Positions 1 through 64,000 of a DNA stretch of 64,000 nt are shown in pieces (the stretch's first letter is position 1; each line of letters begins with the position of its first letter). The notes under the pieces are model-generated. The model was not told the DNA's origin and made no database searches. It saw only the letters and a program-made list of their open reading frames with translations. Location of the stretch: contig JBLDXI010000033.1 in NCBI GenBank assembly GCA_047495785.1, forward strand, positions 806,001-870,000, given 5' to 3'. This stretch comes from Lepidodermella squamata (Eukaryota; Animalia; Gastrotricha). A program made the position numbers and the translations under genes.

Positions 1-903
1 AGCGTGCCTTGGAGCGTGATACCTATGACAATAAAATCGGCGTGATTCCTTGTAATTTCACGTAGCTTCTTAGAGAATTTAACACACATGAAAGTTTATA
101 ATTCATAAGAGCCAAAATAATTTCCGGAACAATTTTCCCGATTTCGACTTTCGACATTTGACAGGTTCAATCAAAAGCGATTGCTAAGCTCGAAAGCTGG
201 ACAAACGAACATTCAGTTTTAATGAAGATTAACTTTTGCAATCTAAATGGAAACTTGATTAACAAAGGCGTGATGAAAATGACATCCAGACTGAAAATAA
301 TTGCACTATATGAAAGACTTACCTGAAACCTGAAAATATTACATGTCTTTGGCATCGAGCTTTTGGGACGGACCATAAGCAATTTAATACAAGTAAGCCG
401 ATTGCAGTGAACATGATAGAAGCTTGATGGAAGAATCTTTAAATCACCTGATACATAATTTGGCTAGCAACTGATTGTTTTATAGCATATCTATCTTTTA
501 GTTTGAAAAAATCATACTCGATCTTCAAACCAATTTACGAAATGTGATGGTCACTGAGTGGCCTGGCGATGTGTGAAATGCGATTTGTCCTCTCGCCGAT
601 ACGCGAGGGTGCGTACCTATCCTTAGTGACTTAGTATCAATTGCTCGCACATCAATGGATGAAGCGCATCACGCTCATTTGTCACTCAATCTCGCGGGCA
701 AATTAGCTGATGAGTTGACCGAAGTGACTAGGAAAGCCACGTGATTCATCGCGGCAAGGTTTATTAATTATATAAGGACGCGTAGAAGTCTAACCTGATC
801 AAGCAATTTATTATCCGATGCAGCGGAATGAACAAACTTCACGCTACGCTGATATCTCAGAGATATTTCTAGAGGCAACAAATAAACACTGAGCTATGCG
901 AAA

Positions 904-1383
904 ATGCTGTTTGTTAGACGAGCAATATACGTACTTGTCCTGCTTATGCAGTTTTGCCTCTCGATCAACGGTACTTCATTTCCGAGAAGCTCCCGCAGGC
1001 GGACCACCACTTCGCAGCCACCCACAACGCTACTCCAAGCAACTTATCCGGCAATCCTGGAGATCGGCAACAACGAAAGCGGCCGGTTAGTATTCATCGA
1101 TTCAGCATCATTCAAATCAGCGATTGGCAAAGTAGCCGACAAAATCACTCGAAAAATTACGCTAGAAGCCCGGCTGATCACAAAATGCCGCCGTAAATTT
1201 GGCCTTTCGTCCAAATGCAATCCGAACCACTTGAAAGAGCTGGCTAGATCTCTGTTCTACCTTCGCCGCTTCTTGAAGCGAATCGAGGACCTGGATGTTA
1301 TCGAGTATTGTAGATTTGACAGCAACCAGAGCAAACCCATTTGCAGGCAATTCGATCGCATTTTATCTCAGATTTTGTCCTAG
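904..1383 (+). CDS. Secreted Cys-helical protein, subfamily A (A1)
   Basis: Signal peptide, Thr/Ser-rich linker, C-x9-C-x30-C-x10-C; aligns with 2495 and 4096; single exon. Confidence 0.8.
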   Translation: MLFVRRAIYVLVLLMQFCLSINGTSFPRSSRRRTTTSQPPTTLLQATYPAILEIGNNESGRLVFIDSASFKSAIGKVADKITRKITLEARLITKCRRKFGLSSKCNPNHLKELARSLFYLRRFLKRIEDLDVIEYCRFDSNQSKPICRQFDRILSQILS

Positions 1384-1597
1384 CGCGAAATTAAAGAGCA
1401 ATAAACATTTTAGTGAGATTGCCTGTTTTGGTTTCAAAATGTTCAACATATTTGTGTAAGTGCTACGTTTTAAGAAGCTTTGGTATGTGTGATGACGTAA
1501 GTCACGACGTTTTTCATCACTTAGTGATGATGAGATTCGGTCACTCGTTGAAAAGATCCCGGTCATCAGAGAGGTAATTTTTTACACTCGATAAGAG

Positions 1598-2134
1598 ATG
1601 AGTTCATTACGCATTAGTTTGATTTTTCTGTTTGTCAACTTTTCATTCCTTTATCCTGCGGAAGCATATGTCAGTTCCAGCAAATTCAGACTGAACAACG
1701 ATCGGGAAATGGCGAAAAATTCGTTGAAAAAGCTGCATGAAGCGCTGACAGCTGTAAATGAAGCTTGTAAGTCCTCTTCAACAAATGCTACAACAATCAA
1801 ACCATCGATTGGTCAATTAAACGATACCGGAAGTCTCCTGTGGAGCGGCTCGGACCACTGCGAGATAAAGCGAGCTTTATTAAGGCGGTTCGCGAAATCA
1901 ACCCTCAAAATGCTGAAGGACGCTAAAATCCGGCACGTTTCCGGAATTCATGGTTTCATTACTGAGCTATTCGACCATGACAAGAAACCTGTCAGCCGCT
2001 TCATGTCAGTCACTGCTCATCGCAATAGCAATAGATCTAAAACCAAGGACACCTCGCACGAAGAAGCGTATATCAAAGAACAGTTGAGACAAAATGCACG
2101 TTCGGCGAAATACAAGACAGTCAGAAATAAATGA
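1598..2134 (+). CDS. Secreted Cys-helical protein, subfamily B (B1, divergent)
   Basis: Signal peptide; AVNEAC...HCEIKRALLRRF matches the B motif; 30-aa loop between Cys1 and Cys2; Cys3 and Cys4 absent; C-terminal extension. Confidence 0.8.
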   Translation: MSSLRISLIFLFVNFSFLYPAEAYVSSSKFRLNNDREMAKNSLKKLHEALTAVNEACKSSSTNATTIKPSIGQLNDTGSLLWSGSDHCEIKRALLRRFAKSTLKMLKDAKIRHVSGIHGFITELFDHDKKPVSRFMSVTAHRNSNRSKTKDTSHEEAYIKEQLRQNARSAKYKTVRNK

Positions 2135-2494
2135 ATCTTTGTCCACGAGTTGACAGTAATCAGCTTGATTGAATAATTAAAGTTCATCCAATAAACCGCA
2201 AATGTCAGTTAAAGAGGGCTTTTCAATTTTCTGTTAATATCTAAAGCCTTAGCTTTTTTTAACTTCTCGCGAAAAAAGTCTAAATTCGGCTCCAATTAAC
2301 CTGCAATGTCGTTAAAATCGTCGTAGGCTGATGAGTTTTCAATTTTCCTAACTGTCAATCCCCCACGTTGTTCCCAGGCAAGTTCAACCCTAATTGGCAG
2401 ATGATCTATAGCTTCCTCGAGCATTTTATCCACTATCAATTTCCATGAAACTAAGAGATCGAACTACATATTTTATTTCAAAAGCTGATTTGCC

Positions 2495-2932
2495 ATGAAG
2501 ACTTACCTATTATTTGCTCTAGCTGCTTCGGCTAATGCTATGCTGAGTGCTGACAAGCTGAGGTTCGAGCGAAATCCAAATATCGAGGGAGCTAACGCAA
2601 GCTCGAAGCTAACCCCAATCGAAGCTCTTCTTGAGAAAGAAATCTCACAATCAATGCGTCGCCTCAAAAAACACATACGATCAGTCACAGTTCGGGTCTC
2701 AAAATGCTTCGTCATGCTCGGCTCTACCAAGAAATGTGGAATACAACACCTAGACGACCTATGGGACCGGTTGCAAGCGATAAAACGTTTCCAGGTGGAA
2801 ATCGCCTCTAGAAGGCAATTGCCTCCCTGCACTGGTGGCTACGAAGTTGATGGCGTTGACTGCCAGCAAAATTCCGAGTTTTTACCGTGGCTTAAAGGCG
2901 TAGCTGCGAAATTCGCGGCCGCTGAAGTATGA
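2495..2932 (+). CDS. Secreted Cys-helical protein, subfamily A (A2)
   Basis: Signal peptide MKTYLLFALAASANA; C-x9-C-x30-C-x10-C followed by QQNSEFLPWLK. Confidence 0.85.
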   Translation: MKTYLLFALAASANAMLSADKLRFERNPNIEGANASSKLTPIEALLEKEISQSMRRLKKHIRSVTVRVSKCFVMLGSTKKCGIQHLDDLWDRLQAIKRFQVEIASRRQLPPCTGGYEVDGVDCQQNSEFLPWLKGVAAKFAAAEV

Positions 2933-3400
2933 AATCCAGGGAGACCGCCCGCAAGAGAAACGAATGACGGCCAATGTGTTTACACTTTTAAATACAAATG
3001 ACGAAAAAATATCATCATTCATTTTCTTGCGGACAGTCTCATATTTTTGCTCGTAATGCCCTCAGTTTTGTGTCAATAAAAAAGTTATTCAATACACATT
3101 GTCTGAGAGTCATCGGCCATCGACATCGCGGGATGCCACTAAAAATCGATTGACGGATGCACGGAATAATAAATTGAAGATCTGTCACAGCTCATTTCCT
3201 CGCTCTTCCTGACTCGTGGTCGAAATATTGTTTTCTACTCAGTGACGAACGACCACGGGAGAAGTGATCAAGTTGAAATATGATAACTATCGTTAGCTAA
3301 TTCTTGAAATCATGACTTATTAACTGAGAATTCGTTCGCTTTTAGCTCAGTATAAAATCTGGTCATTTTTTAATATTTCTCGCGCATATTTTTTAGAGCA

Positions 3401-3829
3401 ATGACGATCGCAACTGCTATTGGATTATTATTTCAAATTTGTCTATTTTTGACGCCAATCTCAGCAGCTGAGTTGAAAACCGCAAAATCAAGCGATGAAG
3501 GCGATGATCCACTGCTGAAAGTCGAGTCTCACCTAGCGAATAAGTCGATGCAGATATTAAGAGATGCTCAAAAAGCTGTAGAAGAAGCCTGTGGAGATGG
3601 CATGAAGGCAATGATGACCAACGACTGCAAGATGAAACGGGTCATCCTAACGAAGGCTGTTGAGAAGACAAGTCACTTGCTGCGGCGGCTGCAGCAACGC
3701 CGAGCTAAATACAACCGATGCAAGGGCCTTCTCAACCAAATGGTCGCGCATCGACAACCTATGAATCGCTTTTTGGCCGTATGCGCCAAACTTGCCTTTA
3801 CTACAAGTGATTATTTGTCAGTTTTGTGA
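3401..3829 (+). CDS. Secreted Cys-helical protein, subfamily B (B2)
   Basis: Signal peptide, acidic pro-segment, C-x11-C-x30-C-x20-C, PMNRFL motif; TATAAAA about 50 bp upstream. Confidence 0.85.
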   Translation: MTIATAIGLLFQICLFLTPISAAELKTAKSSDEGDDPLLKVESHLANKSMQILRDAQKAVEEACGDGMKAMMTNDCKMKRVILTKAVEKTSHLLRRLQQRRAKYNRCKGLLNQMVAHRQPMNRFLAVCAKLAFTTSDYLSVL

Positions 3830-4095
3830 GAGCTGATTGCTATTGCTAGTGGCCTATGCATGTGTTGTCATTTCAAATAATGGAACTCTTGAAGTTGTTT
3901 TCTTGAAAGGAAACAGGAAGTAAAAGCTCTTTAGTGCGCCGTCATTTTTTTTGATGAAAAATCTAGTCCAGAGGGATATCGGAAGCACTAACCATATTTA
4001 CGCACGTGGCCTACCAATAGTCATGGGGAACGTAGGCGATACGATGTTATTCCTGAACCTTAAAAAAGTATTATTCAGTCTTCGCAAATTTAAAG

Positions 4096-4638
4096 ATGAT
4101 TTATTTCTATTTATTTATCTTCGAAGCCCTGGCAATAAGCCAGCTTGTAGTCGGTCAGCAGGATGACAAAACGAAACAACGTCTCGCGGCTTTTGAGAGG
4201 CCAGGTGCTGTAGTTTCGTTGAGAAAATCAGCTAGAGTCACGCCTAGGCCTAGTTTCATTCAGGCCGCCTCTAATCAAACGAAATCAGGCCGAAATGCGC
4301 AAGATGCTAACTGGCAGGTTATTGACGTGAAGATCAACAACAAGATGCGGCAAATTTACCATAAATTCGTGGCGATGGACCGGAAATTGACTCGATGCCA
4401 ACTCGCCTTGCAATCTGTTCGGAAATGCAACGCCCTACTGAAGGCCTACCATGACGAACGCCTAGCAGCTTTGCAGGCGTATCGAAGGCTACTAAAGGAG
4501 AAGAAACGCCTGACAAAATGTGACGAAACAAACCCAGCGAAGCTTTGCGTTCCTAGCAAGCCGTTTACGAATTGGATTAAATCCTTCGAGAATAACTCGG
4601 AAACTGTCAAACGGACGACGGCAAATAGCAAACCTTAG
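4096..4638 (+). CDS. Secreted Cys-helical protein, subfamily A (A3)
   Basis: Signal peptide; C-x9-C-x30-C-x8-C followed by KPFTNWIK. Confidence 0.8.
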   Translation: MIYFYLFIFEALAISQLVVGQQDDKTKQRLAAFERPGAVVSLRKSARVTPRPSFIQAASNQTKSGRNAQDANWQVIDVKINNKMRQIYHKFVAMDRKLTRCQLALQSVRKCNALLKAYHDERLAALQAYRRLLKEKKRLTKCDETNPAKLCVPSKPFTNWIKSFENNSETVKRTTANSKP

Positions 4639-4931
4639 TTTTTTAAACGCATGAATTCCTAACCTTTCCGAATCGTTTTATCATCACGCACTAGGAGAAA
4701 TTAAAACTGTTACAAATAGCTATTTTGAGGTCCCTTTTTCCTGTCCCAACATAACTTCTGGTGCGAATTTTTATCAAGACGATTATCGAATCTGATGTGT
4801 TAGGTCGTCCTAATCGAATAACCACATGAGCACCATCGTGTTACCCGCGTTTGCTGACTTCCGTGCTAACGGACAGAGAGAAAGACTATTTTTTTCAAAA
4901 TTCAAGGTCACTTCGCATTTTTAGAGGGATT

Positions 4932-5306
4932 ATGAACGCTGTTCATATAATTTTACCAATTCTTTTTCTTTTCACTCCGGCTTTTTCGATTAGCCATCGG
5001 ATCATCATTCCAAATCCGGAGCAACCTACGGCGAGCAGCGCCCTCTTATCCGCATTGAATGTGAAAGCCCCTGGCTTGACTGGAATTTGTTCGAAAACTG
5101 CGAATCGGAATGCGCGAACGGATTGCTTGATCAAAATGGCACTGATGAAACGCCTGTTCGAGGAGACACGCAAAATGGCAAATAAGCTGCGTCGACAACG
5201 TCTGCGACTTTATCAGTGCGATAATTTGCTGCAGCAAATCATCAGTCGTGGAATGCCTTTGGAGAAGTTCTCCACAGTTTGCGGGAATGTTTTAGGAATG
5301 TATTAG
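4932..5306 (+). CDS. Secreted Cys-helical protein, subfamily B (B3)
   Basis: ATG at 4932 gives signal peptide MNAVHIILPILFLFTPAFS; C-x11-C-x30-C-x20-C. Confidence 0.85.
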   Translation: MNAVHIILPILFLFTPAFSISHRIIIPNPEQPTASSALLSALNVKAPGLTGICSKTANRNARTDCLIKMALMKRLFEETRKMANKLRRQRLRLYQCDNLLQQIISRGMPLEKFSTVCGNVLGMY

Positions 5307-5848
5307 AATGTCCCTAAGCTGGAGAATGTCGTCATGTTTGATATCTGATGTCGGATTATCACTTTGGAATTTGTTGATGAGAATATTAAACAGCACGTGC
5401 GAAATTATCGATCGAAGTTTTATTTTTAAGCTGATAATTTACATGTTGAAGAGCCAATCCTGGGGCATCGAGAGGAGAGTGGAGACGAGACGGGCTGGCA
5501 TCTAAATTATTTAGCAGCAATTAAGCCTAAATTTAGACTTGATTTCTATTTTAAAAAGCAGTTCAATTCATCGTGCAAATTTAGAAATTTTATTCAATTG
5601 TTGCCAGGATACAAGACAGCCCTTGGATTCTCGAACATCCGGAAGTACGCTTAATTTCGCGTGAATAAGTTCAGTCAAGCTGACATGAGTGCTCAATGAA
5701 AACAATAAAAGTGCAGTCATTTCAGGGGTCTGATTTTGCGCGTGACCATTCATCGATGCCAAATTGTAAACCAGCAAAACACGTGGTGACCATCAGATAT
5801 GAAGAAAACGAATTTCATTCAATTTACAAAATTTCGCATCTCTGAGAA

Positions 5849-6265
5849 ATGAATCGTTTGTATATGACGCTAATACTGATTTTTGGCCTAGTTGCTGCTT
5901 ACTCGGCGTCAATCTCTGCCAACGACTACGACCTGGCCGATATCGAGGATCCTAGTCCGGATGATCCAGTAGCCCTAGCAATTCCTAACGCCGACTCAAT
6001 GTCGATCAATGACTACATCAAAGCGCTTAGGACAGATGATCAAGCCATAGTAAATGAAGTCTGTCCGTCGCCTGAGGACCGCAAAACGAAGGAGTGTTTA
6101 ATTCGAACGGCACTGATCAAGCGCTTTTTGAAATCAACTCAAAACATTCCAATTCATTCACACCGCAGGCGACTTCGCGTTGATCACTGTTACCGTATGC
6201 TAAAGGACGTATTCTTGCAACGCCATCCACTTGACCGCTTTCTGTTGAGTTGTTCAAATGTCTAA
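5849..6265 (+). CDS. Secreted Cys-helical protein, subfamily B (B4)
   Basis: Signal peptide, very acidic pro-region, ECLIRTALIKRFLK...RRRLR..HC...LDRFLLSC. Confidence 0.85.
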   Translation: MNRLYMTLILIFGLVAAYSASISANDYDLADIEDPSPDDPVALAIPNADSMSINDYIKALRTDDQAIVNEVCPSPEDRKTKECLIRTALIKRFLKSTQNIPIHSHRRRLRVDHCYRMLKDVFLQRHPLDRFLLSCSNV

Positions 6266-6746
6266 AGTAATGATGGATTATCTGGATATTCTGAAACTTC
6301 AGTTTGAATTCTGTCCCTGTGAAACTGCAAGTCCATTTACTGTAGTTACTGTCTCAGTAGTTACTCCTGTAAATCGAACTATCATAGAAGTAGCTATTAG
6401 AAGCAGACATAGTATGAATTGTAGCCATCACGCTGAATTATGCTGAAAGCATTTAAACACGTATAATCCCTGTGAAACCCTACACCTGAATTGCATGATA
6501 AGAAGAATAATAAATACAACGAAGGAAATAGGAGCTATCAGACATAGAGAACATTGTCTTTTGAACGGTCAATTTGTTAAAGTACTAACGAAGAGCAAAG
6601 CTCAGAAGTGACATTGAAAATTGAAAAATTAGCATTTTTGTTTTGTCGAATGAATAAACTTATCCAGAAGTTTAGTTTCCAAATGGGTGCATACTTCATT
6701 AACAATAATATATTATAGCCTTTTTCATTGGTCATAGGTTCATAGA

Positions 6747-7144
6747 ATGCATTTTCTGGCAGCTTTCATGATCACGGCTTTCGTATTCTCATCGGCATCT
6801 AGCTCCAGAAAATTCGGTACTTCGAAGTCAATCGAGCCAATTAAGAAGAAGCAATTATCAGCTCATTTTCAAGTAGAAGATCGGATGTTGAGCTGTAAGT
6901 TCTTCCTCCTGAAAAATCGGTATAGTATAAAGTTGATTCATTCATGATTACAGATGAAAAAGCCGGAGTTTCGATCGGCTACATTTTTGACGAATTGATC
7001 GATGCTCTGATAGCGAAGAAACGATGCGAAACTGCTAAATGTAAGAACGATTTCAATCTGGTCCTCATCGGCTTGGTAACCTACCTTCGATACCTTCAGC
7101 AAAGCTATTTCTCTCTCGTTGTTTCCAATAAGAATAAAGACTAA
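6747..7144 (+). CDS. Secreted protein, subfamily D (D1), 2 exons (6747-6894, 6954-7144)
   Basis: Signal peptide; 59-bp phase-1 GT-AG intron joins the two ORFs; C-x4-C and LIGLxxYLRYLQ; paralog of 14089. Confidence 0.8.
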
Positions 7145-7560
7145 TCTGGTATGGATGATGAATTTTCACGTATATGGTACATCGCGACTTGAAGGTGAGA
7201 TGTCCTCTGTCGTGAAGCTTATTACGTGTGAGGAGGCAAAATAGAATTACTCATATGTTACTCACGTCAGTCATTGATTTCAGGCCCGTTGGACATATGA
7301 ACCCGTCCTTCTTCTAGGTTCAATTCTTAGGACAAGAGCTGATAGTTATTTAATGAGAGTTAGTATAACTCGATAAATATCACGGCGCCTGCTTAAGGAG
7401 GAGGCGTGGGAATACAGCAGAGCCAACGAAAAATAGAGCCACTTGTGCACGGTGACATCTGAAACCATCGAATCGGCATTCGGCTGGACCGCCTTCTCTC
7501 ACTTTTGTTTGCTATAAAATAGCCCATCTAGACGCTGAAGATCATTAACAATATCTGACC

Positions 7561-7947
7561 ATGAAGATACATAGGTTTCCCGTTTTCCTAATAGCAATTA
7601 TTCTTCCGACCGGCATTACGCAAGAAGCAACCGGGGAAATTCCAACAAGAGCGGCTGAACTGATGAAAATCGAATCAGTCCTCGCCAGCGTTTCCATTCA
7701 ACTGCTAACCAGCGCTCGAGAAGAGACTAGAAAGGCTTGTTTGGGGAAATCGACCAACAAAAGTAGTGACTGTCTGCTGCGCAGAGCTTTGGCTAAGCGG
7801 TTCCTACATACAACTGTGAAACTACTGAAAAACTTAAAACTCAAACGGTTTCGCGTCGAACGCTGCAACTATTTGCTGGAACAAGTCGTAGCACATCGGC
7901 TGCCTATGGATAGATTCCTGACGAAATGCACTACATTTTCTCGATAA
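7561..7947 (+). CDS. Secreted Cys-helical protein, subfamily B (B5)
   Basis: Signal peptide; C-x10-C-x30-C-x20-C; TATAAAA upstream at about 7513. Confidence 0.85.
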   Translation: MKIHRFPVFLIAIILPTGITQEATGEIPTRAAELMKIESVLASVSIQLLTSAREETRKACLGKSTNKSSDCLLRRALAKRFLHTTVKLLKNLKLKRFRVERCNYLLEQVVAHRLPMDRFLTKCTTFSR

Positions 7948-8795
7948 ACATTTCCGCCTTTGATTTAGCAATATCCTAGCTGTTACTAAGCTTAGTTTTG
8001 ACTATTGTCATTGTTTGTTGACTATTTCAATCTTTCGAAACTGAGGTGGCTTGGTAGGCGCCTCAAACCGGATGGTAAGGTCGAACTTGTTATTCCCTTG
8101 CTTGCAAGGGAGGATACTCTTACAGACTTCTAGTGCCTTGCTTTTGCGATTATCATTTATCATTATTTACCTTAAGCTATGGCTGATCATTCAATTTTAA
8201 CAAATTCCCTATGAGAATAAAAGCCTGGGAAAAAGTTTCCTCACGTTTCCGTTTGAAGTTATGATGAGATAGTCTTTTATCATGAAATTATCCCAAAGGT
8301 TTTGTTTTATTCCATTTTGTTTTATTTTGTTTTCCATTTCAACCAAGAATCCATAGTCCTAAATGGCCGTCTTCCTGTTCGATTATGAATATCATTTCGA
8401 ATGGACGAATTTCTGCATTTTCTTATGTACATGGAAAGGAAAATAGATCACCTGTCGTGATCAATGGATGTCTCTCCCAGTGAAGTTAGCAACATAGTCC
8501 GAAAAGTCCCGGTCTGAAAATTCCTGCGCACAGACGTCGACTGACAGGCTATATTGAACGATATGCCACTGAAATTCTGACCTATTAATTAATGAAGGCG
8601 ACAAGTAACGCACCGATAAACACTGGCGCTAACTAGTTAGGCCCGAAATGTCAATTAGTCAAGTGGAAACGTTTCAGGTTATGCTAATTTACTTTTTAAA
8701 AATAGATGTGACCACGCGGTTCTCAGTATTTAAGCCAGGGATTATCGATGTGGGATTATCATCCAATCTCATTCGCTAAGCTGATAATAACCGGA

Positions 8796-9179
8796 ATGTT
8801 GCTAGCATTGATTATACCTGCTTGTTTTTTCATGCTTTCAACTGCTGAGGACATGTTACCATCCGATGCCAATGTTAAAGATGATTCGAGCGAAGCCGAT
8901 CAATCCGACAATGCCGAAAAATTCTACAAGCCAACGGCTATTGAGGTGCAAAACATCCTTGACGAGCTGTGCTCGGATAACACGAGTAAACTCAAGAAGG
9001 CCGAATGTCTCATTCGATCGGCGATGATCAAGCGCTTTCTGAAGTTCACACAGAACAAAGTGGCGGAACCATCATATCGCAGACGCTTACGAATCGCTCA
9101 CTGCAATCGTCTTATCAAGGAGGTTGCCGCACAACGTGTGGCCCTCGACCGATTTTTGCTCGCATGTGCTAACATTTAA
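8796..9179 (+). CDS. Secreted Cys-helical protein, subfamily B (B6)
   Basis: ATG at 8796 gives a signal peptide; acidic pro-region; C-terminal domain nearly identical to B7 and B8. Confidence 0.85.
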   Translation: MLLALIIPACFFMLSTAEDMLPSDANVKDDSSEADQSDNAEKFYKPTAIEVQNILDELCSDNTSKLKKAECLIRSAMIKRFLKFTQNKVAEPSYRRRLRIAHCNRLIKEVAAQRVALDRFLLACANI

Positions 9180-10389
9180 ACTCACGCCTATTCAGTGTAA
9201 GAGAGTATCTAACTCCAAAAGCTCCAAGACAAATAATGTTTTCGTGTTCGAAAATGAGCCATCACTGATTTTTCGATAGCTGTCAGCATTAGGAAGTCTA
9301 GCCCATTCGATTATGAGAATAAAATTCTGCCTTGAAAGATGATGTTTCGAGCTGTGAATTTCATTCTACATTCGCCCACTTGAAAATGATAGATCTGAAA
9401 AGCAGTGCCCAGGATTATTGTCTGTGTGATAGGGAACAAACAATCTTGAAGGCTGTTATCATTGACTTGAGACTTGGAATCCCATAACAGAATATCCGCT
9501 GCGGTTCTCCCCTATCCCATCATTTTCAATGATAATTAATAATCGTTGCATCATGCTGACAAAATCAAGCCGCTACGTCAGTGGCAATGTCACTATTAGC
9601 GACTTTAATTCGAGAAAAATCGAGGCAAAAAGTAATTCATGTTTATCCTGAGTAGCACGTCTCTTCGATCAACGGGCGATGGGCCGTTATTAGACGAATT
9701 CCGTTTATTTTAATTAAGCAGTTCAATTTTTCCTGCAGCTTTATTGTCCGTTCTAACCTAAGGAATATAATTGCGGATCAACGTTCGTTAATGCCGAACT
9801 TGTTTACTTTGTCTTTGATTTTCCTGGTCGACGAGCCTGCTCCAGACGTACTACATCCGAAATTTGATTTCCTACACATCTATGCTTGTACTAAATCTGC
9901 TATATTTCCAAAATTATCTAATTGATCAATATTTCGGGCATCTGCCACGTAAAATTTACCGGAATCTTCAATACATTGCAATGTGGTTCATATAGTACTT
10001 CAAAACTTGTATCAAGTGATAGCAATGACACGGCTTTTATGTCACAAAATTGAAGAGAAAAAAGACAGGAGTATTTACGGGCAGCCTTGAATCAGTTTTA
10101 CTCCATCAAATCAAATCAGTAGACCTAGAGCTCGCGCGCTAATCCAAAATCCAAAAGGCAAAATATTCTCCAACATGTTTTCTGCTTTTATGACCTTGCC
10201 GATCAAATAGGCAGGATCTACAGGCATCGATCGTGCGTAGGTCCTAATCCCAGTGTCAAATTTAGGGTGTACTTTTGCGACTGGGCTATCGTCGTCTGAA
10301 TGAGATAAACACGAGTTTACTGAAATTCACAGTTTATTAAATTGCCAGTTTCGCATATCAATGACTAATGACAAGACAACAAAATATTG

Positions 10390-10788
10390 TTATATGTTAG
10401 CGCAGGCTAGCAGGAATCGATCGAGAGCCACGCGCTGAGCAGCTACCTCTTTGATCAGATGGTTGCAGTGAGCTATGCGCAAGCGTCTGCGATAAGACGT
10501 TTCCGCTAGTTTGTTTTGCGTGAGTTTCAAGAAGCGCTTGACCATGGCCGATCGAACCAAACATTCAGCCCTCTTCAGTTTACTCGTCTTAGTCGAGCAC
10601 AGCTCCTCCAAGACTTCGCGGAGATCAACTGCTGATGGAGTGCGAAAGTCATTCTCGGTATGAGCATGAGTCTCGTCATTCGGTTGCTCGAGATCGTTGG
10701 TTGCTGCTACCCCCTGTTGAGATGACTTCGTATTTTCCGCGAAAATAATAGCGAAAAAACAAACGAAAAGTACAACTACTTTAAGCAT
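10390..10788 (-). CDS. Secreted Cys-helical protein, subfamily B (B7)
   Basis: Signal peptide MLKVVVLFVCFFAIIFA; ELCS...ECLVRSAMVKRFLK...RRRLRIAHC...LDRFLLACANI. Confidence 0.85.
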   Translation of the reverse strand: MLKVVVLFVCFFAIIFAENTKSSQQGVAATNDLEQPNDETHAHTENDFRTPSAVDLREVLEELCSTKTSKLKRAECLVRSAMVKRFLKLTQNKLAETSYRRRLRIAHCNHLIKEVAAQRVALDRFLLACANI

Positions 10789-11486
10789 TTTCAGAAATGG
10801 CAAGTCCTGGTCTGAAATGAATTATTCCAAATGAGCGAGGGACAATACCCCACCGAAAATTGTCATCCTTATATATTGGCGCGATGTCTGACCTATTTCC
10901 GTTGCGCAAATCGACTGTAACCAGTAACAAAAATTCCAAATCAAGTCCCCGTATACGCTCCATATTAAATATCAACGATAACAAAGATGTATACCCAGGG
11001 TAATTAGTGCATGTCATATCTTACCCAATATCATTAAATTCTGCAGAGAGAAACCCCGGAAAAAGCCGGTATTTCATCGTTATAATATCGCCAATTAAAA
11101 AATGCGAGCGCCATGCGGTTGACGAGACAAGAGGAATGTTGCTATCTAATAATATGTCAGCTCACAGAAGGAAAAACCGTCATTCGACAATAATTAAAGT
11201 CATGAATTGAAATCACGTGCAAAAGTTGCTAAGCGAATTCTGACAACGGGGTAGACGAAAACCAACGACCGTCACTACCTTTGACTTTGAACTGGATGTC
11301 CAAGGAAGCTGAAAGCGACGAAAACTGTTTAATCACGCTGCCTGCCGACTCGTTTCGTCAATGTTACGTTCAACCATGAATACTCTGCGATCAAATCTCG
11401 TATCTTATCGCCCAAGCAAACGTGTTTGTTGCGCTATTAAGTGACTGCGTTCAAAGATCACATTTTCCTAGTTCAATTTTATAAAT

Positions 11487-11840
11487 ATGATCAGTTGCTT
11501 ATTTCTCAGCTTTCTTCGGTCACAACTAGAATTGACTTTGAAGCTATGAATTCTCTCCTCCCTTGGGCAGCGTGAGACGTACCAGGACGCCGGGGTTTGA
11601 AGCTTGAATTCTCTTTGACAAAAATCTCTGCGTTACGTGCCGGGCTATTAATGAGTTTTCCGCATTGATTTGATGCGAAAAATCTTGAGTTCGACAAATA
11701 ATAAAGTTTTTTGCTCGTTTAAAAATAACACAATAACCTCGCTTTCCTGTCAAGCTCCGGCGTCCTGGTATATCTCATGATGAGCAGTTGTGTGAAAGCA
11801 GCTGGTTCGTCATTTCTTCGTTAACGATCAAATAGAACTG
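11487..11840 (+). pseudogene. Subfamily D pseudogene interrupted by a MITE
   Basis: IDFEAMNSLLP [insert] *KQLVRHFFVNDQI matches D2 SDFEALKSISPLARKELARHFGVNDRM; upstream 11345-11430 is homologous to 13882-13980; no exon 2 seen; 5' boundary approximate. Confidence 0.75.
11565..11786. mobile_element. MITE (~220 bp)
   Basis: Inverted repeats TGAGACGTACCAGGACGCCGGGGTTTGA (from 11573) and TCAAGCTCCGGCGTCCTGGTATATCTCA (11750-11777); sits inside the D pseudogene exon; exact ends uncertain. Confidence 0.75.
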
Positions 11841-12628
11841 GCATGGGTCATGGAACGGTCTTTTTTCAAGAACATATGCATCTGAAATCTGATGTCGAGT
11901 CATCTGAAGAGAGTCAGCTAGTTCTGTGTTCTGATTGTATGTCCCAGCAACAATAGTGGTTTGAAAATAGAAACATCATGTGATGAAAAGTTATTATGAT
12001 CAAGTTTTGCTGGTTTCAAATTTCCCAAGTCGACAAAACATTTGCAATGCTCAGGATTCAGAAAATGGTCAGAACAAATATGTATGTCGTCTAGGTAGAC
12101 ATTAGACATGTATTTGCAGACTGAAGTGACTAGATAGAAGCCTCAATGGAGACAATTTAACGCAGACATAGATCACTACGTTCTCTATGACCGTAGATGC
12201 CGAGGTTATTTTGATCTTGAGATTATTTCGGGTTTCAGGCGAATGAGTGCAACTAAGCCACAATTTCTTTAAAATTTCAGCGGTTTGATCTCTCGAGTCA
12301 GTATTTCCGGCATCTGAATTGGTCTAGCACGTAGCATGGAAATGTGAAAATGTGAAAAGCTTCGTAAGGAGACCATAAAAAAGGAAAAAGGCGTGTTACG
12401 GGAAAGTTGCTATTAACTCTGGCTTGAACATTCATCTAGCTGCCGCAAAACGCCTCTGAACAAGTTTAATTGGGAATTTTGACGTTGATAAGGGTGATGG
12501 TACAACAAAGCAGGCTTTCTAATGTCCACACTATTTTACAGTTATCCACCGAAGCTTTCTTTTATTAACTATGCAACGCCTGTCATGTCTTTCCATAACT
12601 TGAAACTTATATGAGGAATTAGGGTTAC

Positions 12629-13039
12629 TTATATGTTGGTGCAGGCTAGCAAGAATCGATCAAGAGCCACACGCTTGGCAGCCACCTCCTTGATCAGGTG
12701 GTTACAGTGAGCTATGCGCAAGCGTCTGCGATAAGACGTCTCTGATACTCTGTTTTGCGTGACTTTCAGGAAGCGTTTGACCATCGCCGATCGTACCAAA
12801 CATTCAGCCTTCTTCAGTTTGCTCGTGTTGTTCGAGCATAGCTCTTCAAGAATGTTTCGAAGATAACTTTCCTTTGGATTGCGAAAGTCACCATCGTGAA
12901 TAATTCCAACGTTCGGTAGCTGCAGGAGATCCTTCGTTTCATCCATTCTATTACAGGGCTGATTGCTATTAGATGGTATTCCATTTTCTGCCTTAGCAAT
13001 GGCATAAAAGCCAGTAAATATTAGAAACAATACGAGCAT
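12629..13039 (-). CDS. Secreted Cys-helical protein, subfamily B (B8)
   Basis: Signal peptide MLVLFLIFTGFYAIAKA; near-identical C-terminal domain to B6 and B7. Confidence 0.85.
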   Translation of the reverse strand: MLVLFLIFTGFYAIAKAENGIPSNSNQPCNRMDETKDLLQLPNVGIIHDGDFRNPKESYLRNILEELCSNNTSKLKKAECLVRSAMVKRFLKVTQNRVSETSYRRRLRIAHCNHLIKEVAAKRVALDRFLLACTNI

Positions 13040-14088
13040 TATTAAGATCGATAGATAAGTTTTAAAATGAATTTTAAAAAATGAGCTCGGAACTATCATC
13101 CAGCATTCTCCAGCCTAATATAACGGTGCGATATCTACCCTACTTACACACACAATTCAGCTGAAACCAGGCATGTTCTGAGTCAAGTCCATTATTGACA
13201 TTTATGTTTCGATATTAGACGTCATTTGCGGTTTAATGACTGCATGTGACATTGTGCCCTTGTTATACATGTCTGTTATGAATGGAGTCCGAAAATAACC
13301 TATAATATAATTTCATTAGGGCGACAATTCGAATGGATTATAATTGTCTTGAAATTGTCTTGAACATTATCATTGAAAGAAATGTCGATAAATCGAGAAT
13401 ATAAGATAATATCGGGATAATATCGCATTATAGCAAAGGGTATTATGTAACATGTGCACCTTACCGCACATTTTAAAACATTCGTCCAATGTCTAAGCCA
13501 GCCACGTTAATTTCGATAAAGAAGCATGAAGCCTGAACGAATCCAAGATCCAACCATTCTTCAATGGTTTCTGTGTAGTCGGAATAGTTTTGTCAAAGAT
13601 CCGCCGTTAAAAATGGAATTGGTGATTATTCTCTTCAATTTCGGTAGAGATTTTCCAGACAGCTGAAAGCCTGAATATCAGTTGGGTCATTCCACAAGCC
13701 GGTTGTTGGATCATCTTAACAACCTTCAGACGTCACTCGACATCTGTTCAGTTTAAAGCTCGGTCGTCCACGAGAAAAAGGCGTTCCAGGAGAACTTGAG
13801 GGATTTTGTCCTGTCCACTCCGAGGTAATTACCTAATTTTTTCGTTTCATCAGAGCTGTTTACAACAAGACAGAGGTGAACGTGACTCGTTTCGTCTGTT
13901 GTGTTTTACCGTGAATAGTAACGATTTCTACCCTATGATCAATTCTCGCATCTTCTCGCCCGAGCAGGCTTGTTTATCCCGCCAATCATAGCTAAGTGGC
14001 TGAGCTTAGGGATCATAATAACTTCGTGAAATCTTATGAGCTATCACCAAATGTTCTTTCAACATTTCCAGCGCTGACAGATACCTAC

Positions 14089-14485
14089 ATGAAGTTGGAA
14101 AGAACATTTTCTATCGCTTTGCATTCTTTGTTGGTCATATCAATGGCGCTGGGCTCTCTAAAATCTGACTTTGAAGCTTTGAAATCCATCAGCCCTTTAG
14201 CTCGAAAGGAGCTTGCTCGGCATTTCGGCGTTAATGATCGAATGATAACGTGTGAGTTCTAGTAGGACTCATTTCATCGAAAGATTCACGAATATCTTAT
14301 TATTTGCAGATGAGAAGTCTGGAATTTCTGTAGGATTTATTTTCAACGAGATTATCGCCGCACTGCTGTCTAAACAATCTTGCAGTACGGAGAAATGCAG
14401 ACAGGAATTTAATCAGACGCTAATCGGCTTGATCGCCTATCTTCGATATCTCCAGAACAGTTACTACTCATTCATCATTTTTTGA
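14089..14485 (+). CDS. Secreted protein, subfamily D (D2), 2 exons (14089-14251, 14310-14485)
   Basis: Signal-like N-terminus; 58-bp phase-1 intron at the same position as D1; KQSCSTEKC, LIGLIAYLRYLQ. Confidence 0.8.
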
Positions 14486-14509
14486 AATTAACGAGGGAGA
14501 CTGCTCGAG

Positions 14510-14698
14510 AAACATGTCTTCTTTTATGAGACAAATGTCTTATTTCAGCCGACAACCAGAAGTGTGACTCGGAATAACCGACTTCGAATTAGCCTAAATT
14601 CTAACTTTGCCCAATTGCCAAGCCCAGGAACCTGAAAATTCAGTCGGTTTGATTCGATCTGAATTTAGACATTTTTCTGATAAAAGAAGACGTGTGTT
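14510..14698. repeat. Imperfect ~38-bp inverted repeat (probable MITE remnant)
   Basis: AAACATGTCTTCTTTTATGAGACAAATGTCTTATTTCAG versus CTGAATTTAGACATTTTTCTGATAAAAGAAGACGTGTGTT. Confidence 0.55.
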
Positions 14699-15891
14699 TG
14701 ATGAAATGAGTCACCCGATTGCCCTACAAAATATTATACGGTGGATGTTATTAGGAACTTAATCCTAACATAACTCAAAAAATCGTTTTTCACGACTCGA
14801 CGCTGAAAAAATGTTGAAATAAAAAAAGACGAACCAAATATTCGATATCATCCGTAGCTCTTTCAGAATAATTACCGCTGATGAAAAACGGGAAAAATCA
14901 AGCGTTGGAGGACGCAAGTGTTGAAACGTTTTGGTTACAAAAATATAACGACTGCTTTGAATTTAGGGCGACTGCAACTTTTTCGAGAATTTAGAACAGC
15001 AGGATCCAATCAAACTAAATCCTTTTTCTTGTCTCGGCTTTTGAGCGAGTGCTCAAAAGTTTCAGCAAAACTGAACTATGGCTGAACTTTGGTCATCCAT
15101 GACACCTTGTGGCTTGCTGATGAAATAAGACACTATGTAGTCTGTTAAGAATAGATATATATCTGAAGAAAAAACTGTTCTATTTCAGGAATAGACCGAT
15201 GACACTTTGTTCTACGTTCTACACATCGAAGCTCTAACGACAGTAAAGGCGTTCCAGAGTTAGCAGGAGGCAAAGAAGACAAAGGTCAAACCTTTGAATT
15301 CTCGAATCGCAACCTGCATTTTTTATGAAAAGTTCATTCTAAAGAATGTCAATTAGTGAATAAGATGTAATCCTAATTGAAATTTGCGCAGTATTATTAG
15401 ACGAATGTTTTCCCTTTCCTCTGGAATTTGAACGCCATAGGATCTAGGATGCACTCAAGGAGCCCTACGCGTGAAAGATATTCTTCCCCTTCCTGAAGCA
15501 TTCCCGCGTCCACTCGTGATACCTTCTAGATGAGGTCGTTAAGTGGAAAAGGAAAAAGATCACGAAGGAAACTCGCGCACCGCGCTCAGCCAACATCCGC
15601 AATTTGTGAGCCGTAATCTCCGGCATCTTCATATTTCCATCCTCAAAACAATCTCAACAGACCTATAAGGCGTGGGCTATTTGACTCTTGATAATGGTGA
15701 TTATGCGCGCATCTGCTTGTTATTTAACGATGAATTGTGTATTTTGATCAAGTGTAAGCCAATAGATTGCCTTGGAATCTGCTCCTAAAAGGCTTCTAAT
15801 CTACTGTTAAATATTCATCACATGATCGATTAGCAACTTGCAAATGAATGGTTAAACTAACGAATTCACTTTTCTCGTATTTTTTAGAACA

Positions 15892-16364
15892 ATGCAGAGT
15901 TTTTATCTCATTTCAAGCTATGGACTTATATTGCTCGTGGCTCTGGTAGCCTGTGATGACAACGACCTGGCTGGAGAGCTTGCCGATGCAGCGAACAAAG
16001 GTTCAAATGTTGAAGGTGAGATGCTTAAGATGCCCCAAGAATATAGGACATAAGACTAACGCTTATGTTTTTTTTCCCAGGGATGATAGGAGTGATCCGG
16101 AAGCAAGTGGAGATTTGTAAATCCAACCCGGAGCTAACATCAACTACTCGATGCGCCGTTCTATTAGCAAATTTCGAGCAGGCCATGGCTAAGATATTTT
16201 TACTGCAGAAGCAGAAGGATGGCGAGGAAATGGCGCGGCGTAAAGAGTTATGCATGAAGAAATTCAACTCGGCTTCGATTTGCTCGCAAAACGGCCCGTT
16301 CTTCATTTGGGCGAAAAAGATGGCTCGGGACATCCTAGAAGGCAAGGTTGCTGCCAGGAAGTAA
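15892..16364 (+). CDS. Secreted Cys-helical protein, subfamily C (C1), exons 15892-16015, 16081-16364
   Basis: Signal peptide and acidic pro-segment in exon 1; 65-bp phase-1 intron with GACTAAC branch site; C-x11-C-x32-C-x9-C-xQNGPFFxWAK. Confidence 0.85.
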
Positions 16365-17247
16365 TCTGTCCGCCTACTTTTCTCTAGTTGAAGCTTTAAT
16401 AATTTAAACTGTTGTTTACTGTTTTCTTTAATTGCGGGGTGTTATTGAGTTTGGCTTGTCACACTATGTTTGCATCATTCTTAGGTAAGAAAATAAACGA
16501 GGCTGGTGATATATTATGGATTCTAATGCAAAAGCAATTTTCTATAATTGACAGTTTAATATGTTTATGGTAGAATGTTGGGGATAAGCCGATATTCAAG
16601 TCGCATTGCAAATAAATACACTCTCGCTATAATCATTTTCATGCCTGTGGGTGCTCCGTAGATCAGCGAGAGTCCTCCGAGAAAAGGTTCCTCAGTGTGA
16701 TGAAACCTATCTAGAACTGTCAGTCAGCTTTGATCGAAATTTTGCAAAATCGACCGTGCCTGACTTTTTTATTGGCATCGTGGTGACATTCTGCCAAACA
16801 AGATTCGGATCACTCCAAAATTCGTTGAATTTTATTCGTTTTCAACACAATGTGATCATCCAGCTTTTGTTAACACTGACATTTGGTTTGGCAGCCAGCT
16901 TGGGTAACTAATTAAAAAACTGGCTGATTGACCTTTGATCATTCTTGTGGCGAAACGAAGACACCAAATTTCACAGGAACGTCTGCTTTCTGCCGCCGCT
17001 AGTGATGGTACACTACAGGCGGGTAAAGTGTAACGCCCTCGTTAAAGTGTGTCTAATGATCAATTTATTTCAAATTCAACAAACTTCAAAGCCCTAAAAA
17101 TGTCAATTGCCATGTGATTAAGGATATGTGCGGTTGATTGAAGATTCGCGTGTTGTAATTTGCTTGTCGTGTGTTGTGGCAATTCAATTATATATCGGCT
17201 CCACAGGTTTTCAGTTGAGAGAATACAGCTCCTCAGTTTGCGAAAAA

Positions 17248-17706
17248 ATGGGCGGAATAGCACAGCTTTTTTGGATAACTCCCCTCTTGATGCTGGCGAA
17301 TGCAAACGATTCAGCAGATCTTGACCAGTTTCCCGAACTTTTCCTGAGCTTTCCCAGACTTTTTCGAACTGCTGAAGGTAAGCTGGTAACCTAAACAATC
17401 GTGGCGATTACGGTATTTTCTCTCATACCAGGTAGTCTGGATTCGTTTCGCAAGCAGTTCGAACATTGCAGAGACGGTACTGAAATGAGGTCTAACCCTC
17501 AATGTATTACCTTGATAACCAGCTTCAAGCGTGTTGTATCAAGAGCCGTGAAAGCAAGGAAGCTTCAAGAAGCTGATCTAATGAATCAACGCCGCGAGCT
17601 TTGCATGAAACAATTCAATTCCCAGGCGATCTGCCTTCAAAATGGACCGTTTTTTCTCTGGGCCAAAATTGTTGCTCGCGTAATCATGGAAGGAAAAGAG
17701 AAATAA
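17248..17706 (+). CDS. Secreted Cys-helical protein, subfamily C (C2), exons 17248-17377, 17432-17706
   Basis: 54-bp phase-1 intron; conserved RRELCMKQFNSQAICLQNGPFFLWAK. Confidence 0.85.
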
Positions 17707-18120
17707 CGCCAGTTTCCGCTACTTTAACTTGAAAATAGTTGTAGTTGTTTAGCATGAAGCCTTTGCTGTTCTATAGTGACTTTTCTACACCATCCACGGG
17801 ATATTTGCTTTCAAAGCACGTGCATTGGTTTACAGTAAAAAGTTGTTATTTGGGTTGCAGCCAATTGCTCTGATCGGATGAACCTGATCTAGACATTGCA
17901 ACGCCCACCCTGAATATGAATTACCCATATTTCAGTTTCCACAGACGTGAAAACCCTAAAAAAGTCGAATAATTGGCTATTATCGTCCGTTAGAATTCAA
18001 GAATCTCATGCCTGCCGTAAATCACGTGCTGTCAGTAGGTGGTGTGGCTATCTAGTTACACTGACTCCATCACCGCGGTTCTGCAGAGAGAAAGCATCTT
18101 CTTGCAATAACGTTAAATAA

Positions 18121-19090
18121 ATGGGCGGATTTTCGCAGTTTTTATGGCCACAGTTTCTCTGGATGATTCCCCTCGTCATACCAGCGAACGCTCAAGATCT
18201 AACTGATCGAGACTTGGCCTTCTCCAGACTTTTCGGAACAACAGAAGGTAAGTTCATAACCCAAAGTTGGGGATGAATAATTATGCAGAGTGGCTATTCG
18301 TACATATATATGTACGCGAAAATGGCTATTCGTACATATATTTTTGGAAAAAATTTGAACTGATGTACAATTTTTGAGATAACACGTTGAATTTTTTACT
18401 ACAGATCGGAAATTGGGTGAATTTAGAACCCTGAATTTTTCAGCTCCGTGGGCACATCCCTAAGGAAACTAGAGGGGTAAATGATGAATCGGTTTTAGGC
18501 CCATCCCGAAAGGTAGGTTTGTCCCAGCATGTCAATCTTTTTGGCACAACTTCTGCACAATTAGGCACATCTTTCCCTAAATTCTCAAGTCTCTGTGAGC
18601 TACCGTTAAAATTCGGCATCGAATTCAATATCATCGAAAAATCAGCTGAAAATATGTACGAATAGCCATTTTCGCGTACATATATATGTACGAATAGCCA
18701 TTTTCGCGTACATATATATGTACGAATAGCCAAAATGGCGTACATATGTATGTACGAATAGCCGCACTCATAATTATGATATTTTTCTGTTCTACAACAG
18801 CAAGTCTTAATTCGTTTCGCAAACAGTTCAAATATTGCAAAGCCGATACCGAAAGGAGATCTACTCCGATATGTATTGCCCTGATGACCAGCCTCAAGCG
18901 CGTTCTATCATCAGCTATCAAAGCGAAAAAGCTCCAAGAGGCAGATATTTTGAATCAGCGACTTGAGATGTGCATGAAGCAATTCAGTTCCAAGGCGATC
19001 TGTCATCAAAATGGACCGTTCTTTATCTGGGCCAAACTTGTTGCGCGCGAAATCATGGAAGGAAAAGAGAAACATTATTTGATTAATTAA
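18121..19090 (+). CDS. Secreted Cys-helical protein, subfamily C (C3), exons 18121-18247, 18801-19090
   Basis: Exon 1 homologous to C2 exon 1 (MGG.SQ..W...RLF.T.E|GTAAG); intron expanded by a MITE; exon 2 close paralog of C2. Confidence 0.85.
18286..18769. mobile_element. MITE with 9-bp TSD (Mutator-like) in the C3 intron
   Basis: Direct repeat ATAATTATG at 18277-18285 and 18770-18778; TIRs built from a 32-bp unit containing palindrome CGTACATATATATGTACG; removing it restores a ~60-bp intron like that of C2. Confidence 0.85.
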
Positions 19091-19432
19091 CTTCATACAA
19101 AGCGTAGTTGTTACGAATCAAGTAGTCGTCATCATATGATCTTTCTTAATCGTTTAGCATGACAATATCATTAGAGAAATGTCTAGACTTCGGTGGCAGT
19201 AAATACTGTTTGGTCATTTCGGTGAACTTGAAACAAGGTCCCTTCACGAGAACTCCGACGAGTGTAATTGATAGCTGACAAATAAAGCCTCGTCACTTTA
19301 GGGCATAATGTCTGCACAATTTAGAGCGTGTTGACTTCGGACGATCAAAAAACCGCAATAAAAAGCCGATTTTTCTGTCACTCACCTATCATTTCTCCAG
19401 GTCAAGAGATTCAAAGAAAATATTTTTAAACA

Positions 19433-19886
19433 ATGCTACTAGTATTTGAATTCGTTATTTTACTGTTGTCTAAAGCCATCACGGATTCCGCTGTGATTGC
19501 CGATACACGAGGAATAAATCTGGTAAGATCCCCTGCGGCAATTCCATCTCAAGTACAGCATGATGGTAAGAATTTTCGCTATATTCTCTTCATGTCATCA
19601 AAAATCTCATTCAGATGGATTATTGAAGTTTCGCCAATCTGTAGCAGAGTGCAGGCAGATGAAAATGAAGACGCCGAGGTGCGCTGTTCTGCTGCGAAGT
19701 TTCGAGCGAGCGATAAACTTAGCCTACAGAATAAAGAAGGAACGAGATGGCAAAGAAACGGCGAGGCGTCTCGAACGCTGCATGGAGCAATTCAGGTCCA
19801 CATCAATTTGCCACCAGACAGGTCCTTTCTATATCTGGGCGAAAATTGCTGCGCGAAATATCATTGATGGGACAACGCCGGTGTAG
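19433..19886 (+). CDS. Secreted Cys-helical protein, subfamily C (C4), exons 19433-19565, 19615-19886
   Basis: Signal peptide; 49-bp phase-1 intron; C-x9-C-x32-C-x9-C. Confidence 0.85.
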
Positions 19887-20165
19887 TTAATAGGATGCTG
19901 TTAATCAATATCTGCTGGACAGAGTTTAGCTTTAAATTAAAATTTGATGCGCGAAAAGTCCGATCGCCGGATGTTTTGCTTGCCACTAGTTTTTATTGAA
20001 CTCGTCCTACTTGGAACACGAATAAAATATCGATTTCTTTGAACTTGATTGACCACTCTCCTTTTCCGTCAACAACAGGTTCACATGAAGGAAGTCAGGG
20101 GGCTACGGGGGGCTTAAGTATTCGACAAGAAGTTCTTTTATCTCAGTAATGCTCATAACTATATC

Positions 20166-20622
20166 ATGATTCAAACATCATTGTGCGTGACACTCCTTGT
20201 TATTGCATCAGTGAAGTCTCAATCGGCTGAGAGTGGGGAGAATAATTTGGGCGGATTCCTTCCACTTATGCTGCGATCAAACCCTTCTCGTAAGACTTTC
20301 AAACTTGAAAATAATAATTTCGTTATCTTTTCATTCTGCAGTAACTGCTGATGCTTATCGAAGACATGCTCAATTATGCGCGTCATATCAACAGGTGGGC
20401 GATTCAGTTCAATGCCGTAATTTGCTAATTGGCCTGAAACGTGCCATAAGCAAAGCCATGGTCATCTCACAACGTAGGCAGCAAGAAGATCGGAATCGGC
20501 GTCTCGAGTTATGCATGCAAGTCTTCAAGTCGTTGCCGATTTGTCAGCAAAATACTACGCCTTTCTACATATGGGCTCGTATGCTAGCGCGAGATATTAT
20601 TGAAGGCAATAATGTGTTGTGA
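20166..20622 (+). CDS. Secreted Cys-helical protein, subfamily C (C5), exons 20166-20289, 20342-20622
   Basis: Signal peptide; 52-bp phase-1 intron; RRLELCMQVFKSLPICQQNTTPFYIWAR. Confidence 0.85.
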
Positions 20623-20718
20623 AATGATAGCTTTTTAATTTGTTCAATTTATCAACTTGAACTTGGGCTGAAATAAATTCGATTTTGTATCGCTACGTGC
20701 GTTGATTCAGGTCAAAAT

Positions 20719-21185
20719 CAGCTCGTCGTGCGTGCGGCCAACAGTCCCATGTTCATCCTAGTTCGAAAATGAGATTTTTACGGTTTCAGACTCAGTTTTT
20801 CATGCTGGTCAATAATCTGATACCCGCATCTCCTTATTCGCCAGGTCCTATGTCCTATGTCCACTTTCGTGTTTTTTTACCAGGTCATTCTTTTCGCAGA
20901 TAAAACGTCCTATGTCATGATCAAGAAAATTGCATAAACAAATGGATGTGTGCATGAGGAATCGAACCGCTTCCTAACAAAAAGTCCTATCTGCAACGCA
21001 TGTCCCTATTGCTCGATAACGATGCAAAGTCGGTCATACTGGTCGGTGCCATTCGACCCGCCATAATTGAATACCCCTACTTTGGCATATTTTACTGAAA
21101 ATTTCCAAAATAAGGCTGATTTTCGATTTATCTCAAAGTTAACCCTCGATGACATAGGACTATTGGCCGCACGCACGACGAACTG
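20719..21185. mobile_element. MITE with CAG...CTG ends (hAT-like?)
   Basis: ~40-bp TIRs CAGCTCGTCGTGCGTGCGGCCAACAGTCCCATG and CATAGGACTATTGGCCGCACGCACGACGAACTG; near-TSD (G)TCAAAAT / (G)TCAAACT. Confidence 0.75.
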
Positions 21186-21354
21186 TCAAACTTGAAGTAA
21201 TAGGGCGTGAAGGATTGTATCAGGTTGTTCAGCCTACGCTCCTGTGCACTAAAAATTCATCGCTCAGACACGTATGGCCCTGTTATTGCTAATGAATTCA
21301 GACTTACCGTTGCAATTGTAGGTAATCTGTCGCATTTTCTTTCATCATTTATCT

Positions 21355-21807
21355 ATGGCAATGGAAATCACATTCGTGTTTGTGCTGGTCATGTTTACTG
21401 CAGTGGCTAGGCCATATTTAATCGAAGATTTTTCTATCCTTAATCCTGGCGATTATTTCTCCTTGCTACGGTCTAATCCTTCAGGTATGGTTTTTTTTGT
21501 TTTTTTTTTAACTGAAATTGTTTATTCATTTTTTGACCCAGCTAACTTAGACTCCTTTCGACGATACAGGCAACTTTGCCTTGATTCTCGTGATCAAAAA
21601 AGCGTTCCATGTCGCTTGTTACATCTCGGCTTGAAACGAGCTCTCAACAAAGCTGCAATTGTTAATCAGCGACGTCAAACCGAGGAACGCGATCGTCGCC
21701 TGGAGATATGCAAGGGCGTTTTCAACTCAGAGGCAATTTGTGAACAAAGCAAGGCTCCATTTTACGTATGGGCTCGTTTAGTAGCCCGAGATATTGTCGA
21801 TGGCTGA
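21355..21807 (+). CDS. Secreted Cys-helical protein, subfamily C (C6), exons 21355-21484, 21542-21807
   Basis: Signal peptide; in-frame 57-bp T-rich intron at the conserved phase-1 site after LRSNPS; ends in ...DIVDG*. Confidence 0.85.
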   Translation: MAMEITFVFVLVMFTAVARPYLIEDFSILNPGDYFSLLRSNPSGMVFFVFFLTEIVYSFFDPANLDSFRRYRQLCLDSRDQKSVPCRLLHLGLKRALNKAAIVNQRRQTEERDRRLEICKGVFNSEAICEQSKAPFYVWARLVARDIVDG

Positions 21808-21844
21808 ACTCATCGTTATTTGCCAAGAGAATAAGTTAATTAGG

Positions 21845-23026
21845 TCATTTATTTCGACCGAATATTGTCATAAAAATGCCGTTTGCCGTAGCTGCTATCG
21901 TGAATAACAGAATGCCAAGGCCAGTGATGTACCTAGTGGTATTTAGAATAAATACAAAATCTAATTATTTTAACATTCCACTCACTTTCTGCCGGGGCTT
22001 TCTACATAATTAAACGAATTGAGGTACCTAAGTACCGAGTCGAAAACAAAATTATTATCATTATTGTGAAATTCAAATGTCTTACAATAGCTGCATTATG
22101 CCAACAGGTAAGAGGCAGAAAATGCCAGAAAAAGCCGCCATCGATAGAATACAGATCAAATCACTCCGCAAATAATTCCTCGAACGGAGTTCTTCACGGG
22201 ATTTCAACAGACTATCGTCGTTTTTCGATTGACTTCTAAATAGCCTCCAGGTTAAAACTGAGTAAACCAGTGTGATAATCAGCGGAATTCCCAGATGAAA
22301 TACAAGAAATCCGAGCAAGCTGTAGCCGAGTCGATAAAGATCGGTCAAGCTGAATTGGGTAGCCATGAAATGAAAAATGTAAGATTCGCACACTGTATCA
22401 TTTCGAATAACTCCCAGCGATAAAACATCTCCTTTGATTGAAAAAGCAACCGGAATCGCCATTAAGCAGGCCATGAAGCATATGCTAATGATGACGACGC
22501 AATTTTTCCTTACTTCGAATCTGCGTAATTGTTTTGAGAATTCGCGAACTTTCGCCTGATTATAAATGACGATAATCCCAGCGATCATGAGCCATGCTGT
22601 CGACAGCTCAGCAGCTCTCGATATTGGGGCTCCGATGACATATGCAGCCATGTAAGTTCGGTCTGGAATTCGCAAAATTTCCAAGTCGGGATAATCGACA
22701 CTTCGCAGACCGAGTATTGCAAGAGTCACCAGTTGGAAGATATCAGTGATTGATATGGCTAAAAAGTAGCTCGAGTAAGACCGCTTGTTTAGGGACTTCA
22801 ACAAAAATATAGCTGCGATTAAATTTGCGAAAATTCCGACAATTGACAACGGTATCGTGCCGTATACTGTGTCAAATTGGAAAAGTTGGAAAAATTCAAT
22901 AAAAAATTTCAAGTTACCATGGATGTAATATTCAATGACTTCGACGTCATAATATCCGGCTTCTCCATAAGCAGATCTATTCAAAAATCGTTCTTCGATG
23001 TAGCAAGTATTTCCATCATCCTCCAT
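21845..23026 (-). CDS. Rhodopsin-class GPCR, FMRFamide/peptide-receptor-like (atypical), about 4 exons
   Basis: About 7 hydrophobic segments; TM1 GIFAN, TM2 LAISITD, LYRLGY...IPL TM5; spliced 3' exons give TM7 ATANGIF; intron pattern shared with its neighbour. Confidence 0.75.
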
Positions 23027-23175
23027 GTCGGCGTTTTTTCACTTTGAAAGTTTATTCTAAGCTACAACATGCTGTAGTTTTATTGCTTCTTTTATTAAGG
23101 GTAAATAAACGTAATAGTTGTGCTTTTTTCTTGAGGTTTCTATTGTTCGGACTGCCGGACGCATTTTCCCCCTAT

Positions 23176-24936
23176 TCAAACTGGTTCTGCTACTAATTCA
23201 TCATCATTAATTGTTTTCAATAAGTAAGAGCCCTTCTTAGTATCGTAAGCATGCGGTTTATAAGGAACATAAGGCGAGTCATTGTCATGTGATCCTGTAC
23301 TTTCCCTGCTTGAATCAGTGTCAAAGGACTGACTCCTGAGCAAAGGTGGTTTAGGAGGTTTCAGCGTGGAACCAATATGAGGTGAGAAGCCTTCAGATTG
23401 TGCCAACTCAGACAACCAGCCGTAACTTCGCCTGCCTAAATTAGCCGTCACCGAAGCCTTCCAGCCGTAGTCTTCAACAACCTCAATATTGGGCATGTCC
23501 ATTTCCTGCCAAATATCGGTTGAAATCAACTGATCGTGAAGACTCATGATGCATGGCGCTAGGCTTTTATCCTCGCTGCTGGTGAAGTACTTTTTCGACA
23601 TGTAACGATGGCAAAAATAAAAGATGAAAATTCCATTGATTGCAGCATTCGCAACAGTCATAAAGCTGACGATTTCGTTGACGTATCTGAAAAAAAAATT
23701 AAATTAAAAAAATTCCTCCTTAATTAAAATTAATTTCTCACTTCATGTGCGAATTTTCATGCGTCTCCCGATGCATCAGACTCCACCTGTTGAAAAATCG
23801 AAATTATTAATTCGCTGTTAATTATTGGGAACTAACTGAATTTTGACCCATAATTGTGGGACATGGCACACGTAAAAGCTGAATATTGCGAGAAACATCG
23901 AGCAATAAATGATGTTGCGATCCTCGAGAACTGTTCGATGCAAATGAGTGCTGAGTTGCTTGCCTTTGGTTGCTTTGGCTAACAAACTCGACCGTTCGTC
24001 AACAATTTGATTCACTCGATCGCTCAACTGTATTGAAATCGCCTCGAGTTGATTTGAAATTTTAGCAATTGCCAGCGATGAGATAACGAGAGGGATCCCG
24101 GTTTGGAATATCAGGTGGCCCATCAGAGCATAACCAACGCGATACCACAATGTCCTGGAAATAGGCGTCTGGCTGAGGTGGTGAATAAATGACGAGCAAT
24201 TGGCATCTGGGTCAAGTCTCCCTAATATTAGGACTCCGACGTGATTCTCCCAAAGAGCTGGTACAGTCACAGCTGCTGAAAAAATCGCCATTCCTATTAC
24301 TGCGAATATCTTTGATTTAGTCACCCTGGACTTTTCCTTGATCTCGCCCGGCTCGATTGGTCTGGCGGATCTTCCGATATCTCTAGCGTGTTTTATCCAT
24401 TTCCAGCTATCAACAGCCGCTGCCATGATCAGCCAAGACAGCAGGAGATGGAAAAATTTAGCAGTTGGGAATAATTTCATAAATAAGTTGAGGTAGGACT
24501 TAGGCTGGACCTCGATAAAGTCCTTATCTGGAGTTCTGACATCTCGAGCAATAAGGGTGACGAGGGAAGCCAGTTGTAGCAGATCGGTTACGGCGACCGA
24601 ACATAGAAAGAATAAACGGCCGTTGTAGTACGTTGCTTGGCAAAGTTTTACGGCGCATAATAGGTTGAGAATTATGCCGATGATCGCACATGCCATTCCA
24701 GCATATCCTTGAAATTGGTAAATTATTGGCACGATTGATCTAGACCTTGAAAAATTGTTACCTGAAATGTAATGCGTGAATACCTCTAGGTCATAATAGT
24801 CGTCTGAGCCGAAACGAGACCGATTTAGCTTCACTTCCTCAATCAGACAGTTCTCCTCGTCGTCATGACCGAGCGATTTTACCACTGAAATGCTGTCGTC
24901 ACTGCGAAGGATAACATCAGTTATATTCTCCACCAT
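23176..24936 (-). CDS. Rhodopsin-class GPCR, FMRFamide/peptide-receptor-like (atypical), about 4 exons, long Ser-rich C-tail
   Basis: TM1 GIILN, TM2 SVAVTD, WYRVGY...IPL, TM6 VCHVP, TM7 NAAINGIF; a short exon at about 23742-23786 links the two ORFs. Confidence 0.8.
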
Positions 24937-27573
24937 GGTTGAGCAATATGAATTTTCGGAATAAAATGTAAATTTTAGGGCAAGCTTTGATCGATGGTCT
25001 TACACTTGAAATATTCTTCGTCTGCCAAAATCGGAGTGCACTATCAACTGCACTGTCAGCATTGTAATGGCTTCATTCTTTGACAGCTTGTCAATCGCAA
25101 AGGCTATTGAAGATGTCTTTTGAATACCGAAATTAATATTGGCATTTAAAAATATTAGTGCCAACGTCTAATGAAATGCCGGAAATTTTGAAAAAACGAT
25201 TAGTACTTAAAAAAGCTGATTGGACTTGAAAATATAATGAAGCGTGGCTGGATTTATTTATATATGTATTTCAATTGAATACAGCTGGAACTGCTGTCAA
25301 AGTAATTGGCTCAATTTTGCAGACAATCGTTTTTCTCTCAATTTTTATTATTAGATTTTGAAGATAATCGCTACGCACCCAGCGAAAATTAGCAACAAGT
25401 TTCGTTTGATCAGCTGCTGAGATGGAAATCCTGATTAAAATTTTGAAAAAAAATAAAAAAAAAGCAATCATAATTGCTATTGACCATACCCTAGAGTTGT
25501 ACCAAAACTTCTAAATTTTCCTGAAATTCGTGATTTTTCCCTTGCCTTCGGTTCCAACATTCGCAATCATTCAGCTCAGGTTACGGCAATTCAGTTACAG
25601 CGACGGTACCTATCGATTTATCTTCCGATTTTTCGTACAGAACATTCCTTCACCTGCAACATTTGGAAGGGCCCTAAGTTCATATTAGGGCATAGGCTAG
25701 ATCATGCATTGCGATTTCCAATCAAATGTCCGATAAATTGAAAATTAAAAATTCTCAACGTGTTTCATTCCGATATTTATTACGGAAATTCGATAATTCC
25801 TTTATATTTTTGGAGACGTCCCATTCGCCGAGGCCATGGGACCCAAATGAGCGCTCTTAGGGTCGCTCTCCAGTTGGACAGCTAGGAATTTCTATTACGA
25901 ACTGAAATAATATGACTAGATTCTGCGCTGACAATTGTGATATGCCCAATTATTTCCTTTAACTTTGCTCGAGCTTTCTTATTGACTCGCTAAATACATA
26001 AATAAATAAGAATTATTACGCGTTTTATTACGAAATTAATGTAAATATAGGAAAATATATAGGATTTATAAAAATATTATCACCACGGTTGTTATGAGTT
26101 ATCTGGCTTTTGCATGTGATATTGAAATCTTTGATATGGATAGTTGAAATGAAATTAAGCGATAATCTTTGAAAAATGGCCTAAACCGTGTCATTTTAAA
26201 GCCAGGTCAACATGACGCAAACCGACCCGTCTAAACTTTTTTCAAGAAATTCAAAAAACGTGTGACTGGTTTTTATTGCCGCTGCTGAGTGCGTGAAGAA
26301 GGCAATGTTCACGTGAAGGAGTGGTTTTTCCAACTCAAGCGTGGTGTTCACGTGCGAGTGACGCGTGCCAGCCAGCAGCTGAATCGCCGCCGGTGACCGC
26401 GGTGGCGTTCTTGTTATGGACTAAACATGCATATAATGCCCGAATTACCAAAACTACAGCATGTCGCGCGTGTTTCATGGGCTGATAACGGGCAAAGTCC
26501 ACATGAAACGACACGCACTAGCCAGCCATTCATAAAAACATGTGTGTTGCGTCAGGCTCAAAGTCCAACCGCCGGCCGCTGTTGTAGTTTTGCCGACTGC
26601 CGGCTGCCGCGCGAGATGATTTATAAAGCGGCCAAGTTTTTGCGTCGGCGCATTGCTTAGCGTAGGCTGACGCGTTTTTTTCATTGAAATTTTTCGTATT
26701 TAGCAACTTTTTCCTTCTTTTCGTTTTTAAGCTTGAGCTCGCATATTTGTAATTTTCGCAGTTTACCACTGGCTTGGCTTCATAGAGGAAGTCCTCAGTC
26801 TCTAGGTCAACATGCCCCTAGAATATTTTTTTTATTTTTATTTTATTTCAAATATTTTTCAAATTTCATTACTTCTTTTTGAATGGATGCCTAAAGCTGA
26901 AGACTGAATTGCAGACTTCAGTTTACAGCTAGCAATTAGTATAGGAAGTTTTCGATTTCCTAATGTCCCTCTTCTCTCACAGCTTTGACCCTAAACCGCC
27001 GGTTTGTTATAGCTATCATAACTGGTAATAAAATTTCAATAAACTGGTTAATTTCTTTCATTTTCAAAAACTAAATTTTAAATTCTAAATATTAAATTAT
27101 TTTTAAATCTAACATCTTTGAATCTGAATTTTTTTCTGAATTTTAATTTTATTGAGTTCTAGCTGGATATAAAAATTCAAAAAATATTGAAGCCATAAAA
27201 TTGCGAGAAATCATTTTGAAAATTTCAAAAATTATTGCTGGGTTGTAGTGCTTTGAAAACTCCAGAAAATTTAGATCTTGCCCATATTGTCTTTATAGTT
27301 ATTTAATTTGAAACACCCACATATTTAGAGACTATTTTACCGCATTTTAGATATTTTAGTATCAACCTACACGCGTCCTAAGTCGTGTTCTCCGTCGTGT
27401 GTCACCCGCGCTTTCCGAGATGTTACATCTGTTCGCACGCGTTTCTCGGCCCATATAAAGCCGATGAAAATATTTGACAATTTTTATCAAACTTGTTGAA
27501 CTCAAACCGTTTTAACAACATTTTCTAGTTGAATTTTTCTACTAATTTTTACTCAATTTCTATTCGAGAAAAA

Positions 27574-29150
27574 ATGGCTTTTACATCTCTCAACTGGTCT
27601 GTCCTTGTTGCTGATAAGTGCGACTCGGCTCTGATGGAAGGTTTGCGGCAATGGGGCGTTAAGGTGGTCGAATCTACCGGCCTCACCGAGGCGCAACTTG
27701 TCGCGATCGCCGCTCAGCACGACGTCATTGTCGTTCGAAGCGCGACTAAAATCACCCGGCCGATCATCGAAGCTGGCAAAGCTGGCGCGTTGAAGATCAT
27801 CGGCCGCGCTGGCGTCGGAGTCGACAACATCGACTGCGTGGCGGCGAACGAGCTCGGCGTTAAGGTGGTCAACACGCCAGATGCGAACACCCTGAGCGCG
27901 GCCGAGCACACCTGTGCGTTGATGATGGCCCTGGCGCGGCATGTTGTCCAGGCCGGCGAGTCTATGCACCGCGGCGAGTGGAACCGAACGGCCTTCACTG
28001 GCGTTGAACTCAATGGCAAGACGCTGGGTGTAGTCGGACTTGGCCGAGTGGGCCGCGAGGTCGCTAAACGCATGGCCGCTTTCAACATGACCCTGGTAAT
28101 TTTTCAATAAATTGTTTTGATTAACCAATATTTTAACTTGAAATTAATTTAAAAAATTTAAATTGTTAAATTTGCAATTTTTTATGATTGCGATAAGTAA
28201 ATGACGCCATATTAGTTCATGTTCCTAAGGGCTTCTTAACGCTCTCGCTTCTTGAAATAATTTTCTAGAAATTATTAAGATGGGCCTTACTTCAGCGACA
28301 TCTGTAGCCTGATGAGGCTAAGTGTTTACAATTTTACGATTACCTCATTTGTTCCTATAGCAGCCCGTGCTAATAAAATTTTCAACCATGAAATTTTGAA
28401 AAATTCGAATTTTTTTATTTCGAACCGACTTGAATTTTTTTAATTTTAATTATTTAGTTTTCAATTTTTAGTTATAAGAAAGATAAATATTTATTATTTG
28501 CTTCCGAGAAACCTTATATCGGAAAAATCACTGATTTGTAGCAGAAAATCAGAAAAAAATCAGAATCAGAAAATTCTTGAAATTTTAAATTCTTCGGTTG
28601 CGGAAAATTTGCCATTTTATAATTTTCGATTGGTCTATAATTCTATTTATTTTTCAAGATTGGCTACGACCCGTTCGTTCCAGCCGCCGTTGCTGAGGCG
28701 AATGGCATCAAGTTCATGAGCCTCGAAGAAGTGCTGCGAAACGCCGACTTCATCACCCTACACGTGCCTCTTCTCGAGGAAACTCGCAATTTACTCAACC
28801 TCAACGTCATGACCACCGTGTGCAAAAAAGGCTTCCGCCTCGTCAACTGCGCCCGCGGCGGTATCGTCAACGAAGCCGACCTGGTCGCGGCGCTGAACAG
28901 CGGCCACTGCGCCGGAGCTGCGCTCGACGTGTTCGACGAAGAGCCGACGAAAAACACGGCGTTGGTCTCGCACCCGAAGGCGATCTGCACGCCTCACCTG
29001 GGCGCCAGCACCGTTGAGGCGCAAAAGCGCGTCTCGCTGGAAATGCTGGAGCGATTGAACGACGCCATCTCAGCCGCTGCTAGCCAGCTGTCGGCTAAAC
29101 GCATGTCGGACGACGGCGTTGCGCCAACTGCGATGGCGAACGAGATGTAA
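27574..29150 (+). CDS. PHGDH: D-3-phosphoglycerate dehydrogenase, short form (~337 aa), exons 27574-28095, 28659-29150
   Basis: VVRSATK, IGRAGVGVDNID, NTPDAN, GLGRVG NAD motif, NCARGG, LDVFDEEP, TPHLGASTVEAQ. Confidence 0.92.
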
Positions 29151-30013
29151 AAAATCGAACTTGTTGTGCGAATTATTGACTGATGTTAATATTATTATTA
29201 TTATAATTAAAAAATATCCAATGCGCAGCGAACATTTTCGCCGTGAACTCGCCTATCGCACTGTCTAACACAAACAGAAATAAAGAAATTAGATAGATTT
29301 ACACGGTTTTTTCTGTGTGATCATTAATTATGCGATGAAGCCAGCTGCAGGTGGAATTTTTCGCTTTTGTTGAGCGCTGGATCGCTGTATTTTTTAAGGC
29401 GGAGTTATTTATTGATCAAGGATGAAAATGACCGTTAGCAAGTGAAAAGTAGGGTTTAACGAACATTTTGACGTGGTGAGATTTTGATGTAGCTTCGATG
29501 AGCATGAGCCGAACGATGTTAAAATAAGGGTTGAACCTACTAAGGGTTGATCACTTGCAGAGAAATTAGATTTCAAAGTACCAGTGAAAAATCTAATTTC
29601 GAAAAAAGTGCGCCTGAATAATTTGAGTTTTATTGCCTCAATTAATAATTCTGCACCTTTGGAGTTTCCCGTCTTTTAAGGAGGATCAGGCATCCTAGGC
29701 TATATCGTAGAGGTCTGAAGTTTGAAAATTTAAAATCCTCAAGAAAAGCTGAGTAATAACATCTTGGAATAATGGAATCGTCCATTTTCAAGTCAACACA
29801 CTTTTTACGATTGGAAAATTCAGAAAATATTCGCAAAACCCCACTTTTCATTCTCCCTCATTGATTTTCGGATTTTTCACGAAACGCCAACGCGCCAACT
29901 GTTGATTGACAGCAGGATTGAATTCGCGTATTCTTAGGAATTCCTATCATGTAAACATATGCAGTGCAGCTTTTTTCATTCTGCAAATTTTCTCAGCCCT
30001 GAAGCTAACAAAT

Positions 30014-33000
30014 ATGAGATTCGAAATAGCGTTATTCTTATCTATGCTATGCTACCATCCGATTCAAGGTGGTACTTTCTTCACTCGTTTGACTGCGAAA
30101 CGAGTTCAGCCAATCACAGGCAGTGGTCTCTCAGATCTATCATCGCTAACAGCTCGTTCAATCACCGCTGTCAGCGAGCCGAATGTCTGCGCAGCCCACT
30201 GCTCGAAGGAAAAAACGTGCCAAACAGCCATGTTACAACTTTCAACGAAAACTTGCACGCTTCTCACTTCACCAGCTTTCGGTTCGAACCAGGTTGAAAC
30301 TGTGGCGAACGCTGACTACGTGACGTTATCGATATCTGGCCGTAGTACCGCATCTCGAACAGCTCAATTCACCGGAGTTGATAATACCACCTACTACTTC
30401 AATGCTATATCAGAATCGGCGAAAAATCGTAAAAGAAAACTTTAGTTTTTAATTTGTTGAAAGATTTTCGGTTTCACAGCGACTTGTTGGGATAGGTTCT
30501 ATCCTAACAAACCATCTTTCAATGTCGAGGAACTGGGCATCAGCAGCAACATCATAGAGGATTTAGCAATGTCCTCTAGTTCAACCACAACAGGAACCAA
30601 TGCTGCATTCGGTGATCCAGCTCCCATGGCTAGACTGAACTCAATGACCGGATTCTTCTGCTGGCAGCCGAGCCCTCCTAATTTTGCGAACGAGTGGCTG
30701 AAATTCGACATGCAACGCTTCGTCTGGGTCACCTCTATCCGGTATCGAAGTCGTGCTGCCAATGAATTTTGGCAATCGATACGGCTTGAATATGGCTACG
30801 ATGATTACTTCTACAAGCGATTGCTTACTGGCTCAGGATTGGATAAGGTTCTGATCACCTTTGTTTCTAAAAAATCCTCACATTATTTTATTTTTAAGAT
30901 TTTGGATACTTCAACGTCAAGTAATTCGATGGTCAAGGTCGATTTGCATGAGCCATTTCTCGCAAAATTTATTCGCATCATACCTAACGCGAACACCAAT
31001 CCCGTTCAGCCGAATCGATGCATGCAATTTTCTTTCTTCGGCTGCAATGCCGCATGCACAGGTTTGAAAAGTAAACGCGAATATCAAAGTGTATTTATCT
31101 GAATTTGCAGAGCCTTTGGGCATTCAATCGATGGAGCTGCGCGACGCATTTTCGTGGGGTGCGCTGCAAGCTACGACATCCTCTGGCGGTGTTTCACGAG
31201 TAGGCCTCATCGACATTTCGAAGCCCACGCTGGTTAATGCGATCAGCATAGAGGCCTGTACTCAGGGTAAACGCATCGAGCGATTTTACGTTCAGTTCAG
31301 GTTGTCGGCTACCTCCGATTGGGTCGATGCGACGACAGACGCGGGTTCAAAGGTGCGAGAAATCGATTTTGCTTGATTGAGGTTAAGCCAGAATTTATTG
31401 TCAGATTTTCCCTGGCAACCAAGATTCCAATGGACTAGTCACATCGTTTTTCCAAGATCGACCGATCGCGGCTCAGTATTTTAAAATCGTACCGAGGCTC
31501 ACTTACGGCCAGCTGTGCTACAAAGTCGAATTGTTGGGATGCAAAGGCAACCGAATGCCTCGATATCTGACCAACCTCGCCAAGGGAGCTCCGGTAACCT
31601 TCTTCCCAAGAACTGAGCCCGCCAACACCCCGATGACGCTGGCTCAACCCTCCGCCCTTACAACGCCTCGAATGGGATCGGCAATGAGTGATGTTCAAAA
31701 CTGTTCGAAATTAGCAATTGATGTGCTGCAACCAGTCACTGCGGATCAATTCATGGCTACGATCGATCTTGGGTCGAATCAGACGTTCAATTCAATAACT
31801 ATTACTACGTCAAACCAGCTGCTATTTTCATCAGCTTTAGCCCCTGACAGCCTTTGGCTGTTTTCAGTTTTGACTGGTGGTGATGATTTGTCAATGAATG
31901 GAAACCATGCCGTTATTGGACAGGGTATTGATTACGCCGATGGACCTGATGGGAGGCCTCTGGGGGCGTTATCATTTCCAGGCGGGACAACACGAAATGT
32001 TTTGCTACCCCTGCAAGGTCTTGAAATCGATTTGAATAATGGTTGGTCTTGGTTCACCTGGGTTTACATCCTGCCCACAGTCCAAGAATCATCTCTGTTT
32101 CAAACCAATCAAGGCCCGTGAGTTATATATTTCTTTCAGGGAAATACTGAAGGAGAGTTTGATCTCATATAGAAGTAGTAACATCTTTGGGTGGCGAGTT
32201 ATTGTAGATCCCAGTGGCGTCATGTCTGTACAATACATCACGGCTGTAGATCTGCAATGGTCAATTAACGTAACTGTTCCAATATCTCGATGGACATTCG
32301 TTGGGTTCACATTGGATTGCCGAAGCGGCATGGCTAAGGTCTATGTTGACTCCTGGCCGAGATTCGCCCGATACGTTGGATGTAGCGCGAACTCTGTTCC
32401 GACCGGGGCTTATGCCCTTATCGGTAGACGGGGAGCTTTCGCAGGCAGAATCGCCTGTTATCAAATTTACCGGCGCCCACTTGACCAGTCCGAAATATCC
32501 GAGGCATCCTTATGTCCGTGGCAAGGTAAGACTTAGATGGTCTTTCGCAGTTGCCCCTGTTATTCCGGGATTTAATAGCTCCCCAGCCATATGCAATATT
32601 TCCGCTCAACTGTGTTACAACTGAAATTCTCCGCGGAACTTTAGCAATAACTACTACAGGATCTCCTTCATGTACAAAAATGGATGTTTACCCGTCATCG
32701 TAAGTCTGGTTTCCGAATATGATTTTCAGTGTTGGCATCGAAATAATTTGTTGCAGAGCATATGCATTAACTACCGCGGATTCTTTCTCAATATCAAACT
32801 CTGCATCCGAACTTGATCTCCAGTATTCTTTCACTGTCCTCTTTCACGTCATGGCGCCGACCAATCAGACGGGAATCGTATTTGGCTGGTGGAATGGTTC
32901 TACCCCAATTGCCTACTTCACGCTCTGCTACCCGCCATCGTGCTCACCCGCGTTCGTATTTCGATGCCGTAATTCGACAACTGTAGTAACGACAGCTAGT

Positions 33001-36000
33001 GTTATTGTTCCCTATCGGTTTGGTAGATGGTATCATGTTGGCGTAATGCATGACTTCGCAGGGAGACGATTGACCAACATCGTCTTTGAGGGAGAAATAC
33101 GCGGGGCAGCATCTGATTGTCCTCTACAGCTAGATGCTCCCAGTTTCCGTATCGGCAGTTCGACATTTGCTGGCTCCATCGCTTGCTTTCAAATATACAA
33201 ACACGGCTTGTATGAGCAGCAAATTCAAACAGCTCGGAGGTGCCCGATAACAAATGATCCATCGATGGAGGCTGGGCTGTACAATACGTATGATAGCTTG
33301 CTCAACTACGACCAGCTAGCCGACAACAGCAATATTTACACGGTCAATGGAGCTTCTTTGAATAACACTTATGGCATGCCTTTTCTAAAAAAGCATCATG
33401 TAGCCACGTTAAGTGGAACAGCAGCTTCACGACTTGAGGGGAGCATACCACTCGCGGGAAGTTTTCAAGCTGCGTCCTACACCATAGCAGCTTTTTACTA
33501 CCAAACGCTCTTGTCAAACAACAGGCAATTAGCGTTGTCGAATTCGAGTGCTGGAGGATTGAGGCAGTACACGAACGGGGTCAACAGTTCCGTAGTGCAG
33601 CTGTCGACATCATGCGCCGGACAGCTATCACTTCCCACGACTGGTTTGTTAGCTGCAAACCAATGGCGACATTACGCTGCAGCCCTTGACATCACGGGCA
33701 CAAACGTGAGATTCAAATATTACGTCAATGGCATGATGAGAATATCGCAAAATGTCACTTTGCCCTATTGTCCCGATCCCACCGCTGCTGGGAGAATTTT
33801 CGTTTCCGTGAGTTTATTTCGAAACGTTGAAGTAATCGATTTTTCCATACATTTTAAAGGATAACGGGCCGGATTTAGCATATTATGGGGGCGGAGTAGC
33901 ATTCTTACTTGCATATCAAGCAAATTTAGACCAGCAACTTGTCAACGAAATATATTCGCAGAGCCCGCCTCCATCCAAACGTAACTTTCGGAAAACGCAA
34001 ACATAGCGTTAATAAAATGTCTTTTTCTCAGTCCAAGGTCATATATGTTCGAGGGACTTAAGTTTTGGTGGTCTAATCACTGTCGGGATTTCGTCGTTCA
34101 AGACCATTAATGGCACCGATCGGAACTTCAACAATGCCTATCTGAATAGCGAGGCACCGGCTGGCTGGGTACCCAGTATTGACAGTTCTTCAAACTATAT
34201 TTATTTCAATTTCGGGTTTGATCGAATTATAACTGCAGTGGGCACCCAAGGTGATCCAGAAACGGGCAGATATATCACTCAATTCAGTATCCTGTACTTC
34301 AGTGATTCACGCAGAGGCGGCATATATTACGGAGACAGATACACTGGTGTGACTCGGAAGTTGTTCCGGGGGAATGACGATGCAACAACGGTTGTTTGGA
34401 ACCACTTCCGGCCATTCATCGTCGCAAAAGTCGTTGCGATATATCCAGCAACATGGGCAGCAGCAGGTATAGGTTTGAGAATTTCTTTCAGAGGCTGCAA
34501 CAGTAAGCTTGTTTAGCACTAAACATTAAGGTAAAATGTCAAGGCTTTTCACAGACATATTTTGCAACTTTAATCTTATGGACGAGTTTGTTCAATACTC
34601 GGCGTCTTCGGCAGTTGACAGCGCAAACATTGTACAATCCAGTTATCTCAATTCACCGAATGCGTGGACTGCTTCTCCAAATGATCAGTCGCCTTTCATT
34701 CAGTTTTATTTCATTTATAATAGCGTCACTGTTGTGACTGCAAGTATTGTACAAAGTGGCGTGACGGTCGGTGCTTGGATCCGGAAGTATCACCTCCGCA
34801 TCTCTGTCGATGGCTGGATGAATTGGAGCGGCGTTACATGGCAGAACAACGGTTCGCTGCGAATTTTCGACGGACCAAATAGCACCAATGGCGTCCAGAC
34901 TAATTATATTAAACCTTCAGTGATAGTCAGGGGGATACGACTCTTTGTTGAGGACTATGTAATAGCTGCAACCGGACGGTTTTGGTTCCTTGGATGTAGG
35001 AAATATATGTTTGACCCTGTTCCGCCGTTAGTGGGAATCAGATACTCTTCACAAGGGCCCACCGACACGAAATCGGCTCTTAACCTTTCACTAGCTGTTC
35101 CAGCTTCCGTCAACCTCGGCACTGGGTTCTTGAACAGGAGAGTTTTGATAGTAACATCGCCAATATCAGCCAGATACCTAACTGTGCTGGCTGATCGGCC
35201 TTCCACAGAGTTGACCCTGTGCCAAATATCGATAAGCTACGACAACGGAACTAATTTGGCTGTGATGCAAAAGGTTTTCTCTTCTGCGGACATAACTGCC
35301 GTAACTGCAATAACTGCAATAGCTGCTATAACAAGCACTTCAAAAGTTTACTGGTTTTATGTTGACCTTGGCTTGGCAAGACCTGTTTCCAAAATCCAAC
35401 TCCTTAGAGCTGGCTCTTCAGCAACAAGCTGGCCAGGCTACGATCCAAGCCTTGTTGCGACGGCAGCCTGTTCCCCGACCATTCTAAACATGACTTGTAG
35501 CGGCACGAAGATTATATACCCGCAAATGGCGTATTGGGGCCGCGACTCGTCGTCGCAATGTGGCACCCCAAATGGAGCATGTCCCACTGTTAACAATCCG
35601 AAGCTTCTCGCGACGATCGTAAATGCCTGTATTGAGAAATCAAACTGCTCCATAGTGAATAACGGAACAGTTTTTGGTTCTTACACGGACGATCCCTGCC
35701 CGGGATTCCCCAAATACAGCTCCATCAGCTACGTGTGCATGGAGCGTAAGTTTTAAAATATGAGCGATAATTTCTCAAACTGACATTCATTGAAATGCCT
35801 TTCAGCTGAAGATGTAAATCCGGGTATCGAAGTTCGCGTGGGTGATAACATCGGAAATCTGACTTCAAATGCGATATGTAGTTTTCAATCCCTCGCTAAC
35901 GCTATTTCAATCTTGGGCTCGGTGCATTTCGAACTATATTGCACTCCCCCAATTTCCGGACGATACGTCATAGTTTCAAAACGATGGAGTTCAGCGTTGA

Positions 36001-36026
36001 CGTTCAGCGAAATTCGAGTTTTTTGA
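30014..36026 (+). CDS. Large secreted mosaic lectin-like protein (PAN, 4 F5/8C, 3 LamG-like, F-type-lectin-like, SUEL), 12 exons, ~1,800 aa
   Basis: Signal peptide; PAN CAAHC...C...C; discoidin motifs (EWLKFD, FIRIIP, ELLGC, TQG); LamG motifs (WTFVG, YVD, FAGRIAC.QIY); SUEL (LNMTC, AYWGR, DPCPG.PKY); 11 short introns keep the frame. Confidence 0.85.
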
Positions 36027-36913
36027 AATATCTGCAAGCTAGACAGTATATGTGGCTTCAGTTGTTTTATCAAGAGCACCGTAACTTAAGCGATGGTGTT
36101 GAAATAAAACCAGCAATGTGCTAACTGATTATAAAACGATATTAACTTGATGAATAAAGCACCCTATGTCAGTTTTTGCCACTTGAACGAATATAATTTG
36201 ATAGTTTTCGACTATTCATGCTCAAGAAAGGCAACTTCTGGACGATATGTCATTGTTTTCAAACACTCTCAAACACCTCAATTCTGACTTAGAGCGAAAT
36301 TCGAGTTTATTGAGCAATATTTCAGATATCGCTGCGGAAAGTGTGACGGCAATTTGAGATAAAGATTTTGGTTGGTAATTTTTAGCACTATCTTGAACAA
36401 CTTTTTTAAACCTTAAATACCAATAAGTACTCATTTGAAAAACAGTACCTATCATCTCATTTTCCATGATTAATAAAATAAAATATTCGTGGCTCTCATC
36501 AATATTTGTGGCTTTAGGCTTTCAGACTGTCAATCAATTCCAGGGACAGCCTAAAGATCGACCAAGTTATGAAATGCTACACTAGAAACAGGAGCCAATC
36601 GTAGGATTGAACTATAGAGAAGCTATAACTAAAAAACCAACAAACTGCGCAAACACAATGTACTTACAAAAAACTCGATGCTTCAAGGTTAAATGTTATT
36701 AAATTTTCCTGGTGATCAATAAAATCTAGCAGCCGCATTGAGTAATGATTAGCACCCACCTGTCTGCTGTTTATCGACTCTACATTGCGTCAAAGCTAAC
36801 GTTGTCAAGGAAATAAGATTGACAGAAGATGCCTGCCAATCGATCAAATCAGAGAGCTCCTCCTAATCAAAGCTAGTACAGCTTGTTTCATCAGATTTTA
36901 TCTTGATTTGGAA

Positions 36914-39900
36914 ATGAGAACGACAGGGTTTAGCACTATTCTGTTTATCTTGGAATTAATTCTACCCATAATTTCGGGTGGATCCTTTTTCTCGCGTCTC
37001 ACGTCGAGAAAGGTTCAAACGATGGTTGGCAGCGGACTGCAGGATTTGTCTCCAATAACCGCAAGAACTCTAAATGACGTTGGCGAGGCAAACTCCTGCG
37101 CTGCCTACTGTTCCGGTGAAAAGTCGTGTAAATCAGCTATGTTTCAAATCTCAACGAAAACATGCTCCCTATTGACGGTTCAAGCTTTTGGATCTAAAAT
37201 GGTTGAAACAGTTGATAACAGCAATTTTATTACGTTTTCGCTCGCGGGTAACACTCCTGTGTCTCGCACAAACCAATTTAATGGACGATCGAACAATACT
37301 TATTACTTCGATACTATCAGGCAGTCATCAAATATGGGTATGATAATTCATTTACATTCTAATATTTACCGTAGCGATTTGACTATCAGCTACATGCTGG
37401 AATATGTACTCTCCCACTGCAACATCCCAACCTATTGAGGAACTCGGGGTTAGCGGTAACAGGTTGGGCGATCTGGCTTTCAGTTCGAGTTCGACCACAA
37501 CTGGGGCGAATGCGGCGTTTGGCGATCCGGCTCCAATGGCCATAGGCTCAACTCAATGACCGGATTCTTCTGCTGGCAACCTAACTCTCCGAATTTCGCG
37601 AATGAATGGCTTAAGTTTGACATGCAACGCTTCGTCTGGGTTACGTCGATCAGCTATCGAAGCCGTGGAGCCAATGAATTCTGGCAGTCGATAAGACTCG
37701 AGTATGGCTATGACGATAACAACTACAACCGGTTCAGGCTTAAACAAGGTTTCTTTGACCCTTTTCACCCTATATTCTCACCACTATAAGAAACCTTTGC
37801 GTTTTTCAGATACTAGACACTGCTGCCTTAACGGTACGAGTGGATTTGGACAAGGCTTTTATGACAAAGTTCATTCGCATCATACCGAACGCAAACACTA
37901 ATCCAGCTCAACCTAATCGCTGCATGCAGTTTTCGTTTTCCGGCTGCACGGCTACTTGTACAGGTATAATTCCAGTCTTTTCTCGGTCAGTTCAAAAATC
38001 TTGCTTTTGTCTCGCAGAGCCGCTAGGCATTGGATCGATGAAGCTGTCAAACGCCTTCACGTGGGATCCTTCACCGCAACCGATTTCGTTCCTAGGAGAC
38101 TATCCAAGAACCGCACTCATCGATTTGACTAAGCAGACGCTTGTCAACGCAATCAGTTTGGAGCCTCGAGCCATGTGCACAAGGGAAAGGGTAACGCAGT
38201 TCATTGTGCAGCATCGCGTTTCGAATACAAGCCAGTGGATCGCTGCTGCGGCTGACACCGGTTCAGCGGTGAGAGAATTCTGAATTATTATATGATTGAC
38301 ATTTAGACACCTAATTTGTTGCAAGGTTTTCCCTGGAAACACTGACGCGAACGGAGCAGTGGCGTCATTCTTCCGAAATCGACCAGGAATCTGTTCGGAT
38401 GGCGGGCGATCATTTTTCCGTCTGGATTACTTTCAATTCAATACACCACTAGTCAGAGCTTGCAGTGGGAGATGAATGTGACTCTACCTTTCGACCGTTG
38501 GACTTTCATTGGGTTCACCTTCGACTGCCGTAGTGGCACGGCCAAAGTATACGTCGATGCTTGGCCTAGAGGAGCTAGATACGTTGGCTGCAGCTCGACT
38601 TCGATTCCAACAGGGCCTTAATCGTTGATCGGGAGACGCGGTGCGATTGCAGGGCGACTAGCTTGTTACCAGATCTGCCGACGCCCACTTGATCAAACCG
38701 AAGTCACCGAAGCTTCTCTTTGTCCTTGGCAACGTAAGCGTTTCAGAATCATCACTCTTGAAGAATTGTATTTGAGATGTACTCTCAGCGCCTCAGCCAT
38801 TTGCTCTATACCCTCTAAACTGCATCACAGACGAAATTCTAAGGGGTACACCCACGATAACCCCCATAGGATCACCCTCATGCTCAGCATACGATGCTTA
38901 TCCATCATCGTAAGTGATGAATATTTTTCCCAGTATTAATTGAACCCAAAGATTGATCTTTTTCAAGGTCCTATTCGCTTCCGACATCTGCTGCGTTTGC
39001 CATTGATACATCCGAGTTGGATCTTCAATTTTCCTTCACGATCCTGATGAATGTCATGGCTCCTGCGAATCAAACTGGCATTGTATTCGGCTGGTGGAAT
39101 GGATCGACACCTGTGGCCTATTTCTCCCTATGCCTGCCACCAGCTTGCCAGCCTGGGTTTGTTTTTCGATGCCGTGGGACAACGTTATTTGTTAACACTA
39201 CTGGAGTCAACGTTCCGTTTCGACTTGGCCGTTGGTATCAAGTCGGCGTTATGCATGACTATGGAGCAAGACTGGGTACCAACATCGTTTTTGAGGGTGA
39301 GCTGGTTGGGAAAGCCAGTGTAGATTGCCCTCTGCAACTCGATGCTCCATCATTCCGAGTTGGCAGCTCGAATTTTGCAGGATCAGTAGCTTGCCTGCAA
39401 ATATATAAGCATGGATTAAATGAGCGTCAGATTCAAATTGTGCGTCGCTGCCCTATGATCAACTCGTCGGAGCTAGAGTCTGGACTATATAACACAATGG
39501 ACAATATGCTCAACTACGATCAGCTGGCAGATAATGCCAACTTATACACCTACACGGGTGCCTCCATAACCAACGCATTCAGAATGAGTTTTATGAAAAA
39601 CCATCACGTAGCAACTTTCACTGGAGTCAGGGCGGTTCGGCTGGAAGGCGGGACTCCGGAGGCTGGAACGTATAAAGCAATGTCGTATACGATTGGAGCT
39701 TTCTATTATCAAACAGCAACGGGAAATTGGAGGATGTTTTTCATATCGCAATCATCTGCTGGTTACCTCAAACTCTACACTTTCGAAACTCTTAAACCCC
39801 GGCTCTATTACGCGAGTTCTTGCCAAGGCGAGAAAAATTGGGAGAAATCTGGAATCTCAACGGTTAATGAGTGGCGTCACTACATGCTAGATTTGGAAAC

Positions 39901-42244
39901 AATAGGCATTACGCAAAGGTTCAGGTTTTACGTCAATGGAATTGTTGCGCATGCACATGACGTCACATCTAACTCCTGCCCAAGCCCATCATCGGTTACA
40001 TCAGGGAACATCAACTTTTCAGTAAGTCAAGATTACTATGCCCTGTCTTGGCGGCTTTATTTTTATTATTTCGCGATAGGATGGGAGTCAGGATTGGGCA
40101 TCCATAGCGGGTGGTGTGGCATATTTGTTAGCTTTTCAAACAAGTTTGGGTCAAATGCTTGTCAATGAAATTTACTCTCAAAGCTCAAAGTCCTCCCCCA
40201 TCGCGACGTATGCCCGATTAATAATGAACTTTTGCTTTCAGTCCAAGGTCATGCTTGTAACAATGATTTGCTGTCTAATAGCGACGCTCGTTTTTCTTAC
40301 TCCTTCTTCAAAACAATAAGCGGAATCGCTCGAAACGCCAATCCTTGGTTGAATAGCGACGGTTCGACCGCCAGCTGGATTCCAAATACCGATTCTAACT
40401 CTGAATTCATGCAAATTAACTTCAACGAACCTAGAACGATAACGGCGATAGCCACTCAGGGTGACCAAAGCACAGGGCGCTATATCATCCAATTCAAAAT
40501 TAGTTACACAAACGATCCGAAGTTTTGGATCTCCTTCGCCGATCAATATACGGGTGCTGCAGAAAAAACTTTCACGGGAAATACTGATTCAACAACAGTC
40601 ATTTGGAACTATATCCGTCCATTTGTTGTAGCGAAATACATTAGAATTACCCCGACTTCATGGTCTGGATCTGGTATAGGACTGAAACTGGCTGTTCGAG
40701 GATGCCGCAGTTAGTTTAAATGCAATATTATATCCGTTACAGATTTGGAATATTTTGGGAATAGATGCCTTCATCAGCTCGAATCTCATCGATGATGCGA
40801 CAAGCATTACAGCGTCATCGGCTGTCGACACTCTGAATTTGAATTTGTGTTGTTATCCCAACTCAGCAAACGCTTGGACCGCAACATCCGACGATCCATC
40901 ACCGTTTATTCAATTCTCGTTTACTGACAGCAACAGAATTTTGACAGCGAGCGTTATTCAAGGCGGTGTGACGTCTGGAGCTTGGATTAGAAAATATCAT
41001 CTGAGAATCTCAATGGATGGGACTCTGAATTGGAGAGGCCTGACCTGGCAAAACGGGTCTTTGAGAATATTCGATGGGCCGAATGCGAATAATGGCATTC
41101 AGACTAACTACATTATGCCTTCAGTGTTAGCTGGAGGAATTCGATTGTATGTCGAAGATTTTGTCATCTCGGCATCTGGTCGCTTTTGGTTCTTAGGGTG
41201 TCGTCAGGACATATTTGAGATTCCAAGATCGTATGTTTCTGTTAGAACTGGCAGCACAGCCCCCGCGACGACCCAAGCTGCATTGAACCAACCTTTCATG
41301 GGTGCCAGCCCATCATTGGAGCTTGCAACTGGTCCATTAAATCGAAGACTGATTATCTCACCATCACCGGTCGCTGCTCGTTACATCAGTGTCATAGCTG
41401 ATAGGCCTTATACTGAGTTGGCCCTATGCCAAGTAACTGCGGGCCATGATAACGGCACCAATATGGCCTTCCAGCAAAAAGTGACGTCCTCGCCTGATTT
41501 AAGTGCTAACAACGCTTCGAGTTTGACTGATGGGATTATATTTGGAGCCGGCGCGGTGATTTCTGCAACAAATTCGTGGTTCTACGTTGACCTCGGCGCT
41601 GCGATGCCTGTCACGAAAATTCTGTTACTGGGGATATCAGCGACGACTAACTATCCGTCTTATTCGATCGCTGCGACAACAGTGCAAGCAGGTTGTTCGC
41701 CAACTATTCTCAATTTAACATGTTCAGGAAGTAGGGTGATCTATCCGCAAATGGCTTTTTGGGGTCGCGAATCTTCAACCCACTGCGGCGGAACATCAGG
41801 AGCTTGTCCTTATGTCAACAACCCTAAGCTGTTTTCAACTATCATGGACGCGTGCTATCAGAAGCGAAATTGCTCAGTGGCGAACAATGGTACTGCATTT
41901 GGAAGCTATTCAATCGACCCTTGCCCGAACCTGCCCAAGTCTTCAAGCATAAGCTACGTGTGTATGGAGCGTTAGTTTGAACTTACTACTCATTAATTGA
42001 GACTTGAAAATTCTGCTTTATAGCTGATGATGAAAACGCACGTATCGAAGGACGAGTTGGTGACAATACGGGGAATTTCGCAGCTAATTCACTTTGCAGC
42101 TATCATTCATTCGCTAATTCGGTGACCGTTCTGGCGAATCCAAATTTAGAACTTTACTGCACTCCACCCGTGTTTGGTCGATATGTCATCGTGTACAAAA
42201 GATGGAGTGCAGTCATGACCTTGAGTGAAATTCAGATTTTTTAA
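36914..42244 (+). pseudogene. Pseudogenised tandem paralog of the mosaic lectin
   Basis: Versus 30014-36026: 2-bp insertion ~37542, 11-bp deletion ~37728, ~0.7-kb deletion at ~38384, TAA at 38619-38621, 7-bp duplication CTCAAAG at 40177-40190. Confidence 0.8.
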
Positions 42245-42345
42245 CGCATTCAAACTCCTCCCTAAAATGTAGCAAATGAGGATTATTTCATTTATTTTGG
42301 TATTATCTTGAGTGAATTTATGATAAAATAAAACAGAGCTATTCC

Positions 42346-43041
42346 TCAGGCAGAACTGACCTCAACCCGAATGCTCTGTCCGGTTGGGACAATTTTTATC
42401 ACCGGAGGAATGTTGAACCGTTGGATCCGCCGCTCACGATTACGCTGCCAGCAATCCGCTAGATGATTCTTGTTAACGCAAATCGCTCGACAGCAGAAAA
42501 CGCCGCTGATGAAGAATAGGGCGATTCCAAATCCCATAAAACTCTCCCCTATCACAAGAGCCCGTTGAAACTGCATTACATCAATGTCGAGACGGGAGCC
42601 TTCGTCTTGCTGATATTCTTGGACTGCTTCACTGAAGTTGTAGCGGGTTTTTACGTTGATATGAATCGCCCACATGCCGAAACAGCTGATTGCGATGAAA
42701 ATCATCCCGAAGATCAACAAACAAGCATCCCCACCGTCGAATTTCGTACTGCTCCAGCTTTTTAAGGGCTTCCATCGTTCTTCGATGACAAATTGATAAG
42801 GCTCGTGGCATAGATCGCAGCAGGGTCGTCCTTGTGCGTTGAGCTTTAATGCAGTTGATATGGCTAGTTCAAGACAAGTTTTATGGGCATAACCGACAGA
42901 TCCTCGGCAAGAGCAGAACCCGGTATAGAGTGAGCTTTCCGGTTGGCTTGTAATCCCGCCTAAACAAATTCGGCATTGACTTTGGTCTTCGGAGTCCTGA
43001 GTTGGGAGATCATTTGACAAAACCTCTAGTGCTTGCGACAT
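42346..43041 (-). CDS. MARCH-like RING-CH, 2-TM protein (M1), intronless
   Basis: CRIC...CSCRGSVGYAHKTC...CDLC (C4HC3), WKPLKSW, two TMs, FNIPPV. Confidence 0.85.
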   Translation of the reverse strand: MSQALEVLSNDLPTQDSEDQSQCRICLGGITSQPESSLYTGFCSCRGSVGYAHKTCLELAISTALKLNAQGRPCCDLCHEPYQFVIEERWKPLKSWSSTKFDGGDACLLIFGMIFIAISCFGMWAIHINVKTRYNFSEAVQEYQQDEGSRLDIDVMQFQRALVIGESFMGFGIALFFISGVFCCRAICVNKNHLADCWQRNRERRIQRFNIPPVIKIVPTGQSIRVEVSSA

Positions 43042-43254
43042 GAAAGTTTTAAAGCCTGCAGCAGGATGAAAGCTGAATAAACCTATTACGTTCAAGTTAG
43101 CATTGAGGATTTTTTGCTTTCCTACTACATGGAAGAATTTTCTCGTGTTTGAAGGTGTTTAGCGTAGTTTTTTTTGCTTTTTCATCGAGATGATGCTAGA
43201 CATGGCAGTAATAGGGAAAACAAAAGAAATTAGTCATATTATTGGCAATTTTAT

Positions 43255-43878
43255 TCATGCAATCTCATTCTTATCAGACGATTTAAAATGAGTGATCTCT
43301 ATGGCTTGATTCATCCTGCAAAATTCTCCGATAAAATTCTTGGTAATGAAAATAGTATGAATGCAAAATAGGCCAATAGTTATGAAAATAGCTATGCTGA
43401 GGCCCATGAAACTTTCACAGACCTGCAGCGCGTAATTAAAATTCAAAAATTCGTCGTAGTCTTCCGATGATTGCTGATGCATCATAGCCAGTTGCCGCAT
43501 GAATCTCAATCGCGATTTTATGTGCAAATTCACGGACCAAATTCCGACTATGGCCAGGCCTATTACACCGAGTGAAAACAGGAACAGGCACATGTCGCCA
43601 CTTCCTAAATTCGGTACCACCCATTGCCGTAATGGCTTCCATCGCCATCTCACCTCGAATTGATAGGGCTGTTTGCAAATATCGCATATTAGTTCGGCAT
43701 CTGTTGTTTGACAGGTTGAAATAGCTCTTTCGAGACATGGTCGATGAGCAAAGCCGATGGAGCCTCGGCAAGAACAAAATCCAGTTTGTAAGGAGTAACC
43801 AGGCTGTTCTAACATTAAGCAAATTCTGCAGTGATTGTCCGACTCATTATCATGATACAAGTTTTGAGCTGAAATCAT
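43255..43878 (-). CDS. MARCH-like RING-CH, 2-TM protein (M2), intronless
   Basis: CRIC...CSCRGSIGFAHRPC...CDIC, WKPLRQW, two TMs. Confidence 0.85.
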   Translation of the reverse strand: MISAQNLYHDNESDNHCRICLMLEQPGYSLQTGFCSCRGSIGFAHRPCLERAISTCQTTDAELICDICKQPYQFEVRWRWKPLRQWVVPNLGSGDMCLFLFSLGVIGLAIVGIWSVNLHIKSRLRFMRQLAMMHQQSSEDYDEFLNFNYALQVCESFMGLSIAIFITIGLFCIHTIFITKNFIGEFCRMNQAIEITHFKSSDKNEIA

Positions 43879-44229
43879 GATATTTGTTGACAGAATGTTG
43901 AAAACTCAAGACTGGGCGACAAACTCGACAGACACAGCCCACTACATAGCATTCTCTGTTTTATATAGAAAAAATGACCACTTTTTTAGCGTTTACCTTG
44001 AGCACTTTTTCATTGACGATGGCAAAATGTACCGGGCTATAGCGCTAAGTAATGGTCAAATAAACGCATAAAAACTAACGTGAGGACCAGGTGCATAAAA
44101 ATGTGAAATTATATTATTGGGCAAAAATATCGCGCGTTATTGATATAAAATACCGCATAAATTATAATTTTTATTGCAAAAAACGTGTAAAAAATCATTT
44201 CATTATAATGAAAAATCACAAATTTTGCG

Positions 44230-45251
44230 ATGAAAATTGTTCATGTATTTGTTCTGGGATACTTCGTCATTCCGGGTAAATTCCTCATTTAAAAGAGATT
44301 TAATTTTAATTTTCTGGCTTTACAGCAGTTATCAAAGCATTTTGGTTCCTGAGGACGAGTCTCATCATGCAGGTTCAATTTGACAAAGCAAGTGGGATGA
44401 GAGACGCAATATGTGGGCTAAATCCGATCAATGTAAACAATAGAAGCCAAGTTTCAAAAGACCCTGGTCCGATGGGGAAGCGCGGGACGGCCTATATCAA
44501 CCCCGGCAGCTCAGCCGCACTGGGAACCTACCAATATCTACCGCTTCAAAGCGGCTTTTCGATATCAGTAATCTACAGCAGCTTCAGCCCATTGAGCGGC
44601 ATTCTCGACGTTGAATTCGACAACGCGTACTTATCCCTCTACATCGACACGGATAGAAACTTCGTTAAAACGGACACGTCCAGCTATTTGTGGCTGCAAT
44701 ACTGGTCGAAAAGAGGAGAGGGGAATTTCCTGACTGCGCAGACCTTCAAATTTGAGGAAGGTGATTTCACGCTGATAGTAATCACATATTCAAGAGAGGA
44801 TCAAAGGCTGCGAGCGTCGGTCTTCTCAGATTTTCGAAAAAATGATGATTATAAATCCATGTTTTTCGGCGGAATTGATTTCACGATTAATCCCGGTCAA
44901 ACCAAAGTGCCGATAACTGTTGGTAGAGCAGTTGTCCGCGGCATGCCACCGAATACATCTTACACGTATTACATGAATGAAGACGATGCGATTTCTTGTC
45001 TGGCAGTGTATGATGCGCCAATTGCGGATGAATTTATCAAGCAGATTCCTACTACGTGTGGAGAGGAGAAGCCACCGCCGAAATCGGTATCTAACTGCGA
45101 TAGGTTGCCGGCTAAAGTCATCACAACAACCCCGGTTCCGACAACGGTAACGCGCCGTGTTAACCCAGTTGAAACAATTAATAGTTCAGCAAGACTTACT
45201 GCTGGTCTTATTGAATTAATGATTATTTTTGCATTCATTCAAAACCTGTGA
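44230..45251 (+). CDS. Putative GPI-anchored LamG/concanavalin-like protein, exons 44230-44275, 44326-45251
   Basis: Upstream exon supplies a hydrophobic N-terminus in frame; GPMG...AY and ISCLAVYD resemble the LamG units of the mosaic lectin; Thr-rich stalk; C-terminal NSSA plus hydrophobic tail. Confidence 0.65.
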
Positions 45252-45387
45252 AAAAAAATCTTTAAACCTACATACTGCAATGAGTAAGTGGAACCGCTAA
45301 ATAAATTTTAATTCTATTTTCAATAATTAGCAGTTTTATCGTTGGAAATCATTTTTCTGTAATATGCAATATGCATTTTGGGAATGT

Positions 45388-46365
45388 TCACTCTAACAGG
45401 ATAACCAGGCATATCGCCCAAACAGCCAACAATGGGCTAACTGTGACTACTTCCGCTGAATTGATTGTTGTAAGCCGTGGAGTAATTCTTGTAGTTGTGT
45501 TAGAAGTGGTAGTGGTAGCATTTCGCGCAGTTTCAATGGTGTCCGCAATCCATTGAGTATAACTCGAAACACGAGTGAAGATACCGACCTTGAAAATGGT
45601 TGACAGGTCACATTTAATGCCGAGCGACACAATGCCATGCTGAGTAACTGTTCCATCAGCTGATTTATAGAAAAGTGGACCACCACTGTCACCGGGGCAA
45701 AATCGCTTCAATTCTGTGTCGTAGCCAGCACAAATCATCGACGACCCAACTTTAACTGGCTTTGGAACTCCGTTAACTAGAATTGTCACGTTCTCATACT
45801 CAGCTTCGCATTCATCATTACTCGCGATAGGCATGTCTGCCTTTCGAAGATACTGCGACGTTGCTGTCGAAGACGATTGATACATGCCCCATCCAGATAC
45901 TACTGCTACTTCGCCAGGATTCGGGTCATCCACTGGTAGCTTGATAGGTTGTATGGTGCTAGAAAACGTTATGTTTGTCTTCAGCTTGATCAAAGCAATG
46001 TCGTTTTCGTAGATGTTCGGTGAGTTGTATTTAGGGTGGATGAAGACTTCTTCCAAATAGACTGTCTCTTCACCTGTTTCGATTGCATATAAATCGTGTT
46101 TGCCGAGAAAAAACCTGAAGTCAGCCCACTGCCCTTCTTTGTACTCGGCGAAGCAGTGGCCGGCTGAAAGTAGCCACTGTTCGTTGATGATGCTCGCGCC
46201 ACAGATGTGCCGGGTTTTGAATTTGTGCGAGACCTGCCAGGGAAATTCGTGGGGTTCGGCGATGCTTCCGCCGATGACTCGGACTGAGTCTAAGGAATTG
46301 ACACAATTCCCGTAAATTGCTGAGGTCAGGGCGGCAGCGAGAGGAAGGAGGAAATAAATTCCCAT
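45388..46365 (-). CDS. S1A serine protease, GPI-type tail (P1), intronless
   Basis: R|VIGG, LSAGHC, NDIAL, GDSGGP; Thr-rich stalk and hydrophobic C-terminus. Confidence 0.92.
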   Translation of the reverse strand: MGIYFLLPLAAALTSAIYGNCVNSLDSVRVIGGSIAEPHEFPWQVSHKFKTRHICGASIINEQWLLSAGHCFAEYKEGQWADFRFFLGKHDLYAIETGEETVYLEEVFIHPKYNSPNIYENDIALIKLKTNITFSSTIQPIKLPVDDPNPGEVAVVSGWGMYQSSSTATSQYLRKADMPIASNDECEAEYENVTILVNGVPKPVKVGSSMICAGYDTELKRFCPGDSGGPLFYKSADGTVTQHGIVSLGIKCDLSTIFKVGIFTRVSSYTQWIADTIETARNATTTTSNTTTRITPRLTTINSAEVVTVSPLLAVWAICLVILLE

Positions 46366-46469
46366 TTTACCGGGTGCTAAAAGAAAGTTAAACTGGTAAT
46401 GGCTGTCAGAATGCATATAATGGCTCTTATACTTCTGCCCGCCCTGTTATATAGAGCAAAAATCCTTGT

Positions 46470-46660
46470 CGTGTGGTACTTTTTCAGAGTTATTTAAACA
46501 GAGACACTGCTAAAATGGATTACTAATCGCCTTTTCCTGGATGAAATCACCGTTTTTGTAAATAAAAGCCGTTCCTGATGATTAACGTAGTTCCCAAACT
46601 GCAGCTTTCTAATCAAATCGGTGGGGATAAGGTCTTATCTGTAACATGGGTTGATAATTG
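46470..46660 (-). promoter_or_regulatory. Conserved upstream block with paired GATA sites, shared with P2 upstream (~49300-49525)
   Basis: TGAAATCACCGTTTTTGTAAATA and GATAAGGTCTTATCTGTAACATGGGTTGATA are both conserved upstream of P2. Confidence 0.55.
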
Positions 46661-48269
46661 ATAATAGCTACATAGGTAATCTATTCATACCTGTGCCATT
46701 TTACAACTTGAGGTCTATACCGCGGATGTACCTTGATGACTGATGTCCACTGAGCTCACAGCGAATATCTTTTGCGTTTTATTGGGCGGATTGCAGAGTC
46801 CGGATATAGCTATGTTTTTGTAATTTGAGTAGACAATTCGACATTTTCACCATTTCGACTTCAAATCCCCTTTTTAGCGAAATTTAAAAAATCAGTATTT
46901 CGGGTATTGCCATGGTGTATATGGTGTATAATGGCACTACTAAAAGCTCTTCCCTAATGGACATAACTGAGTTCCGCTTTCCTCAAGAGCTTCCGGCAAT
47001 CTCAAGTTGTAAATCAAGGTGTATGATTCAAGAGGAATTAAGGATTCCCACGTGGTTGGTTATTTTTTGCTTCAATAGAAAATGCGATTCCGCCCGGTGT
47101 TTCCGCCCGGTGATTCCGCCCGCTCACGCGAGTTAAGGTGGATCTTTTATTTTTAATTTCTGTTAAAATCCAAATCACTGAATTACTGGACGAACCAGGC
47201 TCCATCAAGGGATTGGACTAGCAAAGCAAAAATTTGAACCAAAGAACGCATTTTAACAAAAACCATATTTATTGAACGCTTAAACTGTGAGAGATGAGCT
47301 TATAAATACAATCAAATAGTCATTTCTAGATATTTGACATTCACCGTGCAGCTGTTCACTTGAAAACTGGCGTCGACCGTGAACTGGCGTGATTCAAACC
47401 GGTTCATCAAGCTGTTCAGGATCATCGCCCAACAATGCCAGTCGCTTCGCATAGAAATTTTCCTCCGAAACTCGTTGATCAGCAGAGTCGGCGAATCGTT
47501 TCGTGGAATTTCTCACCGCTCCCATTGTCTCAAACGCAAATTCTTCGATGTGTCGTCGCAGCTATTCAGCAACGCCTTCAAATTAATCGCCGTCATCGCC
47601 ATCATCGCCGTCGGATTGGCCATGAGGAAATTCGGGCTTTTCTGTAGTAGTCCAATATTTTGAGCATTGCGGCTTTCACGAGCTGATTAGTGTTGCTGCC
47701 AGCAGACTGCATTTGGTTAGAACCGACAGCGTTTACGAGGATTAAATCGCCGATGCCGAGCGTGATTTCCACCAAAAAAGAATTCAGTGCTAAAATCGTT
47801 CGATTTAAACAGGATCGAACAAAAGCAATTTGCTAAGCGATTTTTTTAGGTTGATTTTTTAATTGCAACAAAATTAATTTAATCTGACACCATGGGTGTG
47901 TGTGTGTTCCGGCATTCTATCCGGTTTTTGAGCGGAAAAATAGTTTTTCTTCAGAAAATAACCATCCATGTGGGAACAGGAATCCTAAACTTGTGTTTCG
48001 GGCAAAAACGAGATTTCGGCTCATGACTGTATTCATCTTCGGTTCCTGCGGAACCTCGATTCATACAGTCATTCGTACAAGAAAAGTGTTTCTGTATTCT
48101 GAGCCATCCAAGATTGCTTAATTTCCATTGAAGCAAAAAATAACCAACCATGTGGGATTTTTTAAGTAATAATTGCTTATTAGCAGTTTTATTTGTGAAA
48201 ATCAATTTTGCATCATATTCATATTATAAAATCGTCATGTAAAATTAAACAGATAGCACCCTCTTCGAA

Positions 48270-49190
48270 CTACCGAAATGTCGTGAAAATAGCCAGACAT
48301 ATCGGCAAAACAGCCAGGAATTTGCTAGTTGTAACTAATGTTGCTGAATTCATTGAATTCATTGTCGCCGTAATCCATTGAGTATACTTTGAAACACGAG
48401 TGAAAACACTGACTTTCAGCACTTTGGAGTTTTCGCAAATAGCTCCCCAAGATACAACGCCATGTTGGGTGATGTTACCATCGGCTGATTTGTAAATCAG
48501 CGGACCACCACTGTCACCGGGGCAGAATCGCTTTTCGAGATTAGAGTAACCAGCGCAAATCATGGTCGGCACAACTTTCACTGGCTTCGCAGTGCCGTCA
48601 ACCCTGATTAACATCCCATCGTACTCCTTGCCGCATTCTTCATTAGTCGCTACTGGCAGGTCAACCTTTCGGAGGAGAAGCGATCCAGCTTTTGAGCCCG
48701 GTATATACCTGCCCCATCCTGAAACTGTCGTCATTTCGTCAGGCTCCGGGTCGAAATCTGGCAGGCTTATCGGCTGAATTGTATCCGAAAACGTTATATT
48801 CCTCGTCAATTTGACCAGGGCAATGTCGTTTTCGAAGGGGTTCGGGGAGCTGTATTTCGGGTGAACAACTACTCTCTCCATTTTGTAAGTAGCCTGGCCA
48901 GCCTCGGTTTTCGTCAAGTCGTGTTTGCCGAGTACAAATTCGAACTCTTTCCAGTCTTTCTCTTCGAGCTCTTTGAAGCAGTGGCCGGCCGAGAGGAGCC
49001 ATCGCTCGTTGATTATGCTGCCACCGCAAACATTTTGGTCCCTGAACTGATGAGACACCTGCCACGGGAACTCGTGGGGAGTTGCAAGAGTTCCACCTAC
49101 GATTCGGAGATCGACACAGTTCCCGTAAATTGCCAAGGACAGCGTTGCAGCGAGTGGAAGTAGGACATGAGTTCCCATTGCACCGAGCAT
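48270..49190 (-). CDS. S1A serine protease, GPI-type tail (P2), intronless
   Basis: R|IVGG, LSAGHC, NDIAL, GDSGGP; MNSA plus hydrophobic tail. Confidence 0.92.
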   Translation of the reverse strand: MLGAMGTHVLLPLAATLSLAIYGNCVDLRIVGGTLATPHEFPWQVSHQFRDQNVCGGSIINERWLLSAGHCFKELEEKDWKEFEFVLGKHDLTKTEAGQATYKMERVVVHPKYSSPNPFENDIALVKLTRNITFSDTIQPISLPDFDPEPDEMTTVSGWGRYIPGSKAGSLLLRKVDLPVATNEECGKEYDGMLIRVDGTAKPVKVVPTMICAGYSNLEKRFCPGDSGGPLIYKSADGNITQHGVVSWGAICENSKVLKVSVFTRVSKYTQWITATMNSMNSATLVTTSKFLAVLPICLAIFTTFR

Positions 49191-49816
49191 TAAAGCGATA
49201 CCAAATTAATGATGTCTGTCTAGGGGATGTCTGGCTTATAAGCCCGTAGTCCACCCTGATAAAAAAAGTCCAATCACGATAACTATAACACTGTTGTACG
49301 TTTTTTTCAGATTTATTTAGATAACCACAGCTTAATGATGTATTAATCAGAACGACTAGTCGCACGTTTCTGGTGAAATCACCGTTTTGTAAATACAAGC
49401 CACTCCTGATTCACGTTTCTTTTACAATAACTGTATAGTAGCATTTTAATCAGTCTCATTAATGCAGTTTTTTTTATCAAATCCGGGGTGATAAGGTCAT
49501 ATCTGTATCATGGGATGATAGTTGTCGAATGATTTCATGGAAAACTAATTAGGTACAGTAAAAGTGCATTCCCAGCTTTTGCCGACTGAACAATTTTCCG
49601 GGGGGAGATTCTGGCAATCCTATTTTTAACCAACTCATGAAATCCTCATGAAAGGAAGAGTGGTTCAAAGCTCCCAAAGTGAAATGCGCGAATTCTGTTG
49701 CCCTGAGCTTGAAGTGTTACCAGGAAATAAGGAACTTTTTTTAGTTATTTAGCTGAGGCAGCCCGAGTAAGGAACCAGGTATGCCGTAGTAGGAAACCCG
49801 GGAAATTTTCACATCT

Positions 49817-50011
49817 TTAGCGACGCGCCAAAACAACCACTTTGATGACTCATTCGATCGTACTTTGACGAGCCGAGCGTAAAGAAGGAGTACGTTCGGC
49901 TTTTTGAGCACTGATCGTACTCATCGTAATTTGAATTTACGTTCAACAGTCGAACGTACTTTCCATAAAAAAGCTATAAATAGTAAAGTGGTTGTTTTGG
50001 CGCGTCGCTAA
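49817..50011. mobile_element. Small foldback/MITE-like element
   Basis: Perfect 27-bp inverted repeat TTAGCGACGCGCCAAAACAACCACTTT / AAAGTGGTTGTTTTGGCGCGTCGCTAA. Confidence 0.65.
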
Positions 50012-50255
50012 CGACATGTAATTGAGACTTTTTCTCTGACGCAAACAGGCTGGCATTTTCAGGAACAGCTTCTGGGACAATATCGAATAGCGAATATTTA
50101 TTATTAAAATCAGGGTCATCATGGGCCACAAGGTATGTCATAATTCCATTGGCCAGTTCGATCAACGTCAGGTTCAGTAAAATGACAGAAATCACAATAA
50201 CTTTAATTTGAAACTATTCCTCATCTTTTTCAAATTGCAACTAAGCAAGTTTTAC

Positions 50256-51170
50256 TCAGATATTGGTGAGAGTAGCCAAGCTCGCCAGGAGGACGGCGAA
50301 GAATGTGTTGATTCCAAAAGCTGACGCCGAGTTCATAGTAATAGTATCCTGTATCCACTGGGTATACTTTGAAACACGCGTGAAGACACTGACCTTGAAC
50401 ATGGTCGCCAAATCACACCTTATGCCAAGCGACACAATTCCATGCTGAGTAACTGTTCCATCAGCTGATTTATAGAAAAGTGGACCACCACTGTCACCGG
50501 GGCAAAATCGCTTCAATTCTGTGTCGTAGCCAGCACAAATCATCGACGACCCAACTATAACTGGCTTCGGAACTCCGTCAACAGGAATCAACACGCCTTT
50601 ATATTCGGCTTCGCATTCGTCGTTTGTCGCGATAGGCATATCAGCCTTTCGAAGATACCGTGACGTTGCTGTCGAAGACGATTGGTACATGCCCCATCCG
50701 GATACTATTGCTATTTCGCCAGGATTCGGGTCTTCCACTGGTAGCTTGATAGGTTGTATGGTGCTAGAAAACGTTATATTTCTCTTCAACTTGATCAAAG
50801 AAATGTCGTTTTCGTAAGGGTTGGGCGAGTTGTATTTAGGGTGGACAAAGACTTCATCCATGTAGACTGTCTGTTGGCCTGCTTCGTAAGTACTTAGATC
50901 GTGCTTGCCGAGAACAAAACTGAAGTCAGCCCACAGCCTTTTGTCAACCTCAGCGAAACAGTGGCCAGCTGAAAGCAGCCACTGTTCGTTGATGATGCTC
51001 GCCCCGCAGATGTGCTGGCCGTTGTATTGATGGGAGACTTGCCATGGGAATTCGTGGGGATCTGCGATGTTTCCGCCGATGATTCGAACCGAATCCAATG
51101 GATCGGTGCAAAAGCTAACGGCGGCAAATGTGGAGATTAACAAAAACAGAGTAAACCAAGATTTTGCCAT
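50256..51170 (-). CDS. S1A serine protease, GPI-type tail (P3), intronless
   Basis: R|IIGG, LSAGHC, NDISL, GDSGGP; MNSASA plus hydrophobic tail. Confidence 0.92.
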   Translation of the reverse strand: MAKSWFTLFLLISTFAAVSFCTDPLDSVRIIGGNIADPHEFPWQVSHQYNGQHICGASIINEQWLLSAGHCFAEVDKRLWADFSFVLGKHDLSTYEAGQQTVYMDEVFVHPKYNSPNPYENDISLIKLKRNITFSSTIQPIKLPVEDPNPGEIAIVSGWGMYQSSSTATSRYLRKADMPIATNDECEAEYKGVLIPVDGVPKPVIVGSSMICAGYDTELKRFCPGDSGGPLFYKSADGTVTQHGIVSLGIRCDLATMFKVSVFTRVSKYTQWIQDTITMNSASAFGINTFFAVLLASLATLTNI

Positions 51171-51461
51171 CGTTAAAATATACAGTTATGTGAATAAATG
51201 CTATCTTGCCTCTTTGCGAAGTCTGCTCGTAATCCGTAACTGTCTCATAGAAGATAAAGATCTGATTACAAAATTTGTTACGGTTGTTAGAGATGATTAT
51301 ACACTCCCTTGGTGGACAGCTAAAATTATCGCTTTTTCGGTCATTTCGAGGCTTCAAATGAGATATCTCTGAAAAAACACTGCAGTTCAAACACGGAATT
51401 TATAGAAATCAAAATATAAATGCGTTACAAGGCAAAAATTGGCAGTAAATAGTTCATGATA

Positions 51462-52118
51462 TCACATATCATCACATAGCCTGGTAACCGGCGGAATCTT
51501 GAAAGTTAATGATAAATGACTGTCTTTGAAATTGAGTTCAATAATTTTCTCCTTGGCCCAGGAATATGCCTTCGAATAATAAGTAAGAATCAAAATGAAG
51601 CCAACAACCGTTAGCGGAAGAATCGCGCCTGAGTAATAGATAAATTTGCCAATTCCATCCCGATCATTTGGCGATGTTGTTGTAGACGAATTCTTCGGGG
51701 CGGCTGTCGTCATCGGAAAGTAACCAGTTTGGCCTTTCTCGTTCATCAAAGTATTCCAAGCATCGGCAAGTATGCCAGACGATATACCAGCCCAAACTTG
51801 GAAAATCAAATAACCAATATAGATAACGAGTCCAGCAGTAAATAGGCAAAACCAGACGAATCCTTTTGGGTAAATCCATTGCGAAATCGGTTTTCGGCTG
51901 ACTTTCGTCGTGATTTCAAACGCCTTGCCGCAAATTTCGCAAATAGGTTTATTCGAAGAGTTCATCCTCACTGCTGGGGAATTTATCAGCTGCTCGAGGC
52001 AGAATTTATGGAAATTCCCCATTGTGCCACTGCAGGAACAGACATTGCTGAATAGCGGCTCGCTTGTTGGACCGTCGCAGCAAATTCGACAGGTTGGTAA
52101 TTCTGCTTCTAAAGTCAT
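51462..52118 (-). CDS. MARCH-like RING-CH, 2-TM protein (M3)
   Basis: CRIC...CSCSGTMGNFHKFC...CEIC, KPISQW, two TMs, FKIPPV. Confidence 0.85.
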   Translation of the reverse strand: MTLEAELPTCRICCDGPTSEPLFSNVCSCSGTMGNFHKFCLEQLINSPAVRMNSSNKPICEICGKAFEITTKVSRKPISQWIYPKGFVWFCLFTAGLVIYIGYLIFQVWAGISSGILADAWNTLMNEKGQTGYFPMTTAAPKNSSTTTSPNDRDGIGKFIYYSGAILPLTVVGFILILTYYSKAYSWAKEKIIELNFKDSHLSLTFKIPPVTRLCDDM

Positions 52119-52267
52119 TAAAACAGGTTCAAAAAATGTTTTTTGGGATGGGCTGATGTTTTGCTCTTGAGTTCGAGAATTAGGATTTTATCTCTTCCGC
52201 TATTATTATCATCTGCCCTTATCTCTTGGCTGCTGAAACTAAACTCAAATTGCTCGACAAAGGGCAT

Positions 52268-52930
52268 TTATTTTTCAATTATGCAAACCGGAGGCATGCG
52301 GAAGCGAATGATTTTGATTTCACAGTTAAGCTCTATCAACTCCTTAGTGTAAGTCTTCCTGACATCTCGCAGCAAAATAAGGCCTAGGACGAAGAAAAAC
52401 ACGGCGAAAAGGAACGTTATCGGAAGCGCGGAGCCAATGAGAGTCAGTAAAAAGTCACTCGACCAGTCAGTATCGTCGTAGAAAAGCACCTCATCTGATG
52501 CCGAGATGATGGTTTGATTAGCTGATATCACCGTAGAATTATTGCCAAAATCTCGTATCTGCCTGAGCTCGAAAACAGCCCAAATTTGAACTCCAACAAT
52601 GCAGAGGAGGAGGAAGCATAGAACAAAAGAAACAGGTAGAAAACAGCTGGCGTTGTCGGGCAGTGACCAAGACCAAATCGGTTTCAGATGTTTAACGCAG
52701 TGAATTTCTAATTTTTTCAGGCATATATCACAGGCCGGCTGGCCGTCTTCCGTCATTCTCGCCGATGGTAGTGAGATTTGCTTTTCGAGGCATTGTTGAT
52801 GCGTGAAGGCGATTGATCCCCGGCATGAGCAGACGTTGGTGTAAAGCGGCCCCTTCGCCTCGCCTGGGCCTTCGAAGCATATGCGGCAGCTATTTAGCGG
52901 CGATTCTAGTACTTCTAAACAGTGGGCCAT
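52268..52930 (-). CDS. MARCH-like RING-CH, 2-TM protein (M4)
   Basis: CRIC...CSCRGSIAFTHQQC...CDIC, two TMs, FRMPPV. Confidence 0.85.
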   Translation of the reverse strand: MAHCLEVLESPLNSCRICFEGPGEAKGPLYTNVCSCRGSIAFTHQQCLEKQISLPSARMTEDGQPACDICLKKLEIHCVKHLKPIWSWSLPDNASCFLPVSFVLCFLLLCIVGVQIWAVFELRQIRDFGNNSTVISANQTIISASDEVLFYDDTDWSSDFLLTLIGSALPITFLFAVFFFVLGLILLRDVRKTYTKELIELNCEIKIIRFRMPPVCIIEK

Positions 52931-53143
52931 TTTGGTTATTGTTGTAAGAAAAATACTGGCAGTGAAAAATAACGGCCTTATCTATTTCTTATCATCATCC
53001 TTTTGTGTTTTATTATTCTGCATTTCGTGAGTGCAAATTATTATTCATTCAGCTTTCAGCCGCGCGTTTTCCCCATTCGCGGCATAACTCAATTTTCGAT
53101 ACAAAAAACAAAAATCGATAATCTTTTCATTACGTCTCATGCA

Positions 53144-55408
53144 TTAGTGACGGAAAATGAGATGGTTGCAATTTTGCGGTAAAATCATCGCTGATTTGTT
53201 ATGACAATCGAAAATTTTGCTGAAATCAGCTGAATTTGACAAAATCCTGTTAACTCGACTCGGAGGCTCGGAGTGAGCCCGTAATATGTCCCAATTAAAG
53301 ACAGGTTTATGAGCTGCACAATTCCATTGAGCATACGCGAGATAGAAAAGATGTTTCCCTTGATCCGTGACACTATTCAGTAATCTGGAGGCTGTTTCTA
53401 ATCCTAAAGAATCTGCATAATCCTCCAGTAATCTCGGATTTTCTCGATGATAGAAAGTTTCCTCGGAGCTGGTATCGATTTCTGTTGTTGATAAGCAGTT
53501 TATGTAGCTTTTGATTTGCTCCATTTTAAGTTCTTGGCTCAAAACATGAGCAAGCTCATGGCCGACAATCGTACCGATTCTTCCATATTTAACCGCCAAT
53601 GGGTAGGATTTATCGAAAAAAGGCTCGTGCAACATCGGCATATTGACTCGAATCAAATTCGTTAATCTGTTGTAGTTAGCTCCGAATTCGAAAGCTGACT
53701 CGTGGAAAATTTGGTCGATATCCTCCAGCGAGACGCCTTGAGTCACGAAACCAAGCATCATTTTCGTTTTAAATTTGTAAGCGCTTCGCAGGTTTTTAAG
53801 GTGGCTTGACCGCGTGACAGTAAAAGACTCATAAAATTTGTCAAGATGCGCCTCATTCAGTGTCCAAGACGGTGTTCCAGCTTGAAATCTGACCCGGCGT
53901 AACGTCTTTGCAGTTTCTTCGGGAATTTGAAGCCGCGCAGCTAAATGTTTGAATTCATTCAAAAATTTACTGTAAATTCGATGAAAATCCTCAAGATTCG
54001 ATGTTGTAACAAATTTCCTCCTGTAAATTGAAGAGACAGCTAACGGCATGGTCTGAGAAATTAGCCTTAAACACTCCAATTCAGCCATTTTAGTTTCGCC
54101 CTCGAGTATTGATCGAAGAGGGTAGAGAGCTTTAAGGACGAGGTAATTCTGCAGCATTTGTCGACCATTCTGAGTTTCGACCTAGGTAGACCTAGGTCCT
54201 ACTCAAAATCAAGCTTGATTTTGAGTAGGTCGCAAACCCTTTTCAAATAGTAGCACCTATCGTCGCTAATGTAAATCGATTGAAGAGGAATAGAAAGGCT
54301 GAGATGGGCGGTCCAAGCCTTGAAGAACGACTCCCAATTGAGTAAATTGCAACATGAAGTCAAGTTAAGGATAGGAAGTTCAACCAAGGAAGTATCTAGA
54401 ATAAGTCTCTCCGGGACATGAATAGACGCGAGTTGTAGTTCGAAGTACACAACTTCATCAGCTTCCGGCCTTGAAATTCCTCCGAAAGGTCTCGCCAAAG
54501 CGAAAATCTCACGGCTATACATGGCGATTTTGAATGGAGTTACGCCAGATTTAGTCATGGAAAAGTGATCGAAACCTCCTTTCTGAATGACAAGAACTGG
54601 CTTGGCTTCATTTGGGTCTTTAAATTGAAAGGTCAGGTGAAATAAATGATTCCTGCTGTAGTGCATCAGCTTTCCAATGCGTTCGAATAAATCGCTTTGC
54701 TTCACATCGACTTTGGCTAGCCCGCCCATTTTTTCGACGATTGTTCTTAGCAAATGCCTATTCTGGATGAACAAGCTGTTATGGCGACAGGCGTCGTAGT
54801 AGTCCTTGACCTTTTTCTCCGATTTCCACACAAAATTCGAGGCATTTTCTAAAATTAAATATGGGCAAATTGAAGGAAAAAAATATTAAAAAATCCAACT
54901 TAATAATTTGATGAAAGCAATTTTCGCGGATTGAGTCAAATCTGATGCGATTGAACGACCTAGTTTGCTGCCCTCATCACTTGAACAGTAGCTCCCACAT
55001 GCGTATTGATAGAAATCTTCGCAAGGATCTACTGTGTTGTCGACGATGTCGAACATCGCTTCGATGGATTTGTTGCACTGATCCGACTTACATATCGTCG
55101 TAAAATTGCTGAGTTTCGGATAAAAATCCGGCGGCACGAATATTTTAATCGGGAAATTCGACTCGAAAGTCACTACAACAGCAACTAGAAGGGCTAAAAC
55201 CACGGTAACAACAACGGCGCCTGAAATTCGCAAGATTTATTTGATTTTTATTTTAAAATTTAAAATTACGTGTGCAGTGCTTAGTTCCAGATTTTTCGTG
55301 ATCTGGATTGTCTAGCCTAGCGTAAGTTGTGTCGACAGAATTATCGTTAGGATCAAGTCTGTTTCTACCGCGACCTTGCAGTCTTGCGATTCGATATCTG
55401 CGAGGCAT
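53144..55408 (-). CDS. Neprilysin/ECE-like M13 metallopeptidase, type II membrane (possibly disrupted at ~54.2 kb)
   Basis: Cytosolic N-terminus plus TM, VDPCEDFYQYACG, GHELAH (HExxH), EDYAD, HSEPPSRV; introns 55221-55269 and ~54849-54899; junction at 54182-54237 is ambiguous. Confidence 0.8.
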
Positions 55409-55608
55409 TTTCTTACGTGTAAAAATAGCGATTATAACAGATACCTTCGAATAAATCGCTATCTTTTGTTTATCAGACGATAATTTGTTATTTTTACGAT
55501 AAATCTCCAGATCGCGCGGGAAATATTTTATTGATAAAATCGCCCTCAATCAGGAAAAAATACATCATATAAATTATTAGGCATTTTGAGTCACATTTAG
55601 GTTTTTTC

Positions 55609-56516
55609 TCACAAACGGGTGAGGCCACCATCAACGGGTAAAACGACCCCGGTAAGGTAGGAAGCATCATCGCTTAAAAGAAACAGGGTGGCCGAGACAA
55701 CGTCACTCGTTTCTGAAAACCGGCCCAGGGGCGTTCGGCCAAGCATCGGGCCTGATTTAGCCGGGTCAGACCAAACTGCTCGGCCCATGTCAGTCAGCAC
55801 AACAGTTGGATTTACGCTGTTGACCCGGATATTGTGAGGGCCGAGTTCAAGGGTCATAACCCCCATCATAGCATCCATGGCGCCCTTTGAGGAGCAGTAG
55901 ACAGTATGGTCACGTAGCGGGCGGATGGAAGCAATTGATGATATGTTGACGATTGAACCAGGCTGGCCACGTTTCTTCAAATCATTAGCGATGACCTAGA
56001 TTTTTTAATTTTATTACTATGTGTGCGTGCTGCAAAATAAATTCAACTGACCTGAGTAATATTCAACGTGGCTTTGACATTAATTGAAAATAGGTCATCG
56101 AAATCAGACTCAACGTACTCGCCAAATGGTTTTGTCAGAGCAACACCTAAGATTAATAAATAATTGGGCATTTTTTTAGAAATAACGTCGGAAAATATCC
56201 AACCAGCATTGTTAACTAGAAGATCGATTGGGAGAACTGATTTAATTGCCTCTTCCGTCGCCTTCCAGTCTGCCACATCCACGCAAAGAGTGGTGCTGTT
56301 TGGAAGCTAATTTTATTTGAATTTAATTGAAAAATTGGGCAATATTCTCTTAATCATAGTTACCTCTTTTGCCGCTGCTTCCAAGTTCGCTTTGCTCTTA
56401 CCAACAATAATGACATGGGCGCCTTCTTTATGTAGACCTTTTGCAATGTCTAGGCCAATACCACGCGATCCCCCAGTCACTAGGGCTCGTTTACCCTGGA
56501 ACCTGTTTGTTGCCAT
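55609..56516 (-). CDS. DCXR: L-xylulose/dicarbonyl reductase-like SDR, 4 exons
   Basis: [65 protein letters not shown]. Confidence 0.85.
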
Positions 56517-56709
56517 TCTGAATTGAATGAGTCAAAGCCAAGTTTCAGAAAGCCTTAATTCTAGAAACTGCATGCAGCCCTTAATACTGGAGACTGATAA
56601 AAAACGCGCTAGTACCGAGGTAATATTTAGATAAAAAATAGGGAGTGAAACAAATGATATGATATTCAGCAGGTTTTATTCAAATGCGTGTTTAATTAAA
56701 ATGAAAAAA

Positions 56710-57498
56710 TTAAACATTCAAAGCTTCAGCGTTATCATCCGTGCCAACTACAGCGGATGATGTCTCTTGACCGCTAAATTTTTGCACAGGTGGTGAAATG
56801 AATTTAACAACTCGACATTCAGTATTCAAGTCGATAAGCGTTCGCCAAATTTCTTTCCGGTTCGAACAAGCTTTCATGCCAGCGTAGAACATGCCGAAAG
56901 CCAGGAAAAGAACAGTAACGGGTAGAATAGCCGCGGACATGGTTGCGAATACGTACATTTCCGCCGAGACATTCCAACCGTATTTAACTGTAGTTCTTAT
57001 TGGCTTGGGGGTCGTTGTCTTCATCGCCGTGTAGGCCGTAGTTTCGGCGGTTTCGGGTCGCTGTGTTGTTGTCTGAGCCGAGGTTATAGGTATCCAATCC
57101 ATGTTAGTCTCAATTTCAGTACCCCAAGCAAAGAAACCGGTCAAAATTATGAGAATGCAGTATATCAAAATTATCATTTTCGACTTCCTATCAGGTCGAG
57201 GTAGTCGCCACCTCCAAAACGGTCGAACCCTCCGCTGTTGGTCAACCTGGTAAACCTGCTTGCATAAATCACATTTCGGCTTGCCATTTGCGTCCAATTT
57301 AGTCGCGTCAGCTTTAAGGAGAAGTTCCAGGCAATGTTTATGGATGTAGCCAACAGATCCTCGGCATCCGCAGAATCCAGTGTAGATTGGTAAAGGTCTA
57401 CGCTTGAATAAGCATACTTTTTCGGTGTAACTTAGGCCTTCCAAACAGATTCTACAAGTGATCTCCTCAGGCATCAGATCGAAATTGTTGCTACTCAT
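56710..57498 (-). CDS. MARCH-like RING-CH, 2-TM protein (M5), Thr-rich luminal loop
   Basis: CRIC...CGCRGSVGYIHKHC...CDLC, two TMs flanking a mucin-like loop, FISPPV. Confidence 0.85.
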   Translation of the reverse strand: MSSNNFDLMPEEITCRICLEGLSYTEKVCLFKRRPLPIYTGFCGCRGSVGYIHKHCLELLLKADATKLDANGKPKCDLCKQVYQVDQQRRVRPFWRWRLPRPDRKSKMIILIYCILIILTGFFAWGTEIETNMDWIPITSAQTTTQRPETAETTAYTAMKTTTPKPIRTTVKYGWNVSAEMYVFATMSAAILPVTVLFLAFGMFYAGMKACSNRKEIWRTLIDLNTECRVVKFISPPVQKFSGQETSSAVVGTDDNAEALNV

Positions 57499-58006
57499 CA
57501 GCTGGGAAGGAAAAGCTGGAGAAAAAGGACAATTTCCTGACTGATAAATGAGCTTTAGATAAAAGTAACAAAAGTAAATGCACTCTTATCTTATGGCGTT
57601 TTATCCAAGAACAAACTCATCACGAGATGGATGATATTTAGTCCATCGAGCTCGGTTCATTGGGCAACCTTTTTGTTGTGTATAAGGAATTCGAAAAAAT
57701 TACAGATTGGGAAAGCTCGCTCATGTTAAGTTTTATTTGAATTATCTCTCTGCAAATATTTAGGTGATTGAGCTCGAACGTGGAAAAATCAGAAAACCAA
57801 GCGAAATTGCCCTTTTCAGGCGCCCAGCGCTTCACATGAAATAAACATCACTAAAAAAAAAAATGAGCGGCAGTGTTTTGAATTGAGCTTTCTGAATCTG
57901 TAAATTTTCGAAATTTCCTATAAAAAAAAATTAGCCAAGAAAACTGACTTTCTCTGCGGCGTGATAAAAATAGAAATAATCTTATTTAGTTATTTATTAT
58001 ATTTTA

Positions 58007-58414
58007 CGAAGTGCACTTTCATACATATTTATGTATGAAATTTTTAACTTTCATACATATTTATTTATGACAAAATTAACTTTCATACATATTTTTTTCA
58101 TAAAATCGTGTTTTTCAGCCAAACTGTGATTAGGAATTGGGGTTAGGGTTAGGTTTAGGGTTTGGTTAGGGTTCAGGATTAAGGTTAGGGTTAGGAAATT
58201 TCGAGTTTCGGGGTTCTACCTAGCTCGATTTTTGGGCCCTTGCGCTTCCCAATAACCAATTTCATGCGGAAAAAATTGACTACGCTTTCGGAACCCCGTT
58301 TTTCTTTTTCATAAACCGAAAACAAGTCATCTGGCATTTCCCTAAATTTAATGAGAAAAAATATGTATGAAAGTTAAAAATGTCATACATATTTATGTAT
58401 GAAAATTGGCACCC
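58007..58414. mobile_element. MITE with 9-bp TSD and internal degenerate TTAGGG array
   Basis: TATATTTTA at 57998-58006 and 58415-58423; TIRs built from repeated TTTCATACATAT...ATGTATGA units. Confidence 0.75.
58129..58195 (+). repeat. Degenerate telomere-type (TTAGGG)n
   Basis: GGTTAGGGTTAGGTTTAGGGTTTGGTTAGGGTTCAGGATTAAGGTTAGGGTTAGG. Confidence 0.8.
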
Positions 58415-59029
58415 TATATTTTATTTTAATATGGGTCAAAACGTCGTCACCTGTTTTCTAATAAATAAATTATTATCGGAATAGTTGGGCCAAGAGGACG
58501 ATTAGGGCATCGTGTCGTAGGTCAACGTGTCGTTGGGTCAAAATGTTGTATTCTTGGTTAAATATTGTCTAAATGAGAATTTGGTGAATCAATTTCGCCT
58601 GTGGAATAATGAAACGCGTTATCTCTCTTCCAGCTATGTTTTTTTCCAAAATATTCCAAAAGAAATTTCGCGAATTTGGCTTGAATAAGGGAAGTTGAAT
58701 TATTAAATTTGTACCTTTTTGATAGTAACAGCCAGGTAAAAGTTCGCCAAGACCTGAATACCTTATACTGAAAATCATGGAGAATTTCTATATCTTCATT
58801 ATCTTCATTATCTTCATTATCTATATTTACTATTTGTTTGGATTTTTCGTAAATGATTTTTCCGCATTTTTTAAATATTATTTCGCACCTTCGAAGAATT
58901 CTTTTTTATTTTCAAGCCATATAGAAAAAATTGCGTTATATTTCAAGCCTGTTGGCCGAGGCTATCATTTTATTAGTAGGTTATTTTTTAGCTATATTAA
59001 TTAATTATAAAAAATGCAATATACTAATA

Positions 59030-59812
59030 TCAAACAATGAATATTTTCAATTGGTTTTTGCGAAGCATAGACGGCTCGATTTTCACAACTGGCGGCATTT
59101 TGAAATCAATTGTTTCCCAGTCCGTCTTCAACTCAATAAAGCCATCTTTAACTTTGAGAAATTTGAGGATAAGCGCCACAAAACAACCAAGGATGAACAT
59201 TAACGAGACTGGAAGAAAGCCGATTGACAAAGCCGCTAATACCCTATCGCCATCAGAATAATTCCAAGCGTAGTAATACCCTTGTGTTGTGTGGACGGGC
59301 TTTGGCATCCGAGTTGTAGTCGATGGGAATAAGGTCCATTTTGTTTCGGCTGTAATATCTACTTTCGTGCTAGTTGTAACATTATTATTTGCCGTAGTAG
59401 TTATATAGTAATGCTTTTCCAATTCCAGGGTATCTTCAACGTAAGCACCGTAGGAGAAAATAGCAGTACAAATGATGGATAAGACCAGAATGACGTAGAA
59501 CGTATTGCTCATCCTTAGTTTTTCCCAGTGCCAAATTTTTACCTTTTTCGATCGATAATCCACCTGATACTTGGTCCTGCATAGCTCGCAAATTGGGTTG
59601 CCGGTGATGTCTCGTTTCGTATATTCGGATTTCAGCGTCAGCTCGAAGCAATGCTTGTGAATGAATCCCATTGTTCCGCGACATGCACAAAACCCGGTGT
59701 ACATAGGCTGAGGTTGTTCGGAGAAGAACTTCCATCGCGATGAAGAATTCAAGTCGTCTTGGCAGATTCGACAAGTGACATCTTCTTGGTCTAGGTAATC
59801 ATGGCTGCTCAT
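59030..59812 (-). CDS. MARCH-like RING-CH, 2-TM protein (M6)
   Basis: MSSHDYLD start shared with M7; C4HC3 RING; Thr-rich loop; FKMPPV. Confidence 0.85.
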   Translation of the reverse strand: MSSHDYLDQEDVTCRICQDDLNSSSRWKFFSEQPQPMYTGFCACRGTMGFIHKHCFELTLKSEYTKRDITGNPICELCRTKYQVDYRSKKVKIWHWEKLRMSNTFYVILVLSIICTAIFSYGAYVEDTLELEKHYYITTTANNNVTTSTKVDITAETKWTLFPSTTTRMPKPVHTTQGYYYAWNYSDGDRVLAALSIGFLPVSLMFILGCFVALILKFLKVKDGFIELKTDWETIDFKMPPVVKIEPSMLRKNQLKIFIV

Positions 59813-60900
59813 ACCCTGAAAGATGATATATCGCTGTAGTAATTTCAAGATCAAACAAGTAGATGCTGATTAAAATTGCTGCGGAGTGCTCAATTTATAC
59901 GTCCTCGATATGAATAACCAGCATTTGCATGAATCAGTGTCAAACCACACGATAAGTTCGAATGATAATGGAATTGATAAGACAAAGATGTCAAAGTCTG
60001 AAAGAAGAGGTAAAATTAGGACAAACCTCTTTCTCAATGGTCTCAATGGTCAAGCTCACCTAGAGTTGGCAAAATTTCCCAACACTGGCTAATAGCATAC
60101 CTCAACGGCCATTGGGCATTATTTTGAAAATATCAAATTTATTATGAAAATGTTGATGCCAAAGTAGGGCTCACAAGAATACTGAACACGGTAATGTGGG
60201 GTAATTGTAAAAGGGGGCAAATTGGAACTAATTTTTCAGAGTCGAAAATTGATAATAGATTTTTCCATTGCATTCTTTCTCTTTTTCGTCAGCTTTTGAA
60301 TGGTCAAAAATATGTATCAATAGAAATATTATGGAATTCCGGCGGGAAACTCGTTTGAATTTCTGAATTTATTTAAGGGAAAGCTAATATTTTTGCCCTT
60401 CCAAAAAAATAAAAATTTGATAAAAATTTGAATATTTCTGCGAATTACTAAGGAAAAAAAATAAAAATGAACTATTTTCAAGCTTCTATCACGTATATGC
60501 AGCGTGTCCCATCATAAGTAACGCGAGCAAAGAAAATACGCGGAAAAAGGTTCGGTAACTCTTAAATGCGAGACGAAGTCACATCTCATGGCCAAAATAA
60601 AGTTAGAAAAATTCAAATTATCACGAGAATATTAGGGTATTCGAGTATAGCACTTGTTACCGGGATAAAAGAATGTTAATTCCGGAGAAATGTGTTGCAA
60701 TTGGGTAAAATACCGAAAATTACCGAACCAGCTATCATCGGGGTTTTACGGGTGTTTGTTCGATAAACTTGTTACATCGCGGATAACAGATGGAATATTC
60801 TCTCGGTAGTTTAATTGAAAAAAATTAGTTGGATCTGCCGCACAAATTTGCTAAATTTAAAAATAGTTGCGCAACTACTGGGGCGCGCTGAATAGATGAA

Positions 60901-61352
60901 TACCGTATTTAACGAATTATTAGGCAGGACCCAAATATAGGGCAGAACCGGAATAAAGGGCAGAGGGTAACGGTCATTTGAAATAATAAAGGGCAGAACC
61001 GTATTAATAGACAGGGCCTTGTATGAAGTGGCTTACATGAGCGCCTGCTGGGTAAGTGGCTAAAGTTGGATAGGTCGCGATTTTTCGTCAGTAAGTGCAC
61101 TAATCGTCCTTTATCCACCTTAATCCACTTGGGCAAACACTTCACGCGTGTAGTCACAGGTGGAAGGCAGTAGCTTCAGTGGCTATTCGGCGGTTTTATC
61201 TAGGTTGATCTAGGTATTTTCAGCTGACTGATTAGGTTCGAAAAATTAAAGGGCAGAACCGAAATAAAGTGCAGACCCTAAATACAGGGCAGGACTTGAA
61301 CCTCGTTTGAAAAAAATACAGGGCAGGGTCTTATAATTCGTAAAATACGGTA
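60901..61352. mobile_element. Tc1/mariner-pogo-type MITE (TA TSD)
   Basis: TACCGTATTTAACGAATTAT / ATAATTCGTAAAATACGGTA inverted termini; repeated subterminal AGGGCAG units. Confidence 0.8.
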
Positions 61353-61471
61353 AGTTAATGGTTTTTCCATGATAAATAAATTAAATAAATTAGAATGGAG
61401 TGGAAGATTCGAGAAATTCATGCAACGATCAAGAATGGGCTTTTATTACGTTATTAAACAAATTAAAATTA

Positions 61472-62251
61472 TTAAACAGTAAAAACTTTGATTTTATTCT
61501 TCCCAAGCATAGATCGTTTGACTATCACAACAGGTGGCATGTTGAATTCGATGATTTTGCATTCAGAGCTCAACTTTGATTTCCACCTAGCTTCACTGAC
61601 GTCGACGTAAATTTTCAACAAGCAGCCCAGAATACAAAGCAGCGTCAACGGCAACGCGCCGATTGATAAGGAAGCAAAAAGCATAGCATCATCAGAATAA
61701 TTCCACTCGTAATGATAACCTTGATCTTTACTTGTTGTTGACCGAGTTTTCGGCGTCGTGGTTGATCGAGCTTGAACTGATTCAAAAGGCAGAGTCGTCA
61801 AAACAACTTCCGTTGAAACAGTTAAAGGCTGAGCTGGGGTTGTATTGTTAACCTTTACAAGTTCAAGCGTCGCATAAATGTATACTCCATAAGAAAATAT
61901 CAAGCTGAAAATGATCAAAACAGCTAGCATCAGTAGAGTCCATTTCCCGATGACGCTAAACGGGGATCGCCACATCCGTTTTCGCACCGTCTTATACTTG
62001 ACCTCATACTTCGTTTTACAAATATCGCATATGGGATTTCCAAGGCTGTCTCGTTTTGTCACCTCAGCTCCAATAGTCTGTTGCAAGCAGTGTTTATGGA
62101 TATACCCCACAGTTCCGCGGCAAGCGCAGAAGCCTGAGTACAGAGGATCGGGCTGTGTTACAAAGCAGAGCCATTTGTTCGACGCTTTCAACCCTTCCAA
62201 ACAGATGCGGCAGGTGATTTCATCGATGTCTAAATAATCATGGCTGCTCAT
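61472..62251 (-). CDS. MARCH-like RING-CH, 2-TM protein (M7)
   Basis: Close paralog of M6; C4HC3 RING, Thr-rich loop, FNMPPV. Confidence 0.85.
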   Translation of the reverse strand: MSSHDYLDIDEITCRICLEGLKASNKWLCFVTQPDPLYSGFCACRGTVGYIHKHCLQQTIGAEVTKRDSLGNPICDICKTKYEVKYKTVRKRMWRSPFSVIGKWTLLMLAVLIIFSLIFSYGVYIYATLELVKVNNTTPAQPLTVSTEVVLTTLPFESVQARSTTTPKTRSTTSKDQGYHYEWNYSDDAMLFASLSIGALPLTLLCILGCLLKIYVDVSEARWKSKLSSECKIIEFNMPPVVIVKRSMLGKNKIKVFTV

Positions 62252-62424
62252 GATAAAGATGAACCATAAACAATTTTTGGGCAATAGAAAGCTGGGTCAT
62301 TATAAATATTCCGTGGCCTCTCCTGAGTTGTTAAAAACACAGATAAGTTCGCATGATAAGACTAAGCCTGGCAACACAAGTGAAAAAGATAACCTCTCGA
62401 GGCATTGTTATCTATTAATTTACT

Positions 62425-63132
62425 TCAATAGGTAACATGAATCACAAGGCTGCTGAGGTTTTCATCTATTTGAGGTTCATCCTTTTTGCCGTCGTCTACA
62501 TTGGAACTTATGCAGCTCGTGATTCTGATTTCACAATTTAAACGGCGAAATTCGTTCCACCACCACCTCCGAGAGGCTATTGCCGTGAGAATTAGCATGA
62601 AAATGCAATAAAGGGAGGCTGGTACTGTGACGAAGACTGTAACAAAAGCTTGAAACATGAAGAAAAGATTCGAAATATCAAGGGGGCGAATCTCCCGAAG
62701 AGAATGAGATCGTTGGCTTGCATGATCAAAACTTGTTTCATTGTGTCCATAGTTGTCGGCTGCAGTGGAAATGTCCCATTTCGCGACAACCAATATCCAA
62801 ATTTGAGCGGCGGAAACTAGGAGAAGAATTGTCAAAATTGCGAAAATCCTAACGTGTCTCATGTCAATTCTCGGCAAGGACCATTCGCGTACGGATTTGA
62901 AGCACTTGTCGATTTTAACTCGATATGGCTGCTTGCATAACTCGCAATGCGGCAGGCCAATGTAATCGAAAGTCTTAGCAGTGAAGGCAGCATTAGAGAT
63001 GACCATTTCCAAACATTGCCGGTGGGCAAAACCAATCGAACCTCGACAGCCACAGAATTCTGTGCAAAGCGGGCCTTTCGCCTTCTCATGGCCACTCAAG
63101 CAAATTCGGCAGCATTCCGACTGCATGTCCAA
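62425..63132 (-). CDS. MARCH-like RING-CH, 2-TM protein (M8)
   Basis: CRIC...CGCRGSIGFAHRQC...CELC, two TMs. Confidence 0.85.
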   Translation of the reverse strand: MDMQSECCRICLSGHEKAKGPLCTEFCGCRGSIGFAHRQCLEMVISNAAFTAKTFDYIGLPHCELCKQPYRVKIDKCFKSVREWSLPRIDMRHVRIFAILTILLLVSAAQIWILVVAKWDISTAADNYGHNETSFDHASQRSHSLREIRPLDISNLFFMFQAFVTVFVTVPASLYCIFMLILTAIASRRWWWNEFRRLNCEIRITSCISSNVDDGKKDEPQIDENLSSLVIHVTY

Positions 63133-63328
63133 GTTAGCCTATCAACGCGATAAAAAGCTGTTTTGCACTAGAGAGAGGGAGAATGGTATGGCACGTGTGG
63201 GTGATACTAACTATTGATGCCTCCCACCTATGGCGTATTTACATACACCAATTCGATTCCGCTCATTAACGATTCATGTGCAAAAAAAACGATACCGAAA
63301 TGCATTGTTTTATTGACATGCTTTCCAA

Positions 63329-64000
63329 TCAAAATTTTGAAAGGCTTTCGCGCTTTTGACGAATTTCTATAACCGGGGGCGATTTGAACCTCAGTTGTGA
63401 CTTTTCGTGATTTCCTTCCCAGAATAACAGCAACCACTGCCTGTTCTCCCTCCCTACCACGAGAACAAGTCCGAGAAATAGAAACAGCAAGATTGATACG
63501 TAAAGTGAATAGCTCATCATTTCCAGAAAAACAAGCATAGAATCACTGTAGCTCGAAGAGTTCTGCCGAGATAACACCGGATTCGTAACATTGGTATCGG
63601 ATTGCTGCAGAACAGTTGAATTGATGTTGCGATTGGCATTGATTCGTTCAAAATTCGCCCATAAACCGACTGCAACGAAAGCAGCAGTGACTAGAAAGCT
63701 GACCAGCAAAAACCGGCAGAACTTGTGAAGTTTTGGAACTTGCCACAGCCAAACAGGTTTCAGCGATTTTTTAACATGAATTTGGAACCGTTGTTTGCAA
63801 ATTTCACAGCACGGCTTCTTCTTGTTATCGAGCTTGACTGAGCCAGACGTTAGAACCAGCGTTTCCAGGCAGGTTTTATGGATGTGGCCAATCGATCCTC
63901 GGCATGAGCAAAATTTGGCGTAAAGAGGGCCTGAACTATCGTCGTCTTCGCAACCGCTTAAACAAATTCTGCATCTAACCGTGGTTTGAAAACTGTCGGC
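63329..64000 (-). CDS. MARCH-like RING-CH, 2-TM protein (M9), 5' end outside the window
   Basis: Open frame from the window edge: ...VRCRICLSG...CSCRGSIGHIHKTC...CEIC...KPVWLW, two TMs, FKSPPV. Confidence 0.85.
   Translation of the reverse strand, partial: ADSFQTTVRCRICLSGCEDDDSSGPLYAKFCSCRGSIGHIHKTCLETLVLTSGSVKLDNKKKPCCEICKQRFQIHVKKSLKPVWLWQVPKLHKFCRFLLVSFLVTAAFVAVGLWANFERINANRNINSTVLQQSDTNVTNPVLSRQNSSSYSDSMLVFLEMMSYSLYVSILLFLFLGLVLVVGRENRQWLLLFWEGNHEKSQLRFKSPPVIEIRQKRESLSKF

Follow-up and report, generated by a model that had tools for sequence, protein, structure and literature searches.

Nine tandem RING-CH genes in the Lepidodermella squamata genome

We analysed a 64,000-nt stretch of the genome of the gastrotrich Lepidodermella squamata (assembly GCA_047495785.1, contig JBLDXI010000033.1, positions 806,001 to 870,000 of the forward strand; hereafter the window, numbered from its first letter). 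An earlier note on this DNA had described nine intronless MARCH-type genes on one strand, and a six-frame hmmsearch with the family profile indeed recovered exactly nine copies in the window (c1–c9), all on the minus strand and each contained in a single ORF. The first, c1 (42346..43041), encodes a RING-CH domain and two transmembrane (TM) segments in 231 aa when the first ATG is taken as the start. The stop codon of c2 (43255..43878; 207 aa) lies 160 nt upstream of the start of the listed c1 ORF, and an AATAAA overlaps or directly follows it. Further along the array are c3 (51462..52118; 218 aa), c4 (52268..52930; 220 aa) and c5 (56710..57498; 262 aa), followed by the closest paralogues, c6 (59030..59812) and c7 (61472..62251), which share 46% identity and comprise 260 and 259 aa, respectively, from the first ATG. 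c8 (62425..63126) likewise encodes 233 aa from its first ATG, and c9 (63329..64000) encodes at least 223 aa, its N-terminus being cut by the window edge.

Ordinary animal genes, including those for an M13 peptidase and an SDR, lie among the copies, and some of these genes have introns of ~40–55 nt; the neighbouring trypsin genes are likewise intronless. The best matches of one neighbouring trypsin reached 30–40% identity only and came from fish, insects, crustaceans and ticks. The base composition of the array is the same as that of its surroundings. An Rfam scan of the whole window gave zero matches, and no upstream motif common to the copies was found except GATAAG upstream of c3–c5.

The RING-CH domain retains its zinc ligands and lacks the Trp

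All nine copies scored above the gathering cut-off of Pfam RINGv (PF12906; 21.6 bits), ranging from 27.2 to 38.1 bits with c4 the highest at 38.1 bits. The eight Zn ligands (C,C,C,C,H,C,C,C; C4HC3 with RING-CH spacing) were invariant in the nine-copy alignment. The family profile matched the solved RING-CH structures of Doa10, c-MIR and K3, and in the profile alignment the known Trp of these proteins (CLLEW in Doa10, CLQQW in c-MIR/MARCH8 and CLSTW in KSHV K3, where it is W41 by counting in chain 1vyx) fell on the fourth residue after the Cys. At this position the copies carry Ala in c1 (CLELA) and c2 (CLERA), Leu in c3 (CLEQL), c5 (CLELL) and c9 (CLETL), Gln in c4 (CLEKQ), Thr in c6 (CFELT) and c7 (CLQQT), and Val in c8 (CLEMV). 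Both the intact zinc ligands of every copy and the nine residues at the CLxxW position had been read in the same way in the earlier note, and the residues were identical after profile alignment to the solved domains. We also considered a shifted register, prompted by P0001 and P0096, whose Trp lies one residue later, under which the counterpart of the Trp would actually be the conserved I/L/V at +5. This reading was dropped as unsupported, since I/L/V occupies +5 in canonical MARCH proteins as well and no gap is needed to align the nine copies.

The remaining E2-facing residues were well kept. The Arg and Ile of the CRIC motif were invariant (9/9), the residue two after Cys7 was Ile or Leu in every copy (9/9), and the basic linchpin position after Cys8 was K, R or H in seven of nine. 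The frequencies of the CRIC Ile, the post-Cys7 I/L and the linchpin matched those in 100 Trp-bearing relatives, which suggests that the E2 face other than the Trp is conserved to the same degree as in those relatives.

Membrane architecture, fold and tail motif

Hydropathy analysis gave two TM-like regions in each of the nine copies. The TM helices of c5 are separated by a long Thr/Pro-rich loop, and c4 has three N-x-S/T sites in its inter-TM loop and one directly ahead of TM1. The AF2 model of c1 (mean pLDDT 83.4) predicted helices at 103–144 and 152–189. Its best ESM Atlas match was the MARCHF8 cluster (TM 0.54 by query, residues 12–214, 173 aligned), a comparison with predicted structures on both sides. 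Foldseek against the PDB gave weak RING-domain matches only (best E 2.4e-3), with no solved full-length MARCH among the matches.

All nine copies have a Trp ahead of TM1, as do 64 of the 123 other relatives in the alignment. After TM2, columns of Trp, Asn and Pro are common to the relatives, with Pro in 30 of the 33 that are not gapped at its column. Consistent with the earlier count, seven of nine copies carry F-x-x-P-P-V at the C-terminus (FNIPPV in c1, FKIPPV in c3, FRMPPV in c4, FISPPV in c5, FKMPPV in c6, FNMPPV in c7 and FKSPPV in c9); the motif is lost in c2, which reads FKSSDK, and in c8. Its first Pro aligns with the conserved post-TM2 Pro of Trp-bearing MARCH-like proteins, and the motif is thus the family version of a conserved element that follows TM2 in MARCH proteins and not a new one. 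The nine-copy alignment revealed no YxxPhi motif in the short tails.

Origin of the Trp loss

The nine copies formed one clade (SH-aLRT 87), so that their shared lack of the Trp reflects one inherited event and not nine coincidences, and the loss itself predates the tandem expansion. The Trp persists (CLxRWI) in environmental relatives that have the hallmark LYxFCxC[RK]GSxG. It was present in 100 of 123 aligned relatives; in a set of 134 aligned relatives, 34 lacked it, tick and ciliate proteins among them, and the tree requires 11 or more state changes. Of the nearest RING-CH proteins outside the array, roughly a fifth are Trp-less, including those of ticks and a ciliate clade, and these lineages, known from sequence alone, persist with intact RINGs. 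Trp loss is thus not unique to the L. squamata genome. The proposal of an expanded one-strand MARCH-type family without the E2-contact Trp therefore stands, with the qualification that the loss was a single ancestral one with parallels in other genomes.

A profile scan of 1.84 billion representatives yielded 5756 RING-CH matches and one close full-length relative (P0001), and a metagenome scan with a RING-only alignment gave distant RING-CH genes only (27–37% identity), all of them Trp-bearing. A word-indexed homologue search with c4 returned 198 candidates, none significant and the self-match absent too, and an exact-sequence contig look-up gave zero matches; the genome's own proteins are thus absent from the searched collections.

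Expression and constraint

The read mapping covered c6–c9, with X1 as the one cDNA run. Contigs from this run covered 58971–59707 colinearly at c6, 61450–62171 at c7 and 63415–63922 at c9, where read depth began at about 63298. At this position, 31 nt beyond the c9 stop codon and after an AATAAA, the transcript joins a library adaptor that is presumably of the SMART type. The contigs sat on the ORFs of c6, c7 and c9 only, with none in unique flanks, and c8 had no coverage in this run. At least three of the nine genes (c6, c7 and c9) are transcribed. The colinear cDNA contigs confirmed that these three are intronless, as had been proposed for the whole array; for the rest, uninterrupted ORFs of full architecture point the same way. 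An AATAAA closely follows most of the stop codons.

Between paralogues, pS was 0.69–0.90 and pN 0.33–0.58, with synonymous sites saturated in nearly all pairs. Pairwise dN/dS ratios are not meaningful at such dS saturation, and the usable signals are pN < pS and ORF integrity: all nine ORFs are intact despite saturated synonymous divergence. Strain variants comprised 20 synonymous and 10 non-synonymous changes (6 and 4, respectively, in c7). For c8, a contig in X2 representing a second allele or strain showed 14 differences, of which 9 are synonymous and none touches a Zn ligand. These results suggest that the copies are real, maintained genes whose RING remained under selection while the Trp site varied.

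Possible functions of the Trp-less proteins

When this Trp is replaced by Ala, K3, MARCH9 and MARCH8 lose E2 binding or activity (PMC3206601, PMC2722766, PMC8292393, PMC11049619), in agreement with what the earlier note had stated for MARCH8 and K3; K3 is the protein in which the role of the Trp in E2 binding was established (PMC3206601). Our literature search returned nothing relevant on RING-CH or MARCH proteins that naturally lack the Trp, on MARCH pseudo-ligases or on expansions of the MARCH family in invertebrates.

Our leading explanation, held at a little below even confidence, is that the copies are old MARCH1/8-type paralogues that lost the Trp once and still act as RING-dependent regulators with an altered E2 contact. 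The nine paralogues would form one lineage-specific branch of the MARCH1/8-type family, with a putatively cytosolic N-terminal RING-CH domain, KPxxxW, a TM hairpin, a variable loop with N-x-S/T glycosylation sequons, and a short cytosolic tail with W..N....F..PPV. After the single loss, the site would have been free to change, giving the A, L, Q, T and V of the present copies, with the rest of the RING under selection. Most likely the copies still regulate other membrane proteins in a RING-dependent, MARCH-like manner, and partners may be recognised through the TM hairpin, loop and tail. An E2 could be engaged via the CRIC Ile, the I/L two after Cys7 and, in most copies, the basic linchpin after Cys8. 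Such a contact would fall short of the canonical one in strength or would involve another E2, perhaps one anchored in the membrane, and the aliphatic (L/V) paralogues could differ in it from the small or polar (A/T/Q) ones. At the equivalent position, an aliphatic residue is found in many active RING E3s of the non-CH type. Against ligase activity, c1 and c2 carry the very Ala of the standard ligase-dead and E2-binding-dead mutants, and residues at the Trp site vary from hydrophobic to polar, so the position has no conserved substitute. The conserved remainder of the RING surface could also serve folding or a non-E2 partner rather than catalysis.

It is also quite conceivable, if somewhat less probable, that the nine are natural pseudo-ligases, whose RING-CH persists as a folded module but neither recruits an E2 nor transfers ubiquitin. 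Such proteins might be adaptors that retain or re-route membrane partners, regulators or dominant-negative forms of Trp-bearing MARCH proteins acting via oligomerisation, or decoys. The residue they lack is one whose mutation is disabling in three RING-CH ligases that have been studied; two copies have the dead-mutant Ala, three have polar T or Q, and the site evolves freely. Since Trp-bearing relatives exist in the wider family, such partners could exist in this genome. MARCH1, MARCH8 and MARCH9 oligomerise, MARCH8 has a tyrosine-motif-dependent mode of action beside its ligase mode, and the RING pseudo-partners BARD1, BMI1 and MDMX are an established precedent. However, the short tails lack a YxxPhi motif, the E2-facing non-zinc residues (CRIC Ile, post-Cys7 I/L and linchpin) match those of Trp-bearing proteins in their degree of conservation, and four copies have L or V, residues that many active RINGs have at that position. 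With slightly lower probability, the array as a whole may represent a selectively maintained, expressed 'pseudo-MARCH' family that works without ubiquitin, its members serving to adapt, retain or antagonise Trp-bearing MARCH ligases or their lineage-specific surface-receptor targets, and that would have independent parallels in ticks and ciliates. Sequence evidence cannot separate ligases with a remodelled E2 contact from non-catalytic adaptors, and we slightly prefer the former.

It is very improbable that the copies are decaying or have no function, as the dead remains of a tandem duplication. The loss of the PPV motif in c2 and c8 and the lack of cDNA coverage of c8 would fit decay, but for the whole family this is contradicted by nine intact ORFs with all Zn ligands at saturated synonymous divergence, the 2:1 excess of synonymous variants, c8 included, the transcription of c6, c7 and c9, and the poly(A) signals. 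Least probable of all is an insertion of virus- or transposon-derived genes like the herpesvirus and poxvirus K3/MIR genes, which share the RING and two-TM layout and which the intronless, compact, tandem genes recall, but which is opposed by the unchanged base composition, the equally intronless trypsin neighbours, the interleaving with ordinary animal genes, some of them intron-bearing, the fact that no terminal repeats or viral genes were seen in the window, the closest fold being that of cellular MARCHF8, and the ancient divergence of the paralogues.

The RING-helix Trp is treated as indispensable in the MARCH/K3 literature, where the Ala mutant serves universally as the ligase-dead control. 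The array would amount to evolution's own Trp-loss experiment, in which loss in one clade was followed by expansion, expression and long purifying selection, with five residues at the site. If the copies are still ligases, they would show a RING-CH domain recruiting an E2 without the Trp, and the paralogues would be a ready series for interface mapping. If they are not, they would constitute the first natural pseudo-MARCH family and point to ubiquitin-independent jobs for the fold. Ticks and ciliates show recurrent Trp loss as well, so care is needed when a protein is annotated as an 'E3 ligase' on the basis of its RING-CH domain.

Comparison with known RING-CH and RING systems

The RING pseudo-partners BARD1, BMI1 and MDMX resemble the nine copies in keeping their zinc sites, and have no productive E2 binding of their own. 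They differ in being soluble C3HC4 RINGs that work through RING-RING heterodimers, and we know of no such heterodimer for RING-CH domains. The RING-CH of Doa10/MARCH6 gave the best PDB sequence match (2m6m, E 1.3e-11) and also has a long helix-to-Cys7 loop, but Doa10 is a 14-TM ER ligase with the Trp, and the likeness is limited to the RING domain. KSHV K3/K5 and other viral RING-CH (MIR) proteins likewise combine a small RING-CH with two TM segments and are encoded by intronless genes, whereas the viral proteins keep the Trp (W41 in K3) and the nine copies are cellular, ancient tandem paralogues in an ordinary animal gene context.

Other Trp-less RING-CH proteins, among them Amblyomma americanum KAK8786441, Tetrahymena utriculariae KAL4490366 and a well-supported 11-member environmental clade, have A/Q/S/L/M/F/Y/T/C at the site and keep all Zn ligands and the CRIC Ile. 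They differ in representing independent losses on the tree, in lacking the hallmarks LYxxFCxCRGSxG and F-x-x-PPV, and in being uncharacterised. MARCH1 and MARCH8 (c-MIR) share with the copies the N-terminal C4HC3 RING-CH, KPxxxW before TM1, the TM hairpin and the post-TM2 W..N....P; for MARCH8, the RING profile also matches PDB 2d8s, and the whole-protein fold is nearest the MARCHF8 cluster. In contrast to MARCH1 and MARCH8, the nine copies have the CLxxW Trp replaced throughout, F or V for the Pro before Cys3 with an adjoining one-residue insertion, a longer helix-to-Cys7 loop with a conserved P-x-C, a longer and variable ecto-loop with N-x-S/T sequons, and very short tails that have F-x-x-PPV and lack a YxxPhi motif.

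A nine-copy array of RING-CH genes lacking the conserved tryptophan

The window contains exactly nine RING-CH genes, as determined from its ORFs and from a six-frame hmmsearch using the family profile; every one is encoded on the minus strand by a single uninterrupted ORF. With starts placed at the first ATG, and with the motif at the Trp site (the fourth residue after the Cys of CLxxW) and the C-terminal motif given in turn, these genes were c1 (42346-43041; CLELA, FNIPPV), c2 (43255-43878; CLERA, C-terminal motif lost), c3 (51462-52118; CLEQL, FKIPPV), c4 (52268-52930; CLEKQ, FRMPPV), c5 (56710-57498; CLELL, FISPPV), c6 (59030-59812; CFELT, FKMPPV), c7 (61472-62251; CLQQT, FNMPPV), c8 (62425-63126; CLEMV, C-terminal motif lost) and c9 (63329-64000; CLETL, FKSPPV), whose ORF runs off the window edge so that its N-terminus is cut. 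All nine copies exceeded the Pfam RINGv gathering score, and their alignment showed no variation at the eight zinc ligands, at the R and I of C-R-I-C or at one Gly. The nine-copy profile matched RING-CH domains of known structure, those of Doa10 (E 1.3e-11), c-MIR/MARCH8 (2.2e-8) and KSHV K3 (1.9e-3), and the Trp of Doa10 CLLEW, c-MIR CLQQW and K3 CLSTW (W41) aligned with the fourth residue after the Cys. The equivalent residue from c1 to c9 was A, A, L, Q, L, T, T, V and L. The earlier note had described nine Trp-less genes on one strand with all zinc ligands intact and an F-x-x-P-P-V motif close to the C-terminus in seven of them; the gene count, the strand, the ligands, the motif count and all nine Trp-site residues were reproduced here.

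The E2 interface of the array proteins

Substitution of this Trp by Ala prevents E2 binding by K3 and abolishes the function of MARCH9 and MARCH8, as the earlier note had stated for MARCH8 and K3 (PMC3206601, PMC2722766, PMC8292393, PMC11049619). The copies c1 and c2 natively carry the Ala of these mutants. Other positions, which from RING-E2 structures such as c-Cbl-UbcH7 we take to face E2~Ub, were retained: the Ile of CRIC and an I/L two residues past Cys7 in 9/9 copies, and the K/R/H linchpin after Cys8 in seven, in each case at a frequency equal to that in 100 Trp-bearing relatives. These same residues had similar frequencies in 23 further Trp-less relatives. Leu or Val occupies the Trp site in four of the nine copies, and many active non-CH RINGs have Leu, Ile or Val at the equivalent position. 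The retained E2-facing residues and the Leu or Val of these four copies lead us to prefer slightly, and tentatively, a reading in which the array proteins would still depend on the RING and contact an E2 in a weaker or altered way. That they instead act as non-catalytic adaptors, regulators or decoys is a somewhat less probable alternative, which the disabling Trp-to-Ala mutations favor and the retained residues weaken. The proposal of pseudo-ligases or of a remodelled E2 interface in the earlier note is partly supported, with the addition that the copies form an expanded, naturally Trp-less MARCH1/8-like clade. Such a clade is of interest mainly as an existing natural experiment on how RING-CH domains meet the E2.

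Transcription and constraint

Contigs of a cDNA run were compared with the region of c6-c9. Within 58001-64000 they lay on the ORFs of c6 (58971-59707), c7 (61450-62171) and c9 (about 63298 to 63922) and additionally covered two high-copy repeats, and none was found on c8 or on unique intergenic DNA of this interval. The contigs were colinear with the genome and therefore free of introns, which bears out, for c6, c7 and c9, the intronless structure noted earlier. Their loose ends carried what we take to be the SMART template-switch adaptor. At the 3' end of c9 the adaptor joint fell at 63298, 31 nt past the stop codon and just beyond an AATAAA, and AATAAA was also present 0-60 nt past the stop codons of c1, c2, c5, c6 and c7. 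Each copy thus appears to be transcribed as a very compact unit of its own, even where neighbors are only 140-200 nt apart. The 3' UTRs in the array were very short, with same-strand neighbors as close as 140-200 nt. No upstream motif was common to all copies among eight upstream regions; a GATA-like heptamer, AGATAAG, occurred in three of the eight, upstream of c3 (about 52119-52320), c4 (52931-53130) and c5 (57499-57700).

Paralogue pairs showed pS of 0.69-0.90 (saturated), pN of 0.33-0.58 and amino-acid identity of 19-46%, and the reading frames and zinc ligands were intact in all nine copies despite the saturated synonymous sites. Variants in the two sequencing runs comprised 20 synonymous and 10 non-synonymous changes, including 9 and 5, respectively, in c8, for which no cDNA contig was found. 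Transcription, intact frames and the synonymous excess thus exclude pseudogene decay for the family as a whole.

Genomic surroundings

Ordinary animal genes were interspersed in the array. Three trypsin-family genes in tandem, all intronless (45388-46416, 48270-49190 and 50256-51170, minus strand; the first matching Pfam Trypsin at E 3e-57), were located between the c1-c2 and c3-c4 pairs, and each had a hydrophobic C-terminal segment that could be a membrane or GPI anchor. Their best database relatives showed only 30-40% identity and were spread over several phyla, and no self-match of the window's RING-CH proteins was found in the protein collections; the species is therefore not represented there. 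A neprilysin-like M13 peptidase (53144-55233, minus strand) of at least three ORF pieces with gaps of about 41-54 nt and a short-chain dehydrogenase (55609-56516, minus strand) of four pieces had introns of about 40-55 nt, unlike the RING-CH and trypsin genes, which lack introns. The sole plus-strand gene within the array was a 294-aa ORF (44367-45251) that matched no Pfam family; its product has a stretch rich in Thr/Pro and ends in a hydrophobic C-terminus. Upstream, a lectin module was present in two tandem plus-strand copies (32719-35756 and 39017-41975), each with a Laminin_G_3 (ConA-like) ORF and, after it, an ORF combining F5/8 type C and SUEL (rhamnose-binding lectin) domains. High-copy dispersed repeats lay between c5 and c6 (58001-58400) and between c6 and c7 (60600-61400); in the DNA run their contig depth exceeded that of unique flanks by a factor of tens to about two hundred and alternative joints were numerous, and they were present in the cDNA run too. 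With this gene context and a uniform base composition, nothing pointed to a viral or transposon origin of the array.

Origin of the Trp loss

When 1.84 billion representative proteins were scanned with the profile, 5756 RING-CH matches were obtained, among which only one close full-length relative was found (P0001, E 7e-32), a protein from a eukaryotic metagenome contig that has the PPV motif and reads CLELTW. In a tree of the RING-to-TM1 region, whose 77 columns give modest support, the nine copies formed one clade (SH-aLRT 87) within a group (SH-aLRT 89) containing P0001, P0096 (CIERYW), P0007 (Met), P0150 (Ser) and P0028 (canonical CLQRWI). The contig of P0028, from the same sample as P0001, carried a tandem pair of RINGv genes, each of which has the Trp as well as the family hallmark LYxFCxC[RK]GSxG. 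The tree and these Trp-bearing, hallmark-sharing relatives indicate that the lineage-specific family began with Trp and that the window branch lost it once, before expansion. Several further changes at the site followed (A/A in c1-c2, T/T in c6-c7, L versus Q in c3-c4), and its flanks were fixed, with Leu at +1, Glu at +2 and I/L/V at +5. In P0001 and P0096 a Trp lies one residue later. The nearest relatives lie on environmental eukaryotic contigs of GC 0.38-0.40 (L010:3265-5324, L001:2544-3287 and L012:2663-3403; ENA samples ERZ27333047 and ERZ23486787), and L010 carries a tandem pair of intronless RINGv genes that keep the canonical Trp, adjoining an arrestin-like gene.

Among the best 150 of the 5756 matches, 129 RING-CH domains had the Trp and 25 did not, a list skewed toward Trp loss, since the query profile has no Trp at this site. 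The Trp-less relatives, all uncharacterised, included proteins of the tick Amblyomma americanum (KAK8786441) and of Tetrahymena utriculariae (KAL4490366). An 11-member Trp-less clade (SH-aLRT 97) comprised mostly environmental sequences and the Tetrahymena protein. Its members, of CLKK[QASL] type, were P0005, P0006, P0016, P0019, P0033, P0042-P0044, P0067, P0086 and P0121 (L002, L003), those outside Tetrahymena coming from metagenome and Logan contigs with neighbors including Skp1, WD40 and HSF genes. The Trp state changed at least 11 times on the tree, and metagenome RING-CH genes chosen by patterns blind to the Trp site had Trp in six of six cases. In these sequences Trp loss is not confined to the window, and Trp is still the rule. 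Literature searches yielded no description of a natural Trp-less RING-CH protein.

MARCH1/8-like architecture

Each of the nine proteins had two strong hydrophobic segments with N-x-S/T sites in the intervening loop, which was long and Thr/Pro-rich in c5-c7. An AF2 model of c1 (134-sequence alignment; mean pLDDT 83.4) showed the RING followed by a strand, a long hairpin of helices and strands at the C-terminus. The RING region showed family-specific changes: the Pro before Cys3 was replaced by F/V and one residue was inserted, and the loop between the helix and Cys7 was lengthened and had a conserved P-x-C. The first Pro of F-x-x-PPV aligned with a Pro present in 30 of the 33 relatives having a residue in that column, so that the motif is the form taken in this family by a juxtamembrane element conserved in MARCH proteins, not a new module. 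By shape, the ESM Atlas cluster nearest to the c1 model was 'E3 ubiquitin-protein ligase MARCHF8' (TM 0.54, residues 12-214), and Foldseek against the PDB matched RING domains only, with Doa10 and c-MIR at the top. The pre-TM1 Trp (KPxxxW) and the post-TM2 Trp, Asn and Pro of the family also occur in many Trp-bearing relatives of the alignment.
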